The notes under the pieces are model-generated. The model did not search any database and was not told where the DNA came from. It saw only the letters and a program-made list of their open reading frames with translations. The position numbers and the translations under genes were made by a program. Below, piece by piece: positions 1-64,000 of a stretch of DNA of 64,000 nt. This DNA comes from Gemmatimonadota bacterium. GTDB taxonomy: Bacteria; Gemmatimonadota; Gemmatimonadetes; Gemmatimonadales; GWC2-71-9. The stretch is from assembly GCA_036679605.1 (NCBI GenBank), contig JAZDCZ010000365.1, forward strand, positions 1-64,000. The letters run 5' to 3'. Every line of letters starts with the position of its first letter. Positions within the stretch are counted from its first letter, which is position 1.

Positions 1-125
1 CGACACCGATCCGCTTCTCGCAAAATCCGCCGCTTGTACTCCAAGGTGAAACGCCGTCGCTTCGCCTTCGCCAATACCTCCACCTCCAGACCATGATCAG
101 AGAGAGCCACATCCTTCGTGTCCAT
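1..125 (-). CDS. IS3-family transposase OrfA, N-terminus (runs off the window start)
   Basis: Hand translation MDTKDVALSDHGLEVEVLAKAKRRRFTLEYKRRILREADRC; the RRxFTxEYKxxIL HTH start is typical of IS3 OrfA; AAGGAG RBS at 133-138 (minus). Not in the ORF track. Confidence 0.85.
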   Translation of the reverse strand, partial: MDTKDVALSDHGLEVEVLAKAKRRRFTLEYKRRILREADRC

Positions 126-198
126 CTCCATTCTCCTTCATCGCCCTGCTCACTAAACTAACAGTAGAAAGGTGTCTCACTCATATTGGCAGAGAGGG
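1..198 (-). mobile_element. Left end of an IS3-family insertion sequence
   Basis: Transposase start plus terminal-repeat-like sequence CCCTCTCTGCCAATATGAGTGAGACACC (minus, 198-171); the adjacent ORF is cut at this point. Confidence 0.7.
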
Positions 199-347
199 TC
201 GCCCCGAACCGAGTTGCTAGTCACTAGCAAGTGCTCTGCGCCAAAGAAAGAACCCACTATAGCATGTGTAGATTCGTGCAAGGCATATGAACTACCGAAT
301 ATTATGGAGGCGATAGCAATGACAGTTAGTGTGTTATATGGCTTCAA
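199..347 (-). pseudogene. 5' fragment of an M50-like HExxH membrane metalloprotease, interrupted by the IS
   Basis: TTG start, hydrophobic helix, then ALHESTHAIVGSFFGA; AT-rich; the frame runs into the IS end. Confidence 0.55.
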
Positions 348-366
348 TGCTAACGTTTCACCTTTC

Positions 367-453
367 CTACTCCATGACACCTTCGCCGAGGCGGCGTTCG
401 ATCTTGTAGCGGTCGGCGAGGGCAGACTTGAGGCGATCGAACATGTCGAGCAT
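367..453 (-). pseudogene. Ser/Thr kinase N-terminal stub 1 (28 aa)
   Basis: MLDMFDRLKSALADRYKIERRLGEGVME* matches the start of the kinase at 11339 (MSDIFDRLKAALADRYSIEKEVGAGGM). Confidence 0.85.
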
Positions 454-521
454 GTAGAAAGAAAAGATGGGGTGTTTCTCGATTGTACGCGAGTCCGAAG
501 GCCACCTGTCACTAGACCAAG

Positions 522-622
522 GCTCGAATCAGGAGGTCGTACGGAGGTCCGCGACCCTTTCCGGATCTGTAGCAACCAGCGTCTCAACGACTTAGCAAAT
601 CGCTATTGAGGGCTGTTAATCC
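522..622 (+). repeat. att-like repeat R1
   Basis: GCTCGAATCAGGAGGTCGTACGGAGGTCCGCGACCCTTTCCGGATCTGTAGCAACCAGCGTCTCAACGACTTAGCAAATCGCTATTGAGGGCTGTTAATCC; a T-arm-like piece TCGGGTCGGGGGTT follows at 662-675. Confidence 0.9.
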
Positions 623-809
623 TAGGGTCTGCACGACGAGTGAGCGGAAGGATCCCACACATCGGGTCGGGGGTTGGAACTCCGCGCTTTGGATTGTGGG
701 GCTCTTATCGACAGACGCTCATCGGCATTTCATTCACTGCACGTCGTGACCTTGGGCTTGTGCGTCAAGTCCTTGAATAGCCGTTCGTTACCAACAACTG
801 CACCACCCA

Positions 810-1313
810 CTAACCGCCTTCCTTCATAAGGCCTTCGAGTCGTCCGAGGGTTCGGACAACACTCTCTAGTTCTCGCTTCAAGCCAGTCATTGCTTCGTCC
901 AGTCGGGCCAGACGGACCGCCAGTTCTTCCCGCGTCACCCCACCGGTAGCATACTCGACGATGTGCAACCCCTCCCCCGCTTGCATCCTCCCGAGCAGCG
1001 AGACCTGCTGCCCCTCTATCACAGTGATTCCCTGCTTGACTTCCGTAACCGCCCCGTCGGCCTCTAAGCGAACGTCGTACACGCCAGGCGTCACACTCCA
1101 AGTCAGGCCGTTGTTGATTGTCGTCTCGCTTTGCTGGACGATGGTGCCGTCCCGGAGCACTGTGACCATGATCGGTGTCCCCGCGAGAGCGTCGTAAGAG
1201 TCTCCCCCGGCGCCGAGGCGGATGTACACTTTGCCCTGCTGGGCAATTACAGGAACGGGATGCAAAAGTACAAGGCATACAACGAGCCCGGTGATAGTAC
1301 GAATCGGTGTCAT
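810..1313 (-). CDS. Secreted hypothetical protein (beta-sandwich/PEGA-like region plus C-terminal coiled coil)
   Basis: Signal peptide (LVVCLVLLHPVPVIA-QQ), PGVYDVRLE motif, heptad tail; GGAG RBS. Confidence 0.7.
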   Translation of the reverse strand: MTPIRTITGLVVCLVLLHPVPVIAQQGKVYIRLGAGGDSYDALAGTPIMVTVLRDGTIVQQSETTINNGLTWSVTPGVYDVRLEADGAVTEVKQGITVIEGQQVSLLGRMQAGEGLHIVEYATGGVTREELAVRLARLDEAMTGLKRELESVVRTLGRLEGLMKEGG

Positions 1314-1437
1314 GTCGCCCTCCAGGGAAAGGATTAGAGGATTGCTGTTCTTGGTTGTCCACCTTCGCCCCCAACTCCTACTCCCTCAAGCGTTCCTGCA
1401 ACAATCCCCACAACTTCAAGTATACGCTCCACGGCTC

Positions 1438-1573
1438 TTAACCCATAGCTGACCTTGCCCGCAGTCGTCCCACCAGTACCTTTTGCTCAGCCCTCATTCT
1501 CGACCGGCCAGAATCCGAGGAGAAGTACCTATGGATGATTGGTCCTTCTGTCCCAAGTGCGGCACCAAGTTCG
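1438..1573 (+). repeat. Duplicated promoter/5' block A (copy of 15479-15613)
   Basis: Near-identical from TTAACCCATAGCTGACC through GAGGAG RBS and codons MDDWSFCPKCGTKF. Confidence 0.95.
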
Positions 1574-4533
1574 ATCCCGAGGCTAAGCAGTGCTCCAATT
1601 GCGGCGCAGCAACGCCCAGCGCCACTACAGTTGCGTCGGGAGACATACCCTCTGCCACTGACAGCGACCTTGAGGCGCTAGAGAGCGAACTCCGCGAGGC
1701 GCTTGCGCCGGGCCTGCAATTGATCAACCGCTTGGGCCAAGGCGGCATGGGCACGGTGTTCCTGGCTCGTGATCCCGCACTCAAGCGGAACGTAGTGGTG
1801 AAGGTCTTGTCTCCCGAATTGGCCCACGATCCCACCGCTCGGGCTCGGTTTGCGCGGGAAGCCGAGTCAGCCGCAGCGGTGTCACATCCCAACGTGATCA
1901 ACGTGTATTCAGTGGGAGAGTTACCTCGGTCTGGTACCAGCTACTTCGTGATGCAGCATGTAGATGGACCGACGCTCGCTGAAGAGTTTCCAGAGGGAAC
2001 GGCCGTTCCCGAGACACAGGCCAAGAAGGTCATTGGTGAGGTGGCCTCGGCGTTAGCAGCGGCACATGCACGCGGCCTGGTACACAGAGACATCAAGCCG
2101 AACAACATCATGATCGAGCGCGATAGTGGCCGTGCTATCGTGCTCGACTTCGGCATTAGTGCGGCGATTACGCCTGAAGTTGGAGCGACGAGCACGAAGC
2201 TGACTGTGCAGGGCACGTCAATTGGTACTCCTCAGTACATGAGTCCGGAGCAGGCTGCTGGAGAAGAGGTCACTGGAGCAAGCGATGTTTACAGCCTTGG
2301 TCTCGTAGCATTTGAGTTGGTTGCTGGACGGCCTCCCTTTGATGAATCGAATGCAATCGCGCTTGTCGCGGCTCACATCAACAAGGAGCCGGCGGGCGTG
2401 TCGACTCTCCGGCCCGAATTGGATGCGCAGCTGGCTCGTCTCATCGATCAATGTCTCTCAAAGTCACCGCAAGAGCGTCCTACGACAGACGAACTGTCAC
2501 GTGCGTTGACGCCACCGACCCATGCGACCATCGAGTGGCCACCCCCAGGTCTCGAGAAACTGCGTATCAAGAGCGCGAAGTTCCTTGCAGCACTCTGGAT
2601 GACCGTGATTGTAGTGCTGGCCATCTCCACGCTAACCGCCCTTCAACCCATTTCGCTCTCACCGCAGTGGTACGGTGAAGAGGATCAGTTCTTCTGGAGA
2701 ATAGTCTCGGCCATTGGTGCATTCTCGACAACCGATGCCTCCGGAGTGATAGGACAGCTGTGGTTGATCTCGCTGTGGTCGAGCTGGCTCCTACTCGTGG
2801 CGATGGCAGCCGCTCTCTTGTTGAGAGGATCTGCATTCACTCGCTCGCTGACATGGTCGAGAAAGTCGGGATACTCATGGGCCGTGCTTGCAGATCTGGT
2901 AATTGACACTGGGGAAGACACCGAAGGCGTTCTGAATCGCTCTGGCCTGTTTGCCTCTCTTTCAACCGGCGAGGCGGACCGCTTCATCAAGCTTCGGCGC
3001 TGGGCTGGTTTCTCTAAATTGTTGGGACTGGGATTGGGGTTTCTAGCGCCTGCGCTGTGGCTTCTGGGATACATCGGCGGTTTGATGCCGCATGGGACGC
3101 GCATACTGCCATTGGTAGAGGCCGCGCTCGTGCTTGGGCCAACCCTCCTCATGCTGGCCTTGTCGGTCGCCCTGCGAACTCCCGAGCGGCTCCATCACCG
3201 GCGAATCGGCTCTCGCAGAAAGAAGGGCAAGTCTTTGGTCAGAAGGGAGCTAGTGGACACGTGGCTGGCATCTGTGGGGCGGCCACCACGTACGCGAGTA
3301 TCGGGATTAGCAACCTTCTTGACTGCGCCTATACCGTCGTTGTTGGCATCATCGGTCACTTTCTTGCTGCTGGTTCTCATTGTGGTTGGTTTGGCAGTCG
3401 CCGCCGTCCAGCAGAGTGGCCTTGGGGAGAACCGGAGTGTTGCTCAACAATGGCTCCGAATGCGCCGCGGGCAAATGCCGTGGTACCGGCTCGACTCGGC
3501 TGTACAGGCTGCAGCGCTGCCGGTAGGTGTGAATGATTCAGCTGCGTTTGTGACTATGACCACGGTTGCGTTGAGTGGGGTGCTGCGTGTGGACCCTCAG
3601 GGTAACAGAAAAGATGAGCGTGATCGAATCTGGGCGGTCGATGCCCGAACACAGGTGGCTCAGGAGGACAGGAAGTTGGTTGCCGATCCCGTTCTTGCAT
3701 CACTCTGGAAGAATGGACTGCGCGACATTCCGGACACGATGATGGCGTTGCTGGAACACGACACGACAACCCAGTGGTTGGAGCTCTTTCGCAGAGCCGC
3801 GCGGTCGACGGTACCGTCCCTGTGGCAATTGCGTGACGGATTTCCCGGCGGAACGGCGGGTGCTTGGTTGGTGCCTGCGACCGAAGCCAGAGGTTACAGG
3901 ACGGGGGTATACGACCTCGCGACGCGAAACGAAGAGGCTGCCCTGCTGCAACTCGCAGCAAGGGATTGGAAGACGGCCGAACTCAGAGCTAGGGAAATCA
4001 TATCTGTGGGCCGCCACTTCTTGATCGAGCCTCTGGAGTGGATGAGCTGGATCGGTGCGCGCTTGATTGTCCGCGGTGCCCGAGTGTTGTCTCGAGTCGG
4101 AGAGGCAAGCACTAATGCCACAATGGTCGCCGAGGGCGCTCGACTGGAGGAGCTGTTCGATACCGATGACGATGTTCGAGGACGAGGTCGTTGGTCGGGC
4201 ATGTGGGTTGGTGAAGGGTTTCTCGCTTCCCGAGCGGTCGGGCGGCTGCTAATGGTTGACCCGGTAGATCCTCCGGGACTTGCCGCAATCGCTGACCGCA
4301 GGTTAGCACCGTTCGTTCGCTGGGAACTCGTCCGGCTCAGCCTGATGGCGCACTGTGCCAACCCAAGGGAATACCGCTTCGGGATCGATCCACTCCGCCT
4401 CACAGTGCTTGACAGTGCAGTGGTCCTGGCGGCAGATATTCCCCGCGTGGCGGAGTTGGGAGAGATGCTTCATCGAGAGTACGAGCGAATCCTGGCGATG
4501 CCGTTCTTGGAGAGGTTCTCGGAGTTTTGCTAA
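1531..4533 (+). CDS. Ser/Thr protein kinase K1: zinc ribbon, Hanks kinase, multi-TM region, C-terminal domain
   Basis: CPKC..CSNC; GQGGMG, VVVK, HRDIKPNN, DFG, GTPQYMSPE; several hydrophobic helices; RBS GAGGAG supports ATG 1531. Confidence 0.93.
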   Translation: MDDWSFCPKCGTKFDPEAKQCSNCGAATPSATTVASGDIPSATDSDLEALESELREALAPGLQLINRLGQGGMGTVFLARDPALKRNVVVKVLSPELAHDPTARARFAREAESAAAVSHPNVINVYSVGELPRSGTSYFVMQHVDGPTLAEEFPEGTAVPETQAKKVIGEVASALAAAHARGLVHRDIKPNNIMIERDSGRAIVLDFGISAAITPEVGATSTKLTVQGTSIGTPQYMSPEQAAGEEVTGASDVYSLGLVAFELVAGRPPFDESNAIALVAAHINKEPAGVSTLRPELDAQLARLIDQCLSKSPQERPTTDELSRALTPPTHATIEWPPPGLEKLRIKSAKFLAALWMTVIVVLAISTLTALQPISLSPQWYGEEDQFFWRIVSAIGAFSTTDASGVIGQLWLISLWSSWLLLVAMAAALLLRGSAFTRSLTWSRKSGYSWAVLADLVIDTGEDTEGVLNRSGLFASLSTGEADRFIKLRRWAGFSKLLGLGLGFLAPALWLLGYIGGLMPHGTRILPLVEAALVLGPTLLMLALSVALRTPERLHHRRIGSRRKKGKSLVRRELVDTWLASVGRPPRTRVSGLATFLTAPIPSLLASSVTFLLLVLIVVGLAVAAVQQSGLGENRSVAQQWLRMRRGQMPWYRLDSAVQAAALPVGVNDSAAFVTMTTVALSGVLRVDPQGNRKDERDRIWAVDARTQVAQEDRKLVADPVLASLWKNGLRDIPDTMMALLEHDTTTQWLELFRRAARSTVPSLWQLRDGFPGGTAGAWLVPATEARGYRTGVYDLATRNEEAALLQLAARDWKTAELRAREIISVGRHFLIEPLEWMSWIGARLIVRGARVLSRVGEASTNATMVAEGARLEELFDTDDDVRGRGRWSGMWVGEGFLASRAVGRLLMVDPVDPPGLAAIADRRLAPFVRWELVRLSLMAHCANPREYRFGIDPLRLTVLDSAVVLAADIPRVAELGEMLHREYERILAMPFLERFSEFC

Positions 4534-4600
4534 ACAATAAGAGCCAATGATGGAACCCATTGTCGATCGAGCCGACTTTCCCGCGAGTTATGAGTGTGCG

Positions 4601-4683
4601 CGTGCGATCTCGGACGACATGCTGTGGTACCGGGAGGCGTCTGAAGAGACTATCCAGATCGTTGATGAGAACAAGTAGAGTCT
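4601..4683 (+). repeat. Orphan copy of the 3' end of kinase K4 (17758-17840)
   Basis: 83-bp ungapped alignment with 9 mismatches (counted by hand), including the stop codon. Confidence 0.92.
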
Positions 4684-4754
4684 AGGGAAGGCGTCTCGAC
4701 TCACTCTCCCTCAAGTCAACGCAACCTATCCTTTAAGCTCTGGAAGTGATCGCG

Positions 4755-5939
4755 ATGAAATTTCTACAATTGTCCATGGTGTTCCTGCTAACTCTGTGGG
4801 GCGTTCCGAGCTACGCACTCAGCCAGAATTCCACAGACGAGCTAATCAAGATTATCGAGGGCGTACAACACCCCGATAGGCAAGGACTTGATTCATATAC
4901 CCTCAATGAGCTGATGGATCGATTTGGGGTTCCTGGCGTCAGTATCGCAGTCATCAAGGACTTCAAAATTCACTGGGCGAAAGGGTATGGTATTGCCGAC
5001 GTGGAGACAGGTGCAAGAGTCGATACCGAGACATTATTTCAGGCCGCATCCATCAGCAAGCCTGTCAATGCGATGGCTGTGTTAAGAGCTGCCCAAGACG
5101 GCAAATTCTCTATGGATGACGATATCAACACCATTCTGAAATCGTGGAAATTGCCCGACAGCCCATTCACGAAAAATCAGTCTGTATCCCCCCGCATGCT
5201 GGCCAGCCATACTTCCGGCTTAGGCGATGGATTTGGTTTCCCGGGTTATGATCCGTCCGATCCTCGCCCAACAACGATCCAGATCCTCAATAACGATAAA
5301 CCTTCGAATGTCGGGCCGGTGTTGCTCGCAAGACCTCCTATGACCGCATTCCATTACTCAGGGGGCGGCGTGACGATTTTGCAGCTGGCACTGACCGATG
5401 TGATCGGCAGACCCTATCCAGAGATTCTTCAGGAATATGTATTGGGACCGGTTGGCATGACGCAAAGTACATTCGAGCAACCACTGTCTCCTGAACGTGA
5501 TAAGAATGCGGCTCGGGCTCACGGCGGCGGCGGCGAGGCAGGGGATGTAAAATGGCATGTCTACCCCGAACTTGCTGCCGCAGGATTATGGACCACGCCT
5601 ACGGATCTAGCAAAATTTGCGATTGAAGTGCAGAAGTCCCTACGAGGTGAAGCGAATAACGTGCTTTCACCGACGATGATCAAAGAGATGTTGAGCCCGG
5701 TCGGTGTCGGCGATTATGCCGTCGGCTTCTCAGTCACTAAGGAAGGTCAGGGATGGTACTTCGGCCATGGCGGCGGTAACTGGGGTTTCAGGTGTCTACT
5801 GGCAGCACACAAAGTAAAAGGCTACGGATTCGCTATTATGACGAACGCTCAAAACGGTGGCAACATAACGAATGAACTGAAGCGGCGTATTGAGCGAGCG
5901 TATGGCTATGATTCACTGGACAAGCCCGTCCGACGTTAG
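4755..5939 (+). CDS. Secreted serine hydrolase, beta-lactamase class C/AmpC-like family
   Basis: Signal peptide; FQAASISK (SxxK), FHYSGGG, FGHGGG. Confidence 0.9.
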   Translation: MKFLQLSMVFLLTLWGVPSYALSQNSTDELIKIIEGVQHPDRQGLDSYTLNELMDRFGVPGVSIAVIKDFKIHWAKGYGIADVETGARVDTETLFQAASISKPVNAMAVLRAAQDGKFSMDDDINTILKSWKLPDSPFTKNQSVSPRMLASHTSGLGDGFGFPGYDPSDPRPTTIQILNNDKPSNVGPVLLARPPMTAFHYSGGGVTILQLALTDVIGRPYPEILQEYVLGPVGMTQSTFEQPLSPERDKNAARAHGGGGEAGDVKWHVYPELAAAGLWTTPTDLAKFAIEVQKSLRGEANNVLSPTMIKEMLSPVGVGDYAVGFSVTKEGQGWYFGHGGGNWGFRCLLAAHKVKGYGFAIMTNAQNGGNITNELKRRIERAYGYDSLDKPVRR

Positions 5940-5971
5940 CCGTGCCGGGCTCTCGATGCCACAAAGCGGTA

Positions 5972-6086
5972 GTTCTTATCAGGAGGTCGTAAGGAGGTCC
6001 GCGACTCTTGCGGTGTCTGTAGCAACCAGCGTATCAACGACTTAGCAAGTCGCTATTGACGGCTGTTAACCGTCGGGTCGGGGGTT
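5972..6086 (+). repeat. att-like repeat R2 (most complete copy)
   Basis: GGAGGTC x2; TATCAACGACTTA (6032-6044) matches IHF consensus WATCARNNNNTTR; ends in a tRNA-like fragment. Confidence 0.9.
6058..6086 (+). pseudogene. tRNA-Asn(GTT) fragment: anticodon arm, variable loop, 5' T-stem
   Basis: GACGG-CTGTTAA-CCGTC perfect 5-bp stem with 7-nt loop, then GGGTC, then GGGGG-TT; no D-arm or acceptor stem. Confidence 0.7.
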
Positions 6087-6293
6087 GACCATCACGCGTC
6101 TTCGATCCGCTTGGCTGCGCCTGCGCGTCGAGTCCCTCCTCCGGAGTTCCGCAGAGTCCAAACGACTCCGCGTCACTCACGACGTAACTGACAGGAAACG
6201 CCATGCGGCAACCAAGGTCCGTCGCTAGGGAGACGACACCCCTCTTCACGAGAAACTTCTTAATGGTGTTAGTTGCCGGCGGCCAGCTACCGT

Positions 6294-8159
6294 TCACCCA
6301 AGCTCCGCTACAGCCCGAAGTGCCTGTTCTATGGCTGCTTGAGTGTAGGCGGAGGCAGCCGCATCGGAATTTGCGATGGTGATGTTTCCGATGGGTTGCC
6401 GCGCGATCTCATGCGGCGCCCTCCCCGGTTCCCATTCAGGGTCCCACAGCTCGAGATAATCGTAGGCGTATCCGTGCGGCCAGCGGTTGACGGTGATGGC
6501 CAGGATATCATCGGCCACATCGAAACCGCCAGGACCAAGCATACGGTCGAGCACCGTACGGACTTCGCGCTCGAAGTCCTCGAAGGTCAGGCCCAGCATG
6601 ATTCCCCTGGCCGCCCGAAGTTGATCGTGAATGGGAACGTCACGGCGCGGGGGAGCGATCGTGCCCCAGAACATGAGTGGCACCGGACCCGTGTCATTGT
6701 TGCTGGGTCGATACCCCGCCGTGTGTACCCCGTCGATCAACCAGACCTTGGCATGCATGCGGCCAGGGCAGTACGCACCCGAGATACCAAGTCGGTCGAG
6801 CGCTTCACGGCTTCGCACCAGGACATTGGTCAGCAGCATGGGATGCTTGACCTGATATCGTTGCGCCTCTTGCTGTGCCTCGGGCACTTCCGGACACAGG
6901 TGAGGAATGATCGCATGATAGCAGGCCAACACTGCGTGGTGGGCACGTACACGCACGACCGATCCATCCCGGACGTACGTCGCCGTGACCTCACCGTCGG
7001 CATTGGCGATATGCACGGCCGTGGATTCGAGACGCAGGCGAACCGGAGAGCTGGGGCGATCGAGTTGTGCATAGTCGAACCGCGCTACGGCGATGTTCTG
7101 CGAGTTGGCCGCTGGGGCAATGGCGGGAATGAGCGAGCGGACCAGCAGCCGAGCAATGGACGCGTTGCCATCGGGGAACATGGCCACGGCTTCGGATTCC
7201 TCCGAGCCCGCCACCCGATCGGCGGCGTCTCCCAGAAGATGCGATCCGGGCAACCATGCCTGCATGGCCTCGGCAGCCGAAAGGCTGTGGGTCTGCACGC
7301 CCCAGTACCCGTCCATTGCCTTGATGAACAGTTCGACGACGTCGTCGGGAAGGCCGGCGTGTACGGACAGGAACTCCGTGTAACTCGTCCCATGCAACAC
7401 GCGATCGATTTCCGACTCGTCCATCCCCTCCAGCACGGTTGCATCGGCGGCATAGAATCGCTTCAGCGCAGCACGTCCCGATTCGCTAATGGGAAACCGA
7501 TCGATGCTGTCTAGCGCGTCCAGGTTTCTGCTGTACATGGAGAATCCGGGCACCATGACATCGCGTCCGTACGTCTCGGCGTCGAACCAGATGGCCGGCT
7601 TGTCGGCGCCGTAATGGAACTCCAGCTCGCTGCTCAGGCGATGGACGTCGATACCCAGCTCTTCCAGAAACCCGAGGACGGTGTCACTGAACGAGAGGAA
7701 CTCCAGATTCATCGTCCCGCCCCACGATAGTCGCATGACACCGTCGTGATGAAACTCGTTGCGCTTGGCGTGGCCACCGAAGTCATCGTGATTGTCGAGG
7801 ATCAGGATGCGTGATTCCGACCCAAACCTCTTGCGATACTGATACGCCGCCGTCAGACCGCTGATGCCGGCGCCGACGACCACGAGGTCGTAGTGCTCGT
7901 CGAGGTCCACGGGATCGTCGAATCGGACACCCTCGCGAGCGAGGGCGTGGGCGGTTTCGAACGAACCCGGATGTGAGCCCCGCATTCCCGTCCTGGCGGG
8001 CGGGTAGTCCGCGCCTGGGGGCATCACGATGTGGCCCGGGGTCTTGCTCGAGCACCCCGAGGTAGCCATAAGGCCCAACGCGGCGAGCCCAGTGTCGTGA
8101 ATGAAGTCGCGACGGCTGATCTGTCGCTGCATGCCGAGTTCGCGATCCGATTTTCTCAC
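6294..8159 (-). CDS. Tat-exported FAD-dependent oxidoreductase, spermidine dehydrogenase SpdH-like
   Basis: SRRDFI Tat motif; YPPARTGMRGSHPGSFETAH; GAGISG; FGGHAKRNEF; NRWPHGYAY. Confidence 0.85.
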   Translation of the reverse strand: MRKSDRELGMQRQISRRDFIHDTGLAALGLMATSGCSSKTPGHIVMPPGADYPPARTGMRGSHPGSFETAHALAREGVRFDDPVDLDEHYDLVVVGAGISGLTAAYQYRKRFGSESRILILDNHDDFGGHAKRNEFHHDGVMRLSWGGTMNLEFLSFSDTVLGFLEELGIDVHRLSSELEFHYGADKPAIWFDAETYGRDVMVPGFSMYSRNLDALDSIDRFPISESGRAALKRFYAADATVLEGMDESEIDRVLHGTSYTEFLSVHAGLPDDVVELFIKAMDGYWGVQTHSLSAAEAMQAWLPGSHLLGDAADRVAGSEESEAVAMFPDGNASIARLLVRSLIPAIAPAANSQNIAVARFDYAQLDRPSSPVRLRLESTAVHIANADGEVTATYVRDGSVVRVRAHHAVLACYHAIIPHLCPEVPEAQQEAQRYQVKHPMLLTNVLVRSREALDRLGISGAYCPGRMHAKVWLIDGVHTAGYRPSNNDTGPVPLMFWGTIAPPRRDVPIHDQLRAARGIMLGLTFEDFEREVRTVLDRMLGPGGFDVADDILAITVNRWPHGYAYDYLELWDPEWEPGRAPHEIARQPIGNITIANSDAAASAYTQAAIEQALRAVAELG

Positions 8160-8266
8160 TGAGACTCCTCGTCAGGTACTGTCGCCATGCCGCCTTCGCC
8201 GAGTTCGCGCTTGATCTCGTATTTGTCAGCGAGGGCGGCTTTGAGACGGTCGACTTGATCGGTCAT
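8156..8266 (-). pseudogene. Ser/Thr kinase N-terminal stub 2 (36 aa); its stop overlaps the SpdH-like GTG start (GTGA)
   Basis: MTDQVDRLKAALADKYEIKRELGEGGMATVPDEESQ*; it and ~50 bp upstream match K3 (14186-14235). Confidence 0.9.
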
Positions 8267-8333
8267 ATGGGAATGAAAGATGTAGCCGGAACGGGATCTA
8301 GGCGAATCGGCGATCTTGATGTATGAAGCGGGA

Positions 8334-8351
8334 GCTCTGATCAGGAGGTCG
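8334..8351 (+). repeat. att-like repeat R3 (truncated)
   Basis: GCTCTGATCAGGAGGTCG at the same distance from the kinase ATG as R5. Confidence 0.7.
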
Positions 8352-8390
8352 AGGAGTGAGAGCGGGTTCGAAGAAAGGACGGGTGGAGGT

Positions 8391-11339
8391 CTACCGCCTT
8401 TCCCCTTTCAATCGTGCCAGCGCCCCACGTATTTCGTCCACTTCGGGTTGGACCGACGGTTCGGGGTCGCTCCGCAGTGCAAGATACTGAGAGTATGCAT
8501 CGATGGCCCGATCGCGGTCTCCCGCAAGTTCGGCGAGCCGACCGGATTCCCTTAGATGCGTGGCAAGAGGGAGCATATATCCCAAGTAGTATTCATGTCT
8601 GCCGGCTGCCGCGGACGCCCGGGCGTATGCCCCTTCGCCCTCGAGCAGACGGGCCAGGAAGAGATTCTCCCACCTAGGCCGGTAGGGTCTCGTCAGCAAC
8701 AATTCGTCTAGTCTGTCGATCAACTGGCCGGCATCGGCTTGACCGCGACGCTGTGCCAACGCGGCCTCTAGGAGATCGGCACAGACCATATCCCTCGCTG
8801 GGGGCCACGTAGGATCGCGATCGATATGACGGTCGCGAAGTTCTCGAGTAATGGGCGGAATGGCGTCAAACCGATTGTGTTCGAACTGCCACAACACCAT
8901 TGCACACAAATCACGCCCTCCGATGGTGGCTTCGCCAGAGGCCGCTACCTGTTCCTCTAACTCACGATACGCCCTGAATCCCTCCACCGAATCACCAGAC
9001 CGCAGCATCGATGAAAACAGCCATCCGGCCGGGCCGATGTTCCCACGCCGAGCTGCTTCGGCTGCTTCAACCGGTCGCCCAGCATCCCACGCCAAGAAGG
9101 CCTCCCGTGCTGACACTCTCTCTCGTCCTACTTCGCTGACCGTTACCCGGCGTAGCCGAGCCATGAACTCGCGAAAGTCCGAAATGTGGTTGACGGCAAA
9201 CGGCAACATGAGTGCGACGCCTTGGACAACCGGACGGTCGATGGTCCCGGTATCGAGGAGTGCAAGGGCCGCGTTTCGTAAGGCCGTGTCGCCCAACACC
9301 ACTCCAGCGAGCCAGCGTTCCGGAATCCCAGCAACGGGATCGCCGACCGCGGCGTCGTTGAGACGCATGTAGCGGCGAATGTCAGCCGTGTCTCCGCGGT
9401 TGACGGCAAGCAGAAAGAGGTGCTGCAGCGGACCGGCAACCGAGGAATCCCGTTCGACCGCCCGGGCGAAGGCGCGCTCGGCCCGGAGGAACGGGTCATC
9501 GACCCCCAGCAGGTTGCCGTCGTGCATGTAGCTGTCACCGAGAAAGTACCACGCCTCCGAGCGGTCCTCGGCAATCCTCACCGCCTCCTCTCGAGCTCGC
9601 AACAACGTGGCACCATTGTCCGGATCCGGTCCGTTGGTCCCCATTACCGCGGTCACGATGGCACGGTCCTTAGTTCCTAGGTCGTCTCTACCGCGCCAGG
9701 CTGCTCGTTGTCCGATGGCATAGACCCGACCCCCAGCTGTAGCGGACCAACCGTTCGCCTTCACCAACCCCACTCCCGCCAACGCGAAGTTGGTGTCCGT
9801 CTCCAGCGCCTCTGTAAACCGGTTCACGGCTTCCGAATACCGCGCACTGCGGTACTCGACCTGGCCACGGAGATAGGCCCGGAGCGCCGGAAGCGACGCG
9901 GTCAGATTCGCACTTTGCTCGGCGCCGATACCCGCTGTTCGCGCGAGAAGTTGTCCGACGAAGCGCGGCAATAGCGCGAGGGCGCTGTCCGCCGGTCCTT
10001 CGACGTTGGCCTGCACGGACGCGACTCGGCCGTCGACAGAGGCGAGTGACCCTCGCAGCACGAGCCGGGCATCGGATTCGACCACGGCCCCGGTGAGCAC
10101 GAGACCGGCACCGAGCGAACGCGCCAACTCGATCGCCTGCACTTCATCGAGATCTTCGCGGTCCGACGATACCTCACGCCGCCACGCGCTTATCACGGTA
10201 CCCGGGTCGGCCGACATCGGCGTCCCGCCTTCGCCGGTCAAGAACGTGGCCATGAGATCGACCATGCCCTCACGCAGGTCGGCCACCTGATCGGCCGAGC
10301 CAACCACCCGGAACGGGAGAACGACAACGAGGTTCTCGTCGAGCGCCGTCGCGCCACCCGTACGCCCGAGGGCAAACCATCCGATGAAGACCAAGGCAAC
10401 CGCGGCGACCGCCATCCCTGCCCGACGACCGAGCTTCGGACTCACCGCCGACACAGCACTCACGGGCCGAGTATCGGTCGGTGTCATGCCGACACTTGGC
10501 GTGGCAATCCCCTCGAGCCGCGTGAGTAACTCATCCGCGCTCTGCCACCGATCCGCCGCTTTCTTCTCCAAGCACCGCATCACGAGATCCGCCAAGGGTG
10601 CGGGAACCGTTGCTCGACGTGTCGTGACGGGCGTCGCCGGTTCGGTAACGTGAGCTGCGAGGATCTGTTGCGGGCTACTCCCCGTGAACGGCGGTGCGCC
10701 AGTCAGCATCTCATACGCCATCGCCCCAAAAGCGTAGATGTCCGCGCGATGATCGATGTGGGGGTCAGCAGAGGCTTGCTCCGGCGACATGTAGGACGGC
10801 GTTCCAAGAGCGACCCCTGCTGTCGTGATCGCGTGACGCCCGGTCGCCTCGCTTATCGCCTTAGCCACACCAAAGTCCGCGACGAGTGCGTGCCGATCGG
10901 CCAGCATCACGTTGTCGGGCTTGATGTCGCGGTGCACCACTCCTTGCGCGTGAGCCTTAGCGAGCGCGTCCGCGACTTCCTTGAGAATACGCACGGCATC
11001 GGAGATCGGTAACTCGCCTTCACGCGCCAATCGCTCACGCAACGATTCCCCCTCCACGTACGGCATCACATAGAACAGGAATCCGTCGGCTTCGCCGGAA
11101 TCGTAGAGCGGCAGAATGTGGGGATGCGTAAGGCCTGCCGCGATCTCGATCTCGCGCACGAACCGCTCCGGTCCGACGGTTTCACTCAGTTCAGCCCGCA
11201 ACACTTTCACGGCCACCTTGCGGTGGTGCTTCAAGTCTTCGGCGAGATAGACCGTGGCCATGCCACCCGCACCGACTTCCTTCTCTATGGAATAGCGGTC
11301 GGCGAGAGCTGCCTTGAGGCGATCGAAGATGTCGGACAT
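8391..11339 (-). CDS. Ser/Thr protein kinase K2: kinase, single TM, TolB-N-like domain, TPR-like helical region
   Basis: GAGGMATVY, VAVK, HRDIKPDN, DFG, GTPSYMSPE; TM AMAVAAVALVFIGWFAL; LVVVLPF. Confidence 0.93.
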   Translation of the reverse strand: MSDIFDRLKAALADRYSIEKEVGAGGMATVYLAEDLKHHRKVAVKVLRAELSETVGPERFVREIEIAAGLTHPHILPLYDSGEADGFLFYVMPYVEGESLRERLAREGELPISDAVRILKEVADALAKAHAQGVVHRDIKPDNVMLADRHALVADFGVAKAISEATGRHAITTAGVALGTPSYMSPEQASADPHIDHRADIYAFGAMAYEMLTGAPPFTGSSPQQILAAHVTEPATPVTTRRATVPAPLADLVMRCLEKKAADRWQSADELLTRLEGIATPSVGMTPTDTRPVSAVSAVSPKLGRRAGMAVAAVALVFIGWFALGRTGGATALDENLVVVLPFRVVGSADQVADLREGMVDLMATFLTGEGGTPMSADPGTVISAWRREVSSDREDLDEVQAIELARSLGAGLVLTGAVVESDARLVLRGSLASVDGRVASVQANVEGPADSALALLPRFVGQLLARTAGIGAEQSANLTASLPALRAYLRGQVEYRSARYSEAVNRFTEALETDTNFALAGVGLVKANGWSATAGGRVYAIGQRAAWRGRDDLGTKDRAIVTAVMGTNGPDPDNGATLLRAREEAVRIAEDRSEAWYFLGDSYMHDGNLLGVDDPFLRAERAFARAVERDSSVAGPLQHLFLLAVNRGDTADIRRYMRLNDAAVGDPVAGIPERWLAGVVLGDTALRNAALALLDTGTIDRPVVQGVALMLPFAVNHISDFREFMARLRRVTVSEVGRERVSAREAFLAWDAGRPVEAAEAARRGNIGPAGWLFSSMLRSGDSVEGFRAYRELEEQVAASGEATIGGRDLCAMVLWQFEHNRFDAIPPITRELRDRHIDRDPTWPPARDMVCADLLEAALAQRRGQADAGQLIDRLDELLLTRPYRPRWENLFLARLLEGEGAYARASAAAGRHEYYLGYMLPLATHLRESGRLAELAGDRDRAIDAYSQYLALRSDPEPSVQPEVDEIRGALARLKGERR

Positions 11340-11376
11340 GAGGGACAGCAATATAGGAGGCGCTCGCTCTTGGCGC

Positions 11377-11448
11377 GAGGTCGTACGGAGGTCTGCGACC
11401 CTTTCCGGATCTGTAGCAACCAGTGTCTCAACGACTTAGCAAGTCGGA
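11377..11448 (+). repeat. att-like repeat R4
   Basis: GAGGTCGTACGGAGGTCTGCGACCCTTTCCGGATCTGTAGCAACCAGTGTCTCAACGACTTAGCAAGTCGGA; abuts the hspQ stop. Confidence 0.9.
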
Positions 11449-11449
11449 T

Positions 11450-11752
11450 TCAACTCCAGAGCGAGTTGCTGTAGGTGCCCCCTCGAAACTGATCAAAGAA
11501 ATCGTCCACCTCCGGGTGTCTAATGGGTTCCCTGCTGACGTCTGGTTCGAGATGCCGTTCAGCCACGTACGTTCGGTGCGATGTCCCATGGACGAGTACG
11601 TGATACCAAGGCTTGTCTTTGGGTGGACGGGATCGAGCGACCTCATCGTACCACTCGTCCGACCCTATGAAGGTTTCGTCCACTCCTGTGATCACACCTC
11701 TGTAGTCAAACTTCCGATGATGAACCGTTTGCCCGATGGTGAACGTGCCCAT
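11450..11752 (-). CDS. hspQ: Heat shock protein HspQ (YccV-like)
   Basis: FTIGQTVHHRKFDYRGVI..VD, PWYHVLV, TYVAERHLE, HP motifs. Confidence 0.88.
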   Translation of the reverse strand: MGTFTIGQTVHHRKFDYRGVITGVDETFIGSDEWYDEVARSRPPKDKPWYHVLVHGTSHRTYVAERHLEPDVSREPIRHPEVDDFFDQFRGGTYSNSLWS

Positions 11753-11795
11753 CAAAGCCTCACGATCTGGCACCGAGTTCCCCGATTGCACCCGA

Positions 11796-14186
11796 TCATT
11801 GGTTCACCGCCGCCAACCCGACGCGTTCGCGAAGTGCCTGGAACCGTGGGTCGTCGTGCAATCGATATAAGAGGGGGTTGTGGGTCAACTCGCCGACGAC
11901 CGAACGGTCACGAACGTCGACGGCGCGCTCCAACAACGCGAACGCTGAGTCTGGGTTCCCCATGGCGAATTGGCCCATTGCCATCGTCGAAAACCACGGA
12001 GGATCACTCTGCCGCGCGACTTCTTCCAGTTGACGGTAGGCCGCGGTCGCCTCCTCCGGACGGTTGGCGCCCGCGAAGATCATCACGCGTTGGTTCCAAT
12101 CCCATGCAGTACGCACCCCTCCCGCGAGTGTCTCCGACAAGTTCTGTTCCTCCTCGGCCTCCGGGTACCGCCCCTGGAAGGTATAGGTCCACGATAGCAG
12201 GGAATGGGCCTCCCAAAAAGACGGATCCAGTTCGATCGAGCGTCGGCCCGCTGCGATAGCCGGTTCGTATTGTTCGGCGGCAGCCAGCCACCAGCCTAGG
12301 TCGCTGTGCCATTGCGCCGTCGAGGGCTCGAGATCGATGGCCTTCTGTACCGTTGCGATCGCCGAATCGATGCGGCCCATGTCGGCAAGAAACAAGGCGT
12401 ACCGTGAGTACTGGTTTGCGTATGGCGCCAGTTCCAACCCGCGCAGGAACGATCGTTCGGCGGCTTCGAACTCCCAGTCGATGTAGTACTCCTTGAAGCC
12501 CCGGGTCACGTACGCCACCCCAAGTTGGTTGTCGATCGCAAGCGCCGCGTTAACCGCGCGATCGATGAGTGCGCTCGCCGAATCGGCGCCAATCCATCCG
12601 TAAAAGAGCATGGTCTCGTACGCGAGGGCCACCCCCTCATAGGCTGCGGCGAGCGTCGAGTCCCGTGCGATCGCTCGATTGAAATGATCCAAACCTCTTC
12701 TGACACCATCCTTGGTCCATCGTAGCGTCTGTTGTCTCCCCAAGAGCAATTGAGCGTATGCCTCCTGATCAACCTGGCGGGTGTCTGCGAGTCTTGCCTC
12801 CTGCTCGGGAGTAATCTCCTGTTGAATCTGTTCCGCCATCTCCCGCGCGATAGCGTTCTGGAGAGTCATGACATCCACGGCACGTTCATCGTAGGTCTTG
12901 GACCAGAGGTTCTCCTGTGACTGCGGCTCCATGAGTTCAATCGCGAGGCGCACGCGATCCGACGCTACCAACAGTCGACCAAACACCAGAGCGTCAACGT
13001 TCAGTTCATTCGCAATCTCTCTAGGCGACAGGTCAGTATCGCGGTATTTCGCCACTGCACGGGCGCCTACAATGCGTACACCCATGTTCGTGAGCACGCT
13101 AATGATGTCGTAGGTTATCCCCTCCGCGTAGAAGTTCTGCGTCGAATCACCGGTAGCATTCTCGAGTGGCAACACTGCGATCCGCTCGATCGCTGATGAT
13201 CCTCCGCCGCCGCGCATGGCCCACCATCCAAAGAGGGCGACACCTATCAAGACGGTCGCGACCCCGTACGTCCGAAGTGATTGTGTTATCGGTGCGTGCG
13301 CCGCCGTCACTGGCCGCGTGTCCGTCGGCGTCATCCCAACGCTCGGCGTCGTCATCGTCTCGAACTGCTGTGCCAGCTCGTCCGCGCTCTGCCAACGATC
13401 TGCGGGCTTCTTCTCGAGGCACCGCATGATGAGCGCTGCAAGCACGGGAGGTATGGCCGGTCGGTATTCCGAGACCTGCACTGGCGTCTCCGTCACGTGC
13501 GCAGACAGAACCATCTGTGCCGTATGCCCGTCGAACGGCGTTCGCCCGGCTACCATTTCGTATGCCATGGCGCCTAGCGCGTAGATGTCCGACCGATGAT
13601 CGATGTTTGGGTCCGCGGTAGCTTGTTCAGGTGACATGTAGGACGGTGTCCCTAGTGCAATCCCCGCGGTCGTCAGCTTCTCCTGTCCCGTGGCTTCGCT
13701 CACCGCCTTCGCAACACCAAAATCAGTCACCACCGCGTGACGCCCAGACAGCATGACGTTGTCGGGCTTGATGTCTCGGTGCACGATGCCCTCGCCGTGC
13801 GCAAAGGCGAGCGCGTCGGCCACACCGCGCAGGATCCGCACGGCCTCGGCGATGGGCAGTTCGTGTTCCCGATCCAGCCGGTCACGCAGTGATTCGCCCT
13901 TGATGTAGGGCATGACATACCAGAGAAAACCGTCCGTCTCGCCCGAATCGTAGAGCGGGACGATGTGCGGATGCTGGAGACCAGCCGCCATCTTGATCTC
14001 GCGCAGGAAACGATCGCTCCCGATGTGCATCGCCAGGTCGGGACGTAGCACCTTGACCGCCACCTGGCGGTCGTGCTTGACGTCGTGCGCGAGGTATACG
14101 GTCGCCATGCCGCCGGCACCCAACTCTTCCTGGATGGCGTAGTGGTCGGCGAGGGCGATTTTGAGACGGTCGACTTGATCGGACAT
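11796..14186 (-). CDS. Ser/Thr protein kinase K3: kinase, TM, TolB-N-like domain, TPRs
   Basis: All Hanks motifs; IAVLPLEN; EAYAQLLLG; TPR repeats; DPRFQAL C-terminus. Confidence 0.93.
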   Translation of the reverse strand: MSDQVDRLKIALADHYAIQEELGAGGMATVYLAHDVKHDRQVAVKVLRPDLAMHIGSDRFLREIKMAAGLQHPHIVPLYDSGETDGFLWYVMPYIKGESLRDRLDREHELPIAEAVRILRGVADALAFAHGEGIVHRDIKPDNVMLSGRHAVVTDFGVAKAVSEATGQEKLTTAGIALGTPSYMSPEQATADPNIDHRSDIYALGAMAYEMVAGRTPFDGHTAQMVLSAHVTETPVQVSEYRPAIPPVLAALIMRCLEKKPADRWQSADELAQQFETMTTPSVGMTPTDTRPVTAAHAPITQSLRTYGVATVLIGVALFGWWAMRGGGGSSAIERIAVLPLENATGDSTQNFYAEGITYDIISVLTNMGVRIVGARAVAKYRDTDLSPREIANELNVDALVFGRLLVASDRVRLAIELMEPQSQENLWSKTYDERAVDVMTLQNAIAREMAEQIQQEITPEQEARLADTRQVDQEAYAQLLLGRQQTLRWTKDGVRRGLDHFNRAIARDSTLAAAYEGVALAYETMLFYGWIGADSASALIDRAVNAALAIDNQLGVAYVTRGFKEYYIDWEFEAAERSFLRGLELAPYANQYSRYALFLADMGRIDSAIATVQKAIDLEPSTAQWHSDLGWWLAAAEQYEPAIAAGRRSIELDPSFWEAHSLLSWTYTFQGRYPEAEEEQNLSETLAGGVRTAWDWNQRVMIFAGANRPEEATAAYRQLEEVARQSDPPWFSTMAMGQFAMGNPDSAFALLERAVDVRDRSVVGELTHNPLLYRLHDDPRFQALRERVGLAAVNQ

Positions 14187-14253
14187 ATGGCAATGAAAGA
14201 TGTAGCCGAAGAGGAATCTACGCGAATCGGCGATCCCGGTGCCACAAGCGATA

Positions 14254-14354
14254 GCTCGAATCCGGAGGTCGTAGGGAGGTCCGCGACCCTTTCCGGATCT
14301 GCAGCAATCAGCGTCTCAATTGCTTAGCAAGTCGGAAGGAACCGCAGTTAACCG
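14254..14354 (+). repeat. att-like repeat R5
   Basis: GCTCGAATCCGGAGGTCGTAGGGAGGTCCGCGACCCTTTCCGGATCTGCAGCAATCAGCGTCTCAATTGCTTAGCAAGTCGG...GTTAACCG. Confidence 0.9.
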
Positions 14355-14377
14355 GTGGGCGTTTCGGGCGCTGGCGA

Positions 14378-15232
14378 TCAAGGGTCCCTCACCACTAGAG
14401 TGCCGCTATCTGTCGACGTGACATTGTTGTTCGCAGGTTTATGGAGTATTGGGACTGGCTCAATGCCAAGAGTGCATGAATACACGTACGTGCCCGCAGG
14501 AGGGGAGGACAACTCGATCAGTTTCTCGCTGCCCGGCAGCACTTTGACATCGATACCCAGCTCTTCAATTGTGAAGGTGTGCACGGTGAGGTCACGGTTC
14601 TTGATAACGAACTTGGCAGACTTGCCGACCGGCACCGTCAGTTGAGCGGGCCAGAAAGCGCTACTCTTGATATCAACAGTGATTGCCGCCGCTTTCTCTT
14701 CAGGGCTCACCGTTTCAAGGCTAGTGAGGTGGAGTGTGCCCGAGACGACCATGAGACCGATCACTATCCCCGTTGTCGCCCAGAGAACCCACCGCTCGCG
14801 CGCCGTGGAGACGTTGCGGGTGGTGCCCCTACGGTGCTGTTGGAAGGCCACGATACCTGCGACCGCCGCCACCGTCGGTGCCCCAATCAAGGGGATCAAC
14901 AGGCCGGTGTCGAAAAAGCTGTTGACGTTGCCCAAGGCGGTTGGGATGAACTGGGCATTTAGCAGCGTCATCAGTATCGCCCAGATCGCTGCGACGAGCG
15001 TCCCAGGTCTCCGCCAGGCCTGGACGACGACGAGGAGCGTCGGCACCAAGAACAGGGTGTACATGGCCAACCCTTCCAGCACCCCCATCATTTCCACACC
15101 GCCCGAGACCATGGTTAAGATGCCGAGACCCGAATAGATCAGGGTAAAGACGAGCAGCCCCGCGATTGTTACTCGCGTGTAGAAGGGCAGGCCCTTCCAT
15201 CTCCGTTTATCCTGTGCGTCCTCGTCCATCAT
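14378..15232 (-). CDS. Membrane protein (about 5 TM) with C-terminal cupredoxin-like domain
   Basis: GAGGAGG RBS before ATG 15232; FWPAQLTV, NRDLTVHTFTI, GTYVYSC. Confidence 0.8.
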   Translation of the reverse strand: MMDEDAQDKRRWKGLPFYTRVTIAGLLVFTLIYSGLGILTMVSGGVEMMGVLEGLAMYTLFLVPTLLVVVQAWRRPGTLVAAIWAILMTLLNAQFIPTALGNVNSFFDTGLLIPLIGAPTVAAVAGIVAFQQHRRGTTRNVSTARERWVLWATTGIVIGLMVVSGTLHLTSLETVSPEEKAAAITVDIKSSAFWPAQLTVPVGKSAKFVIKNRDLTVHTFTIEELGIDVKVLPGSEKLIELSSPPAGTYVYSCTLGIEPVPILHKPANNNVTSTDSGTLVVRDP

Positions 15233-15478
15233 CGTTCCTCCTCGATCCACAGATCCTCCATGTGCCGGCTCGGGATGGCCCGGAATGCGAGAGCGACAGT
15301 GTGATTTAGTGTGCGAGATGTCATTCTCTTGCCAGACATCAGGGTACCATGACGGCACTCTGGGGGGCCCATGATTGCCTCCGTTGCAACGGTTTCTAGC
15401 TTGGGGTCGGGGGCCGCGTGACTTTCAGCGCATGAGGGGGGTGGCCAATATGGGGTACGGCGGCGCAGTTAGCTAGAG

Positions 15479-15613
15479 TTAACCCATAGCTGACCTTGCC
15501 CGCAGTCGTCCCACCCGTACCTTGTGCGTATCCTCATTGCCGACCGGCCAGCATCCGAGGAGAAGTACCTATGGATGATTGGTCGTTCTGTCCCAAGTGC
15601 GGCACCAAGTTCG
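15479..15613 (+). repeat. Duplicated block B: promoter, RBS and first 14 codons of K1 (stub ORF 15571-15669)
   Basis: MDDWSFCPKCGTKF, then unrelated residues to TGA; precedes K4. Confidence 0.95.
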
Positions 15614-15702
15614 CAGAGAGAAAGAGAATACCCCGAGCAGCGTTCGGGGGTTCGGGTTCCTCTGTTTGACGCCGCCGAACCGGGCGGCATATTCGCTAGG
15701 TC

Positions 15703-17835
15703 ATGACCGCACCTGACCGTATCTGCACATCCTGCGATGCTAGAGTGGCTGCCGATGCCGCGTTCTGCCCAAAGTGCGGCAGTCAAGTAGCGGCGGGAGT
15801 TCCTGCAACCTCCGACCCCCTCTTGGCTGCCCTGGAACGTGCGGTGGGCTCACAGTACGAGATCACCAGACTCTTGGGTCGAGGCGGCATGGGATCGGTG
15901 TATCTGGCGCGTGAGACCGCGCTGGACAGGCTCGTTGCCATCAAGGTGCTGACCCCTGAAGGAGCAGACGCCGAGAGCTACGAGCGGTTTCGCCGGGAGG
16001 CGAAGACCGCCGCCAGGCTAACCCACCCCAATATCGTGCCGCTCTACACGTTCGGCGAAGCCCAAGGCGTAATGTACTTCGTCATGGGCTACGTGAGTGG
16101 TGAGTCATTGGGTGCCAGGCTCAAGCGGATGGGGAAGACCGATCCGAATGAAGCGCGTCGCATTATCGCCGATATAGCGGCGGCGTTGCATTACGCGCAT
16201 CAGCAGGGAGTGGTGCATCGTGACATCAAGCCCGACAACATCCTGATCGACGATGACAGTAACAAGCCGATGCTCACGGACTTTGGCGTCGCTAAGACTC
16301 TCGCACGCGGTGAGACGTTGACGCAGATCGGTGCCACACTCGGCACGCCACATTACATGTCACCCGAACAGGCCGCCGGTGACCGCGAGATCGACGGCAG
16401 GAGCGATCTCTACTCGCTGGGCGTCGTAGGCTATCAGATGTTGTCGGGGCGGCTGCCGTTTGAGGGTGACAGCGTGCGCGACGTACTGGTACAACACGTA
16501 ACGAAGGAACCAGTTCCTATCGGCGTGTTGGATCCTACGGTCCCGGAAGACCTGGCCCGTGTGATCGACCAGTGCATGGCCAAGGACAGCGACGAAAGGA
16601 TGAGTGACGGCGAGGCCGTGCATACTGCACTCGGCGTGCAAAAGGGCGCGCACGACTTGATACCGGCAGACATGGAAGACAGTGTACAAACGTTGAGGCT
16701 TCTCGGCTGGCTGAGTGGAGGTTTGCTCACTCTGTCGAACAACATGTTCACCGCCTGGATGTGGGGCCGCGTAGCGAGTGATGCTTGGTCAGGAGCGTGG
16801 TTGGCATTGGGTGGAATTGGGTTGTTTGCCGTCCCGGCGTTGACGATGCGGTGGACTAAGAAATTCGGCCGGCACTCCTGGCGGGATATTTTAAAGTGGG
16901 TGTTTCGGCAGCCCGCCCGTTGGACCATGTGGTGGCCGCGTCCATTCAGGCGTCAGGACGACATGTGGGATCGGCTTCCCAAGCCGGTCAAGCGCGGTCG
17001 TGTCGCGCAGGGTTGGCTTGCCGGGTCCGGTAGCCTGTTCGTCGCCACGGTCCCCGGCTTTTTTTGGCTAGTCGTTTCATCGGATTGGGTGTTTTATCCT
17101 GAAAATGCGATGATCGCTCTCATGGTGGTGTTGGGGGGCACAATCGGTTGGCCAATGCTTGAGGCGGTACGTATTGATCGCTGGGCCAAGCGGATCGGAC
17201 TGCCCAAAGCGATCAGGAAAAAGTTGTGGTCGGCTCCGACCGCCGATGTTGACTTTTGGACCAAGCCTCCCCTGAACCAGTTTCTGCGTGGCGGATCGAT
17301 CCAGGGGAAGCTCGCTGGTGAGAGCTTGCCACAAACGCCTCCTGCCTACCTGCAAGCCATCGAGAACGCAGTTATCGAGCTAGATGGTGCTCCGAAACAA
17401 ATAACTAGAGATGCTGCGGCAGTGGGCCGCGAGTTGCTCGGTCACATCGAGAGACTGGATGAGCAGATCCGCAGTCTCGGTGAAGAGACCGATCCGGGCG
17501 AGGTCGCTCAACTAGAACAGAAGCTGATGGCACTGGGTGACCCGTCCGACTCGGAGAGCAATTCCCAAACCCGCAAGCGGGAGTTGTTGGCAGAGCAGCT
17601 GGAGCTTGCCCGGCGCATGATCACCCAGTTTGAGAGCGCTAAGGAACGCCGCGATCGCCTGCTTGAGATGCTCAAGACCGTATGGCGGCAAGTCTCGAAC
17701 CTCAAAGCCCAAGCTGCGGACCCCACCTTCGATGGGCGTGAGGTCAGTGCCAAGGTGCGTGCGATCTCGGACGACATGCGGCGGTATCAGGAGGCGTCTG
17801 ATGAGACGATCCAGATCGTCGATGAGAACACATAG
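15703..17835 (+). CDS. Ser/Thr protein kinase K4: zinc ribbon, kinase, about 4 TM, coiled coil
   Basis: CTSC..CPKC; GRGGMG, VAIK, HRDIKPDN, DFG, GTPHYMSPE. Confidence 0.93.
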   Translation: MTAPDRICTSCDARVAADAAFCPKCGSQVAAGVPATSDPLLAALERAVGSQYEITRLLGRGGMGSVYLARETALDRLVAIKVLTPEGADAESYERFRREAKTAARLTHPNIVPLYTFGEAQGVMYFVMGYVSGESLGARLKRMGKTDPNEARRIIADIAAALHYAHQQGVVHRDIKPDNILIDDDSNKPMLTDFGVAKTLARGETLTQIGATLGTPHYMSPEQAAGDREIDGRSDLYSLGVVGYQMLSGRLPFEGDSVRDVLVQHVTKEPVPIGVLDPTVPEDLARVIDQCMAKDSDERMSDGEAVHTALGVQKGAHDLIPADMEDSVQTLRLLGWLSGGLLTLSNNMFTAWMWGRVASDAWSGAWLALGGIGLFAVPALTMRWTKKFGRHSWRDILKWVFRQPARWTMWWPRPFRRQDDMWDRLPKPVKRGRVAQGWLAGSGSLFVATVPGFFWLVVSSDWVFYPENAMIALMVVLGGTIGWPMLEAVRIDRWAKRIGLPKAIRKKLWSAPTADVDFWTKPPLNQFLRGGSIQGKLAGESLPQTPPAYLQAIENAVIELDGAPKQITRDAAAVGRELLGHIERLDEQIRSLGEETDPGEVAQLEQKLMALGDPSDSESNSQTRKRELLAEQLELARRMITQFESAKERRDRLLEMLKTVWRQVSNLKAQAADPTFDGREVSAKVRAISDDMRRYQEASDETIQIVDENT

Positions 17836-17895
17836 AGTCTGAGTTGACTATTGGTCACCCGAAGAACTCTCTCAGGGCTCCACCTGCTGGTCTCG

Positions 17896-18531
17896 CTAGT
17901 TGGTCCTGATTAGGATGAAGACTGACAGGGCCACCTGGGCAACTGATAGGAGCAGGAAAAGGTCCTGACGGGTAAATGACTTTCGCGATACTACTACCTG
18001 ATCTCCTGACCGGATGCCCACTTCCTGTAAGGTCTGTCCCCTCATGGTCTGATCCTCGAAGCTCACGAGCGACTCGCCACCCGTCCGTAATAGTTTGATC
18101 TTGTTCATGTTGCCCGCCTGGGTGGGGCCTCCTGCCAGCGCCACAATCTCCACAACGGTCAAGGTGGGATCGACGGTGAGAAGTCCCGGCCGCTGCACCT
18201 CGCCCAATACCGCAACGCGGAAGCCCAGCGTGATCGTAACGAAGGGGCTCTTGAAGAGGACATCCAGGCCCGTGCGGATTCGATCGCGCACTTCGCTCAG
18301 TGTGAGGTTTCTCGCATCGATCGATCCCACAATCGGGTATTCGAATTTTCCGGTCTCGTCGATTTGGAACTTACCCGAGAAATCCTCCTGGCCCCACACG
18401 GTAATCTGAAGCACGTCCCCGGGTCTCAGACTGTACTGAGCGCCACTGGAGGTGACCAGCCCCTGGACTTGGGCGGAGAGCGGCTGCGCGACGAAAATCG
18501 CGGCGACGAGGAGCTTGGCAATCTTTCGCAT
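17896..18531 (-). CDS. Polysaccharide export/SLBB-domain protein (Wza-like)
   Basis: YSLRPGDVLQITVW, VAVLGEVQRPG, ALAGG, GDQVVV. Confidence 0.85.
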   Translation of the reverse strand: MRKIAKLLVAAIFVAQPLSAQVQGLVTSSGAQYSLRPGDVLQITVWGQEDFSGKFQIDETGKFEYPIVGSIDARNLTLSEVRDRIRTGLDVLFKSPFVTITLGFRVAVLGEVQRPGLLTVDPTLTVVEIVALAGGPTQAGNMNKIKLLRTGGESLVSFEDQTMRGQTLQEVGIRSGDQVVVSRKSFTRQDLFLLLSVAQVALSVFILIRTN

Positions 18532-18547
18532 GAACTAAGATTGTAGG

Positions 18548-21379
18548 CTAAGGTGTTTTGGTCAACGCTCCAGTTGGAGTCGCCGGCTCCTGTACGGTGG
18601 TCAGGACCTCGGAGAGGTACCGTCCGGTGTGCGTATCGGTGCGGGCCACGTCTTCCGGTGTCCCTGATGCGACGACTCTTCCACCGCCGCTGCCTCCCTC
18701 TGGCCCCATGTCCACTACCCAGTCAGCCCGCTTGATAACGTCCATATGATGTTCGATCACCATCACGGTGTGGCCGGCGTCCACCAAACGGTCCAAGACG
18801 CTGATCAGGGTGCGGATATCGTCTAGATGGAGGCCGGTGGTGGGCTCATCGAGAATGTAGAGGCGCCGGTCGCCCCGCCTACGAGCACCGGCCAGTTGTC
18901 GCGCGATCTTGAGCCTTTGGGCCTCGCCGCCCGAAAGTGTCGTTGCGGGTTGTCCCAGCCTGAGGTATCCCAAACCGACTTGCTGGAGGTGCCACAACGT
19001 CTTGCCGAGTCGACCTTGATGGCGAAACCGCACGATCGCCTCGTCAACGGTCAACTCCAGCACATCGTGAATCGACAGGCCCTTCACGCGGACGTCCAAT
19101 ACCTCGGGCTCGAAGCGAGTTCCGGCACAGACATCGCATGGTATGTACACATCGGCAAGAAACACCATCTCTACTTGGAGATGTCCGGCACCTTCGCAGG
19201 TCTGGCAGCGTCCACCCTTTGCGGCGTTGAAACTAAAGGTGGTCGGCGTGTACCCACGGGCGCGGGACAACGGCTGAGCGGCGAAGAGTTCCCTGATTTC
19301 CGTAAACGCCCGCACATATGTAACAGGGTTGGACCGCGGCGTACGGCCCACCGGAGACTGGTCTATGAGGACCACGTCCGTGAGTGCCTCCCATCCCGTG
19401 AGGCCGCTTACGTCTCCGACCGGTTCTCCCAAATGCAGCTTTGCTCCGTGGGCGCCCTTTATTCGGGCCGCCAGTTGCCGGTAGATGATATCGTGCACCA
19501 GCGTCGATTTGCCCGAACCCGACACTCCGGTTATGGCGACAAGCGTGCCCAGCGGTATCGCCGTATCAACGCCGTCGAGATTGTGGAGTCGTGCCCCCTC
19601 GATGGTGAGCCATAACGGACCGGTTGGACGGCGAGCCGACGGAACTGCGATGCTCTTTTTGCCCGATAGGTAGTCGCCAGTGAGTGTGCCGGCGTCCTCC
19701 GCACCCTCAACGGGCCCGGAATAGACGAGTTGGCCTCCACTTTCACCACTACCTGGCCCCAGTTCGATCATGTGATCGGCCATACGGATGGCTGCTGTGT
19801 CATGCTCGACGACTACCGCGGTGTTGCCGGCTGCACAGAGACGTTTTAGAAGCTCCAGCAGGCGAGCCATGTCACGGCAGTGCAAACCGATTGATGGTTC
19901 GTCGAGGACATATAAGGTGTCGACCAAGCTTGCCCCGAGCGCGTTGGACAACGCTATTCGCTGTGCCTCTCCGCCCGACAGAGTCCGGGTCAGGCGATCG
20001 AATGAGAGATAGCCCAACCCAACGTGACAAAGGAACGAGACTCGCTCGCGAATTTCACGGAGTATGGTGCTTGCTACGCCTTCTTCGAACTCCGTGAGTT
20101 CTAGAGAAGCTAGCCATTGGGCGAGTTCGTCGGCGGTCAGCGAACAGACGGCACCGATAGACTCGGTTCCGATCTTTACTGCCAGCGCCTCAGGTCGTAA
20201 TCGGCTGCCACCACACTCCGGGCAGACGTTCGCCCGCTGATATTGCCGCAAGAAAACGCGGATGTACTGCTTGTAACGTTTTCGCTCCAACGCTCGTAGG
20301 AACGGGACGACACCCACGAAGCGACCCGACTTGCCGAAGAGCAGCAGTCGTTTCTGTACTTTCGAGAGTTGGTGCCATGGCACATCGAACGGGATCTTCT
20401 CTTTCGCAGCCGTATCCTTCAGCAGGCGTCGCCGTCTCGTGTACCTCGGCTTGGTCCAGGGGTCGAGCGCTCCGTCGGAGAGGGTGCGGTCTTGATCGGG
20501 TACGATGAGGGAGTCATCGTAGTCGAGTACGGCGCCGAAGCCGTTGCACCCGGGGCACGCGCCCTGAGGATTATTGAAGGAAAAGAGAGCCGGACTCAAA
20601 ACAGGAGCGGGAGTGCCGCAGTCTGTGCAACGAGCGTGCTGAGAGAACTCTCTTTCGCTGTCGGATGTCACGATGCGAACCTGGCCGTCACCTTCTGCGA
20701 GAGCGGTAGCGACGGAATCGACTATGCGTCCGCGATTGGCCTGGGTCAGCTTGAGACGGTCTACGGCGACCATGATATCCGGTGCGTCCAACCTGATGGC
20801 GGCCGGCAGCGCATCGAGCCGATGCACTTCGCCGTCGGCCAAGACACGAACGAACCCCATGGCATTGAGGTTTTCCAGGATGAGTTCGTGACTGACCTTG
20901 CTCGAGTACGGAATCGAGAAACCGATCACAGCCATCGCACCGGTGGTTTCTTGTAATAGTCGATCGGCTGCTGTTGTCGGGGAATCGACTACGACAAGTG
21001 CTCCGCAGCTGTGGCAATAGGGGCGGCCGACACGAGCCCAAAGGAGGCGCAAGTAATCGTATATCTCTGTTGCTGTCCCCACCGTCGATCGGCTCGAAGT
21101 CGCGGGGTTCTTTTGTTCGATGGCCACCGCCGGAGAGATTCCCTCCACGCGATCCACGGCTGGTCGCGAGAGGCGTTCCAGGAATTGCTTGGCGTAGCTG
21201 GACAGCGATTCGATGTACCGTCTCTGTCCTTCAGCGTATAGGGTGTCAAAAGCGAGGGAACTCTTGCCTGACCCGGAGGGACCAGTCACTACTGTCAGAG
21301 CCTGTCGCGGTATCTCCACCGTAATATCTTTGAGGTTATGCTGACGTGCTCCGCAAATGACGATTTTATCGGTGGACAT
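18548..21379 (-). CDS. uvrA: Excinuclease ABC subunit A
   Basis: GARQHNLK, two Walker A (GPSGSGKS, GVSGSGKS), two LSGGEAQR, zinc fingers. Confidence 0.95.
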   Translation of the reverse strand: MSTDKIVICGARQHNLKDITVEIPRQALTVVTGPSGSGKSSLAFDTLYAEGQRRYIESLSSYAKQFLERLSRPAVDRVEGISPAVAIEQKNPATSSRSTVGTATEIYDYLRLLWARVGRPYCHSCGALVVVDSPTTAADRLLQETTGAMAVIGFSIPYSSKVSHELILENLNAMGFVRVLADGEVHRLDALPAAIRLDAPDIMVAVDRLKLTQANRGRIVDSVATALAEGDGQVRIVTSDSEREFSQHARCTDCGTPAPVLSPALFSFNNPQGACPGCNGFGAVLDYDDSLIVPDQDRTLSDGALDPWTKPRYTRRRRLLKDTAAKEKIPFDVPWHQLSKVQKRLLLFGKSGRFVGVVPFLRALERKRYKQYIRVFLRQYQRANVCPECGGSRLRPEALAVKIGTESIGAVCSLTADELAQWLASLELTEFEEGVASTILREIRERVSFLCHVGLGYLSFDRLTRTLSGGEAQRIALSNALGASLVDTLYVLDEPSIGLHCRDMARLLELLKRLCAAGNTAVVVEHDTAAIRMADHMIELGPGSGESGGQLVYSGPVEGAEDAGTLTGDYLSGKKSIAVPSARRPTGPLWLTIEGARLHNLDGVDTAIPLGTLVAITGVSGSGKSTLVHDIIYRQLAARIKGAHGAKLHLGEPVGDVSGLTGWEALTDVVLIDQSPVGRTPRSNPVTYVRAFTEIRELFAAQPLSRARGYTPTTFSFNAAKGGRCQTCEGAGHLQVEMVFLADVYIPCDVCAGTRFEPEVLDVRVKGLSIHDVLELTVDEAIVRFRHQGRLGKTLWHLQQVGLGYLRLGQPATTLSGGEAQRLKIARQLAGARRRGDRRLYILDEPTTGLHLDDIRTLISVLDRLVDAGHTVMVIEHHMDVIKRADWVVDMGPEGGSGGGRVVASGTPEDVARTDTHTGRYLSEVLTTVQEPATPTGALTKTP

Positions 21380-21465
21380 GGCGTGAAGCATACCCGACCG
21401 GTTCGGTCCGGTACAAGTGCAAGCGTTGACCGGAGCCGCCTGCAGTGCCAAGCTTCCCGTGGATC

Positions 21466-22560
21466 ATGGCATCGGTGATATCAACCCGTCTGTTGCGCAG
21501 AGGTCTAGAAATCTTTGCGCTCATCTCGGCCGTCGGTTTTGGCGGCATGCTGCTGTATGGCAACAACCTCAGCACGTTTGCCAATGCCATGCTCACGTTG
21601 CACTGGGAGTGGGTGTTGGTTGGAGTATGCTTGGCGTCTCTCGACTGGTTCGGGGGCGGACTCAGGCTGTGGGTGTTGACCCGACATGTCTTCCCAGAGG
21701 TAAAGCTCAAGGCTTCGTTCTTGGCAGGAGGCCTCAATACCTGGGCCAGCTATCTCACGCCCTCTCAAACGGGCGGCGGCCCGATGATGATCTACACCTT
21801 AAAACGCTACGGAGTGCCGTTGCCGGAGGCGATGATCTCGGCGCTGATGACGTTCGTGGTGACGGTGCTATTCTTTTCTGTGGCCGGCCCGCTTGCGATT
21901 TTTTTCGGAGCTGGTGAGCGACTCGAACAGCACGGTGTCTTGGGCCAAACGCTGTCTTTGAATGATCTTTTTCGGTTGAGCCTGGGAGGTTTTGTTGGGG
22001 TGGGCCTTCTGATGCTGTTGGCGGTCGCGATTCCGGCCATTGGCCGGCGCGTGACAGAGGGTGTGGCGGGGGCGCTGCGGCGACGAGGGCGCGATGCTTG
22101 GGCCGAGAAGGTCGATGTGTTACGGCAGGGTGTCGACAAGTCCCACGAGTCTCTGGTGGCATTTTTTCGCGGTCGTGGTTGGGTGGCTTTGGGGATCGGA
22201 ATCGTGTTGACGGCCACCGCGCACGCCAACAAATTGCTTGCCGGATATGTTGTGCTTCGGATGTTGGGGATTCAAGCTCAATTCTTCGATGTTCTCCTAC
22301 TTCAGACGCTCATAGTATTTCTGCTTTATTTTGCGCCGACCCCGGGCGGCGCCGGTTTGGCCGAACTGCTCTCGGCTGCCGTCATGTCGATTTACGTGCC
22401 CCGAGAACTGACGCCGGTCTACATCCTCTTGTGGCGCATTGTGGTGTGCTACCTGACGGTGGCCTTCGGATCTTTCGTATTTTGGCACTGGTTGAAGGGG
22501 GCCGAGGATCGGACAGACAAGTTGTTACGGGATCAAGAGATACCCTCGACCGGCCGTTGA
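21466..22560 (+). CDS. Lysylphosphatidylglycerol synthase TM/flippase-like membrane protein
   Basis: TPSQTGG, APTPGGAGLAE, LLWR motifs; many TMs. Confidence 0.85.
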   Translation: MASVISTRLLRRGLEIFALISAVGFGGMLLYGNNLSTFANAMLTLHWEWVLVGVCLASLDWFGGGLRLWVLTRHVFPEVKLKASFLAGGLNTWASYLTPSQTGGGPMMIYTLKRYGVPLPEAMISALMTFVVTVLFFSVAGPLAIFFGAGERLEQHGVLGQTLSLNDLFRLSLGGFVGVGLLMLLAVAIPAIGRRVTEGVAGALRRRGRDAWAEKVDVLRQGVDKSHESLVAFFRGRGWVALGIGIVLTATAHANKLLAGYVVLRMLGIQAQFFDVLLLQTLIVFLLYFAPTPGGAGLAELLSAAVMSIYVPRELTPVYILLWRIVVCYLTVAFGSFVFWHWLKGAEDRTDKLLRDQEIPSTGR

Positions 22561-22639
22561 TTCACGGAGGTTGCACCCTCCGGTTCTGAGGGGTAACTTG
22601 GCTGCCTAGCTCAGCGATTACGAGGATCCATACTATCAG

Positions 22640-24481
22640 ATGCCGTACCTTGAAATAGGTGGCCGACGCCACTCCATACCTGCGGAGGAGACTGCTATCG
22701 GGCTCGGTCCCGATGGCGAGATTGCGCTGGGTGGAGGTGAGCAGTCTTCCACAGCGGCAATCTTGGCGAGTCAGGCCGATGGCCAGGTCGTCATCCGCAA
22801 GGCCGACTCGGATATCGCTCTATTGATTAACGGTGTCCCTTTGGGACCCCAGCCGAACCCTCTGTTGCACGGTGACAAGATCGAGATCGGCGGACAGGAG
22901 CTGCTGTTCGTAGATGATCAGCAGGGCGGGAGCACGCATTTCGTCAAGGCCATCGATCCGGCCTTGCTGAAGTCGGCCATGAAGCCCGGGGCCAAGAAAG
23001 GTAAGGCCACCTCAGGAACCGGCGGCCGGCTTGTTTCTCTCACCGATGGACGGGAGTATTCTATTGAGAGAGGGTCGTTGCTCATCGGCCGGGAAGCGAG
23101 CTGCGACGTCGTGGCCGAGAGCAAGAAAGTTTCTCGCCGACATGCCGAGATAGTTGCCACTCCGAAGGGTTACCTACTCATCGACAACAGCACGAACGGC
23201 ACCTTGGTCAATGGAGAGCGGGTTGCGGGGCAGCGATTGTTGGCACGAGCCGATGTGATACGGTGCGGTGACGACGAATTTCGGTTTTATGCGGATGTAT
23301 TGCAAGTTCCCGAGTCCGAACCTGCCGCGCCTGTCGCAGCGCCACCGGTAGCTGATGTTCCCGCACCCGTGACACCAGTAGCTGATGTCCCCGCACCGGT
23401 GACACCTGTGGCCGATGTTCCCGCAGCCGTGACACCGGTGGCCGAAGTGCCCACCCCGGCCCGACCGACTGCCAAAGAGACCACTCCGGTTCCGGAACCG
23501 CCGCAGCCACAACCACTGCAGCCTGCTCCAAAAGCGTCGCCGGTTGGCAACCAGCCCGCCGGTTCAGGAAATCCGTTGCGCGACACGATGTTTGGAATAC
23601 GAATCCCTCCCAAGATGTCCACCCCAGAGGCAACTCCGGCGTCACCGGAGAAGAAACCTGCGGCGACGGCGCCGCGGGCGCCGCTGTTTCGTCCTCCGCC
23701 AGGCGCTGAATACCGGCTATCGGATACCCTGGACGGTATTCCGCGCAGGCCGCCCCAAGCAGGAACGCGGGGGTCGGCTGGGAAGCCCGCCGCTCCGTCA
23801 GATCGGGCTCCGACTGCGCCGCCTGGCGCGCAGCATCGTCTGTCCGACACGTTGCATGGTGTGAGGCCGGAGATCGAAGCGGGCGCGTTTGGAGGCGAAT
23901 CGAAACCCTCGAAACTCTCGCAGACGCCTCCTGGAGCAGACCCGCGGCCGAGCGATATGATCCACGGTATTCCAGGGGTTCCCAAGGATGGTGCGGACGA
24001 GATAAAGAGGGGCATCTTTCCGCGGACCGGCGAGAAGGAGGCAGTCGACAGGCCTCGCCCAAGTGCAGACGGCAGCGCGTCGATCTCCAGTCGCCCGAGT
24101 AAAGAAGTACCTCTGGCGAGTTTTGTGGTGCGATCGGGATCGTTGAAAGGTCAGAGACTCGCGGTGCGGTATCCCGTGGTCAACATAGGGCGTGCGGAGT
24201 ACAATGATGTTGTTCTGCAAGATGACAGTATCTCTACTGTTCATGCAAAATTGCAGAGGCGGGAAGGGATCTGGGTACTAGTAGATCAGGAGTCCACCAA
24301 TGGAACAGTGGTCGACGGTGAGCGGTTGACAGGTGAGACGGTCCTGGCCCCGGGCGCGATGGTTCGGTTTGGCACGCTTCAGACTATCTTCGAGCCGACC
24401 GACGATCTGGCCGATATTCACAAGGGAAAAGCAACCAAAGTGATCCAGTCAATAAAACTTCCACCGCCGGCTGGTTCTTGA
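22640..24481 (+). CDS. Multi-FHA protein (one degenerate plus two canonical FHA) with Pro-rich linker
   Basis: IGRE..VSRRHA..STNGT and IGRA..ISTVHA..STNGT; N-terminal FHA lacks the GR and SxxH residues. Confidence 0.9.
   Translation: MPYLEIGGRRHSIPAEETAIGLGPDGEIALGGGEQSSTAAILASQADGQVVIRKADSDIALLINGVPLGPQPNPLLHGDKIEIGGQELLFVDDQQGGSTHFVKAIDPALLKSAMKPGAKKGKATSGTGGRLVSLTDGREYSIERGSLLIGREASCDVVAESKKVSRRHAEIVATPKGYLLIDNSTNGTLVNGERVAGQRLLARADVIRCGDDEFRFYADVLQVPESEPAAPVAAPPVADVPAPVTPVADVPAPVTPVADVPAAVTPVAEVPTPARPTAKETTPVPEPPQPQPLQPAPKASPVGNQPAGSGNPLRDTMFGIRIPPKMSTPEATPASPEKKPAATAPRAPLFRPPPGAEYRLSDTLDGIPRRPPQAGTRGSAGKPAAPSDRAPTAPPGAQHRLSDTLHGVRPEIEAGAFGGESKPSKLSQTPPGADPRPSDMIHGIPGVPKDGADEIKRGIFPRTGEKEAVDRPRPSADGSASISSRPSKEVPLASFVVRSGSLKGQRLAVRYPVVNIGRAEYNDVVLQDDSISTVHAKLQRREGIWVLVDQESTNGTVVDGERLTGETVLAPGAMVRFGTLQTIFEPTDDLADIHKGKATKVIQSIKLPPPAGS
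23345..23458 (+). repeat. Intragenic 30-nt tandem repeat, about 3.8 copies (PVADVPAPVT)
   Basis: Units start at 23345, 23375, 23405, 23435. Confidence 0.95.
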
Positions 24482-24517
24482 TCATGTCCCGTTCACCCCG
24501 CGACAACGGGTAGTCAC

Positions 24518-25276
24518 TTGCCAGAGTCTGTTCAATACACGTGCGCCGGTCGCACAGACGTCGGAATTATCCGGTCAGGTAACGAAGACAATTTCATGAT
24601 GAAGCCGGAACAAGGTGTCTTCGTGGTTGCCGATGGAATGGGTGGACACGCCGCAGGTGAAGTGGCCAGCGAAATGGCTGTTGATACTATCGTACGTCAG
24701 TTGACCGGAGTGGTGGGGAGGAACGACGCGGACGCCGCCCACATGATGCGCCTGGCGATCCATCAGGCAAACGCGGAGATCTTCCAGCGGACCAGCGATG
24801 AGCCCGATAAAAGGGGGATGGGGACTACCGCCACGGCCTTGGTCATCAACGGGGCCCGCTACCTACTTGGTCAAGTGGGAGACAGCAGGGCCTATTTACT
24901 GCGCGATGGAACACTAGGGCAATTGACGAAAGACCATTCTTACGTTCAAGAGCAGGTGGACGCAGGCTACCTGACTGCGGAGCAAGCTCGTACACATCCC
25001 TACAGTAACGTCATAACTCGGTGCGTTGGTGCCAACATCGATGTAGTGCCCGATATTTATGTGGGTACGCTACGAGCCGGTGACTTGTACTTGCTTGCTT
25101 CAGACGGCCTGACCGGAATGCTGGAGGATCACGAACTTTTGAACATCATGAAAGCTCACAGTGCACCCGCAGAGCTGGTAGATACGCTGATCGAAGAGGC
25201 AAACCGTCGTGGTGGATTGGATAACATCACAGCCATTGCGGTGCGGATCGACTCGGTTGGTACCGAGCAACAGTAA
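24518..25276 (+). CDS. PP2C-family Ser/Thr phosphatase (Stp1/PrpC)
   Basis: NED, VADGMGGH, MGTT, GDSRAY, SDGL, GGLDNIT. Confidence 0.95.
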   Translation: MPESVQYTCAGRTDVGIIRSGNEDNFMMKPEQGVFVVADGMGGHAAGEVASEMAVDTIVRQLTGVVGRNDADAAHMMRLAIHQANAEIFQRTSDEPDKRGMGTTATALVINGARYLLGQVGDSRAYLLRDGTLGQLTKDHSYVQEQVDAGYLTAEQARTHPYSNVITRCVGANIDVVPDIYVGTLRAGDLYLLASDGLTGMLEDHELLNIMKAHSAPAELVDTLIEEANRRGGLDNITAIAVRIDSVGTEQQ

Positions 25277-25296
25277 CTCACTTTTCCCTTTGACAT

Positions 25297-25512
25297 ATGA
25301 AGCAAGGACCTAACTCCGCAGCGGTGGGAGCGGTTGCGGCGGAACATCTCGGACCGTTGCTGTATGCTCTCGAGGTCTGTGCCGTGTCGATGGACGAGGC
25401 GGAGCGACCCGACGACGCTCGTTATTACCGCGCTTTGGCCGCGAAGTTGGCGAACGCAGGCGCCACCGCGGGAAAGGGCACCGACAAGCCGGATCAGCTA
25501 GCCGGAAGTTGA
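25297..25512 (+). CDS. Small hypothetical protein
   Basis: 71-aa helical ORF filling the gap after the phosphatase. Confidence 0.55.
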   Translation: MKQGPNSAAVGAVAAEHLGPLLYALEVCAVSMDEAERPDDARYYRALAAKLANAGATAGKGTDKPDQLAGS

Positions 25513-26793
25513 GAGCAAACTAGTCCCCTCATCGAGTTCTGCAGTCAGATCGCGCTCGTCACGCTCGATGAGAGTCAGCAGGCTTCCGAGATCGATGGTA
25601 GCAGGCTTGGCAACGAACACTCTGAGCCTACGAGCACTGGTGTGCAGCTCGTCGGTGATGTGCCTGATTCCCAACCGACCCTCGGCATTTTCGGTGCTCA
25701 ATTGTTCGACGCGGCCGTCTCTGGTCCTGACAAGAAGATTGACATCCAACATCTCCGGCTTCGTGGGAAAGTCCAATAGGAGTTCTCCCGACTCTAGGCC
25801 CATGTCCGCCGCTAGTCTGTCCTCGACGAGTTGGACGAGATCCGGATTGGAGGCTATCCATTCGCCGGCTCCGTTGGGCACCTGAGCTGCGGGCACGTCC
25901 AGCACACGCTTGTAGAGTCGCCGGCGCCTCAGGCGGTCGGCTAGCGGAGTGTCCGGCATCGCACGCAGGCGCTCCATTAGAGTCTCGTCGGTGCTGTGAG
26001 CGATCTGCGATTCATCTAATCCGTAGACTCTCATCGCATCTCGTACTGACCGCTTGAACATGGCGGTGGCGCTCCGAACCGCATGATGCCAATAGACGTT
26101 GCGATACATTTGATACTTTGCGAAGAGTAGCGATTCGAGGGCGCTTACGCCTTTCTCGTATACCCCAACCGTCGGGCTACCATTGTCTGACGGGACGATT
26201 GTTATGGAGTGGATGAGGCGGTCGACGTCCACCGTGCCGTACGGAACTCCGCACATGCGAGCATCTCTTGTCAGATACTCGATTTTGTCGAGATCGAGGG
26301 ATCCTGATATCAGTCCACGGAGTGGGCTAGTGCTGCAGCCTGTAATCAGCGCAATCAGCCTGTCTTCTGCACTGTCTATACCTAGGTTTGAAAGCAGTGC
26401 AGCAAGCTCCGCTTGACGCAAATGTGATCGAGCCAAGACCTCGTGAGAAGTGAGTCCTGCCTCCTCTAGTGCGTGGGAGAACGGATAATGCCCGATGTCG
26501 TGGAGCAGTGCCGCCAGACGCACCAGCAGAATCTCGGAGGGGTCGATGCCTTCCAACTCTTCGCGCTCGGTCAGCAGCGTGAGCGTACGCCGCGCCAGGT
26601 GATATGCTCCTAGGGCGTGCTCGAACCGAGTGTGCGTCGCGCCGGGATAAACCAGGAAAGCGTGTCCAAGCTGGCGAATGTAACGCAGGCGCTGAAACGG
26701 CTCGCTGTCGAGCACGGTGAGCGCCTCTGCATCTATCCGAATGTTATTCCAGAGCGGGTCTCGGATTACCTCAAAGTCGCCGGTCAACGTCAC
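25498..26793 (-). CDS. HD-domain phosphohydrolase (dNTPase/SAMHD1-like)
   Basis: FQRLRYIRQLG, HTRFEHALG, LLHDIGHYPFSH, DLDKIEYLTRD, VYWH. Confidence 0.92.
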   Translation of the reverse strand: MTLTGDFEVIRDPLWNNIRIDAEALTVLDSEPFQRLRYIRQLGHAFLVYPGATHTRFEHALGAYHLARRTLTLLTEREELEGIDPSEILLVRLAALLHDIGHYPFSHALEEAGLTSHEVLARSHLRQAELAALLSNLGIDSAEDRLIALITGCSTSPLRGLISGSLDLDKIEYLTRDARMCGVPYGTVDVDRLIHSITIVPSDNGSPTVGVYEKGVSALESLLFAKYQMYRNVYWHHAVRSATAMFKRSVRDAMRVYGLDESQIAHSTDETLMERLRAMPDTPLADRLRRRRLYKRVLDVPAAQVPNGAGEWIASNPDLVQLVEDRLAADMGLESGELLLDFPTKPEMLDVNLLVRTRDGRVEQLSTENAEGRLGIRHITDELHTSARRLRVFVAKPATIDLGSLLTLIERDERDLTAELDEGTSLLSTSG

Positions 26794-26802
26794 GGAGCAG
26801 CG

Positions 26803-28410
26803 TTACGCGGTCGGCCCAGCGTCACGAACGTCGGGCGCAACTTGATCGACATAACGTTCAAAATTTTCCCGAAACATGGCAGCCAGTTTCCTTGCTTGAG
26901 CGTCGTATCGTTCGTTGTCCTTCCAAGTGGTACGGGGATCCAGTACGCCGCTAGGTACGCCGGGCACCTCGGTGATGATGTTGAGCCCAAACACGGGATC
27001 TCGCTTCGTCGGTGCATGTTTCAAGCTGCCGTCGAGTGCGGCATGAACCATAGCACGTGTGTGCGGCAAGTTGATCCGCGTCCCTTCGCCGTAAGGACCT
27101 CCGGTCCAACCGGTGTTCACCAGCCAGCACTGCGCACCCGAAGTCTTGATACGCTCACCCAACATCTTGGCGTACGTGCTCGGATGTAGCGGGAGGAACG
27201 GCGCACCGAAGCAGGCGCTGAATGTGGCCTGAGGTTCGGTAACGCCGCGCTCGGTGCCGGCGACCTTGGCCGTGTAGCCCGATAGAAAGTGATACATAGC
27301 CTGCTCGGCCGTGAGTCTGGAGATCGGAGGTAGTACGCCAAACGCGTCGGCCGTCAAGAATATGATATTTTGTGGCTCTCCGGATCGGCCGTCCGGGACG
27401 TAGTTCGGAATGTAGTGGATCGGGTATGAGGCTCTCGTATTCTCTGTGATGGAATCATCGTCCAGCATGATCTCGCGCGTATCTTGATCTACCACCACAT
27501 TTTCCAGTATGGTGCCAAACCTCCGAGTGGTTGCGTGAATTTCTGGTTCGGTTTCCTCAGACAACCTGATGACCTTAGCGTAACAACCTCCCTCAAAGTT
27601 GAAAACACCTCGGTCACTCCACCCGTGCTCGTCGTCGCCGATCAGGCCACGCGTCGAATCTGCGGAGAGGGTGGTCTTACCGGTACCTGAAAGTCCGAAG
27701 AACACCGCCACGTCGTTGTCGGCGCCAACGTTGGCAGAACAGTGCATCGGGAGGATGCCCTGTTGCGGGTACAGGTAATTGAGCACGCTGAACATGGATT
27801 TCTTCATCTCGCCGGCGTACTTGGTGCCGCCAATGAGTACCATGCGTTCAGCGAAATTTATAACAATGAATGTGCCGCTCCGGACCCCGTGTCTGGTCGG
27901 ATCTGCCTGCATCTCCGGGGCATGGAGCACCGTGAAGCCGGGGTCGAAGTCGACCAAGTCGGCTGATGTGGGCCGTTGGAACATGTTGTATGCAAAGAGC
28001 GCGTGCCATGCATTCGTCGTGACGAACCTTACCGGGACTGTGTACTCCGGATCCGCTCCGGCAAAGGCGTCCCTAACGAAGATCTCGTCGCGCTCGCTGA
28101 GATATTGCAGCACCTCGTCTCGCAGTGTCTCAAAATGCTCGCTATCTAGCGGCTGATTGATGTTGCCCCACCAGACGTCGTGCTCGGTTCCGGGTTCGCG
28201 GACAACGTACTTGTCGTTCGGTGAACGGCCGGTTTGTGGAGTGGTGATGGCATTGAAAGGTCCGCCATGTACGATTTGTCCTTCGTTCCGTCGAACGGCA
28301 TGCTCGTATAGTGTGGCGGGTCCTAGATTTCGGTGGACCTTGCCCTTGGGGCTCAATCCTTCCGCAATATTTCTTGTTTCAGCCAGAGGCGGTCGAGATA
28401 CGTTAGTCAT
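26803..28410 (-). CDS. pckA: Phosphoenolpyruvate carboxykinase (ATP)
   Basis: [42 protein letters not shown]. Confidence 0.97.
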
Positions 28411-28550
28411 AACTCTCAGGGTTTCTCTATTTCTTGTTCCTGGGCATCGACTGCTGCGAGTACCGAGATATTAACGATGTCACCGACGTCGGAACATCTC
28501 TCAAGATAACTGTGGTGGAGGTCAGTTGCGGTAACCAAGTGAAGGCTTGC

Positions 28551-29156
28551 TTACCGGGCCCGCTCGTTGTCCAGAGCGTCAATCATGGCGACGCGCCGAC
28601 TATGTCGACCGCCGCCGAACGGAGTCATGAGAAATCTTTCCACAATGTCGCGGGCCAGTCGCTCTCCTATGAGAGTTCCACCCAAGGTCAACACGTTGGC
28701 GTTGTTGTGCTCTCTAGCGTTACCTGCTGTTGTGAGATCATAGCACAGCGCCGCCCGGACTCCAGGCACCTTGTTCGCCACCATGGCGCTTCCGATGCCG
28801 GCGCCTTCAACCATGATTCCAAACTGCGCAGACTGATCGGCTACTAGTTCTGCAACTCGCGAGGCGAAAACGGGGTAGTCGACCGACTCGGTGCTATGAC
28901 AACCCACGTCCTTGACCTCGAAGCCGAGCTGAGTCACGTAACCCTTGAGAGTTTCCTTGAGTGGGAATCCTCCGTGGTCGGCGCCTAGTACGACGGTCCT
29001 CGACAGCCGCTCGGTATCAGCGTCGTCTTCGAGCGCTACGCCCAGTCGTCGGGCCAGGTCGCGAGCGGCGGGAGTAACGATAGTTCCATGGGGCACGGCG
29101 ATTCTGCCGATGGCCGCCGCTTCCCGTATCTCGCTCTCTGAAATCAAATGTGCCAT
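28551..29156 (-). CDS. rpiB: Ribose-5-phosphate isomerase B family protein with N-terminal extension
   Basis: GADHGG, VDYP, GAGIGS, ANKVPGVRAA, AREHNNAN, FGGGRH. Confidence 0.88.
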   Translation of the reverse strand: MAHLISESEIREAAAIGRIAVPHGTIVTPAARDLARRLGVALEDDADTERLSRTVVLGADHGGFPLKETLKGYVTQLGFEVKDVGCHSTESVDYPVFASRVAELVADQSAQFGIMVEGAGIGSAMVANKVPGVRAALCYDLTTAGNAREHNNANVLTLGGTLIGERLARDIVERFLMTPFGGGRHSRRVAMIDALDNERAR

Positions 29157-29168
29157 CGGACTACAGGT

Positions 29169-30005
29169 CTATGCTGCCGCTCTTGCCGTCAAGCCACGCC
29201 GGACGATCCCGGCACAGATCAAGACCAATCCGAAGACGCAAACGATCAAAGGGCCGGTAGGCAAATCGAATTGGAAGGACACTATCAGGCCGATGGCCGA
29301 GGCCAGTGCCCCCGCGGTCCAGCTCATCAAGAGTAGCAGTGTGACTTTTCGGCTGAAGAGAAATGCAATCACAGCAGGCACGACCAGAAAAGAGAATACC
29401 AGTAGGACACCTGCCACTGGTACCGCAAGGGAGATGGCTACACCAAATGAGGCGTAGAACAGAAAGTCCCACCATCTGACGTTCCATCCGCTTTCTTCCG
29501 CCTTGTCCTCCTCCATCGATATGGTGAAAAATCGTTCTCGGAACAACCAGTGAAATACACCGAGGCCCAGGAACACCAGCGCCATCTTGAGAATGGTCGG
29601 CCAGGTGACCCAGAGAATGCTTCCTACGAGGATGTCCTTGATGGCGTCCCCGCCTTGCGGTGCCTGATTGGCAACAAGAATGGCGGCGGCTGACGCAACC
29701 ACGAATACGACACCAATGATTGCTTCCTGAGGTACTCGGCGCTGGGCTTTCGACGTTCGCAACATGGCAAATATGAACGCTCCAAGCGTGGTGAATGCCA
29801 GCGCAAATCCATAACCTGTCGCCGAGTCAGGTGCCACGTCGAGGAGGAGCGCGCTGGTACTCCCCAACGCAGCCATCTGAGCGAGTGAGAGATCGACGAA
29901 GATCACTTCACGCGCAATGATGTGAACTCCAAGGTACGATAGCATTGCGACCAAGATCATGCACGCCGCGAACGGGGCAATCATCAACTGCAACAGATCA
30001 GACAT
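29169..30005 (-). CDS. Metal ABC transporter permease (ZnuB/MntB-like)
   Basis: IFVDLSLAQ, EAIIG, LVGSILWV, GVLLVFSFLVVPA. Confidence 0.9.
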   Translation of the reverse strand: MSDLLQLMIAPFAACMILVAMLSYLGVHIIAREVIFVDLSLAQMAALGSTSALLLDVAPDSATGYGFALAFTTLGAFIFAMLRTSKAQRRVPQEAIIGVVFVVASAAAILVANQAPQGGDAIKDILVGSILWVTWPTILKMALVFLGLGVFHWLFRERFFTISMEEDKAEESGWNVRWWDFLFYASFGVAISLAVPVAGVLLVFSFLVVPAVIAFLFSRKVTLLLLMSWTAGALASAIGLIVSFQFDLPTGPLIVCVFGLVLICAGIVRRGLTARAAA

Positions 30006-30039
30006 TGGGGAAGGTCGTCTCCTCGATACTCGTTATCGC

Positions 30040-31104
30040 TTACCGACCCGCAAATGCGGCGGCAAGTTCCGTTACCCAAAGGTTAACTAGATCGATGTAC
30101 GTATCGGTATGAGGAGCGCCGCTCGCATTTGACGGTACTATCACGGCTTTGGCTCCGGTGCGTGTTGCCACCGACTGTACCTGACCTCGATCGTAGTAGT
30201 TTGTAGAGAACAGCACAGGTATCTGTTTTTCCTTCATCAGTGAGATAACCTCAGCAACATGCCTTGGTGTCGGTGGAATGCCAGGCTTGGGCTCGACGTA
30301 TTCGATGCACGGTACTTGAAATGCCCGGCTGAGATAATCCCACTCCTTGTGGTAACAAACCATCTGTTTACCGCGAAATGGCTGCGCTTGTGCCAGCCAT
30401 CCTCCAACTCGCTCCGTCAAAGGTTGGCCACGATATTTTTGTTTGCTTAGGAAACTCCACAGTTCGCTCTTGCGGGCAAGATCGAAGATCACATCCACAC
30501 CCAACAGATCGATGAGTTCCGAGCCGACAAAGGCTTGCATCACGTTGTTCTTCCACGCTTTGAAGCGTTCCTCGAAATACTCGGAGCTTTCTGGCGCAAC
30601 CCGCTTGAGTCCGGTCAAGATGTTGCCGCCAATGACGACGGCGTTCGCCGGCGATGTCCAGATGTGCGGGTTGCCGAACAGGTGGATGTCTCCTTGGGAG
30701 CGGTCTACCGATGCCGGGATATCCAGTAAGTCGATACCGGTGTACGCGGTGACAAATCCGGGCGCGCCGCTCTTGATTTTCGGGTTGTTTGCCTTATCCA
30801 AGAGCGCCGGCATCCACAATTCGAGGTCCAACCCCGTGGTAATCAAAAGATCGGCTCGTCTAAGCCGTAATGCGAAGCTCGGTTTCGGTTGTACAAAGTG
30901 TGGATTCTCGGCGCCGTCACCGATAGCGGTAACCTCGCCACGGTCACCGACGATCTCGCGGGCGATAGCAGCATAGGTGGTGAGTGAAGTAACCACCTTC
31001 ACAGGCTTCTGCGCCGGCAAGACTGGAGGTGCGGCTAGTATCGACGCCAGTGCCGCTCCGACCACTGCGCCCGTCCGACCAACAACTGTTATGCGTACTC
31101 TCAT
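30040..31104 (-). CDS. Metal ABC substrate-binding protein (ZnuA-like)
   Basis: NPHFVQPKPS, GLDLE, GNPHIW, YHKEW, EPKPGIPPT. Confidence 0.92.
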   Translation of the reverse strand: MRVRITVVGRTGAVVGAALASILAAPPVLPAQKPVKVVTSLTTYAAIAREIVGDRGEVTAIGDGAENPHFVQPKPSFALRLRRADLLITTGLDLELWMPALLDKANNPKIKSGAPGFVTAYTGIDLLDIPASVDRSQGDIHLFGNPHIWTSPANAVVIGGNILTGLKRVAPESSEYFEERFKAWKNNVMQAFVGSELIDLLGVDVIFDLARKSELWSFLSKQKYRGQPLTERVGGWLAQAQPFRGKQMVCYHKEWDYLSRAFQVPCIEYVEPKPGIPPTPRHVAEVISLMKEKQIPVLFSTNYYDRGQVQSVATRTGAKAVIVPSNASGAPHTDTYIDLVNLWVTELAAAFAGR

Positions 31105-32369
31105 TAGTATGACTCGTGTTTGTGTGGTCCCATAGCCCAGACTATCTGGAATATGAGCCTGTCGTTATCAGTGCGTCCCGTGAACCCCGGTGTCGAGAGA
31201 TGCTGCCACTCGGCCCGTAGATATACCCATTCGCTTTGCCACCATGTGACGTGCGGCGCAATGCCCCAGATGTGGCCAGGACTCTCTAGCGGCTCTACGT
31301 AGTCGAACCGGCCACCAAAGAAGAATCGTCTACCTGATTGGTAGTCGGCTCCGAGATAACCGCCGTATCGGGTTTCACCCACGTCGGAGACTCTCTTCCG
31401 AGCCGCATACAGTTCGCCGCGGATCGTAGCTGACCTGTATAGTGCCTTCTCAGGTGGCCGCCACGTCAGGCGAAAATCACCTCCGAATACCCTCGACGCG
31501 AGGTTGTCGTCCGGGTTTCGGCCGTACAGTGCCGTGCCACCGACCTGAATGTATGTTGAGCGGTTCAGCTGCCAAAAGTTGTTCAAGTGACCCATGTAGG
31601 AGAGACGTCGTCCGCCGTTGAACAGTGCATCATTGTTAGCAAGAGTCACCTGGCCCCACAGCTCATGTGTGCCGCCTCCCAGCGGGGCAGCTGGGACCAC
31701 CCAGTATGCGCTCAAACCATCACCTACGAGTCCGTCCTCACCGAAATACTCTTGGAGGGCCCGTGGATATTCTGTTTCTGGAAGTGCATGGAGGTGTATC
31801 CGGTTGAGTTCGCCGACTTGCTGTCGGAACCGCCCAATATCGATTCGGATGCCGGCCGGAAGACCAGTCCAATAGATGTAGGCCTCCTCCGCGGTTATTT
31901 CGTTCTCCTCCAAGGAAAGAAAGATCTTGGTGCTGGCATAGGGATCCAAGGTCGATTGGAACGCAAACTCGAACTCTCTAAGATCGAAGTTGTCCTCCTG
32001 CGGGCCGGGCCGATTCACTAGGGCGCGAACATCACCTGTCACACTAATCTCAGGGTTCAATCTGCTCAGATTGCGCGTGCGGCTCACGAATTGTGTCTGT
32101 CCAGTGTCGGGTTGCTCGCCTCCGGCAGCCTCTTGAGCTGCTGCCTGTGCGGCCGCTCGAAGCGCCGCCAGTTCGTCCACTGCCTCGGTCGTGTCTTCGC
32201 CCTGCTGCGCCATGTGCGCAACGACTTCTTGCAGCGAGTCCAGACGTGCCTTGAGGCGCCGGACTTCGTTTTCCAGAGAGTCGGTCTTGGTCAGCGGATC
32301 TTGTGCTCGAGCCGGCGATGCCACCCCAGCAAGGGCGAAAATCACGGACACAAACAGTTTTATCTTCAT
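31104..32369 (-). CDS. Outer-membrane porin-like protein of the metal-uptake operon
   Basis: Signal peptide, coiled coil, NPEISV, EEAY, H-x-HALP, beta strands, C-terminal GPHKHESY; start uncertain (32369 or 32384). Confidence 0.8.
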   Translation of the reverse strand: MKIKLFVSVIFALAGVASPARAQDPLTKTDSLENEVRRLKARLDSLQEVVAHMAQQGEDTTEAVDELAALRAAAQAAAQEAAGGEQPDTGQTQFVSRTRNLSRLNPEISVTGDVRALVNRPGPQEDNFDLREFEFAFQSTLDPYASTKIFLSLEENEITAEEAYIYWTGLPAGIRIDIGRFRQQVGELNRIHLHALPETEYPRALQEYFGEDGLVGDGLSAYWVVPAAPLGGGTHELWGQVTLANNDALFNGGRRLSYMGHLNNFWQLNRSTYIQVGGTALYGRNPDDNLASRVFGGDFRLTWRPPEKALYRSATIRGELYAARKRVSDVGETRYGGYLGADYQSGRRFFFGGRFDYVEPLESPGHIWGIAPHVTWWQSEWVYLRAEWQHLSTPGFTGRTDNDRLIFQIVWAMGPHKHESY

Positions 32370-32462
32370 TTTTTCTGGCCCCACATAGCTCTTTCAGTCT
32401 TGAATTGCATCGGTGTTGCGGCTATCCAGAGCGAGCCGCAGCGGTAAATGGAAACGACTAAT

Positions 32463-32813
32463 TTACCGTAGAGGTGGGGGGCCTCGAACTCCGTTTGCGT
32501 TTGAGGGAATCGTCTTGCGGGGGCAATCTAGCGTCGTCAAATCGTCGATCGACTGAATGCGATCATGGTCCAGCGAGAGCTGGTGTTGGTGGGGGACAGC
32601 TGGGTTGAATGATGCAGCACATGTATGACACCAGGTCTCGACATGGATCTTGGAACAGTCACTCGACTGGGAGTTCTCGATGTGCTGCGTAGTGGAAAGT
32701 ACGTCGCTACTGGCGTGGATCACTGGAACCCAAATCCAAGTAGCCAACTGGACAATGGCCATCATGAGAGGAACAAGACGGCTGTTCCTGCGCAATGCAT
32801 CATGGCGTTTCAT
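32463..32813 (-). CDS. DUF2946-like His/Cys-rich leader protein with CxxC and C-terminal RGPP
   Basis: TM segment, WCHTC, HQH, ends NGVRGPPPLR; first gene of the metal operon. Confidence 0.75.
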   Translation of the reverse strand: MKRHDALRRNSRLVPLMMAIVQLATWIWVPVIHASSDVLSTTQHIENSQSSDCSKIHVETWCHTCAASFNPAVPHQHQLSLDHDRIQSIDDLTTLDCPRKTIPSNANGVRGPPPLR

Positions 32814-32895
32814 AGACTTAACAATATAGCACCTGAGCGTCGGTCTGGTTCCCGGCGGGACCAAGCCGGGGGCATCAGCCGCACGCCTCCGGACC

Positions 32896-34011
32896 TCAAC
32901 GCCGAACAGCCTCGAAGAGGAGTTTGCCAACCTTCCAGTTCCGCATGATTCCTCCAAACTCCTCGGCTCCAGGGCCCGAAGCAAAAAGGGGAATCATCTG
33001 AGCCGTGTGAGACTCGGAGGTGTAGTGTGCTTCGAGTGAGTCCAAATGGAACTCAGTGCCGTCGCTCAAGTGACCGACGGCCTCTTGGATCGCAAGCCCT
33101 CCTGTCTCGTGATCAGCCACTACAACGATGAGAGTTTCCGGATTGCGCTGCTGGTATTCTAGTCCAACCGCAATCGCATCGTCGAAGTCCAGTACCTCTG
33201 CTGTAACCGCCTCGAGCGGCTCGTTCCCGTGCCCCCGCCAATCGGGCTGGGATCCCTCGACCATGAGGAAGAATCCCTTGGGGTTTTGGTCGAGCACGTC
33301 GAGTGCCGCCTGTGTCATCTGCGGCAGGGTCGGTGAGCGGTGCGGCGCCGCGGGCATGTGGCTCCAGGTGAACAGTCCAAACAGGGAGTGAACTTCATTC
33401 AGGTCCAGAGCTTCGAGTTGCTGAGGAGTTTCTACGTAGGTGCTGTACGCAAGAACGCGTTCCAAGAGATCAATTGAGTCGGGCCGGACGCTGCCATCCC
33501 AAATGCTGCGGCCGCCGCCCAGGATCACGTCTATTTCCAACTTCGCCATGTGCGCTGCTATCGTAAATTCATCCACACGTGTAACGACGTGTGCGGCAAA
33601 TGAGGCAGGAGTGGCATGGGTGATCCGAGAAGTCGCTACGAGGCCTGTTCCCATGCCCAGCTCCTTCGCCACTTCGAGCACTGTCTCCACCGGCATCGAA
33701 TCGGGCCCCACTCCAATCGCCCCGTTGTATGTCAGTATGCCCGCGGCGTACGCGGTCGCTCCCGCTGCGCTGTCGGTGACCTTTCTGTCGGAGCTTCTAG
33801 TGTCTACCAGCCCCATCACGTGGAATTGGTGAACGGCCAAGTGGTCCCGGGCGTATTCGGCCGCAGTCCAGTAGCTAGCACCGACTCCGTCACCAATGAA
33901 CAAGATCACCCTTGTCGGAGCACTCTGAGCGCCTGCGCTGGCAGTCGGTCCAATGACTAGAAATAACGCGATCCCTAGAGCCCGGAGCAGATTGGATCGG
34001 GTTCGTACCAT
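32896..34011 (-). CDS. Alkaline phosphatase (PhoA family)
   Basis: FIGDG, VTDSAAGATA, THATPA, MVEG..D..GH, ADHETGG. Confidence 0.92.
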   Translation of the reverse strand: MVRTRSNLLRALGIALFLVIGPTASAGAQSAPTRVILFIGDGVGASYWTAAEYARDHLAVHQFHVMGLVDTRSSDRKVTDSAAGATAYAAGILTYNGAIGVGPDSMPVETVLEVAKELGMGTGLVATSRITHATPASFAAHVVTRVDEFTIAAHMAKLEIDVILGGGRSIWDGSVRPDSIDLLERVLAYSTYVETPQQLEALDLNEVHSLFGLFTWSHMPAAPHRSPTLPQMTQAALDVLDQNPKGFFLMVEGSQPDWRGHGNEPLEAVTAEVLDFDDAIAVGLEYQQRNPETLIVVVADHETGGLAIQEAVGHLSDGTEFHLDSLEAHYTSESHTAQMIPLFASGPGAEEFGGIMRNWKVGKLLFEAVRR

Positions 34012-34021
34012 TAAACTCTCC

Positions 34022-34888
34022 CTATACGTCTTCTTGTTTTCGTTGGCCGGCGTACGCTCTGAGCCGCCTGAGCATTCGCCGGTCATGTCGGACCGGATCG
34101 TCCAATTTGGGTGTCTCGATGACCTTGATGATACCCCTGAATCGTTCATCTTGCATCACGCGGCGAAACGGGGCAGGGCCCATCGTCCCCTCTCCGATCC
34201 ATTCGTGACGATCGCGGTGCGACGCAAACGGTGTCTTAGAATCGTTTAAGTGCAAGCACCGCAGGTACTTGAGACCGATGGCCTGATCCCATTCGTGCCA
34301 CACACTGTCCCAGTCGTTCACTAGATCGTATCCCGCGGCATACAGATGACAGGTGTCGGCGCAAAACCCTACTCTGCGGCGAAGCCGCCCGGTGATTTTC
34401 CGGCGCAGCTCCGCGAGTTCGCGGAACGTTGAGCCCAACGCCGTGCCGGACCCAGCCGTCGTTTCGATGAACAGGTCGGGACCGCTCACTTCTTGTAAGC
34501 ACTCGCTGTAAGCATCGGCGTTGCGTTGCAGGCCCTCTTCGCGATTATCCATGAAGTTGCCGGGGTGGGTAACGACACCCCGGATGCCAAGATCCCGCGA
34601 TCGCTCCAGTTCTTTCTTGAACGAATGGATGGATCGCGACCGTAGTTTCGGGTTTGGTGACGCTAGATTTATCAGATACGAATCATGAGAGATTACCCCA
34701 AGAATTTTCGTACGGGCCAACTCTTCCTTGAATCGAACGATCTCTTCCTTGGCGAGTGCCTTTTCCCGCCATTGGTTGGGAGACTTGGTGAAGACTTGAA
34801 TCGCAGTGGCGCCGATCTCGGCGCCTCGGGTCGGTGCGTTTGAAATCCCACCGGCTGTCGAGACGTGGGCGCCGAGGAGATTGACCAC
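34022..34888 (-). CDS. nfo: Endonuclease IV
   Basis: GAHVS, HDSYLINLAS, HPG, ETTAG, DTCH, HLNDSK, DRHE, ETP. Confidence 0.95.
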   Translation of the reverse strand: MVNLLGAHVSTAGGISNAPTRGAEIGATAIQVFTKSPNQWREKALAKEEIVRFKEELARTKILGVISHDSYLINLASPNPKLRSRSIHSFKKELERSRDLGIRGVVTHPGNFMDNREEGLQRNADAYSECLQEVSGPDLFIETTAGSGTALGSTFRELAELRRKITGRLRRRVGFCADTCHLYAAGYDLVNDWDSVWHEWDQAIGLKYLRCLHLNDSKTPFASHRDRHEWIGEGTMGPAPFRRVMQDERFRGIIKVIETPKLDDPVRHDRRMLRRLRAYAGQRKQEDV

Positions 34889-34890
34889 GA

Positions 34891-35505
34891 CTACGCGGGG
34901 AAGGCGTAAGGCGAAACGAGTGGCACGAACCGGCATGAGCCGGCGGTGGTTTCTCGGTACCCTCTGGTAGTTCGCTCTATCACCTGCAAAACCTGTGTCG
35001 CGCGGCCGCCTACAGGTATGACCAGCCGTCCGCCGATTGTGAGCTGGTCGATGAGTTGCTTCGGGATCTGGGGAGCGGCTGCAGCTACTACGATCGCTTC
35101 GTACGGCGATCCGGCATGATGGCCTCGGGCACCGTCGCCGACTAGGAAAGTGGCGTTCGAAACCCCCAGCTCGTGTAACCTGCATTCTGCCTCGAGCGAC
35201 AGGTCCTCGAAGCGTTCAACACTCCAAACGTGGCGCACCAGTTTCGCGATGACTGCCGTGTGATAACCCGATCCGCTACCCACCTCCAACACATTGCAAT
35301 TGCGTCCCACACGCGCCTGTTGGGTCATGAGGGCGACCATGTACGGTTGGGAGATCGTCTGATCGCGGGCGATCCGGATAGGTTGGTCAGCGTAGGCTAG
35401 GTGCTGCATTTCGTACGAAACAAAGAACTCGCGTGGTACGCTTGCCATCGCAGCCAGCACTCTGCTATCTGAAATACCTCGACTCGCGAGTTGTTGACGC
35501 ACCAT
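34891..35505 (-). CDS. pcm: Protein-L-isoaspartate O-methyltransferase
   Basis: QTISQPYMVA, LEVGSGSGY, GGRLVIPVG, RFVPL. Confidence 0.95.
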   Translation of the reverse strand: MVRQQLASRGISDSRVLAAMASVPREFFVSYEMQHLAYADQPIRIARDQTISQPYMVALMTQQARVGRNCNVLEVGSGSGYHTAVIAKLVRHVWSVERFEDLSLEAECRLHELGVSNATFLVGDGARGHHAGSPYEAIVVAAAAPQIPKQLIDQLTIGGRLVIPVGGRATQVLQVIERTTRGYRETTAGSCRFVPLVSPYAFPA

Positions 35506-35554
35506 TGCATGGCGCTCTCCTCGCCGGCCGATCGAGGTCCGGTCCGTCCTAGTA

Positions 35555-36268
35555 TCAGTCGTGGCGACTCAGCAGTCGGGTCAAGAGCCCGGGCCTGTCA
35601 CGTGCTTCACGCAGCCGCTCCTCAGCCATGGCAGTGCGCCGCTCTAGCTCCAGTCTCGACCGTCGCAGTCTCTCGACAAGGTCTCGCTCCTGCGACAGTT
35701 CATCCTCCAATAATTTCACCTGTCGGCTGCCATCTTCCGGTGGTGTCTTCCCCTCCACTTCAATCACGTCTTCATCAACAACGATATCCGCTTCATCCTG
35801 CCCCGGCATGAGACTGTGTCCGGAACCGTCGAAAGACTCCTGAATCAATTCAACGAGGATGCGCTGCTGGCGTTCGACTACATCGCCGAAGCGCGTGATT
35901 TCCTGGACCATCTGCCACATGAGTTGACGCTGCTCACGCTCACCCTCTAGCACCGCCGTGACGAGTTGCTCGTATCCTGAAGGCGACCCGCCGTTCGAGC
36001 GTATTGGGAGTGGCGACTGGGCATTGGCTGCAGAAGGAGGACTGGAGTTCAAAGCCGATTCGATTTGTTCGCGCGTGTTGCCGGAAGCGTACGATTCAGC
36101 GATGAAACGCAAGGTTTCGAGAGCCTTTTCCGGATAACGTCTACGAGCGCCGCTGCCGACCCAGGGAACGTGGAGCGCAAATGTGTCGCGGTAATACCGC
36201 GTTGTGGATTCAGGCAGATTCAGTGCCCGAGCCAGCTGGCAGAGCGTATACACCTTTGTGTCCGGCAT
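35555..36268 (-). CDS. MerR-like HTH protein with C-terminal coiled coil
   Basis: YTLCQLARALNLPESTTRYY, RRYP; heptads; amphipathic GLLTRLL tail. Confidence 0.8.
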   Translation of the reverse strand: MPDTKVYTLCQLARALNLPESTTRYYRDTFALHVPWVGSGARRRYPEKALETLRFIAESYASGNTREQIESALNSSPPSAANAQSPLPIRSNGGSPSGYEQLVTAVLEGEREQRQLMWQMVQEITRFGDVVERQQRILVELIQESFDGSGHSLMPGQDEADIVVDEDVIEVEGKTPPEDGSRQVKLLEDELSQERDLVERLRRSRLELERRTAMAEERLREARDRPGLLTRLLSRHD

Positions 36269-36340
36269 GGGCTAGGAAGATAATTGTTACGCGGTGGGGA
36301 AACCAATCGCGACTGACTGTCGAGCTAGGATGCGCCGATG

Positions 36341-37543
36341 CTAGCGCCGCTTTGTGAGCCAATTTTCGGGATTGAGAGCGATAGGTCTGGTGCTGCCGGC
36401 CGCTGCCTGGCGTATCTGGAACTCAAGGTGAGGGCCGGATTCAGACCCACTGCCTCCGCTTCGGCCGATAACCTGTCCAGCGGACACGGTCTGACCAGAT
36501 GAGACATCGAGACCTGATAGGTAGAGGTATAGTGTATAGAAGCCGCCACCGTGATCGATTATGACGCTCGGTCCGTAAGTTCCGAATAGGCCAGCTCGCT
36601 CAACCGTTCCACCGGCCACGGATCGTACGGCAGTGCCAGGAGGGACTGTGATCCCGATACCCTCATAGCGAATCCTAGTCCCGTCCGGCCCGGGGGCCCG
36701 GCCGAACCGATACACCATGGGGCCCGTGGCCGGCCACAACAGACCCCCGAGATCCGCGGTGCTGATGGTTGCTTCGGTGCTGGGGCGACTCCCACTTGCT
36801 ATAGCGCGCCGCCGCTCGCTTTCCAGCGACGCCAGCACATCGGATAATGCAACCTCGGCGCGAGCCAGGGAATCCAACTCTGACGTTGCCGTCTCCTGTG
36901 ACGCACGTGTTTGTCTCAGACTGTTTTGGCGTTGCCGTTCTAGGCTCACGAACCGCCGCAGCTCGATGCCGCGCTGCTCGCGCTGCGTGTCGAGTGCTGT
37001 TTGTGCGCGCACCTGCTCACGGTGCTGGGCATCCCTGGCCTGATGAAGGTCGTCGATCTCTGTGACTAGAGTTCGATCCCGCCGGGTGATGATGTGGAGA
37101 TACTTGTAGCGGCTCAGCAGATCGCCGAAGGATTCGGCTGCAAGGAGGACTTGGAACGTATATAGCGGGCCGCGCTTGTATATGTCTGACAGCCTCTTTT
37201 CAAGAACCGCCTGAGCCTCCGCCAGCGCATCCCGAGTCAGCAGGAGATCGGTGGTGACGACATCGAGCCGGCCGGTCATGGCCACCATCTGCCGGTCGAG
37301 TTCGTTTACAACTCGGTTGGTTAGGCTTCTCTGTAGTTCGAGGTTGCGGATTTCGGTATTGATGTTTCGCGTCCGGCCCCTTAGGCGCCGCAATTCTCCT
37401 TCCAGGCTGCTGCGCTGTTCTCGAATGGAATCGAGCCGGGCCTGATTTTGCCGAATGCGGCGGTCCAGGTTGCCCTGGGCTTGTACTTGGGACGCCAGAC
37501 AGGCAAGACAAAGAATACCTAGTGAAGGAGCAAGCCACTTCAT
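36341..37543 (-). CDS. envC: Murein hydrolase activator EnvC (M23)
   Basis: Coiled coil plus degenerate M23 domain (LLWP, IIDHGGG, HLEFQIR) downstream of ftsX. Confidence 0.88.
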   Translation of the reverse strand: MKWLAPSLGILCLACLASQVQAQGNLDRRIRQNQARLDSIREQRSSLEGELRRLRGRTRNINTEIRNLELQRSLTNRVVNELDRQMVAMTGRLDVVTTDLLLTRDALAEAQAVLEKRLSDIYKRGPLYTFQVLLAAESFGDLLSRYKYLHIITRRDRTLVTEIDDLHQARDAQHREQVRAQTALDTQREQRGIELRRFVSLERQRQNSLRQTRASQETATSELDSLARAEVALSDVLASLESERRRAIASGSRPSTEATISTADLGGLLWPATGPMVYRFGRAPGPDGTRIRYEGIGITVPPGTAVRSVAGGTVERAGLFGTYGPSVIIDHGGGFYTLYLYLSGLDVSSGQTVSAGQVIGRSGGSGSESGPHLEFQIRQAAAGSTRPIALNPENWLTKRR

Positions 37544-38403
37544 GCTGGATTCACGCTCTTCAAATGTCTGCCCACGCTCATGGCGCTTGCAAGGAATCCT
37601 AGCACCGTCCCGAACAGAACCAGAATGAGCGCCTGATCGAGAGTAAAAAATGATGAACTGAATAGCGGGTCTATGGCGGCATATGCACCGTAATTGAGTG
37701 CGATCGCACCGATGCCGCCAAGTGTGCCTTTGATCGTTCCCTCCAGCAGGAACGGCTGGCGAATAAAACCGTCGGTAGCGCCGACAAGTCGCATGATCGC
37801 GATCTCGCTGCTGCGGTGTAGCACCGCCATGCGTACGGTGGTCCCTATGATGATGATGCTGGCAATCGCAAAGGCGCCACCAATGACCAGTCCAACTATG
37901 GCCGCGATGTTACGGATGCGGTCGAGTTTCTCGATCCAGTCGCGCCCGAATCTGACGTCTTCCGCAAAACGGAATCCCCGCAACCATTCCGCGACGCTCT
38001 CGACGCTCTCGCTGTCGCGGAACCCTGGTTGCAGTCGCACTTCGAGTGACGCCGGCAGCGGGTTGGTTGCCAGGTCGGCAAACACGTCCTGAAACTCGGC
38101 GAGTCCACGGCGCGCTTGGGCGAGCGCCTCATCCTCACTCACGTATGTTACTGCCTGTACTCCCGGGAGAGCCTCAATGTCACTTATGGCAACAGTGACC
38201 ACTTCAACCGGCGTGCCTCTCCTGAGGTAGGCAACGATCTCGACTCGCTCCTCTAGCTTGGCGAGAGCACTCCGCAGGTTCAGCGCGATCAGCCCAAATA
38301 GCCCAAGCACGAACAAGGCAAATGCGATAGTGGTTATGGAGAGTGCCGACAACACCGGCGCACGGCGAAATGATAGGTAAGCCTCTCTCAACGCTAGCCT
38401 CAT
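37540..38403 (-). CDS. ftsX: Cell division permease FtsX
   Basis: NPLPASL, EIAIMRLVGATDGFIRQPFLLEG. Confidence 0.95.
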   Translation of the reverse strand: MRLALREAYLSFRRAPVLSALSITTIAFALFVLGLFGLIALNLRSALAKLEERVEIVAYLRRGTPVEVVTVAISDIEALPGVQAVTYVSEDEALAQARRGLAEFQDVFADLATNPLPASLEVRLQPGFRDSESVESVAEWLRGFRFAEDVRFGRDWIEKLDRIRNIAAIVGLVIGGAFAIASIIIIGTTVRMAVLHRSSEIAIMRLVGATDGFIRQPFLLEGTIKGTLGGIGAIALNYGAYAAIDPLFSSSFFTLDQALILVLFGTVLGFLASAMSVGRHLKSVNPA

Positions 38404-39095
38404 CGTGCCACTACTCCCGGCTCCACATCATCTTCAGTCGAGTCGTAAACGACTACTCCGTCCTCCATCTCAATCGATCGGTAGGAGGTCTGACGCACCA
38501 GTGACAGATTGTGAGTGGCCATCACTACGGCCGTCCCGTTGGCGTTGATGTCCCGCAGGAGCTGAAAGATTCCGCGTGATGCTCTTTCATCCAGATTCCC
38601 CGTCGGTTCATCGGCTAGGAGTACCAATGGGTCGTTAACGAGCGCCCGCGCAATGGCAACGCGCTGTTGCTCCCCGCCCGACAACTCTCTCGGGTAACTC
38701 TGTACCTTTGCCGCCAGTCCGACTTGGGTGAGTACGCGCATGACTTTCGGGGCGATTACGCTGCGGCGGACTCCGGTAACCTCGAGAGCAAAGGCTACGT
38801 TTGCTTCGGCTGTCCGGTCCTCGAGTAGCCGAAAGTTCTGGAACACGATGCCGAGCCGACGCCGCAGCTTTGCAATATCGCGGTGCTTGAGCCTCGAGGT
38901 GGCGAAGCCCGACACGCGAACGTCGCCCGAGGTGGGAAGCTGGTCGGCGTAGATCAGACTAAGGACAGTGGACTTGCCGGCCCCAGAGTGTCCGGTCAGA
39001 AAAGCGAATTCTCCTTTGCCTATGTGGAAGGAGACATCACGGAGGGCTATGGTCCCTGAGCGGAACGACTTGAAGACCTTCTTGAAACGGATCAC
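38400..39095 (-). CDS. ftsE: Cell division ATPase FtsE
   Basis: [28 protein letters not shown]. Confidence 0.95.
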
Positions 39096-39098
39096 GAC

Positions 39099-40259
39099 TC
39101 AGAGTGCTCCGAAAGCTGCCTCGAAGTCGGCGATGATATCTTGGATGTCTTCTATTCCTAGACTTACGCGGATCAAGCCTGCAGGTATTCCCTGGACGGC
39201 CAGCTGGTCCTCAGAGAGTCCGGCGTGTGATGTAAATATCGGTTGCGAGGCCAACGTCTCTACTCCGCCGAGGCTCGGAGCATGAGTTACCAGCTGAAGT
39301 TTCTTTAGCACTCTCGTCGTGCTTTCAGCGTCGCACTCGAGATTTATTGCTACCATACCGCCGAAGCCATCCAGTAGTTTACGGGCCACAGCGTGATCGG
39401 GATGGGTCTCGAGGCCGGGGTAGTGAACCGTCGACACGCGGTCGTGATTGGAGGCCCACTCCGCGAAAGCCGCTCCGTTCGCGTTGTGTTTCTGCATTCG
39501 GACTGCGAGGGTCTTAAGCCCCCGCTCCACCAGCCATGCCTGGTGGGGATCGATAGCCGGGCCCCAGAGTTTCATGAGACGCTGAACTTCGTCGACAATG
39601 GGTCTCGATCCAACGACGGCTCCGGCTATCACGTCGCTGTGTCCGTTCAGGTATTTGGTAGCGCTATGAATCACTACGTCCGCACCGTGCTCCAGAGGTC
39701 GGAAATTGACAGGCGAGGCAAATGTCGAATCGACTAGTAGACTGATTCCGCACTCCCGACAGAAGTTTGCCAAGTATTCGATGTCGACAACACGCATCAG
39801 CGGGTTGGTAATGGCTTCGACAAACACTGCGCGAGTGTTGTTGCGCAGGTTGCGCCGCCAGTTTCTGAGGTCTGACGGATCAACGTAGCTCACATCGATG
39901 CCCAGGCGAGCAAATTCGTGGTCGAACAGCCGCCGTGTCCCGCCATAAACCCACTGGCTCGAGAGCAGGTGATCACCCGGATGGAGGACGGCAAGATGCG
40001 CTAATGCGGTGGCACTCATACCGCTCCCCAAAGCGATTGCACTGTCCGCGCCCTCCAGCGCAGCCAGTCGGTCCGCCAGGGTGACTTGGTTCGGGTTGTT
40101 TCCGTAGCGAGTGTAGAGAACTCCGTTGGGACTTCCCACAGGGTTCACAAATGTAGAACTCTGATAGATCGGTGAGGCTACAGGAGTTCCTATGGCTGAT
40201 GCGCGTGGTTTACCGTGAATGGCTCTAGTGGCCAGGCCATTCTGCCGGTCTTCCTTCAC
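39099..40259 (-). CDS. PLP-dependent trans-sulfuration enzyme (cystathionine gamma-synthase/lyase family)
   Basis: YTRYGNNP, SGM, HSATKYLNGHSD, SLGGVETL. Confidence 0.92.
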   Translation of the reverse strand: MKEDRQNGLATRAIHGKPRASAIGTPVASPIYQSSTFVNPVGSPNGVLYTRYGNNPNQVTLADRLAALEGADSAIALGSGMSATALAHLAVLHPGDHLLSSQWVYGGTRRLFDHEFARLGIDVSYVDPSDLRNWRRNLRNNTRAVFVEAITNPLMRVVDIEYLANFCRECGISLLVDSTFASPVNFRPLEHGADVVIHSATKYLNGHSDVIAGAVVGSRPIVDEVQRLMKLWGPAIDPHQAWLVERGLKTLAVRMQKHNANGAAFAEWASNHDRVSTVHYPGLETHPDHAVARKLLDGFGGMVAINLECDAESTTRVLKKLQLVTHAPSLGGVETLASQPIFTSHAGLSEDQLAVQGIPAGLIRVSLGIEDIQDIIADFEAAFGAL

Positions 40260-40792
40260 GTGCTGAGTGTCCGGTAGTAGTCGGCGTCCAAGTGCAGAAG
40301 CCGGCGGGCGATGAGATGATCGAGTGCGCTGCGGGCCGCGTCCGTTGACACTTTCATATGATCTGCGACTTCACCAGCAGCAGCACGGCCTCGCTCTGTC
40401 ACCGCACCGAAGGCTCTGCGCACAATCTCTTCCAGGGGCCCGAGGAGTTGCAGCTGGCCGTCACGGTGCTGTGCCACAACCGCCAATCCGTGCCGTTCGA
40501 GTACAAGGCTGATGGCCTCACAGTGAGATTCAGTCACGCCGCTGAGCAGGAAATAACGAACGTCGCCGTATGCGAGGAGGATCTTGCCGACGATTTCATC
40601 GGCGCATGAAATATCGAGGCACCTCACCGCTCCGAATTCAATCACGGCAACGTCGTTGTTATCGGTCTTGGAAAGAGCCACCTCGATTTCGCCGCGAACG
40701 GCTCGGCCAGTGTGGCGGGTAACCAGGTCACCGTACGCCTGGGATACGGTCTCCCGCAAGATCTCCCTCAAGTCGATTGTTTGCCCGTTCAA
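40256..40792 (-). CDS. STAS-like (DUF4325-like) domain plus C-terminal winged HTH
   Basis: LVTRHTGRAVR, IEFGAVRCLDISCADE (STAS DxS), C-terminal HTH pattern. Confidence 0.65.
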   Translation of the reverse strand: MNGQTIDLREILRETVSQAYGDLVTRHTGRAVRGEIEVALSKTDNNDVAVIEFGAVRCLDISCADEIVGKILLAYGDVRYFLLSGVTESHCEAISLVLERHGLAVVAQHRDGQLQLLGPLEEIVRRAFGAVTERGRAAAGEVADHMKVSTDAARSALDHLIARRLLHLDADYYRTLST

Positions 40793-41685
40793 TTGTCGTC
40801 CTGACGTGCTGGAATGATCTGAAGCATCTGGCTACCCGGAAAAAATGATAATCCATCCTGCAACGGGACATCGTCATCCCATGGAGGTACTATCGCGATG
40901 CGGGCTGTCCCGCTCCTGATACTGATTTTCCCGTTCCAACGGTTGAGGTATCGCCTAATGCCACCCAAACCCTGCCCGCGACCCGGATCCGCCAATCTGC
41001 TCACTCCCTGAATGAGGGCGGCTTCAAGAGCCGTCGCGTCGCTCCAGCGATCGCCGTATCGGCCTGCCTGTGTCGATCCCAGGGATTGACGGAACCCCAC
41101 TCCTGCGTCAGCTACGGCGATCACGACCACCCTCCGGCCGAGACGGCGGCGCCAGTGGTAGGTCTGAACTGCAACCCAGCCCGATGTTCCAGCGTGCTCT
41201 ACAATATTCTGACAAGCCTCCGAAAGCGCCATACCGAATCCCATGGTGGCACTGGCTTCGAGCCCCAATTTGTCGGAAAGTATGGTCGCCGCCCGTTCCT
41301 GGATCACGCTCACCACCCCATGGACGTCTCCGGACTCTCGAACCGGAGTAATCTCCAGCAGCACGTCTGACGTACGGCTCACAGTCACTCGCGGGACCTT
41401 GCCGTGGATCTCGAACCACTCGCCGGCATATTCGAAGAACCCTGTGCGCGCCCAATAGTGGAGCACGTCTCGATCCGTGGGAATCGTCAGCAGCGGGCGC
41501 TGTTCCGCACGTTCCATGATGGCCTGTCCAGCCACTATCAATGCGAGGAGCCCATACGGAGATGCCCATTGAGTCGCATGAGCATCGAACAACAGCCTTC
41601 GCCCATCTTCGGCGCTGTAGGCTCGAGCGAACTGATCTAGGGAATGATCGTCGAACTGAGTCGGTACCTCTATCACACGAGTCAC
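40789..41685 (-). CDS. STAS-like plus GHKL ATPase (anti-sigma kinase-like) protein
   Basis: SEACQNIVEHA (N box), DAGVG (G1), GRGQGL (G2). Confidence 0.8.
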   Translation of the reverse strand: MTRVIEVPTQFDDHSLDQFARAYSAEDGRRLLFDAHATQWASPYGLLALIVAGQAIMERAEQRPLLTIPTDRDVLHYWARTGFFEYAGEWFEIHGKVPRVTVSRTSDVLLEITPVRESGDVHGVVSVIQERAATILSDKLGLEASATMGFGMALSEACQNIVEHAGTSGWVAVQTYHWRRRLGRRVVVIAVADAGVGFRQSLGSTQAGRYGDRWSDATALEAALIQGVSRLADPGRGQGLGGIRRYLNRWNGKISIRSGTARIAIVPPWDDDVPLQDGLSFFPGSQMLQIIPARQDDN

Positions 41686-42638
41686 GTGCGGACTATCTCG
41701 CCCCGAAGGTGATGGTGCAGGTGGGTCGCTCCTCTATACGAAAGGTTCTTGGCGGCGAGCTGATTGGCGCGCACAATCGCTTCCTCTACCCCCACGCCTC
41801 CGGCCAGGGAGGCCACCAAAGTTGCGCCAAACACATCGCCGCAGCCAGTCGGGTCGAGATCTTCAGATGTTGCTGCTGCTGGAATCCGTGCCGTGTGAAC
41901 GGGACCAGCGTCTTGCTCGTATTGTGCGGAGGATGCAAAGAAGTTGAACGGCTGGTGCGTAAAGTAGACTGCACCGTCGGATCCTAGAGTCACTATCAGC
42001 AATCGCACTCCATTGCCAAGTGCCTGGGCGGCGACCTCCATCGGATCGCTACCTGCCAGCTTCATCTCCTCCTCGTTCAACTGTACGACGTCAAAGCAGG
42101 AAAACCATCCTACTAGGTCGATTAACGTTTGAGGCTCTCTCAATCCATTACGCTTGACTCCTAGGAATAAGCTGTGCAGGTCTGCGTAGATCGGCCCCGT
42201 GAAGCCGTGTCTCAGAAGGTGCGCCGTTTCGCGCGGCATTTCGAATCCTGAGATGAAGTTTACGTAGAGGGCATCTAGGTCGTGCACCATAGGGCCAAGC
42301 TCCGGCCACGTCCACGGTGGAACACCACCGCTGAGCTGTTCGGCCCGGCGGTCGTTCTCTCGGTAACGAATGGTTACGCGGTTATTGGGGGCAGCAACCT
42401 CGAGAAACCGCGCAACTCCAGCACGGTGTGTCAGTGAGTTTAGAAACTCGTTCGCTCGGGCCGCCAGGTCCGTTCCCACTTTGATTAGTGGGACGATTTC
42501 CCAGTCGTTGGGCAGAGAAGCTTCGAGCGCGCCCAGTGCATAGCTGATGCCCCCCCATTCCTCGACGGGTTCCGACTCTGCGCCTCGTCCATGGATGGTG
42601 TCCCACACCATCGTTCCCACTACACCGAGTCGTTTCAT
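41682..42638 (-). CDS. PfkB-family carbohydrate kinase
   Basis: QLNEEE, VTLGSDGA, DPTGCGDVFGA. Confidence 0.9.
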   Translation of the reverse strand: MKRLGVVGTMVWDTIHGRGAESEPVEEWGGISYALGALEASLPNDWEIVPLIKVGTDLAARANEFLNSLTHRAGVARFLEVAAPNNRVTIRYRENDRRAEQLSGGVPPWTWPELGPMVHDLDALYVNFISGFEMPRETAHLLRHGFTGPIYADLHSLFLGVKRNGLREPQTLIDLVGWFSCFDVVQLNEEEMKLAGSDPMEVAAQALGNGVRLLIVTLGSDGAVYFTHQPFNFFASSAQYEQDAGPVHTARIPAAATSEDLDPTGCGDVFGATLVASLAGGVGVEEAIVRANQLAAKNLSYRGATHLHHHLRGEIVRT

Positions 42639-43618
42639 GGGTGACCTGTAGTCTGCATCTTGAACGACGCAACGGCACCATATACACCGGCCGTTCCAGG
42701 GAGCGCGCCGGCCACTATGGTGCACGCCACGACCGCTGGTTGAAATGCTCGCCGCCTTACTTGGTCCTTGAGAGGTTGGAATAAGTGGTCTCCAGCCATA
42801 GTGACGCCACCGCATACGACCACGAAGTCAGGGTTAAAGGTGTTTACGAGGTTGGCAATGGCGCCGCCAAGAAACTGCGCGGTCTCTCGTATCACCTGCA
42901 GGCAGAACTCGTCCCCGTTGCGCGCCGCCTCCGATATCGACTGCGCAGTGACTTTGGAGGGATCGCCATCTACGTAATCGAGTAATCGTGATGATGACCC
43001 CGATTCAATTCCCTCGATAGCGCGTTTGGCGATTGCCGGGCCCGAAGCATAGGCCTCGAGGCAGCCATAATTACCGCAGTTACAGAGCCGGCCTGCCTGC
43101 TCAATGCTGGTATGGCCAATTTCACCGGCGACATCGCTGGCCCCGTGGAAAATTTTCCCGTCTAGGACGATCCCGCCGCCGACCCCGGTGCCGATGGTAA
43201 GCCCAACGACGACTCGGCCACCTTGGGCGGCTCCCTTCCACCACTCCCCAAGGACTGCGCAGTTGGCATCGTTATCAAGAGTGGCGCGAAGGCCGGTTGC
43301 TTTGCTAACCCGATCGCGCAGCGGCATGTCGGTCCAGCCCAAGTTAGGAGTGGCGAGAATCGTTCCGGTGTGTGTGTCGAGAGGGCCGGGTGATCCTATA
43401 CCAAGGCCCACCACATCGATGCTGCCCTCGCCCAACTCTTTGCCGGCCCGATCGATTGACTGACCTACCATGGAGGCGATCTGGTCGACAACGCCGTCGG
43501 GGCCAAGCCCCGTTTTCGTCGGCTCCATCACTAGACCGTGGAGGTCGTCCCCGCTCTCCGGCATGGTGCCGACAACGACATTCGTACCTCCCACATCGAC
43601 TCCGACGATCATGCTCAT
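42635..43618 (-). CDS. ROK-family glucokinase
   Basis: GVDVGGT, NDAN, GTGVGGG, GEIGH, CNCGNYGCLE. Confidence 0.93.
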   Translation of the reverse strand: MSMIVGVDVGGTNVVVGTMPESGDDLHGLVMEPTKTGLGPDGVVDQIASMVGQSIDRAGKELGEGSIDVVGLGIGSPGPLDTHTGTILATPNLGWTDMPLRDRVSKATGLRATLDNDANCAVLGEWWKGAAQGGRVVVGLTIGTGVGGGIVLDGKIFHGASDVAGEIGHTSIEQAGRLCNCGNYGCLEAYASGPAIAKRAIEGIESGSSSRLLDYVDGDPSKVTAQSISEAARNGDEFCLQVIRETAQFLGGAIANLVNTFNPDFVVVCGGVTMAGDHLFQPLKDQVRRRAFQPAVVACTIVAGALPGTAGVYGAVASFKMQTTGHP

Positions 43619-43646
43619 GGCTGAGAGGAATCTGTTGGAGGCATGG

Positions 43647-45443
43647 TCAATCTACCTGCAGCACGGCTAGAAACGCTTCTTGTGGTATTTGCACGGTGCC
43701 AACCTGCTTCATGCGTTTCTTTCCTTCCTTTTGCTTCTCCAGAAGCTTCCGTTTCCTGGTTACGTCACCTCCGTAGCACTTGGCGGTTACGTTCTTCCTG
43801 AGCGGACGGACATTGGTGCGTGCAATGACCTTAGATCCGATCGCAGCCTGAATCACCACTTCAAATAGCTGCCGAGGTATCAGTTCCTTCAGCTTCGTCG
43901 CGATTTTTCTTCCCCACTCGAACGCTTTGTCACGGTGTATGATGACGCTGAATGCGTCCACCGGATCTCCGTTAATGAGCATGTCCAGCTTTACGAGGTC
44001 GCCCCTGCGATAGTCCGTAAACTCATAGTCCATGGCAGCATAGCCGCGGGATACGGTTTTCAGCCGGTCGTAGAAGTCGAGGATGATCTCGGCGAGTGGG
44101 AATCCCCACTCCAGTTGGACCCGCGTAGTGTCTAGGTAGTGCATCCCCACATATTCACCGCGTCGCTCTTGTCCCAAACTCATTATGGCCCCGATGTAAT
44201 CCGACGGGGTCGTAATGTGCGCCGTTATGTAAGGCTCTTTCACATGATCTACAACGGAACCGGTCGGCATCATGGAGGGGTTCTCGATGACTTTCCGGGA
44301 GCCGTCAGTTAGATGAATGTGGTACTCAACATTCGGTACCGTGGTAATCAGATCCAGGTTGAACTCGCGCTCCAAACGTTCACGGATAATATCCATGTGC
44401 AAGAGCCCCAGAAACCCGCATCGAAAGCCGAACCCTAGAGCTGACGAGGATTCCGGTTCGTAGTGTAGCGACGCATCGTTTAGCTGGAGTTTCTCGAGTG
44501 CGTCGCGCAGTTCCTCGTACTTGTTTGAATCCGTAGGGTACAGGCCCGAAAACACCATCGCGTGGGATTCTTTGTAGCCCGGTAGCATGTCGCTAGCGGG
44601 ACGTTCTGCATCGAGGACCGTATCGCCGACCCGCGTATCGCGAACTCCTCGGACGTTGGCGATGAAATATCCTACCTCGCCCGCCTCGAGTGCCTTCCCG
44701 CGCCGCTGGCCGAGTTGCAGATACCCAACCTCGGCTACTTCGTACGAGTCGTCTGGGTGTGACGCGAACGCGATCGTCGTACCCGGTTCCATTCTGCCGT
44801 CCACGACTCGAATACTGGGAACGGCACCGCGGTAGCGATCGTAGTAGGTGTCGAATATCAGAGCGCGTAGCGGCGCATCGAGGTCACCTCCAGGGGGAGG
44901 AATCCGCTCTATGATCGCATCCAGGAGGGTTGGGATCCCATCTCCCTCCTTTGCCGAGATGTGAAGAATTTCCGACTCATCGGCACCCAGCAAGTCCTGT
45001 AATTCGCGCGCGCGGCGCTCCGGCTCAGCAGCGGGAAGGTCGATCTTGTTGAGTACCGGAATGATCTCGAGCCCTGCCTCGAGGGCTAGCAGCAAGTTAC
45101 TGACAGTCTGAGCTTCGATTCCCTGACTTGCATCAACGACCAGCACCGCGCCTTCACATGCATTGAGGGAACGAGAAACTTCATAAGTGAAATCTACGTG
45201 GCCGGGAGTGTCGATGAGGTTGAGTTCGTATTCCTCACCGTTCTGAAGGTACTCCATGCGGACGGCGTTCAGTTTGATCGTGATACCACGTTCACGCTCC
45301 AAGTCCATGGTGTCGAGGACCTGAGCCCGCATACGTCTCTTGTCCACCGTACCGGTGAGTTCGAGCAGCCGGTCGGCCAGCGTGGACTTGCCGTGATCGA
45401 TATGCGCAATGATGCAAAAATTCCGGACCCGTGCTTGGAGCAT
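43647..45443 (-). CDS. lepA: Elongation factor 4
   Basis: [39 protein letters not shown]. Confidence 0.98.
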
Positions 45444-45474
45444 CCGGAGAATATAACGAGGAGAGGCAGTTCGA

Positions 45475-46968
45475 TTACCGGCCTGCACCCTCCACGATTT
45501 GCTTGTAGCTCTCCGGATTCCATTCGGGTTTCTTGGCGGCATTCGCTATGTCCAGGCCCAGATAGAACAGGAGCTTCACGATGCGCGACTCCTTTTCTGC
45601 ATCGATCTTCCCAACCTCGTCGCTCGGTCTGTGATAGTCCTCGTGAGTCCCGTTGAAGAAGAACAGGATTGGCACGCCCTTGCGGGCAAAATTATAGTGA
45701 TCGGAACGAAAGTAGAACCGCTCTTGTGGCCATATATCGTCGATGGCCGTCATACCGAGTTCCGGGTGCTCGCCGTTAACTCGGTTCAGCGTTGCGCCCA
45801 GATTGGAATGCTCTTTTCCAATCACCACGATAGTGTCGGGCCAGTTGCGGCCTACCATGTCGGCGTTGAGGTCTGCAACGATCTGGGACACCGGCACGGT
45901 GGGGTGTCCGGCGAAATACTCGCTGCCCCAGAGACCTTTTTCCTCACCGCTCACAGTGAGGAAAATCAACGATCTCTTTGGATGAGGCTTGAGTTTGGAG
46001 AAGGCTTCTGCCGCCTCTACGATCGCGATGGTCCCGGACGCGTCGTCATCCGCACCGTTGTAAATGCTATCTCCGTCTGCTGGCCGGCCCACGCCCACAT
46101 GATCCATATGGGCGCTAAAAACAACGTACTCGTCCTTGAGTTTGGGATCGCTGCCCTCCAGGATTCCGACAACGTTTGGCGCAGAGAGTTCCTCGATCTC
46201 TTGGTTCGAGGTGACGGTGAAGTCGATGTTCTGGAGCTTGTCGGATCTAAGCTCACCGCCCTGGGGCAGGTCGTGTCCCGCAGCCGACAGAACGGCCGCT
46301 ACCGTGCTGGACTGGACCGCCAAGACGGGAATGCCCTCAGGCCTCCCCTCCCATCCCTTTGACAGCCGTGAAGTGCCCTGCCTGCGGAGCAGAAACCCCC
46401 AGGTTCGCTCGGGAAAGTTCGTGGCAACAATGATCGCGGCAGCGCCATGGTCTCCCAGGCTTTCAATGAGTTCTTGGGCCCGGGAGCCGAGTCCTCGCCG
46501 GCCGTCCAGCTCGGTCGAGAGTATGACGACGGCGCCGTTCAGGAACACATCGGGCGGCCACTCTCCGCTGCCTGACACGATGAATGTCGAGCCAGATACG
46601 GCGTCAGCTCCGCCTCCGGCCAGTTGCAACACCTCTTGGCCTCCACGCCATGTGATCCCGGTCGATGTCTGGACTACCAGCTGTTGGGCTATTCGAAACA
46701 GGGGATACTGCTGGATAAATCTGCCGTCGCCACCGGCGGGCTCGAGACCGAACTCCCGAAACTGATTGGCGATGTACTTAGCTGTCAGCTCCAGTTCCGG
46801 ACTCGGCGTATTGCGGCCCCTCATGGAATCGTCCGCGATCACTCCGATCCTGTGCAGAATGTCGCTGGACTTGATTGACTGTATCGCCTGTTCCACGGTC
46901 GTCGAACTTTGCGCCGCAGATGCAGTCGGTAGCAACAGCACAAAGAGAATTGACCACAATCGCCTCAT
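45475..46968 (-). CDS. M28-family peptidase with PA-like insert
   Basis: [31 protein letters not shown]. Confidence 0.92.
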
Positions 46969-47280
46969 CGGTCTCTCCCGGAGTTATGAGGATCTAAAAA
47001 AATCAGTTGCGAAACCGCATTGAGGGTGGCGACTCGCACCGGAAATCTCAACCGGATGGGGTTCTGACAACGGTGGTACCGCGCACCTGCCGGAGGGCTC
47101 TCAATCTGCACCACCCCCGAGCGTCTACTTGGTTCATTGCCATATGTCGTTTGACCACAGTGGGTTACAGAGTTTGGTGGTGTTGCTCTTGCCCGCAATG
47201 TCCTATGGGGATGACACGTCCGGTGTGTTACACTTCTCCCTCTTGCGAGTATAGAGAATGACACAGGTAGAGGTTTCCAG

Positions 47281-48189
47281 ATGGTAGAGGCGGCCCGAAG
47301 GCCAGATCTGCTGGACCCCCACGTCGTTGCTCAATTGGGGGGCATTGAACTCGTCGCGCGCGGCGTGGTCGAGGGCTTCCTGTCCGGCCTCCATCGGTCT
47401 CCGTTCAGAGGATTTTCTGTTGAATTCGCCGAGCACCGGCCCTACCAGCCGGGTGACGAGCTACGCTATCTGGATTGGAAGATGCTGGCTCGCTCGGATC
47501 GTCTCTTTGTGAAGCAATACGAAGAGGAAACGAACCTTCGCTCTATGATCGTGATGGATGTTAGCGCTTCGATGGATTGGACGGGGAGTGAACAGCGGTT
47601 GAGCAAGCTCGAGTATGCCAAGCGACTGGTGGCCGCACTTGCGCTTATCCTGCTGCGGCAACGAGATGCGACCGGGCTAATTGGATTTGACGAAACCATC
47701 CGACAAGTCGTTCGCGCACGCGCGCGTTCCCAGCACTGGTGGTCTTTGCTAAAGGCTGTGGAGAACCTGACGCCGGGATTGGGCACCGCCGCGGTACCCG
47801 CTCTCGAGAAAGTCACTCACCTGCTGCGCCGCCGCGGCCTTGTGGTTTTCGTCTCTGATCTGTTGTTCGACCGTGAGCTGGCCTTGCGGACCCTGCAATA
47901 TTTGAGACATCGCGGGCACCAAGTCATAGTCTTTCATCTGATGGATCCGGCAGAGCTGATTCTGGAGGGTCCACCTGAAGCTCGGTTTGAAGACCCGGAG
48001 ACGGGGACGAGTGTCGTCGCTCGACCGCGGGAGCTGCGTGCAGTTTATGAGCGGACCGTTCGGCGAGCGGTAGCCGGCTGGAGACGGGCCTGTCGTGGCG
48101 GTGGAATCCACTATCACCACGTTCTGACGGACACTCCCTTCGGATACGTGCTGCGTCGTGCGACGGCGCGCCGTTCGCGCCTCGGCTGA
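47281..48189 (+). CDS. DUF58 (vWA-like) protein
   Basis: GLHRSPFRGFSVEFAEHRPYQPGD, DWK, DVSASM. Confidence 0.93.
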   Translation: MVEAARRPDLLDPHVVAQLGGIELVARGVVEGFLSGLHRSPFRGFSVEFAEHRPYQPGDELRYLDWKMLARSDRLFVKQYEEETNLRSMIVMDVSASMDWTGSEQRLSKLEYAKRLVAALALILLRQRDATGLIGFDETIRQVVRARARSQHWWSLLKAVENLTPGLGTAAVPALEKVTHLLRRRGLVVFVSDLLFDRELALRTLQYLRHRGHQVIVFHLMDPAELILEGPPEARFEDPETGTSVVARPRELRAVYERTVRRAVAGWRRACRGGGIHYHHVLTDTPFGYVLRRATARRSRLG

Positions 48190-49988
48190 TGGGATTTCTT
48201 CAGCCGCTGGCACTGTTCGCGCTGGCAGCTGCGGCCATTCCGACCCTGTTGCACCTTCTAGCGCGTCGGTTGCCACCGGTTGTTGTTTTTCCAGCCATCC
48301 GCTATTTGACGGCGACGGAGCGCGAACATAGCCGCCGGCTAAAGCTCCGTAATTTACTGCTCCTCATTCTACGCACTCTGATAATTCTCTTGCTCGTACT
48401 TGCTGCCGCGCGACCGGTAGCGCGGGTGGCTTCAGGTGATGCACACCCTCCAACGGCTCTCGCCATGGTAGTCGACAACTCGCTGTCGAGTGGGGCTGTC
48501 AACGGTGGCCGGATGACGCTCGATGCGGCGGTGGACGCGGCAAGGCGTGTGCTTGGGCGGGTCAATACGGGCGATCATCTCTGGCTCGTATTGGCGGACG
48601 GTGTACCGAGGCGGATGACCAAGATCGAGGCTGGGCAGGTGTTGGACAGTTTAGCTCCGTCCTCTGCACACCTCGATCTCGGTTCGGCCGTTCGGGTGGC
48701 TGCCAGTGTCATTCTCGACGATCGCCTGACGGAGCACGAACTCGTGGTATTCAGTGACTTACAAGCGAGTGCCGTGTCCGATGGCGATGTGTCGCCGGTT
48801 CCTGTCTTGTTCTGGGATGCGCCTGAGCCACCAGAGAATCGCTGGATGGACTCGGTGCGTTCGGATCCCCCCTTGTGGTCACCGGCTGGAGCGGTAATGG
48901 CCACGGTCGCAGGATCCGCACGCCAGCCTGCCGCGGTACGTCTTTCGGTGCGCGGTAATGATGTGGCTCGGGCCGTGGCTTCGCCGGGTGAGGCGGTCGT
49001 ATTGTCGGGCCGAATTAGAGGTGCGGGATGGATGGTCGCGACCATCGAGCTGGACCCCGACGAATTGCGAGCCGATGACAGGCGATTCGTGGCGCTCCAC
49101 ATAGCGACGGCGGTTGCCGCCAACGTACGCGGTGGTGCGGGACAATTCGTTGAGGAGGCCCTTCAGGTTCTATCGGAGGGTGGGCGAGTGACGCCAGGGG
49201 ACGCCGTGCGGCTCGACGACCGACCGGGGCCAGGAGCCACCGTCGTCTTTCCGCCGAGCGATCCAGCTCTACTGGGAAATCTCAACCGCAATCTCGCCAC
49301 CCGAGGTGTCGGGTGGAGGTTTGGTGAAATGATCGAGGGCGAGTGGCAGCTTTCGGCAGGCGTCGAGGACGCCAGCGGTGTTCCAGTGTATCGTCGATAC
49401 CGCTTAATCGGAACGGGCCCGGTAGTGGCAAGCGTGTCCGGTGGCGACCCGTGGCTGGTGCGGGACGGCAACCTGGTTCTGGTGGGCAGCCGGATGGAAC
49501 CGGACTGGACCGATCTGCCGGTCAGGGCCGGGTTCGTTCCGTTTGTCGACTTTCTGGTGAATCGGATCGCGGCCCGCCAGAGTTGGATCGTGCGGGCCGC
49601 ACCCGGCGACGTTGCGGTTTTCCCTCCCACTGCCACTGCACTACTGGGACCGGAAGGCCGGATACCGATCTCCAGCGATGGAAGATTGAAGGTGTCCAGA
49701 AAGCCTGGTGTCTATTTCCTTTTGGGCTCGGCGGATGACACGGTGGGCGCTCTGGAGGTCAACTACGACAGCAGAGAGTCGCAGCTCGAGAGAGCCGACC
49801 GGCGTTTGCTGCAGGCCCGCCTCGGTACTGACACAAGAGTTCTCAGCGCGAGTCGTTTGAGCCGGGAGGTTTTTCGCGGTGCAAAGCGCGCGGATCTCAC
49901 GGGTCTCATGCTATTGGCCAGCCTTTTGGCAGCTGTTGCGGAATTCTCAGTGGCTAGCTGGGGTGGACGGACCAGAGGTGTCGCCTGA
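48189..49988 (+). CDS. BatA-domain/vWA membrane protein
   Basis: FLQP..IPTLLHLL, AAARP, DNSLSS. Confidence 0.88.
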   Translation: MGFLQPLALFALAAAAIPTLLHLLARRLPPVVVFPAIRYLTATEREHSRRLKLRNLLLLILRTLIILLLVLAAARPVARVASGDAHPPTALAMVVDNSLSSGAVNGGRMTLDAAVDAARRVLGRVNTGDHLWLVLADGVPRRMTKIEAGQVLDSLAPSSAHLDLGSAVRVAASVILDDRLTEHELVVFSDLQASAVSDGDVSPVPVLFWDAPEPPENRWMDSVRSDPPLWSPAGAVMATVAGSARQPAAVRLSVRGNDVARAVASPGEAVVLSGRIRGAGWMVATIELDPDELRADDRRFVALHIATAVAANVRGGAGQFVEEALQVLSEGGRVTPGDAVRLDDRPGPGATVVFPPSDPALLGNLNRNLATRGVGWRFGEMIEGEWQLSAGVEDASGVPVYRRYRLIGTGPVVASVSGGDPWLVRDGNLVLVGSRMEPDWTDLPVRAGFVPFVDFLVNRIAARQSWIVRAAPGDVAVFPPTATALLGPEGRIPISSDGRLKVSRKPGVYFLLGSADDTVGALEVNYDSRESQLERADRRLLQARLGTDTRVLSASRLSREVFRGAKRADLTGLMLLASLLAAVAEFSVASWGGRTRGVA

Positions 49989-52900
49989 TGCTGCCACAGC
50001 TCGTTAAACGATTCCGCGACCTAGTGCAACTGAGGCAGCTGCAGACGGATCTCCCAGTTGCCGGCGCGTCGATTCGAATTACCGGCCTGCCGGGATCCAG
50101 TTCAGCCGTACTGCTTGCTGCGTTGAGCGAAGAACTTCGGCAGAGAGTTCTCCTGTTGGTGGCCGCAACACCGACCGATGCCGAGCGATGGTACACCGAC
50201 CTGAATATGTTGCTGGCCGACGTCGTGCGTCACTATCCTCAGCGAGAGATCGTGAGCGAAGAGGAATCGCACGTCGAGATTGCCGGAGAACGGGCTGAGA
50301 CTATCGAGGCCGTTCTTTCGGGTCGCGTGAGAGTGCTGGTTACGACGCTCCATGCGACACTGGAGCTGAGCCGAATGCCTTCGCTGATAGCGGGCCGACG
50401 GCTTACAATCGACAGGGTTCGGTCGATTCCACTTGGCGAGGTCGTCACGCGTCTGACAGAGATGGGGTATGAGCGATGTCCGGCGGTTAGAGATGTTGCT
50501 CAATTCGCCGTCAGAGGTGGCATTGTAGACGTCTATGGATTCGGGATGGCTGCTCCGGCGCGGTTGGAGTGGTGGGATGACGCAGTGACGTCGATCCGCA
50601 GTTTCAATCTCGATTCTCAGCTGTCCGAAGTAGAAACTGAAACGGTAACCCTGCTTCCGGTGGCTGCCCCGTCGGCCGACGCCGTCATCAAAGGCATGGT
50701 GCGCCAATCACTTCTCGATCTTTTGCCGCCGGACACGCTCTTGATAGTAACTCCTGAGACGGACGTATCGGCGATCGGGCGATTTTGGGAAGAGGACGGA
50801 CACCACATACGAGTTGCTCACCGGCGGGGTGAAGATGTGCCTAACCGAGATGAGATCTATCGTGAACCAGGAGATTGGTTGACGAGATGGAACTCGTTTG
50901 CTCGGATCGAACTCGATCCGAGCGAGGGGAAATGTGATTTCGGTCTGTCGACTCCGGTGGAAATTGGTAGGGATATCAAGAAACTCCGCAAACTCGCTCG
51001 ATCATCGCCCACTTTGATCTTGTGCGACAATGAGGGGCAGTTGGAGCGATTGGAAGAGTTGCTTTCGGAGGGCGACATTCCAGGCGAAAAGTTGCCGAGT
51101 TGGGTGACTCTTGCCCTGGGTTCGCTGCACGGCGGCTTTGTACTTCCCGATCTTATCGTGCTGACTGATCACGAGATTTTCCGACGTACGAGACGGATCC
51201 GTCGATCGCGCCGTTACCGTCAGGCGGTGGGAACAGCTGCAACGGAATCCATCTCTCCTGGAGCATACGTGGTGCACTTGGAGCACGGTATCGGGATATA
51301 CCGTGGAATGGAGACCATAGAGGTTGGTTCGGGGTCGACAATCGACGTTGCCGTCATTGAGTACGAGGGCGGCGACCGTCTCAATGTTCCCGTGTATCGG
51401 CTCGATCAGTTGGAGCCGTTTCGTCTAGCGTCAGACGAAACCCGTCCACCACCAAAGATCGACAAGTTAGGGGGAACGCGCTGGCGGAAGCAGCGTGCGA
51501 AAACCCAAGCTGCAGTCCGGCAACTGGCGGCCGAGTTACTGGAACTTTACGCGCAGAGGTCGATTGCTCCTGGTTTTGCATTTCCGCCCGACACGCAATG
51601 GCAACGGGAACTGGAGTCTTCTTTTCTTTATGAGGATACTCCCGATCAAAGGCGTGCCACGGAGGAAACGAAACGAGACATGGAGCGCCCGCAGCCAGCC
51701 GATCGTCTGGTGGTGGGTGACGTCGGTTATGGCAAGACGGAAGTTGCAGTGCGGGCAGTGTTCAAGGCAGTACAGGCCGGCAAGCAGGCGGCAATCTTGG
51801 TTCCTACCACGATATTGGCGGAGCAGCACGGACGAACTATTGGCGAAAGGCTTGCGGAGTATCCCGTGACAATCGAGGTGTTGTCGCGCTTTCGAACCGC
51901 TGCTGAGCAGAAGAAGATGATAGAAGGGGTGCGAAACGGAACCGTGGATATAGTTATCGGAACGCATCGACTGCTTTCCAAGGATGTCGAATTTCACGAC
52001 CTCGGCCTGCTGATCGTGGATGAGGAGCACAGGTTCGGCGTTCAACACAAGGAGCGGCTCAAAGCGCTGCGCTTGGCGGTTGACGTCATTACCCTAACAG
52101 CTACGCCGATCCCACGTACGCTCCACCTGGCACTGTCGGGGTTGCGCGACATGACCTTGATGGAGACGGCCCCGCGAGACAGATCTCCCGTTCTGACGTT
52201 CATCGAACTCTGGGACGACGAGTTGCTCGAGGAAGTGTTGGCTCGCGAGCTGGATCGTGGCGGTCAGGTGTACTTCGTCCACAACCGAATTGAGACTATC
52301 GAGACAATTGCTGAACGAGTAAAGCGCTTGGTCGCGCGGCGAGATAGTGTGGTGGAGACGGCGCATGGCAGAATGCGGGAGCGGGATCTCGACCGCGTTA
52401 TGCGCAGTTTCGTGGCCGGCGAGATAGACGTACTCGTATCGACGATGATTGTGGAGTCCGGGCTTGACGTCCCAAATGCCAACACAATGATCGTACACGA
52501 TGCCCATAAATTCGGGTTGGCGCAGTTATATCAACTCCGAGGGAGAGTGGGCAGGGGACATCGGCGTGCATACTGCTATCTATTGACACCTGACACCGTG
52601 GCCGCTGACGCCGAACAGAGGCTGAAGGTGTTGGAACATCATACCGAATTGGGAGCAGGTTATCAGATAGCCCTAAGGGACTTGGAACTGAGGGGAGCTG
52701 GTAATCTGCTTGGTGCCGAGCAGTCAGGTCACACTCATGCGGTGGGATTTGACATGTTCATGCGCTGGCTCAACGAGACGGTGCAGGCACTGAAAGGAGA
52801 TATTGGTGCGGAGCAACTGCCCCCGCCAGAAGTGGTTCTCGACCGAGCGGCCTATCTTCCGGACGCGTATCTACCGGACGACGATGCCAAACTAGACTTC

Positions 52901-53305
52901 TATCGACGCCTGGCGCGGGCCGGTGAGCTTAGCGAGATTGTGGACCTCAGAGCGGAACTGCGCGATCGCTTCGGGCCGCTACCCGATGAGGCCGATCGGC
53001 TCCTCATTGTTTCGGAACTGCAAGCGCTTGGTGCAAAACTGGGTCTTGCCACCGTGATAGTGAGAGGTGATGAGGCCCGTCTCAAGTTTCGCGCGGGTAC
53101 AGCCCCTAGGCTTGTGCGGCTATCGGCGGCTCTGGACGATGTACAGTTCTCGGCGGAGGTGAGGAGAACTATGCCCTTGTCGTTACGACTCACACGGTTG
53201 GGGGGTGTGGATATTGGCTCGGGCCTGGTTCGAGCTCTCACTGCAGCTGTTGCAGATGATGATGCAGCGGCGCACGCCCTAGCGTTAGGAGTGAGTCAGG
53301 AGTGA
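49988..53305 (+). CDS. mfd: Transcription-repair coupling factor
   Basis: VVHLEHGIG, GDVGYGKTE, DEEH, TATPIPRT, QLRGRVGR, DLELRGAGN. Confidence 0.97.
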   Translation: MLPQLVKRFRDLVQLRQLQTDLPVAGASIRITGLPGSSSAVLLAALSEELRQRVLLLVAATPTDAERWYTDLNMLLADVVRHYPQREIVSEEESHVEIAGERAETIEAVLSGRVRVLVTTLHATLELSRMPSLIAGRRLTIDRVRSIPLGEVVTRLTEMGYERCPAVRDVAQFAVRGGIVDVYGFGMAAPARLEWWDDAVTSIRSFNLDSQLSEVETETVTLLPVAAPSADAVIKGMVRQSLLDLLPPDTLLIVTPETDVSAIGRFWEEDGHHIRVAHRRGEDVPNRDEIYREPGDWLTRWNSFARIELDPSEGKCDFGLSTPVEIGRDIKKLRKLARSSPTLILCDNEGQLERLEELLSEGDIPGEKLPSWVTLALGSLHGGFVLPDLIVLTDHEIFRRTRRIRRSRRYRQAVGTAATESISPGAYVVHLEHGIGIYRGMETIEVGSGSTIDVAVIEYEGGDRLNVPVYRLDQLEPFRLASDETRPPPKIDKLGGTRWRKQRAKTQAAVRQLAAELLELYAQRSIAPGFAFPPDTQWQRELESSFLYEDTPDQRRATEETKRDMERPQPADRLVVGDVGYGKTEVAVRAVFKAVQAGKQAAILVPTTILAEQHGRTIGERLAEYPVTIEVLSRFRTAAEQKKMIEGVRNGTVDIVIGTHRLLSKDVEFHDLGLLIVDEEHRFGVQHKERLKALRLAVDVITLTATPIPRTLHLALSGLRDMTLMETAPRDRSPVLTFIELWDDELLEEVLARELDRGGQVYFVHNRIETIETIAERVKRLVARRDSVVETAHGRMRERDLDRVMRSFVAGEIDVLVSTMIVESGLDVPNANTMIVHDAHKFGLAQLYQLRGRVGRGHRRAYCYLLTPDTVAADAEQRLKVLEHHTELGAGYQIALRDLELRGAGNLLGAEQSGHTHAVGFDMFMRWLNETVQALKGDIGAEQLPPPEVVLDRAAYLPDAYLPDDDAKLDFYRRLARAGELSEIVDLRAELRDRFGPLPDEADRLLIVSELQALGAKLGLATVIVRGDEARLKFRAGTAPRLVRLSAALDDVQFSAEVRRTMPLSLRLTRLGGVDIGSGLVRALTAAVADDDAAAHALALGVSQE

Positions 53306-54651
53306 GAATGAGAATGCAATTGTGGATCGTGGCCGTCTGGGCAGTATTTCTGAGCGGATGCCAGTTTGACGGCCTGTTGGCTCGGAATACCGTTGCCCAG
53401 GCCAACGATCAAAAGCTCACGGTCAGCGAATTGGCCGACATATTGGCGCATGGCAAGGTCCAACTCGAATCGGATATGGTCGAGCAGTGGGTCTGGTCTT
53501 GGTTGCAATCTTCGCTCTACGCGCAGCGGTTGGCGGCGGGCGAGTCAGTTACAGACACGGCGTCCGTTCTCGAGTCTATGTGGCCGGAGGCAATGGGATG
53601 GGCGGTTTTCCATCTGGCCGAGCGGGATGGGCTAGACACCACCGCGGCAGTGGACAGCGCTTTCCTTGCCGGGGACGACCGGATTCTCGACCAGATTCTC
53701 ATCCGCGTGACGCAGGGTATCGTGCCTGAGGACAAGGCAGCTCTACGGCGACGTGCAGCAAGACTCCGTGCGCGCCTACTGGCGGGTATCCTTTGGGACA
53801 CTGTCGCGGCACGCACGAGAGACCTGGGTAGGCAGGCGACAGCGGGCAGCATTGGTCTGGTCGAGCGGGGCCAGCTCGCTCCCGAGGTCGAAAAAGCTGG
53901 ATTTTCTCTAGCGCCTGGGGCGGTATCTGGCGTTGTCGAGTCGTCCTTCGGGTTTCATATTCTTCGTCGACCCCGGTTCGATGAAGTAAACGTGCAATAC
54001 AGTGCCTTTGCCCTGAACAAGGTGTTGGAGCGCTGGAAATCCCAGAAACGCGAGGAACTCTTGAAAAGCCACGACGTCCGGCTGGAGGATGACGCGGCCG
54101 ACGTGCTGCGGGATGCGGTCAAGCACCCAATGCAATTGTTGGCGACCGACCGAAAGGACTTGATCGGGGAGTACGATGGAGGACGTTTTACCAACCGCGA
54201 TTTCATCCATTGGTTGCAAGCCCTGCCCGTACAGGAACATTTGGCCGCGGACACGGTGGACAACGAGGGGCTGAGACGCCTTGCTCGTAGACTCATCGCG
54301 AACGATCTCATCTATGCGGAGGCGAAGAGTGAGGGTGTGGGGCCGACGAAGGACGAGTACGCGGCAATGAGCCGCGAGTACACCGGGAGGCTTGCGGAAC
54401 TGCGATGGGTGATGCGGATAGACACTTTGCTGATAAAGGCAGCCACACCTGCGGAGCGGATGCAAGCGGCGGCTGACGCCACCGACGACTATTTGAAACG
54501 CCAGATCGAAACGCTGAGGGACGTGAGAGTAGTTCCCCCTTTTCTGGCGCAGCGGCTGCGTGACGAAGCCGACTGGAAGTTTTCCTACGATGCTTTAGAT
54601 CGAGCCGTGGAGAGAGCTCGGCGATTACGCGCGAGAACGAACGAGAGGTGA
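53302..54651 (+). CDS. Parvulin-type PPIase lipoprotein 1 (divergent)
   Basis: Lipobox LSGC; GSIG..RGQL..F...VESSFGFHIL. Confidence 0.8.
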   Translation: MRMRMQLWIVAVWAVFLSGCQFDGLLARNTVAQANDQKLTVSELADILAHGKVQLESDMVEQWVWSWLQSSLYAQRLAAGESVTDTASVLESMWPEAMGWAVFHLAERDGLDTTAAVDSAFLAGDDRILDQILIRVTQGIVPEDKAALRRRAARLRARLLAGILWDTVAARTRDLGRQATAGSIGLVERGQLAPEVEKAGFSLAPGAVSGVVESSFGFHILRRPRFDEVNVQYSAFALNKVLERWKSQKREELLKSHDVRLEDDAADVLRDAVKHPMQLLATDRKDLIGEYDGGRFTNRDFIHWLQALPVQEHLAADTVDNEGLRRLARRLIANDLIYAEAKSEGVGPTKDEYAAMSREYTGRLAELRWVMRIDTLLIKAATPAERMQAAADATDDYLKRQIETLRDVRVVPPFLAQRLRDEADWKFSYDALDRAVERARRLRARTNER

Positions 54652-54660
54652 GATAGTACA

Positions 54661-56088
54661 ATGAAGCTTCGGTTTTTGACGGTTGGCGTTTTGCTCGGTG
54701 GAACGGTGTTGGCCAGCGGTTGCGACGTCCAGGATGCATTTCGTGCGCACGCCGACGTAGCTGCGCGTGCCGGCAATCACGAACTCAGGGTTGAAAGGCT
54801 TGCCGAGATTATTGCCAACTCGCGGAATATCCCGATCCGGCAGGACATTCTCAAGCGTGTCGCGTCGCTGTGGGTAGACTACACTCTTTTCGCACAGCGA
54901 ATCACCGATCAAGATTCTTTGCTCGATTCCCTTTCTGTGATGAACACGATGTGGAACGCAGCTCAGCTGCAGGTGATCGGCTACTATCACGATCAACTGG
55001 TGAGCCAACGCGTAACGATAGATTCCGCGACAGTAGACAGTGTATACAATGCGGGTGAGCGGCGTCTGATATACCACATCCTCGTCCAGACGAGGCCAGA
55101 CATGTCCCAGAGCGACAAGGCCGACCAACTGCGGAAGGCACAGCGACTCAGGACAAGCGCATTGGGCGGCAGTGCAGGTTGGAACAGGGCCATCACTGAG
55201 AGTGAGGACTCGGTGAGCCAATCGCAGGGAGGAAGTCTTGGGATTCTCGGGCGAGGTCAGACAGTTGAGCAATTCGAACGCGTGGCGTTTGCACTGGTGC
55301 CGGGGGAGGTCTCGGCCGTCACGGAAACGGAGTTCGGATATCACGTCATCAAACGCCCGTTTCTCTCTGAAGTACGCCAGGAGTTCGAGCAGCGACTGAA
55401 CGCGATGCTCGTTCGTGATATGGACGCCTTATTCTTGGATGAATTGGAACAACGTTGGGACGTAGAGGTGGTTGTGGATGCGCCGCGCGTGATGCGCGAC
55501 GCGGCCGACGATATGATCCGTTGGAAGGGGTCTCAGAAAGCTATTGGCAAGTACAACGGCGGAAAGTTCACGGCCTCTGATTTTGTGAAGTGGCTCCAAG
55601 CCCTGCCGGCCGAGAACATGGCTCAGGTTACCAACGCGAGCGACGATCAGTTGGTAGAGTTCGCTATGGGTCTAGTTCGGAATACGGTGTTGGAGAAGGA
55701 GGCAAGGGATGCGGGCTACGGGCCAAGCGCGGAAGATTTCGAAAGTCTCAAGCTTTCGCTGTCACAGCGCCTCGCGGGCCTGCGCAATGCAATGGGGCTA
55801 GATTCCAATATCGTGATGTCGGCCGTTGCTGATAGATCGCAGTTGGTTGAGGATGTAGTCGACAGCTATCTTGCGGCCGTCACAACAGACGTCGCTCAAC
55901 TGATAATGGTACCGCCGGCACTCGCCGATCGATTGCGTTCTGAGGACGATTGGAGTTTGTCGACTCCCGGTCTTAAACGCGCGTTACTGCGTAGCGCTGA
56001 AATTCGTGTGAGATTGGGCGGCGATGTGGCTGGTCAGGCGCCGGTAACTCCGGCACCTGCCGCGTCGCAAGATTCTACCGAGTCGTAA
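54661..56088 (+). CDS. Parvulin-type PPIase lipoprotein 2
   Basis: Lipobox ASGC; HILV, GGSLG, ETEFGYHVI. Confidence 0.88.
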   Translation: MKLRFLTVGVLLGGTVLASGCDVQDAFRAHADVAARAGNHELRVERLAEIIANSRNIPIRQDILKRVASLWVDYTLFAQRITDQDSLLDSLSVMNTMWNAAQLQVIGYYHDQLVSQRVTIDSATVDSVYNAGERRLIYHILVQTRPDMSQSDKADQLRKAQRLRTSALGGSAGWNRAITESEDSVSQSQGGSLGILGRGQTVEQFERVAFALVPGEVSAVTETEFGYHVIKRPFLSEVRQEFEQRLNAMLVRDMDALFLDELEQRWDVEVVVDAPRVMRDAADDMIRWKGSQKAIGKYNGGKFTASDFVKWLQALPAENMAQVTNASDDQLVEFAMGLVRNTVLEKEARDAGYGPSAEDFESLKLSLSQRLAGLRNAMGLDSNIVMSAVADRSQLVEDVVDSYLAAVTTDVAQLIMVPPALADRLRSEDDWSLSTPGLKRALLRSAEIRVRLGGDVAGQAPVTPAPAASQDSTES

Positions 56089-56103
56089 ATTGCGGGGGTA
56101 GGT

Positions 56104-57420
56104 ATGCAACTGCGTCAATTGAGAATCGCTCTACTAGGCCTGATCGTGATAGCCACTCCGGTCGTAGCGCAAGAAGGCCTGCGAGTGCCGGTCGATCGAA
56201 TAGTTGCTATCGTGGGCGAGACACCCATCACGTTGAGCCGGATGGACGAGCAGCTCCAGGTGTTTCTCACCCAGGGTGGCGAACTCCCGACCGATGCAGA
56301 TTCACTGCGCCAGTTGAGGCTTTCGGTTCTCGAACAGCTCGTCGATGATGAGCTGATCATTCAGGCTGCCGAGAGAGATACGCTAGTCCAGATTACAGAG
56401 GAGGAAGTGCAGAGCGCTGTAGAAGAGGCCATGAAAAACCTCAGGGAGCAAGTACCGTCGGAACTCGATTTTCAGCGGGAAGTCCAGGCCATCGGTTTCA
56501 AGAGTCTGGACGACTACCGCGTTTGGTTGGCCGAACAGCAACGGCGCCAGATTCTGACATCAGTTTATATGCAGGAACTCAGGCAGCGTGGTCAGTTCAT
56601 TCCAATTCCGCCGACCGAATCGGAACTGCGAGACTATTTTGAGAGCACACGAAGCCAGCATCCTAAACGACCGGCCACGGTAACGTACCGCCAGATCGCC
56701 GTGCCGGCCTTCGCAGATCCGGTGGAATTGCGGAAGGCCGAGCAACGTGCCGATTCTCTCGTACTGCGTCTTAGAGGAGGGGAGGATTTCGGGGCTCTAG
56801 CGCTTCAGTTTTCGGCCGATTCCGGCAGCGCGCAGCAGGGAGGTAGGTTGGGATGGGTGCGTCGAGGCCAAGGTCTGGTCAAGGAGTTCGAGGATCTGGC
56901 GTTTCGGCTCCGACCCGGTGTGGTGTCGAGTCCTCTACTGACCCCTTTCGGATTTCACATTATTGAGGTAGAGCGTTCCGAACCCGCGTCCATTCAGGTC
57001 CGGCACATTCTCATCGCTCCCACAATAACCGACGAGCAACAGGCCGCGGCACGGAAGCGCGCCGAGGCAGCCAAGGGAGCCCTCGAGCAGGGCCTGTCGT
57101 TCGACTCGCTTTCGCGCAGCTTTCACGACCGCACAGAAGAGCGCTTTCTAGAGGACGTTCCGGTCGATGCCCTTAGTCTGCAGCTCAGAGAAGCCTTTGC
57201 GACAGCTAAGCCAGGCGATATTCTGGGCCCGTTTGAGCGCGACCGTGGCTTGGGTCGTGTGCTCTATCCGGTAATAGTCTTTCAAGAGCGGAGAGCAGAG
57301 GGGACGGCGAGCTTTGAAGATCTAGAAGATCGAATGCGCTCTTCGCTTGCCGAGAACAATGCGCTCAAGCGTCTCCTCGATAGCCTACGCTCATCGACTT
57401 ACGTGGACGTTCGCCTCTAG
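56104..57420 (+). CDS. surA: SurA-like chaperone/PPIase
   Basis: VDRIVAIVG, GGRLGW, TPFGFHII, RHILI; upstream of pdxA. Confidence 0.88.
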   Translation: MQLRQLRIALLGLIVIATPVVAQEGLRVPVDRIVAIVGETPITLSRMDEQLQVFLTQGGELPTDADSLRQLRLSVLEQLVDDELIIQAAERDTLVQITEEEVQSAVEEAMKNLREQVPSELDFQREVQAIGFKSLDDYRVWLAEQQRRQILTSVYMQELRQRGQFIPIPPTESELRDYFESTRSQHPKRPATVTYRQIAVPAFADPVELRKAEQRADSLVLRLRGGEDFGALALQFSADSGSAQQGGRLGWVRRGQGLVKEFEDLAFRLRPGVVSSPLLTPFGFHIIEVERSEPASIQVRHILIAPTITDEQQAAARKRAEAAKGALEQGLSFDSLSRSFHDRTEERFLEDVPVDALSLQLREAFATAKPGDILGPFERDRGLGRVLYPVIVFQERRAEGTASFEDLEDRMRSSLAENNALKRLLDSLRSSTYVDVRL

Positions 57421-57427
57421 CAATCCC

Positions 57428-58348
57428 GTGCGCCCGCGCGTCGCGATTACAGTAGGGGATCCGCGAGGCATTGGACCGGAGATCTCCAGGAAAGTCTTGC
57501 AACATCCCCCCGAAAATTCGGATTACGTTCTCATAGGTCCCGCGGAGCAAGTTTGCGACGTGGGTGTCGATTCCATTGTCGTGGGTGGAGGTCGAGGAAA
57601 AGGGGAAGCGGGATGCGCAGACTTGCCGATCGAAGAGGCGGGAAGGCTCACCGTCCTACAGGTTGAGAAGGCTGTTGCCCTGGCGCTGGAAGGATCCGTG
57701 GACGCCATCGTTACAGGTCCAGCCGAAAAACGCGCGCTTCACGCTGCCGGCTGCAAGTACCCGGGACACACCGAGTGGCTCGGTGAACTCGCGGGCGGTG
57801 TGGAGACAGCCATGATGCTCGCAGCGGGCGATCTGCGAGTGGTGTTGGCCACTACCCATATTGCGTTGAGACAAGTTCCGGACTCCGTGACGGTAGAGCG
57901 AATCGTCACCGTCGGGAAATTGGCGGCCAGGGCGTTGCAAAAATGGTGGGATCTAGAGAATCCGAGACTTGCGATCTGTGCCCTCAACCCGCATGGGGGT
58001 GAGGGGGGATTGTTCGGTGAGGAGGACGAGACCGTACTGCGGCCTGCCGCGGAAGAATTGGGAGCAGCAGGGCCTGTGCCCGCCGACACCGTGTTCGTTC
58101 GAGCGTTGAGGGGTGAGTTCGATGCCGTAATAGCTCCCTATCACGACGTTGGTATGACGGCAGTAAAGGTTTCGGGATTTGGGAGAGGTGTTAACATCAC
58201 GTTGGGGTTGCCATTTATTCGAACCGCGCCCGACCATGGCACGGCGTTCGATATCGCCGGTAAGGGAATTGCAGATCCTAGCTCTATGCAAGAAGCCGTA
58301 GCACTTGCCGTTCGACTCGCCAAGATGTGTGTTTCGACCGGCGGCTAG
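57428..58348 (+). CDS. pdxA: 4-hydroxythreonine-4-phosphate dehydrogenase
   Basis: GDPRGIGPE, GHTE, LNPH, YHD, RTAPDHGTAFDIAG. Confidence 0.95.
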   Translation: MRPRVAITVGDPRGIGPEISRKVLQHPPENSDYVLIGPAEQVCDVGVDSIVVGGGRGKGEAGCADLPIEEAGRLTVLQVEKAVALALEGSVDAIVTGPAEKRALHAAGCKYPGHTEWLGELAGGVETAMMLAAGDLRVVLATTHIALRQVPDSVTVERIVTVGKLAARALQKWWDLENPRLAICALNPHGGEGGLFGEEDETVLRPAAEELGAAGPVPADTVFVRALRGEFDAVIAPYHDVGMTAVKVSGFGRGVNITLGLPFIRTAPDHGTAFDIAGKGIADPSSMQEAVALAVRLAKMCVSTGG

Positions 58349-59679
58349 GAGTCTGACTGCGCTTTTCCAACCGTAACAATTCTCACTTTTTCCACACGTT
58401 TCTCTTCCATCTCGAGCACGTCCAGCATGAGATCCTCCAGCTGTATTCGATCTCCCGGCTGCGGAAGCCGTCCTAATTTGCCAAAGGCGAGACCGCCGAT
58501 CGTCTGGTAGTCATCGGTCTCTATGGAGAGCCCGAATTTTTTGTTCAGGTCATCGATTTCGGTGTCGCCTGCGACTGTTATGCCATCCGTGCCGGCGTCG
58601 GGCAGAGACTCGGCTTCGTCGTATTCGTCATAGATTTCTCCAACGATCTCCTCGATGAGGTCTTCCATAGTCACTATGCCGGCTGTTCCACCCCACTCAT
58701 CGAGTACCACCGCCATTTGGGCTTTGAGCCGCTGCATGTCGGTGAGAACATCCTCGATCTCCCGGGTGCCGGGCAGAAACATAGGTTCCATCATCAAGTG
58801 AGAAATTGCCTCGTTCCTCTTGTCACGGAGGGACACCAATATCTGTTTGACGTGGACTATCCCTACGATGTCGTCGAGTGAGTCTTTGTAAACGGGGTAA
58901 CGTGATCGTCCGGTTTCAGAGATAAGGTTCAGGGCTTCGTCCACCGTGGTGTCTATGGGCAAACCCACCACCTCCGTGCGCGGTGTCATTACGTCCCGCG
59001 CACGTTTCTCACTGAATTCAAATACGCCTTCGATAAGTCGAACGTCTTCGTCTTCGAGTTGCCCCGACTCCTTGCTTTGCTTGACCAGCATCACGATCTC
59101 TTCAGGCTGGTGCACGCGTTCGGCTTCGCTAGGAGCTTTGGCGCCGACGAGCCGGAGCAGACCATTGGCTGCGCCATTGAGCAGCCAGATAAACGGATTG
59201 GTAGCTTTTGTAAATAGGATGAGGGGGGCGGCGAGCCACCGACTCGTGTCCTCGGGATGTAGGAGCGCGAATGCTTTCGGGGCGAGTTCACCTAATACGA
59301 TATGAAGGAAAATGATTATCAGAAACGCAATCGTGGCCGCCGCCCCGTGTGTGGCGATCTGGTCCAGCGGAGTGGGCAAGTTGCGAAACAATTGCTCGAT
59401 TGCGGAGGCAACGGCAGGCTCGCCGATCCAGCCAAGGCCCAGGCTTGCGACGGTGATCCCGAGCTGTGTGCCGGAAATGTACCGATCGAGTGATTGAATC
59501 GCCTTTTGAGCGAGCTTAGCTTTCTTGTCACCGTCGTCGGCGAGTCGGTCGATACGGGTACGGCGGGCCGCGACGAGTCCGAACTCCGCGGCCACGAAGA
59601 GGCCGTTGGCAGCAACAAGAAGGAGGACGGCGCCGGCACGCCAGATGAAGTCCAGGAGTGATAAGTCGGATTCAGGCAT
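58345..59679 (-). CDS. Hemolysin/CNNM-family protein (DUF21, CBS, CorC)
   Basis: [35 protein letters not shown]. Confidence 0.93.
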
Positions 59680-59746
59680 ATACTGATGGCTCTAAGGTAA
59701 GCAGGGGTACAGTCCCGGCAACAGGACACGGCTGAGGCGCCTGAAA

Positions 59747-60664
59747 GTGACGTCCAACGATTCTACTGATAACGCTCTGAAATGCGTTCAATCGGCTCCG
59801 GTGCTGCGCGGTCACAAGCGCTCGTTGAGGCTGGTCCTGGCAATCACACTCACAGTGATGGTGGCCGAAGTCCTGGGTGGCTGGTTCGCCAATTCGCTGG
59901 CGTTGCTGGCGGACGCCGGTCACATGCTTACAGATGCTGCCGCAATCGGTCTGGCCTTGTTCGCGGCCTGGATCTCCGACCGACCACCCACGGCGAGCAA
60001 GACATTCGGCTACTTGAGGCTGGAAGTGCTGGCCGCGCTGGTGAACGGTTCGACACTGTTCGTGTTGGCCGGACTCATAGTCTGGCACGCGATCGATCGA
60101 TTCGTCTCGCCGCCGGACGTAGAGCCACAGCTAATGCTTGGGGTGGCAGCGATAGGCCTTATGGCCAACGTGATTGCGCTCAAGATTCTCCACGGCGGCC
60201 ACGAGCATTCGCTCAACATTCGAGGGGCTTTTCTCCACGTACTAGGTGACTTGCTGGGCTCGGTAGGTGCACTGATCGCCGGCGTGATCATATTGACGAC
60301 GGGCTGGACGTTGGCAGATCCTATCACGTCGATTGTGATTGCAGTTCTGATTCTCGGTGGCGCCTGGCGCCTGGTTCGTGACAGCGTTGACGTCCTTCTG
60401 GAGGCTACGCCGCGACATATCTCGCTCCAGCAGGTGGCCGACAGGATCTCGAGCATTCCGGATATTCTAGAGGTGCACGATCTCCACGTATGGACGGTTA
60501 CGTCTGGAGTCATCGCGATGAGCGGTCATGCGATTGTGGCTGAGCCCAGCCGCAACCAGGCTGTGCTGGAAGCTGTGCAGAGGAGGATGGCGAAACTCGG
60601 CATCAATCATGTGACCGTGCAGATCGAGGATGGAAAAAACGGCTGCGCCGAGATTAGCATCTAG
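59747..60664 (+). CDS. CDF-family Zn/Co/Cd efflux transporter (CzcD/ZitB-like)
   Basis: ADAGHMLTD, FLHVLGD, VHDLHVW, HVTVQ. Confidence 0.93.
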   Translation: MTSNDSTDNALKCVQSAPVLRGHKRSLRLVLAITLTVMVAEVLGGWFANSLALLADAGHMLTDAAAIGLALFAAWISDRPPTASKTFGYLRLEVLAALVNGSTLFVLAGLIVWHAIDRFVSPPDVEPQLMLGVAAIGLMANVIALKILHGGHEHSLNIRGAFLHVLGDLLGSVGALIAGVIILTTGWTLADPITSIVIAVLILGGAWRLVRDSVDVLLEATPRHISLQQVADRISSIPDILEVHDLHVWTVTSGVIAMSGHAIVAEPSRNQAVLEAVQRRMAKLGINHVTVQIEDGKNGCAEISI

Positions 60665-60715
60665 CTATACTCCACAGCTTTAGTTGAACGTCTAATTGCA
60701 CGGTAATGGAAGGAT

Positions 60716-62575
60716 TTGCGGTCGGTGCTTAGGAACATCGCGATTATCGCACATGTGGATCATGGAAAGACTACGCTAGTCGACAAGATGTTGCGTCAGG
60801 CCGGCGTGTTCCGGTCTAACCAACAGGTAACGGAACGCGTTATGGACTCAAATCCGCTCGAGCGTGAACGTGGCATAACGATTCTGTCGAAGAACACTGC
60901 TGTTCGGTGGAACGACGTGAAGATCAACGTAGTAGATACGCCGGGGCACGCCGATTTCGGTGGAGAGGTCGAGCGGATCCTGCGGATGGTAGACGGAGTG
61001 CTCTTGTTGGTCGATGCGGCCGAAGGTCCGATGCCGCAAACTCGATTTGTGATGCGCAAGGCGTTGGCGTTGAACTTGAAGCCGGTCATAGTCATAAACA
61101 AGGTTGACCGCCCCGACGCCCGTTCTGCAGAGGTTCACGACGAGGTATTGGAGCTGCTGTTAGATCTCGAAGCTAGTGACGAGCAGTTGGATGCGCCTTT
61201 CCTTTACGCCTCTGCGAAATACGGATGGGCGGCTAGGGATTTGCCGGAGGACTGGGATCCAGAGAATCACGACCTCACGCCTCTTTTCGAGACGATTGTG
61301 GAGGCGGTACCTGCGCCTCGAGCATACGCTGGACCCTTCCAGATGCTAGTCTCTACGTTGGACCATTCGCCGTATACGGGCCGCGTGGCCATCGGCCGGA
61401 TCGAGCGGGGCAGTGTGACGGCCGGACAGCAGGTCGCGTTGTTGTCGCTGGGCGATCCAGGGTTTGTTGCGCAGGATGAAGCGGTGCATGGGCGCGTACT
61501 CAAGTTGTATGGCTTCGAGGGTCTGGATCGAGTCGAGCTGGATACCGCCGCCGCCGGTGATATCATCGCGCTGACCGGGTTGGACGGAATAGAGATCGGC
61601 AAGACGGTGGCCGATGTCGATTGTCTCGAGCGGCTTGCAGGCATCGCGGTAGAAGAGCCCACGATCTCCGTCGAATTCATGGTGAACGATTCTCCTTTCG
61701 CCGGCAAGAGCGGGAAGTACGTCACGTCGCGCCAGATACGGGACCGACTTTACCGTGAATTAGAACGCAACGTGGCGCTTCAGGTAGACGACACTGAGAA
61801 GCCGGAAGTGTTTTCGGTCGCGGGACGGGGGGAGTTACATCTCGGAATTCTCATTGAGACGATGCGGCGCGAGGGGTACGAGTTTCAGGTGAGCCGACCG
61901 AGGGTAATCATGCGGCAGGATGCCGACGGCAAGGCGACCGAGCCATATGAAGAACTCGTGGTAGATGTGCCGGAGGACATGGTCGGCGTCGTGATCGAAA
62001 AAATGGGTTCGCGCCGAGGTGACATGATCGATATGAGGAACCCGGGGCGGGGCAGCGTGAGGATGCGGTTTCGCATCCCTTCGCGTTGTCTATTCGGATT
62101 TCGCTCGGAGTTCTTGACTGATACCAGGGGTGAGGGAACATTGCACCACCGGTTTCTGGAGTACAGTCCCTGGGCGGGCCCGCTGGATGGCCGGTCGCGC
62201 GGTGTACTGGTTGCGGATCGTCAGGGCCAGGCGGTAGGTTATGGAATATTCGGGCTACAGGAGCGTAGTACGTTGTTCGTGGCGCCGGGCGACCCCGTGT
62301 ATGAGGGGATGATCGTGGGAGAGAACGCCCGGGAGAGTGACATGGATGTCAACGTCTGTAAGGAGAAGAAGCTGACGAACATGCGTGCCTCCGGTTCCGA
62401 TGACAACATTCTATTGGTTCCTCCTCGACGAATGACGCTCGAGATGTCGCTGGAGTACATCGCGGACGATGAGTTGATCGAGGTCACGCCGGATGCGATC
62501 CGGCTTCGAAAGCGCGCGCTCAGTGTGAACGCGAGGAAGAAGGCTGTCCGCCAGGCACGTGCGGCGGCTAGGTAG
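60716..62575 (+). CDS. typA: Translational GTPase TypA/BipA
   Basis: AHVDHGKTTLVD, DTPGHADFGGEVER, GRGELHL, KKLTNMRASG. Confidence 0.97.
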   Translation: MRSVLRNIAIIAHVDHGKTTLVDKMLRQAGVFRSNQQVTERVMDSNPLERERGITILSKNTAVRWNDVKINVVDTPGHADFGGEVERILRMVDGVLLLVDAAEGPMPQTRFVMRKALALNLKPVIVINKVDRPDARSAEVHDEVLELLLDLEASDEQLDAPFLYASAKYGWAARDLPEDWDPENHDLTPLFETIVEAVPAPRAYAGPFQMLVSTLDHSPYTGRVAIGRIERGSVTAGQQVALLSLGDPGFVAQDEAVHGRVLKLYGFEGLDRVELDTAAAGDIIALTGLDGIEIGKTVADVDCLERLAGIAVEEPTISVEFMVNDSPFAGKSGKYVTSRQIRDRLYRELERNVALQVDDTEKPEVFSVAGRGELHLGILIETMRREGYEFQVSRPRVIMRQDADGKATEPYEELVVDVPEDMVGVVIEKMGSRRGDMIDMRNPGRGSVRMRFRIPSRCLFGFRSEFLTDTRGEGTLHHRFLEYSPWAGPLDGRSRGVLVADRQGQAVGYGIFGLQERSTLFVAPGDPVYEGMIVGENARESDMDVNVCKEKKLTNMRASGSDDNILLVPPRRMTLEMSLEYIADDELIEVTPDAIRLRKRALSVNARKKAVRQARAAAR

Positions 62576-62614
62576 AAAGGTGCATGACCCTTAGCGCGAG
62601 GAAATGAAGGAGTC

Positions 62615-62811
62615 ATGTTGTCCCGACAGACGTCGACTTGGCCGGTCCTGGGCCTCACTGACGACGATGACGATGAGGAATGAACGACGAGCGTGATTTC
62701 GAAGAAGACGAGGTACTGGGTGACGACGACGGTGATGACGATGATGAATGGGAGGAGGACGAAGATGAGTTGGAGCCGCACCGCAGGAAGCGGCCTGCCG
62801 AGTGGGAGTAG
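62615..62811 (+). CDS. Highly acidic small protein(s): 62615-62683 and 62680-62811, overlapping by ATGA
   Basis: AAGGAG RBS; MLSRQTSTWPVLGLTDDDDDEE* then MNDERDFEEDEVLGDDDGDDDDEWEEDEDELEPHRRKRPAEWE*. Confidence 0.55.
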
Positions 62812-62874
62812 AAAAGGCGCGGCGGCCGGGGTTGGCCCGTCTGGCTACCGCGTCTAGATTTGTGTGTCCAAACC

Positions 62875-62948
<74 letters not shown>

Positions 62949-63393
62949 TTGCCGTTGCCGCAGACAACGCAGATGGCACTGATCTACGCAGATGTAGCCC
63001 GCCGTGGTCCGAGAGACCGCGGTGGGTTTTTGCGTGAACGGCCTCCGTCTATCCGCGGTGGTCAGTGTAATGAGTGGCCGGGTTGTTGTCATGGAGGACG
63101 GGACAGACATCCCGTTACACATCGAGCGCTAACCCGCTACTCAGAGGGATTCATAAGTGAGACTGCAATTGGTATTACCGATTCGGCTGGGACGACCGTA
63201 TGTTTCAACGCCTTGAGATTGTTGAGATTATCGGGGATTACCCTTGCATGATATTCCGATACGCGGCCTGGGGAGAGCAGACCATGAGCACTCCGGATAC
63301 AATCCTTATCGTTAGACGCCGCTTCAGAAACCGATATTCTGCGATGATCTTCAGATGCAAGAGCACCGAGCACGTTCTGATTACGTCCCTTCT

Positions 63394-64000
63394 ATGACGA
63401 TGCCTCGGCTGCTGCGATCGGCCAGGGCTGCGGCCCTGGTCGTCACGACGATTTCCGGCTGCGCAGATGCTCGTCGCGCACCGAGCACTGCCGAGTCTGT
63501 AACCCTCGTCCCCATGGATACGCTGGTTGCCACCGCCTCCGAGCTACTCGGCGGCGTGTACGACTTGGCGGTATCGCCGGACGGGGATGTTTATGTCGCG
63601 GACTATGGCTACAAGCACGTGCTGGTGGTCGGCCCCGACGGTGCGGTCCGCCGGACGATTGGCAAGCAAGGGTCGGGTCCTGGCGAGTTCGAAATGCCCT
63701 ACGTCGTCTACGCCGGCGCGGATTCGGTCCGGGTGTTCGACGCCGCGAGCAATCGGGTGCAGGTGTTCGACCGCGCCGGTGGGCTGGTTCGGAGCTATCG
63801 GCTGGACGCACCCGGCCTCGGAGGCGGTCGTGACTTCCGGGACGACGGTTCGCTCGCCGCCACGATTGGTGGCTTCGACAATGCGATGATCCTGGTGCTC
63901 GACGCGGCTGGCACCCGCGTCGGCAACTTCGGCGAACCAATCATTCCACCGGTGACCTTCTACGACTTCACTGCGCTCAAGTCCGAGATACGGGACGGCC
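63394..64000 (+). CDS. NHL/6-bladed beta-propeller lipoprotein (runs off the window end)
   Basis: Hand translation: lipobox ISGC; DLAVSPDGDVYVAD, TIGKQGSGPGEF, NRVQVFD. Not in the ORF track. Confidence 0.85.
   Translation, partial: MTMPRLLRSARAAALVVTTISGCADARRAPSTAESVTLVPMDTLVATASELLGGVYDLAVSPDGDVYVADYGYKHVLVVGPDGAVRRTIGKQGSGPGEFEMPYVVYAGADSVRVFDAASNRVQVFDRAGGLVRSYRLDAPGLGGGRDFRDDGSLAATIGGFDNAMILVLDAAGTRVGNFGEPIIPPVTFYDFTALKSEIRDG

Follow-up and report, generated by a model that had tools for sequence, protein, structure and literature searches.

A probable decayed island zone at tRNA-Asn(GTT) with multiplied junction repeats among Ser/Thr kinase genes of a Gemmatimonadota metagenome bin

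The window (the whole stretch of 64,000 nucleotides analysed, part of contig C296) contains an array of co-oriented repeats which we interpret, with only somewhat better than even confidence, as a decayed composite island zone at tRNA-Asn, in which earlier integrations and local duplication multiplied an attR-type junction, and not as an active integron-like platform. The locus most likely represents worn, ordinary tRNA-side genomic islands mixed with locally copied kinase-gene starts; nothing points to a dedicated cassette platform active now. The assembly is a metagenome bin of 434 contigs and the sole genome available for this locus. The features of the region are:

1..198, right end of a multi-copy insertion sequence (IS) with an rve-type transposase, at the contig start; inverted-repeat end near 191
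199..347 (-), N-terminus (~50 codons) of an HExxH membrane protein, cut by the IS; remainder at C334:79408-80121
367..453 (-), kinase 5' stub, 28 codons and a stop; resembles the kinase N-termini at 8185-8282, 11258-11355 and 14105-14202
507..675 (+), repeat copy 1 (nhmmer E=4e-45); core ~529-607, eroded anticodon arm 608-629, 32-nt insert, exact tRNA-Asn nt 42-55 at 662-675
810..1313 (-), 167-aa protein, weak CarboxypepD_reg-like match (E=8e-4, under the Pfam cut-off)
1528..4533 (+), Zn-ribbon Ser/Thr kinase 1 (Pfam match)
4746..5939 (+), beta-lactamase-fold serine hydrolase (PF00144, E=6e-51); stop 16 nt before repeat copy 2
5955..6182 (+), repeat copy 2, attR-like junction; core up to 6057, exact tRNA-Asn nt 27-55 at 6058-6086, 41-nt T-loop insert at 6087-6127, exact nt 55-73 at 6128-6146, then a diverged tRNA trailer hairpin to 6182
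6294..8159 (-), spermidine dehydrogenase (SpdH)-like flavoprotein (PDB 7d9i, E=1e-123, full length; Pfam NAD_binding_8)
8156..8266 (-), kinase 5' stub, 36 codons and a stop, with leader and partial repeat to 8351
8326..8351 (+), left 26 nt of the repeat core, within the stub/leader segment 8156..8351
8391..11339 (-), Ser/Thr kinase, 982 aa (Pkinase, E=7e-50)
11353..11503 (+), repeat copy 3, core only, similarity ending at 11446-11448; overlaps the HspQ stop codon
11450..11791 (-), HspQ (YccV-like; TIGR02097, 100.7 bits against a cut-off of 38)
11796..14186 (-), Ser/Thr kinase, 796 aa, with TPR repeats (Pkinase)
14238..14391 (+), repeat copy 4, core and an eroded anticodon-arm-like piece
14378..15358 (-), membrane cupredoxin-domain protein (PF13473)
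15703..17835 (+), Zn-ribbon Ser/Thr kinase 2; adjoins Wza (17896-18531), then UvrA (18548-21376)

A repeat search of the window revealed, on the + strand, four copies each about 102 nt long (528-629, 5978-6079, 11372-11473 and 14260-14361), referred to below as 522, 5972, 11377 and 14254, and a partial copy of 26 nt (8334) at 8326-8351; successive copies are 5450, 2362, ~3040 and ~2880 nt apart. An nhmmer profile of the repeat, run on the complete 6.72-Mb assembly, recovered exactly five full copies (E-values 4e-45 to 1.5e-35), at 507-659, 5955-6097, 11353-11503 and 14238-14391 of the window and at C334:79186-79338. The best match after these had an E-value of 0.99, and none was found in this genome outside the tRNA-Asn locus (window and C334). 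The repeat is thereby confirmed as real and well past chance expectation, and the co-oriented copies of the original prediction are borne out as local rather than scattered. Searches of 60 relatives and 400 class genomes (460 in total) found no arm, nor was it found in the genome collection. A single unrelated metagenome contig contains an exact copy of a 28-nt piece of it, a hint that the arm may be functional or mobile.

A ~95-nt arm of non-tRNA sequence makes up the left of the repeat, and to its right comes tRNA-Asn sequence beginning at nt 27, on the 5' side of the anticodon stem. The tRNA part is exact only at 5972 (29/29 identities over nt 27-55 and 19/19 over nt 55-73), eroded in three copies and missing from two, 11377 and the partial 8334. 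The trailer alignment at 5972 covers 57 nt with 80.7% identity, all 11 mismatched columns falling outside the tRNA part. The arm does not significantly resemble the 5' half of tRNA-Asn, shuffled sequences matching the score in 156-1446 of 2000 trials, nor any of the 95 tRNAs. The description of the repeat as tRNA-derived is thus right for its right-hand part and wrong for the left arm and for copies 11377 and 8334. Among the copies the arm is 75-96% identical and contains two direct GGAGGTC heptamers, 11 nt apart. Dead fragments of three tRNAs also carry a short insert, located at a single T-loop position.

The edges of the repeat and its points of truncation vary by copy. Three different break points are seen in the partial copies: after the first GGAGGTCG (8334), after CGCGACC (contig L013) and before TCAAC (sister genome G001). 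Similarity between copies is patchy, extends into kinase coding sequence in four of the six and ends on the right at different points; no conserved second (right) arm is seen across the copies, whose differing boundaries reveal no fixed crossover point. Erosion of the tRNA part is out of step with the order of the array, being nil at 5972 and evident at 522 and in the C334 copy, although the latter two lie closer to the intact tRNA. Rfam covariance models gave nothing on the repeats at E-values up to 10, and consensus folds of the arm showed 0 and 3 compensatory pairs of 29 and no attC-type hairpin.

An intact tRNA-Asn(GTT) on the + strand and an integrase had been expected to the left of the window. 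The tRNA gene is there (C334:76706-76779); C334 bears no tyrosine or serine recombinase. A single gene, interrupted by the IS, supports the order C334 – IS – C296: residues 1-51 of an intact 268-aa homologue (P0002) are 90% identical to the window piece and residues 49-268 are 75% identical to the C334 piece. The cut transposase at the end of C334 matches PF13683, window positions 1-198 match five further contigs (C243, C18, C26, C294 and C83) at 91-98%, and the terminal inverted repeats of the IS were identified by reading the sequence. The split gene is what had been called an M50-like fragment; it does encode the start (~50 codons) of a membrane protein with an HExxH motif, but no match among Pfam or NCBIfam families backs the M50 name. 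None of the 35 PF00589 (tyrosine recombinase) or six PF00239 (serine recombinase) matches of the genome lies on C334, C296, C87 or C169, in accord with the original observation that the window itself encodes no integrase.

We envisage a variable zone that has tRNA-Asn(GTT) as its anchor and of which the region is the right part, the C334 genes lying on the left and Wza-UvrA on the right. An intact tRNA stands at one end and a repeat of the tRNA 3' part, in the same orientation, at the far end, as in a genomic island; the integrase by which such an island is also recognized is absent in and beside the array (C334, C296, C87, C169). Because no recombinase is linked to the repeats, we infer integration from their anatomy alone. 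This counts against the island reading, as do the out-of-step erosion of the tRNA part, the conservation of the arm beside older kinases, the exact 28-nt match and the cassette-like place of the HExxH-protein gene. The repeat would be an attR-type junction of arm and tRNA, produced when an element, on one or more occasions, integrated site-specifically into tRNA-Asn at its anticodon arm. Copy 5972 would be the best-kept junction, closing a ~10.8-kb island with the intact tRNA at its start and low-GC genes inside. The remaining copies may be older or secondary, arising from earlier integrations, segmental duplication or recombination with the 5' ends of adjoining resident kinases, and deletions and the IS insertion could later have eroded them. 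Homologous recombination between direct repeats would be the simplest source of any present-day shuffling.

The sister genome G001 shares the UvrA-Wza synteny and shows the order UvrA-Wza-tRNA-Asn at a contig end; its contig C35 carries one homologous junction, made up of the right end of the arm and a degenerate tRNA-Asn fragment. Parallel scars are present at tRNA-Met and tRNA-Lys in the same genome as the array. On this ordinary reading the locus would be a further example of an ageing tRNA-anchored island zone, its junctions copied, eroded and invaded by an IS, and entangled with a very large, recombining Ser/Thr kinase family in this lineage. It would be of use in the annotation of metagenome bins, where repeats of this sort break contigs.

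Four proteins of the region have Pkinase matches, as predicted, and the genome has at least 104 such matches. All four leftward kinase starts noted beside repeats (453, 8266, 11339 and 14186) exist, but those at 453 and 8266 open only the stubs of 28 and 36 codons. The leader-plus-stub module has 17 copies genome-wide, with a kinase domain following in only three; these copies stand before unrelated genes. The tree does not place the 982-aa and 796-aa kinases as sisters, their terminal branches measuring 0.20 and 0.27 against branch sums of ~0.07-0.19 for G000-G001 orthologue pairs. Both full-length leftward kinases are old paralogues resident in the genome and not diversifying cargo, and the stubs belong to a genome-wide family. 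The arm, at 75-96% identity, is better conserved than the adjoining and far older kinases (~69% at the nucleotide level), which demands recent copying, gene conversion or selection and not neutral decay.

An unlikely but still serious alternative is purely local duplication, in which a single ancestral unit (the 5' region of a kinase, its upstream sequence and a dead tRNA-Asn fragment) was copied, with no serial integration, as kinase paralogues standing in tandem underwent unequal crossing-over and gene conversion. Positions 13307-14336 and 10460-11448 are collinear through kinase and arm (68.7% over 1038 nt), and 14097-14271 is 79% identical to 8177-8351. The Zn-ribbon kinases are equally mosaic and have no tRNA piece: the 5' 136 nt of kinase 1 are 92.6% identical to 15479-15613, and a relic at 4600-4683, resembling the 3' end of kinase 2, is 89% identical to 17757-17840. 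The 17 leader-plus-stub copies and G001's own kinase 5' fragment repeats speak for it as well. Against such a process, no kinase adjoins copy 5972 or the C334 copy, copy 5972 keeps a perfect tRNA part (48/48) beside a diverged trailer, and low-GC genes lie between the tRNA and copy 5972. Moreover, with kinases much older than the arms, simple co-duplication fails unless gene conversion is added.

The original prediction held that a trans-acting recombinase stacks, and can still move, non-autonomous cassettes at tRNA-Asn, the repeat being its recombination site; this we judge to be decidedly improbable. The local repeat, the tRNA and the atypical GC of the genes nearest it lend support; a recombinase on C334, C296, C87 or C169, a fixed crossover, a conserved second arm and a decay that follows array order were not seen. 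Assembled contigs of public runs, placed on the region, gave no sign of excision either, though such data would not reveal it. Favourable to it are the directly oriented copies with an intact tRNA-Asn at the left end, a conserved arm with diverse and partly low-GC content between copies, the GGAGGTC heptamers as candidate arm-type binding sites, and the 35 tyrosine and six serine recombinase matches elsewhere in the genome, which might act in trans. Islands devoid of integration modules have also been published, in the part of PMC3146451 consulted. The four contigs named above nevertheless lack a recombinase, the partial copies break at three unlike points, the right arm is not conserved and two copies have no tRNA part, and the arm was not found in the relatives, class genomes and genome collection searched.

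The gene calls of the original prediction hold for the serine hydrolase, SpdH-like enzyme, HspQ and cupredoxin protein, the hydrolase scoring under all NCBIfam class C cut-offs. Their status as cargo is another matter in the case of HspQ: it is single-copy in this genome (one tblastn match) and found in G001 too, which argues against its being carried by a module. A search of 40 relatives gave no homolog of the cupredoxin protein, and the HExxH protein was found in one of 90 family genomes, at 28% identity. The HExxH-protein gene (GC 0.48-0.50) and the serine hydrolase gene (0.519) depart from the genome value of 0.582±0.024; the remaining genes of the region are typical, and the atypical ones are nearest the tRNA. 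With its low GC and its place between two repeat copies, the HExxH-protein gene has a cassette-like look.

It is very improbable, in our estimate, that the ~95-nt arm is a working site for a recombinase encoded elsewhere in the genome, by which single genes or pairs, with no integrase of their own, are captured, stacked and reshuffled at tRNA-Asn. The HExxH gene and the kinase-plus-partner units would be examples of such units, and a tRNA att site would then underlie a cassette platform of the chromosome, in a lineage with more than 100 Ser/Thr kinases in its genome.

We regard as highly doubtful the proposal that the arm is a selected cis-regulatory element for leftward genes, either a regulator site at the GGAGGTC repeats or a leader RNA. 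A leftward kinase start has a copy upstream of it in four of the six cases, the arm is better conserved than the coding sequence beside it, and the 28-nt match in the unrelated contig would suit such a role; however, the distance from arm to ATG differs by ~40 nt between 11377 and 14254, two copies have no leftward gene on that strand, a likely promoter motif (CTTCGGC..CATCTT) common to the genome-wide leader lies between arm and ATG, neither Rfam nor covariation favours an RNA, and the arm was not found ahead of any other kinase in the genome. A MITE or other small non-autonomous transposon was rejected on account of the single locus and the variable copy boundaries.

Integrons are arrays of co-oriented units of diverse content, each ending in a repeat, with intI, attI and attC-type hairpin sites. 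The present array resembles them in its co-oriented, repeat-ended units of diverse content, but has no intI, attI or attC-type hairpins, and its units comprise one to three genes, which lie on both strands and have promoters of their own. An integron is rejected since no tyrosine recombinase is present on the contigs and the repeat is a sequence-conserved ~95-nt arm rather than a hairpin. The cis-mobilizable elements of the ICESt1 type in Streptococcus, attributed to Pavlovic et al. 2004, are reportedly non-autonomous, att-flanked segments moved by the integrase of a neighbour, and an integrase-bearing ICE is said to adjoin them; here there is no integrase-bearing neighbour.

The array had been thought to have no described counterpart, but tandem tRNA/tmRNA-anchored islands without integrases have been published, going by the portions consulted of PMC3146451 and bioRxiv 10.1101/2020.12.28.424599. 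The tycheposons of Prochlorococcus, according to the portion of the latter, integrate at tRNA genes, repeated insertions shifting older elements inward, and their islands contain scattered degenerate remnants and partial tRNAs; they carry tyrosine recombinases, and their excision was detected by PCR (bioRxiv 10.1101/2020.12.28.424599). Neither is seen at the tRNA-Asn locus (C334, C296). The ssrA islands of Dehalococcoides, in the portion of PMC3146451 consulted, lie several in tandem downstream of a tRNA-like gene, bounded by direct repeats of its 3' part with a short conserved motif directly upstream of each, and every island carries members of one expanded paralogous family. A uniform 20-bp repeat occurs there at 28-40 sites in many strains; 16 islands have a serine-recombinase module beside attL, and 15 have no integration module and are discussed as possible cis-mobilizable elements that move by accretion (PMC3146451, same portion). 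In contrast, the tRNA-Asn array has no linked recombinase, one exact tRNA part and variable boundaries, and is known from one genome; as far as that portion of the source goes, it shares with the ssrA islands the tandem repeat-bounded units, the expanded paralogous family and the motif upstream of the repeat. Were its repeats active, the idea of accretion and cis-mobilization would extend to an uncultured sediment lineage, with signalling genes as cargo.

The repeat described in the original prediction exists: a repeat search of the window returned four + strand copies of about 102 nt and one partial copy of 26 nt. Multiple alignment defined a conserved core of about 95 nt (the arm), which starts near a TGYCAC motif, closes at ...CTTAGCAAGTCG and contains two GGAGGTC heptamers 11 nt apart. 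A profile of it was scanned with nhmmer against the whole assembly of this genome, G000 (434 contigs, 6.72 Mb, the window being the first 64 kb of contig C296), and returned five full copies (E-value=4e-45 to 1.5e-35), four in the window and one on C334, the contig to its left. Since the best further match has an E-value of 0.99, the repeat is local, as had been proposed, rather than scattered. A weak match on C250 near an integrase sits within a signal-peptide coding region and is due to chance.

Repeat copies, named by their starts, and kinase genes (window coordinates unless a contig is given)
C334:79186-79338, full copy; eroded anticodon arm and exact tRNA-Asn nt 42-55
528-629, + strand, copy 522; eroded anticodon arm and exact tRNA-Asn nt 42-55
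1528-4533, rightward, Zn-ribbon kinase
5978-6079, + strand, copy 5972; exact tRNA-Asn nt 27-55 at 6058-6086 and exact nt 55-73 at 6128-6146
8326-8351, partial copy 8334; without tRNA part
8391-11339, leftward kinase
11372-11473, + strand, copy 11377; without tRNA part
11796-14186, leftward kinase
14260-14361, + strand, copy 14254; eroded anticodon arm only
15703-17835, rightward, Zn-ribbon kinase

ARAGORN detected no tRNA in the array. The intact + strand tRNA-Asn expected to the left of the window is present at C334:76706-76779 (anticodon GTT), the C334 repeat copy lying 2.4 kb to its right, and the tRNA-derived pieces were located by searching the genome with this gene. In copy 5972 a 41-nt insert separates the two exact pieces, after which comes a diverged duplicate of the tRNA-Asn trailer hairpin; over a 57-nt alignment this copy is 80.7% identical to tRNA-Asn with its trailer, every difference lying outside the tRNA part. 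Judged by its sequence, the repeat combines a non-tRNA arm with tRNA-Asn sequence from nt 27 onward, the core being not demonstrably tRNA-like and the right part being tRNA-Asn. The junction falls on the 5' side of the anticodon stem, reportedly a usual site of the identity block for tRNA-integrating elements (attributed to Williams 2002). A tRNA origin holds for the right part of the repeat and is not demonstrable for the core, and copies 11377 and 8334 are without a tRNA part.

The likeness of the arm to a decayed 5' half of tRNA-Asn was not significant, and neither was that of arm and leader to any of all 95 tRNAs; the best scores were reached in 3–5 of 100 shuffles for single copies and were not reproduced across copies. 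The arm showed no third-position excess expected of coding sequence (5, 8 and 8 variable columns by codon position). Similarity of its left part to the 3' end of a radical-SAM-like gene in the same-genus sister genome, G001, was suggestive and not significant (87–447 of 1000 shuffles). Dead 3' fragments of three tRNAs (Asn, Met and Lys) carry an insert of 41–90 nt in the T-loop, in each case at one and the same position, after GGGTT (window 6087-6127; C334:27021 and 76566; two copies on C87; G001:C35). The inserts have end sequences in common, and the intact tRNAs are without them.

The first 198 nucleotides of the window are the right end of a multi-copy IS, the left part of which, in the same orientation, ends C334. 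This rve-type element of about 1.6 kb (window 1-198 and C334:80130-80544) splits the gene of an HExxH membrane protein and accounts for the break between the two contigs; a minimum of five additional copies interrupt contigs elsewhere in the assembly. An intact 268-aa homologue from another sample, P0002, matches both flanks (residues 1-51 to window 199-347, 90%; residues 49-268 to C334:79408-80121, 75%), so that a single gene has been split and the order is C334, IS, C296. Neither piece of this protein has a Pfam match at E-values up to 10. The integrase predicted to lie left of the window is absent: none of the 35 PF00589 and none of the six PF00239 matches to tyrosine and serine recombinases in the genome is on C334, C296, C87 or C169.

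The predicted genes were upheld by Pfam, NCBIfam and PDB searches, and include, besides the kinases, a beta-lactamase-fold hydrolase, an SpdH-like flavoprotein (PDB 7d9i, E-value=1e-123), HspQ and a cupredoxin membrane protein. What had been taken for kinase starts at 453 and 8266 belong to stubs (28 and 36 codons, each ending in a stop codon). An Rfam scan of window 1-20000 gave only an sX2-like match inside the SpdH-like coding region (7202-7306, - strand), which is weak (27.6 bits vs a gathering score of 40) and probably due to chance. Against a genome GC of 0.582±0.024 in 2-kb windows, the HExxH-protein gene (0.48–0.50) and the hydrolase gene (0.519) are low, and every other array gene is typical. 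Both low-GC genes sit between the intact tRNA-Asn and the exact tRNA repeat of copy 5972, and the interval, about 10.8 kb with the IS counted in, has the look of a classical island whose far junction is copy 5972.

The region as a whole is, with a slightly better than even chance, a decayed, composite tRNA-Asn island zone, in which the arm-tRNA junction would have been multiplied in part by past integration and in part by local duplication or conversion. Serial integration is favoured by the intact tRNA, the direct orientation of the copies, an identity block beginning at the canonical place, the exact tRNA copy adjoining low-GC genes, the conservation of the arm and comparable scars at tRNA-Met and tRNA-Lys in G000.

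No match to the core turned up in 60 relatives (BLAST), in the genome collection (two patterns) or, as a 28-mer with up to 3 mismatches, in 400 genomes of the class. An exact 28-mer is present in one 1.7-kb metagenome contig, L013, where the surrounding similarity is weaker, the gene context differs and ARAGORN detected no tRNA. In G001, contig C35 contains one homologue of the right end of the core, then a degenerate tRNA-Asn fragment with an insert of about 40 nt at the same T-loop place, and close by a fragment of the methyltransferase that in G000 comes after tRNA-Asn. The arm-plus-tRNA junction, single-copy within the G001 sequence seen, is therefore older than the species split. G001 also retains the neighbouring gene, UvrA (83% identity) and Wza, with tRNA-Asn at the contig end directly after Wza on the same strand (window 17836-18531 vs G001:C76:12336-13112); given this order, the tRNA and array of G000 are inverted relative to Wza-UvrA. 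The upstream synteny break in G000 is marked by a tRNA-fragment scar (C334:76566-76620). Apparent synteny through G001:C30 proved to involve a paralogous region. At a parallel locus (C169:55366-55440 and, on the reverse strand, C87) the order is intact tRNA-Met, Zn-ribbon kinase, a stub of a kinase ahead of a DUF2306 gene, and two direct repeats of the tRNA-Met 3' half (97.9% identical); the locus closes in the same rve-type IS as the window and an integrase is absent.

G000 has 104 kinase-domain matches of at least 200 aa (tblastn), many in tandem arrays. Its assembly is 6.7 Mb vs 2–5.5 Mb in the family genomes searched. In a tree of 44 kinase domains the leftward kinases of the window are not sisters, and their terminal branches (0.20 and 0.27), set against branch sums of about 0.07–0.19 for G000-G001 orthologue pairs, show that both are far older than the species split. 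The arms upstream of them share about 89% identity (up to 96% among other copies). With kinases so old and arms so similar, simple co-duplication and neutral decay are insufficient, and recent copying, gene conversion or selection is needed. The Zn-ribbon kinases match at their 5' ends (136 nt at 92.6%, 1438-1573 vs 15479-15613) and 3' ends (84 nt at 89%, 4600-4683 vs 17757-17840), with diverged or unrelated middles, a pattern that points to mosaic recombination among paralogues. Window 4600-4683 is non-coding, a relic of the C-terminus of the other kinase, and C87 carries a third paralogue with 86.6% identity to window 1528-2552. Pure local duplication as the source of the repeat copies is unlikely.

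The original prediction of an integron-like array that can still be mobilized is more doubtful still. Direct repeats and an intact tRNA accord with it, but recombinase linkage is absent, a conserved right arm was not seen, partial copies end at three differing points, two copies are without a tRNA part, and the state of that part does not track array order. HspQ, single-copy in G000, lies inside one module, and similarity between copies is patchy, often extending into kinase coding sequence. This evidence favours the reading as a decayed, composite tRNA-Asn island zone. The joints listed for Logan contigs are cross-matches of paralogous kinases (about 100x depth vs about 16x for G000), none at a repeat boundary, and are uninformative on excision.

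That the repeat is a regulatory element upstream of kinases is least probable. A promoter/terminator scan returned four promoter-like sites vs 5.6 expected, none of them on the repeats. No convincing common structure emerged when either strand was folded, as a consensus or as single sequences, and Rfam had no match to the repeats (E-values up to 10) or to L013.

Another mosaic, comparable to that of the Zn-ribbon kinases, is a 37-nt leader (GCTGGCCACCTGAGCTTCGGCACTGCATCTTAGCCCC) with ATG and the first 9–28 codons of a Ser/Thr kinase, present in 17 copies in G000 (C419, C426, C265, C214, C311, C58, C87, C88, C212, C355), with two on contig C54 of G001. Its 5' edge is sharp, its 3' breakpoints vary and a kinase domain follows in only 3 of the 17; several copies continue into unrelated ORFs with signal peptides. 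The window stubs (367-453 and 8156-8266) are diverged relatives having the leader's proximal motif in common. The leader-plus-start unit may be either a portable promoter/start module or the terminus of an element not yet recognised.

Dehalococcoides carries tandem islands downstream of ssrA, delimited by direct repeats, with a conserved motif immediately upstream of every repeat and paralogous rdhA genes as cargo; 15 of them have no integration module, and for these the possibility is raised that they are cis-mobilizable elements (PMC3146451). In Prochlorococcus, islands have received repeated integrations at tRNAs and contain degenerate remnants as well as partial tRNAs scattered through them (bioRxiv 10.1101/2020.12.28.424599). 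Although it has no linked integrase, the G000 locus fits the same, already described kind of tRNA-anchored tandem islands.

Follow-up and report, generated by a model that had tools for sequence, protein, structure and literature searches.

The window analysed here is a stretch of 64,000 nt from a Gemmatimonadota bacterium (G000:C296:1-64000, where G000 is a 6.7-Mb genome bin). It opens with one end of a multi-copy IS-like element, possibly of the IS3 type, and continues with a row of repeats, R1 to R5, set among cargo genes that are mostly Ser/Thr kinases and include a cupredoxin-domain protein (Table 1). A non-coding stretch of 90 nt behind R2 (6185-6275) recurs at C419 (92%) and C5 (86%), and is possibly the end of another mobile element.

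Table 1. Repeats, cargo genes and adjoining features of the array, in window coordinates unless a contig is named.
Feature	Position	Strand	Remarks	Basis
End of multi-copy IS-like element	1..205	-	Other end closes contig C334	
R1	532..675	+	Doublet 532-549, motif 582-594, loop 613-619, insert of ~42 nt after loop	Motif positions
Zinc-ribbon Ser/Thr kinase	1483..4533	+	Cargo	
Beta-lactamase-family serine hydrolase	4746..5939	+	Cargo; ends 43 nt before R2 doublet	
R2 arm-type doublet GGAGGTC-N4-GGAGGTC	5982..5999	+	Predicted integrase arm sites, P arm	Sequence comparison
R2 IHF-consensus motif	6032..6044	+	Predicted DNA-bending host-factor site, 50 nt from doublet start	Sequence match
R2 displaced tRNA-Asn(GTT), positions 27-55	6058..6086	+	Identical to C334:76732-76760	Alignment
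R2 anticodon loop CTGTTAA	6063..6069	+	Predicted 7-bp overlap	Motif position
R2 42-nt insert	6087..6128	+	Between T55 and C56, T-loop	Alignment to tRNA gene
R2 remaining tRNA-Asn 3' end, positions 56-73	6129..6146	+	18/18	Alignment
R2 trailer hairpin	6147..6182	+	Related to DNA directly 3' of intact tRNA-Asn	
FAD/NAD-binding oxidoreductase	6294..8159	-	Cargo	
R3	8344..8391	+	Two heptamers only, an extra 30 nt apart; motif and core absent	
Ser/Thr kinase	8391..11351	-	Cargo; start adjoins R4	
R4	11376..11446	+	Doublet (1 mismatch) and host-factor motif; tRNA core absent	
Ser/Thr kinase with TPR repeats	11796..14186	-	Cargo; start adjoins R5	
R5	14264..14354	+	Doublet, motif, loop with 1 mismatch and 3 tRNA bases	
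Second zinc-ribbon kinase	15703..17835	+	Cargo; last gene before host wza-uvrA	
R0	C334:79213		Further copy	

The R2 copy of arm, motif and core was the subject of an earlier note that read it as arm-like direct repeats, an IHF site and a tRNA-Asn anticodon core. Each element was confirmed in place: the GGAGGTC doublet, the motif TATCAACGACTTA, which has no mismatch to WATCAANNNNTTR, and the core at 6058-6086. That note had held that its reading would fail if the host tRNA-Asn differed from the core. The comparison did not refute it: among four tRNA-Asn(GTT) calls in the bin, the gene at C334:76706-76779 matches the core at 29 of 29 positions. The tRNA sequence resumes behind a 42-nt insert, a feature absent from the earlier description, and is followed by a trailer (6128-6182 is 81% identical to the DNA 3' of the intact gene). 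With 18 of 18 tRNA positions and the trailer present beyond the insert, R2 is a complete displaced 3' half carrying an insert, not a truncation. ARAGORN called no tRNA at the repeats. Elsewhere in the bin, a 155-kb contig (C343), likely a large phage or plasmid, carries several tRNA arrays that include two more tRNA-Asn genes. Eight related tRNA-like calls of 85-89 nt that combine long variable arms with an Ala or Val anticodon (on C91, C154, C162, C214, C88, C93 and C401) are possibly degenerate or element-borne tRNA-Leu-type genes.

The exact doublet occurs five times in the 6.7-Mb genome, against 0.08 expected, and always at the tRNA-Asn array locus. Four occurrences precede a core and one follows the loop of the intact gene at a distance of 282 nt from the anticodon loop; R4 adds a doublet with one mismatch. 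Exact IHF consensus matches number 96 genome-wide, or 0.014 per kb. The motif differs from WATCAANNNNTTR at one position in R0 and, as noted earlier, in R1, R4 and R5, at one position in the metagenomic junction L032 described below, and at two in L029, a junction from another genome. Among the other copies, the form seen most often (TCTCAA...) differs from that of R2 by a single substitution, so the family consensus itself has one mismatch. Two further observations of the earlier note also held: R1 keeps the loop and, further on, a variable-loop/T-arm piece (663-675), which stops at T55, and R5 keeps CAGTTAACCG, from 14345.

Relationships among the copies are uneven. The spacers of R1, R4 and R5 are 88-94% alike, and R1 is a mosaic with an R4/R5-type spacer and an R0/R2-type core. 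The core of R5 is only 56-67% like those of R0-R2 (56% for R1), versus 94% identity between its core-proximal part and the attP-like junction of L032. R0, R1 and L029 share a similar insert after the anticodon loop. The description of the copies as being in varying states of decay is correct in that cores are damaged or missing; the damage is partly non-random, affecting the anticodon loop at its 3' edge and the T-loop. At the former position, R0, R1 (window 620-661) and L029 carry a second insert family of ~41-43 nt, which replaces the core half-site.

The spacing of the elements follows the tRNA. The doublet starts 50 nt ahead of the motif in five copies of G000 and in junctions of other organisms, and 81 nt ahead of the loop in seven junctions (R0, R1, R2, R5, L032, L029 and one in the related genome G107). 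Although L029 and G107 have spacers only 31-44% like those of G000, the arm-to-loop spacing is invariant. The TCAAnnnnTTA motif keeps the same offset in all seven junctions except that of G107, which sits 6.8 kb behind tRNA-Asn and has a degraded host-factor motif (46% identity). In R0, R1, L029 and L032, identity to the tRNA begins 1-2 nt before the loop, which fits a loop-centred crossover. A run from another study (X2) gave one further arm-plus-core junction.

An opposite arm is also present. Directly 3' of the intact tRNA-Asn gene on C334 lie a repeat of the last 19 bases of the gene, a AACGGGTTAG motif and the same doublet (C334:77019); this is the attL-side arm (P'). Whole or in part, it recurs behind tRNA-Asn in three of the 400 genomes searched (G009, G107 and G178). 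On this side, the distance from C56 to the AACGGGTTAG motif is 60-61 nt in five of six junctions measured, and the motif lies 88 nt from the doublet in both G000 and L032. The repeat of the gene's last 19 bases, together with a 90-nt hairpin-rich spacer, forms a 109-nt piece (L034, G000:C334:76780-76888) that shifts the attL arm outward by its own length. Similar 3'-end repeats are found behind tRNA-Cys, -Lys and -Pro in G000 and behind tRNA-Asn in G107.

The metagenomic junction L032 unites these parts in a single sequence, in the order P arm, loop, whole unbroken tRNA 3' half, P' arm, doublet, and the C-terminal stump of a tyrosine integrase. Its two doublets are 254 nt apart, with an 11-bp period, and the closest full-length relatives of the stump are PF00589 proteins that are 67-80% identical. 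Where related integrases are linked to other tRNAs, a perfect 7-N4-7 doublet, different from one integrase to the next, was found within ~200 nt of the tRNA at six of ten loci. Invariant spacing, the opposite arm and the L032 junction with its integrase stump support the order arm, host-factor site and anticodon-loop core that was proposed earlier, and we infer from these sequence features that the repeats are att arms with a 7-bp crossover in the anticodon loop. The accompanying assignment to attR/attL-type junctions needs dividing: every copy in the window is of the attR type (P arm), and the only attL is the one on C334.

The identity of the host factor is a separate matter. G000 encodes two PF00216 proteins, one closest to ihfB (on C170; 92 bits, cut-off 115) and the other closest to HU; both score below the curated cut-offs. 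A look-alike of the motif is present on the opposite arm. This look-alike and the conserved position make some host-factor role for TCAAnnnnTTA likely on sequence grounds, and the label of an IHF site is a prediction. In the parts of the mv4 preprint consulted (bioRxiv 10.1101/2023.11.06.565760), IHF is confined to Proteobacteria and mv4 requires no host factor.

Searches for a cognate integrase returned none. In G000 there are 35 PF00589 matches, of which the best full-length match to the relative P0014 reaches ~30%, and no array unit contains an integrase gene. Across 400 genomes of the phylum and 330 of the family, integrase matches were either partial at 35-76% or near full length at 40-51%, and lay at other tRNAs or at none. 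Viral integrase scans gave 23 loci (10 inspected) and one further locus, none with these arms, and a search of integrase N-termini did not find the arm motif. No intact integrase lay beside these arms in any sequence searched, leaving the L032 stump as the sole link. Scanning for doublet plus loop gave three matches in GTDB, one of them real (L029); L030 and L031 were dropped for want of tRNA context. The same scan gave two matches in metagenomes, one real (L032) and one dropped (L033), and none in viral sequences. The doublet by itself occurs in 26 of 400 other genomes, similar to the ~23 genomes with a backwards control, and among those 26 it is tRNA-linked only in G107.

How the window relates to C334 depends on the IS-like element. 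The end of C334 and the start of the window are the two ends of one such element, compatible in orientation and bounded by an identical 3-bp flank; the contig ends C87 and C26 form a second pair, with a different 3-bp flank in common. Orientation and flank indicate that the array is probably continuous across C334 and the window, although no contig among those listed bridged the element. On C334 itself, R0 lies downstream of the intact tRNA-Asn and is co-oriented with it. As read from the sequence, the order is probably tRNA-Asn, opposite arm, R0, IS, R1-R5 and host wza-uvrA (17896-21451). In all five relatives examined (L022, L023, L025, L026 and L069), tRNA-Asn directly follows uvrA or uvrA-wza. 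In G000, it is the far end of the array that uvrA/wza face, and tRNA-Asn and its promoter are on the other strand; the block of tRNA plus array seems to have been inverted or moved.

We consider it probable, with good confidence, that each repeat is the attR of a tyrosine-integrase island inserted at the tRNA-Asn anticodon loop, and that the row is a pile-up of related islands now without integrases. The arm domain of the integrase would bind the GGAGGTC pairs, an IHF/HU-family protein would bend the DNA at TCAAnnnnTTA, and strand exchange would span the 7-nt loop. Every circle that came in would restore the tRNA and push the old 3' half, with the older islands, downstream. Later deletions may have removed the left arms of inner junctions and the integrase genes, copies may have recombined with each other, and short insertions, at the edge of the loop in R0 and R1 and in the T-loop in R2, may have damaged the displaced halves. 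With such damage, the array is now probably fixed. Repeated acquisition is favoured by the R5 core, nearer to L032 than to R0-R2, and by the insert that R0 and R1 have in common with L029. Points against the pile-up include the failure to find a cognate integrase in G000, the inner junctions, none of which has the P' arm that simple tandem integration would leave, the basis of the link between C334 and the window in IS orientation and a 3-bp flank, and the degraded host-factor motif of the G107 junction.

The missing inner P' arms would also fit an attR origin with only one or two integrations, the remaining copies having arisen by local duplication of a block of kinase start plus attR, with gene replacement and conversion. 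The likeness of the R1, R4 and R5 spacers and the mosaic R1 fit this account, and the mosaic, together with the duplicated blocks, indicates that local recombination contributed. Two non-coding blocks are repeated within the array (w1438-1573/w15479-15613, 93%; w4600-4683/w17757-17840, 89%), as are the kinase 5' ends beside R1, R3, R4 and R5, so some copies may indeed be local duplications. As an explanation of the whole row we nevertheless think it unlikely. Core types are common with other organisms more than among the copies, R5 matching L032 far better than R1; a kinase start also lies beside the P arm in L032 and L029, which marks it as a trait of the element family; and the cargo varies from unit to unit.

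The position of R1, R3, R4 and R5 just upstream of opposite-strand kinase starts could also suggest a regulatory element, an operator pair with a bending site, next to which the tRNA piece is incidental. This is very improbable. The motif lies within 500 bp of only 2 of 106 kinase 5'-end matches (the stumps at R1 and R3 are not among these matches), and together with the kinase starts by the arm in L032 and L029 this points to a trait of the element rather than to control of the kinases. Moreover, R0 and R2 have no adjacent kinase, the distances are constant relative to the tRNA loop and not to the start codon, and no sigma-70-like promoter was found at 5850-6350.

Because the repeats point the same way, with blocks of one to three genes between them, they might be taken for recombination sites of an active cassette array, either integron-like attC or attR x attR exchange. 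We give this very little credence: neither strand forms a significant hairpin (z 0.17 and -1.52), visual inspection showed no flanking attC-type inverted cores, R0, R1, R3, R4 and R5 have a missing or damaged core, and a repeat-to-repeat joint is not among the 15 of 168 joints listed. Finally, a discrete structured non-coding RNA, for which the tRNA anticodon hairpin within the repeat might speak, can be practically dismissed, since no Rfam match at E<=5 overlaps any copy (window 1-26000 gave two sub-threshold matches, neither on a repeat), folding is no better than for shuffles, and what is conserved is a set of three short motifs whose distances are fixed, the spacers between them being free to vary.

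If the copies are attR ends of a pile-up of islands, the state of their displaced tRNA halves becomes of interest. Displaced halves in G000 were collected by an exact 15-mer ending at T55, which gave 17, one of them dropped as a chance match. Six of the remaining 16 are unbroken and ten are interrupted. Eight of the interrupted halves break at T55 and resume after 16-77 nt, one also breaks there but continues only 10.4 kb further on, and one breaks a few bases past T55 and looks like a deletion product. The tRNA pieces of R0, R1 and L029 likewise stop at T55.

The inserts are related. That of R2 resembles inserts in tRNA-Met, -Lys and -Pro fragments of G000 and in a tRNA-Asn fragment of G107; YTCGRTCCGCT is common to 11 of 12 inserts hand-picked for alignment, and a related insert is also found at GGTT^CA of the tRNA-Pro anticodon arm. 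Combined with a CGCGT end, YTCGRTCCGCT occurs seven times in the 6.7 Mb of G000, six of them inside tRNA fragments. A narrow T-loop pattern matched 12 of 390 other genomes, with no control matches. Four are real and come from the same family (G014, G143, G152 and G178); eight matches from family f6 were dropped after three of them showed no tRNA context. G107, with an insert clearly related to that of R2, is a fifth related genome. Among viral matches to the pattern, 5 of 11 were inspected and none was tRNA-linked. The R2 insert folds no better than shuffles.

At three diagnostic positions the insert flanks in G000 and G107 follow the tRNA-Asn of their own host, which suggests separate insertions, though gene conversion could give the same result. 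In G152, the 3' half is intact and has behind it a short repeat with the insert, a layout that represents a second route, as its collapse can yield the R2 form. A tentative reading, which we regard as possible while leaning against it, is that a gene-less family of mobile inserts of 16-78 nt (GAY...YTCGRTCCGCT...CGCGT) targets tRNA GGTT^CR, survives only in displaced halves and grounds islands irreversibly. Excision would then rebuild a broken tRNA gene, and islands with their kinase cargo would pile up irreversibly. This reading is supported by the spread of related inserts over fragments of tRNA-Asn, -Met, -Lys and -Pro, by the case in the tRNA-Pro anticodon arm, and by their presence, in two genera, within the tRNA-Asn variant that belongs to the respective host. 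Five Y1/HUH transposase matches in G000 are no more than candidates for a mobilising enzyme.

Comparable arrangements were seen at other tRNAs. The tRNA-Ile(GAT) gene at window 62875-62948 has a displaced half 6 kb downstream (C296:68995-69080), its T-loop split by a 42-nt insert. L035 (G000:C87) contains two 3' halves of tRNA-Met(CAT), whose T-loop inserts are nearly identical, together with a third 3' end, and these adjoin a zinc-ribbon kinase 87% like window 1528-2552. At L167 (G000:C173:163154-173555), the T55 break in a tRNA-Arg(CCG) half is followed 10.4 kb on by the remainder, beside a kinase start, with a second full tRNA-Arg gene between the two parts. A tRNA-Pro(GGG) array of the same build in G152 (L165-L166, G152:C1:256000-273000) comes with an arm doublet of its own, T-loop inserts and two stumps of integrases.

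The repeats are thus likely the attR-type ends of integrase-less tRNA-Asn islands, a known kind of scar. Their att architecture is textbook, and the T-loop inserts alone go beyond it. The att system predicted from sequence alone is complete, with arm pairs, a host-factor motif on both arms and a 7-bp overlap, and belongs to an uncharacterised integrase clade; it could become an integration tool in a poorly cultured phylum. Pile-up of tRNA-anchored islands would be one route by which G000 has gained Ser/Thr kinases. The T-loop inserts would matter more if mobile, since they would then lock islands in place; island ends that carry them escape tools that require an intact 3' tRNA fragment. The literature searched, mostly outside subscription journals, yielded no description of kinase islands in Gemmatimonadota or of a T-loop insertion element.

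Several known systems bear on these findings, each compared here through the sections of the source that were consulted. REP and CGTC-tagged palindromes (PMC3733652) are small, GC-rich and partly hairpin-forming, like the T-loop insert, and the right junction in R2 is CGTC. In contrast to these abundant, dispersed elements, the T-loop inserts are low-copy and lie in tRNA-derived DNA (6 of 7 motif matches), and the tRNA mentions in those sections concern tRNA-synthetase and modification genes, not tRNA loops. The attP sites of mv4 and lambda have a 7-bp overlap, as predicted for the tRNA-Asn array, whose target differs in being tRNA-Asn (bioRxiv 10.1101/2023.11.06.565760). In mv4, an adjacent pair of 11-bp direct-repeat arm sites ends each arm of a 215-bp attP, and the layout of L032, with an arm doublet on each side, is mv4-like (same preprint).

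Islands catalogued by Islander at the anticodon-centred 'A' site likewise show a regenerated tRNA, a co-oriented displaced 3' fragment and an anticodon-loop crossover (PMC4383910). Its Table 1 lists 125 tandems of two or more and four of three or more; unlike those islands, the tRNA-Asn array has no integrase in any unit. What is described there as 'damage' is a small deletion located 3 bp ahead of the discriminator, whereas R2 has a 42-nt insert at T55/C56, with which its main piece would fail the internal-fragment filter of Islander.

A close parallel is offered by the CIMEs and microCIMEs of Streptococcus salivarius (PMC7563491, in the sections consulted), which have also kept att sites, lost recombination genes and become stacked at one target; the 109-nt piece behind the intact tRNA-Asn is near microCIME size (130-220 bp). 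A CIME unit is expected to be bounded by an attL and an attR of its own, while the inner junctions here keep the right-hand arm only, and the sole P' arm of the array stands behind the intact gene. No intact parent element of the array was found. Its cargo of mainly Ser/Thr kinases also sets it apart from the CIMEs, as does its number of units, five to six against two or three in S. salivarius. The tRNA-Asn array matches the CIME-like accretion of islands that is known at tRNA genes.

Follow-up and report, generated by a model that had tools for sequence, protein, structure and literature searches.

In the genome of a Gemmatimonadota bacterium, a gene for an SpdH-like FAD oxidoreductase (spdH) follows directly on a short 5′-remnant of a Ser/Thr kinase gene. 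On balance, it is probable that spdH was joined to kinase codon 30 by illegitimate recombination, with its transcription likely driven by the predicted promoter of the kinase; the locus, as read from the DNA, is probably a real and recent promoter capture. By itself, a single locus of this kind is an ordinary promoter capture, and the interest lies in the scale, the polarity and the shuffling of such units. The stretch analyzed, referred to as the window, is 64,000 nt long and corresponds to C296:1-64000 of genome G000 (6.72 Mb in 434 contigs; 96.5% complete, 6.3% contamination).

All the elements of the join lie on the minus strand. K3 (14186-11796), an intact Ser/Thr kinase with TPRs, is followed by a YccV-like gene, by K2 (11339-8391), a second intact Ser/Thr kinase, by the stub, an ORF of 36 aa (8266-8156), and finally by the gene for a 621-aa protein (8159-6294), which is the cargo. 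The block 8351-8177, comprising 85 nt upstream of the stub ATG and codons 1-30, is homologous to K3 at 14271-14097 (138/175 nt, 79%, E=2e-38); 67 of the 85 upstream positions match (43/50 in the nearest part), as do 71 of 90 nt in the codons and 23 of 30 amino acids. The sequence-only reading, which had reported homology of the upstream region and of 30 codons to K3, was right about its presence and not about its extent, put at about 50 bp upstream; the 85 nt also take in the end of a 100-nt repeat. Its statement that homology stops right after GEGGMATV is borne out, because only 10 of the following 60 nt match. K3 is the best match of the stub among the full kinases of G000; however, since 79% identity is merely the median nearest-neighbour level within the family (78.7%), K3 is, on these alignments, a sibling of the stub and not its parent copy.

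The cargo side of the join was defined through L061, one of nine related loci, which is 91.7% identical to the window over 8180-6294 and encodes a protein with 90% amino acid identity to the cargo product. L061 has the same 21-nt leader (8180-8160 in the window), with its GAGGAG (8170-8165), and no kinase 5′-end upstream. Homology to K3 ends at 8177 and homology to the cargo begins at 8180, so that 3-4 nt (8180-8177) are common to both sides. Because L061 has the leader without the stub, the last six codons of the stub, the ribosome site and the stop codon are, by this comparison, derived from the cargo and not from the kinase. L061 is the single independent case of a stub-less relative with the full leader; in L062 and L063, the gene is found in different contexts, and a kinase 5′-end was likewise not detected. 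Another cargo behind a stub of G000, a solute-binding protein on C214, also has a stub-less homologue, 91% identical, in G042.

The GAGGAG within the stub tail and the 4-nt GTGA overlap between the stub TGA (8158-8156) and the cargo GTG (8159-8157) were both located where the sequence-only reading had seen them. The overlapping TGA consists of the cargo start codon plus an A in the stub's frame, and it is therefore in that frame one time in three. The view that the cargo replaced the kinase body agrees with the inferred history, merely 21 nt of its own leader having been retained; the view that it borrowed the kinase translation start found no support, since the cargo retains its own start codon and GAGGAG, both of which are present in the stub-less L061. 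A microhomology-mediated deletion or replacement may have created the join, removing the kinase body.

A promoter-like motif, TCGCCT (8305-8300)-17 nt-CATCTT (8282-8277), sits 10 nt 5′ of the stub ATG, and a Shine-Dalgarno is absent in between; this spacing suggests a leaderless or near-leaderless stub start, and transcription would begin about 3-4 nt 5′ of the ATG. The pattern was found at 10 of 26 close kinases (in nine of them 6-10 nt before the start) and at 19 of 36 stub-like loci, compared with 0.2% of random 83-mers and the upstream regions of 92 of 5787 genes; as it was made in this analysis from kinase upstream regions, its enrichment is partly circular. A sigma-70 and terminator scan of 8000-8600 found none, and it missed the motif. 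L061 has its own copy of the motif about 130 nt ahead of the gene start, which is absent at the window locus, and between the break and the cargo start the motif was found at 0 of 18 loci. The junction is thus a hybrid, with a leader and a ribosome site from the cargo and without the cargo's own promoter-like motif; because this motif is lost, the transcription of spdH must, as far as the comparison goes, come from upstream. Read-through transcription from K2 is possible.

In the promoter-capture deletions of Steinrueck and Guet, as described in the available text (eLife 2017, PMC5526668), the loss of intervening DNA brings an upstream, co-oriented promoter to a gene. The stub-spdH join would work alike: the cargo's own promoter region is lost, as judged against L061 alone, and the co-oriented kinase block 8351-8177 adjoins the gene. 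The known deletions are single events, whereas here one family gives about 30 within G000, and the donor start codon and first codons remain.

The cargo gene is intact, and its product matches Pseudomonas aeruginosa SpdH across residues 14-621 (E=1e-123). The two proteins share the FAD-binding motif, and the histidines of GSHPG and RWxHG (H63 and H562 of the cargo) align with the haem ligands of SpdH, whose positions are given in the accessible part of PMC12564564 (PDB 7D9F-7D9J). Full-length homology and the two haem histidines place the cargo in the SpdH family, the members seen sharing about 42-47% identity. In the public run X1, a more abundant organism (depth about 93) carries an spdH roughly 92% identical to that of the window (6355-8158), consistent with gene sharing among co-occurring bacteria. 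Convergent with spdH, the window encodes at 4746-5939 a serine hydrolase with a beta-lactamase fold, which falls far under every named class C cut-off.

G000 contains 100 kinase domains. A DNA profile of kinase 5′-ends identified 36 5′-only loci, of which 34 were retained; those dropped were a full divergent kinase (C113) and a locus at a contig end (C311). The break points are scattered across codons 12-49, and for this reason the idea of a "cassette end" fails in the site-specific sense, while that of an "expression platform", a prediction from sequence, fits the genome-wide pattern of stubs ahead of co-oriented genes. With a domain-long profile, 24 5′-only fragments were obtained, all ending by position 187 of 940. 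One 5′-fragment ends later, on C383, and is an internal deletion; its other half is the sole close-family 3′-piece off contig ends, and there are no free-standing ones. Five other 5′-only rows were long divergent kinases, and of eight short internal fragments, one scored like the close family. Stubs at C26, L075 and L091 are internal deletions of kinases. A control ABC permease family with about 40 copies had no 5′-stubs, though at about 30% identity short ones would escape. Stub length and decay had no significant link (rho=-0.23, p=0.20), and gradual trimming of the stubs was not shown.

A co-oriented gene start lies within -100 to +200 nt of the break at 24 of 35 scorable loci, compared with 11.7% of 5000 random positions; the count takes in C26, where a C-terminal piece left of a kinase stands for the "gene", but not C301:4851, since the gene caller dropped the cargo there, and the null is generous, as deletions sparing the next gene always end near a gene boundary. 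The next gene is co-oriented at 30/34 stubs vs. 41/57 intact kinases (p=0.02), a modest excess, and four loci are faced by an opposite-strand gene. The cargos, as seen in 32 proteins of G000 and its relatives, are varied, including a histidine kinase, solute-binding proteins, an MFS transporter, an FAH hydrolase, RidA-like, Sel1 and BrnT proteins and unknowns; at least three are in-frame fusions with the stub.

Independent joins number about 30, and four joins occur twice in G000 with different neighbours. What lies behind the stub-FAH unit varies: on C265 it is a stub-RidA unit, on C88 a stub fused to Sel1 and in G001, which is a second species of the genus, a kinase 5′-end that is not broken; the C265 unit and that of G001 are 92% identical over 1129 nt. 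On C301, the stub-RidA unit in turn precedes a full kinase, and on C265 it precedes a third stub, the homology continuing across the next promoter. These neighbour switches at the repeated 5′-block are as homologous recombination would give; since the neighbours of the units differ, stub-cargo units may be moved from one kinase array to another by homologous recombination at the repeated block of promoter and 5′-end. Some duplicate units could come from two strains in one bin, given its 6.7 Mb with 6.3% contamination; however, the G001 case is unexplained by that.

Among the relatives, G041 and G042 have 126 and 133 kinase matches, respectively, many of them short and 5′. In 20 regions, which were picked for short 5′-matches and are thus no unbiased sample, and 3 metagenome loci, there were 27 5′-only loci, of which 14 are close to a co-oriented start (including three kinases and one internal deletion), 5 face the opposite way, 4 are far from a start, 3 lie inside a gene and 1 is at an edge. 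Certain truncations in these regions reach further into the kinase domain. In G017, G018 and G021, with 37-54 matches each, clear stubs are few, and the short 5′-matches are mostly adjacent pairs resembling frameshifts; stubs are therefore not family-wide, being many in two relatives and few in three. The unpublished genome G015 enters the tallies of relatives only, and no claim is based on it. In the arrays of G041 (L074, L075 and L076), kinases are interleaved with pairs of small toxin-antitoxin-like and nucleotidyltransferase-like genes, among which one Phd/YefM antitoxin was confirmed; some stubs of these arrays start on the stop of the preceding kinase, without a promoter of their own.

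The polarity of the fragments bears on a second explanation, namely that the stub is inert, left when a dispensable kinase decayed up to the next useful gene, with spdH silent or read through from K2. Only 40 nt separate the K2 stop from the homology block, with no terminator found over 8000-8600; moreover, 72% of intact kinases already precede a co-oriented gene, and several stubs have frameshifts or have lost their starts. Neutral decay, however, should also leave 3′- and internal pieces, whereas nearly 5′-ends alone were seen; in addition, the motif and the frame are intact at the window stub, and one stub-cargo unit has been retained in two species. We therefore regard inert decay as unlikely. 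Under promoter capture, the 34 polar 5′-fragments with scattered ends observed in G000 may persist through expressing the gene behind them.

The left part of the window provides the context for a third explanation. A 100-nt repeat occurs 5′ of K3 (R3, 14260-14361), of K2 (R2, 11372-11473) and of a second stub (R0, 528-629), as well as behind spdH (R1); its last part alone survives ahead of the spdH stub (8351-8339). R1, together with exact 29-nt and 19-nt pieces (6058-6086 and 6128-6146) of the tRNA-Asn of C334 (region C334:79205-79328), spans 5978-6146 on the plus strand and is a likely attachment-site remnant. All four repeats match the IHF consensus with 0-1 mismatch. Because of the tRNA-Asn pieces and the IHF-like sites, this part of the window looks like an island made by repeated integration, in which the repeats resemble serial attachment-site remnants. 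The repeat was not found in G041, G042, G043, G001 and G002, two of which have nothing of it but the 29-nt tRNA piece. With regard to attC palindromes, none of the 25 longest of 42 inverted repeats lies at the join, and the tRNA-Asn pieces are contained in the spaced repeat R.

Several other features were observed in the window. The second stub (367-453, minus strand, 28 aa), in the same island, is without cargo; behind it come non-coding DNA and a repeat present on four other contigs; the first 200 nt of the contig match four other contigs at 92-98% and are probably an insertion-sequence end. Two plus-strand zinc-ribbon kinases have 5′- and 3′-flanks that are 89-96% alike (1438-1573 vs. 15479-15613 and 4600-4683 vs. 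17757-17840); by these flanks, they are a further family whose ends are conserved. K1 and a kinase on C87 are 86.6% alike.

Dedicated capture, in which a recombinase, or homology-facilitated illegitimate recombination (HFIR) in the course of transformation, targets foreign DNA to kinase 5′-ends, would account for the strong 5′-polarity and for the varied cargo, toxin-antitoxin genes included; several kinase arrays adjoin tRNA genes, the tRNA-Asn attachment-like repeats run across the island, and the junction microhomology is like that reported for HFIR in the available text of PMC6382021. Nevertheless, this explanation is improbable, more so than inert decay. The scatter of the breaks points to no fixed site, and C296, whose left end is open, has no PF00589 or TIGR02249 match; the TIGR02249 integron integrase scored over cut-off on C73 and C407 only, neither of which holds a stub among those found. 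HFIR, furthermore, moves DNA already beside the anchor and would by itself leave the 5′-polarity unexplained.

Much less probable again is a selected leader peptide, the translation of the stub being needed for, or regulating, that of the cargo, as for ORF-11 of class 1 integrons. The stop overlapping the next start (GTGA) is of the ORF-11 type, and stop-start overlaps (-4 or -1) were found at 7/22 loci vs. 3/44 alternative frames (Fisher p=0.012); with in-frame fusions added, the count is 7/28 (p=0.04), and p is 0.17 when only non-fusion frames are considered. The 22 loci, 14 from G000 and 8 others, have the cargo start after the break; left out of the count were 4 loci without a found start, 3 before kinases and 9 whose start was called within the stub, and all cargo starts are calls of this analysis's own gene caller. 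The layout is real, and the modest enrichment is no more than suggestive of stub-cargo coupling. ORF-11 and ORF-17 boost even a cassette with its own Shine-Dalgarno, according to the accessible part of PMC8876359; here, however, a GAGGAG belonging to the cargo is present, the TGA arises simply from the cargo start codon, and RNA folding, both upstream and across the join, was no better than for shuffles (z = +1.15, -1.38 and +0.89, the junction being at about -1.4). With promoter capture as the preferred reading, ribosomes finishing the stub at the cargo's start codon may add to initiation from the GAGGAG.

An assembly chimera of a kinase with the spdH of another organism, for which the roughly 92% identical gene of the abundant X1 organism and the lack of a second copy of the join in metagenome contigs or in 400 genomes of the order could be invoked, is scarcely credible, since one X1 contig covers 8129-10931 with 0 differences, reaching 48 nt beyond the join at a depth of 24.6 (15-19 in neighbour contigs), and since the pattern recurs, another join being common to two species. 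Reads failing to span the junction would have spoken for a chimera in the sequence-only reading, and this bridging contig counts against it; the contig is no second biological sighting, however, since X1 could be the source sample. The junction pattern had 0 matches in metagenome contigs, and runs X2, X3 and X5 yielded nothing beyond short pieces of relatives. No match in 40 relatives spans the join, and the cargo start region matched only G355 among the 400 genomes; G355, placed in the family of G000, is the genome of L061 and hence no second witness.

Kinase starts are likely to serve as reusable promoters for acquired genes and, likewise, as recombination handles for them, as the repeated 5′-blocks suggest. 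A broader proposal, which we put forward tentatively and with less confidence than the capture at the single locus, is that the near-identical 5′-ends of the 100-member kinase family together make up a platform for gene capture, distributed and integrase-free, the kinase expansion doubling as the lineage's integron. If so, a foreign gene landing behind any of these kinase 5′-ends would find there a promoter, a start that is nearly leaderless and a handle for homology; it would be expressed at once, and arrays and species could exchange it as a stub-cargo cassette. The way in which acquired genes come to be expressed is a long-standing problem in horizontal transfer. In this case, dozens of ready-made promoters per genome appear to come from a single expanded signalling family, and unrelated enzymes may come under kinase-type regulation.

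Among known systems, putative mobile promoters, like the stubs, place highly similar upstream DNA (43/50 nt here) before unrelated genes in one genome. According to the available text (Nijveen, Matus-Garcia, van Passel 2012, PMC3575422), most of their families consist of two members, and those in which the similarity reached coding DNA were removed, whereas the block shared here spans 12-49 codons in dozens of copies. At 43/50, the upstream match is above their threshold of at least 80% over at least 50 nt, with their -150 to -50 window partly covered (24/35 beyond -50); on the other hand, paralogous coding sequence, 30 kinase codons, adjoins the block, which by this comparison leaves the stubs just outside the definition.

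In class 1 integrons, the Pc/attI1 region with ORF-11, ORF-17 or ORF-18 likewise joins a fixed promoter and a short ORF to varied, arrayed cargo, and the stop of the short ORF comes from the leader of the incoming gene (PMC8876359, in the part available). The kinase stubs lack both a fixed crossover site and a neighbouring integrase, and there is one copy of the platform per cargo; an integron was rejected, as C296, up to its open left end, has no integrase match and the crossovers are scattered over codons 12-49. Polymorphic toxin cassettes (Biol Direct 2012;7:18, PMC3482391), as portrayed in the accessible text, share a constant 5′-part with variable, recombined 3′-parts, but here most cargo lies out of frame and is of unrelated kinds (enzymes, binding proteins and transporters); at spdH, such a cassette was rejected because of the out-of-frame SpdH-like cargo and the absence of toxin-immunity pairing. 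Searches for literature on Gemmatimonadota kinase expansions or stubs, or on promoter capture with truncated leaderless genes, in a collection with few subscription journals, returned none describing this pattern.

As to the bin, C343 has 24 clustered tRNA genes on one contig; these clusters, together with a size of 6.7 Mb vs. 2-4.4 Mb in relatives, indicate that it may include foreign DNA. For annotation, stubs give rise to spurious kinase ORFs of very small size and lengthen secreted proteins at the N-terminus. In a crude test, a hydrophobic N-terminal stretch was present in 15 of 24 cargo proteins of G000 compared with 32% of 5284 genes, and captured genes may be biased toward exported proteins.
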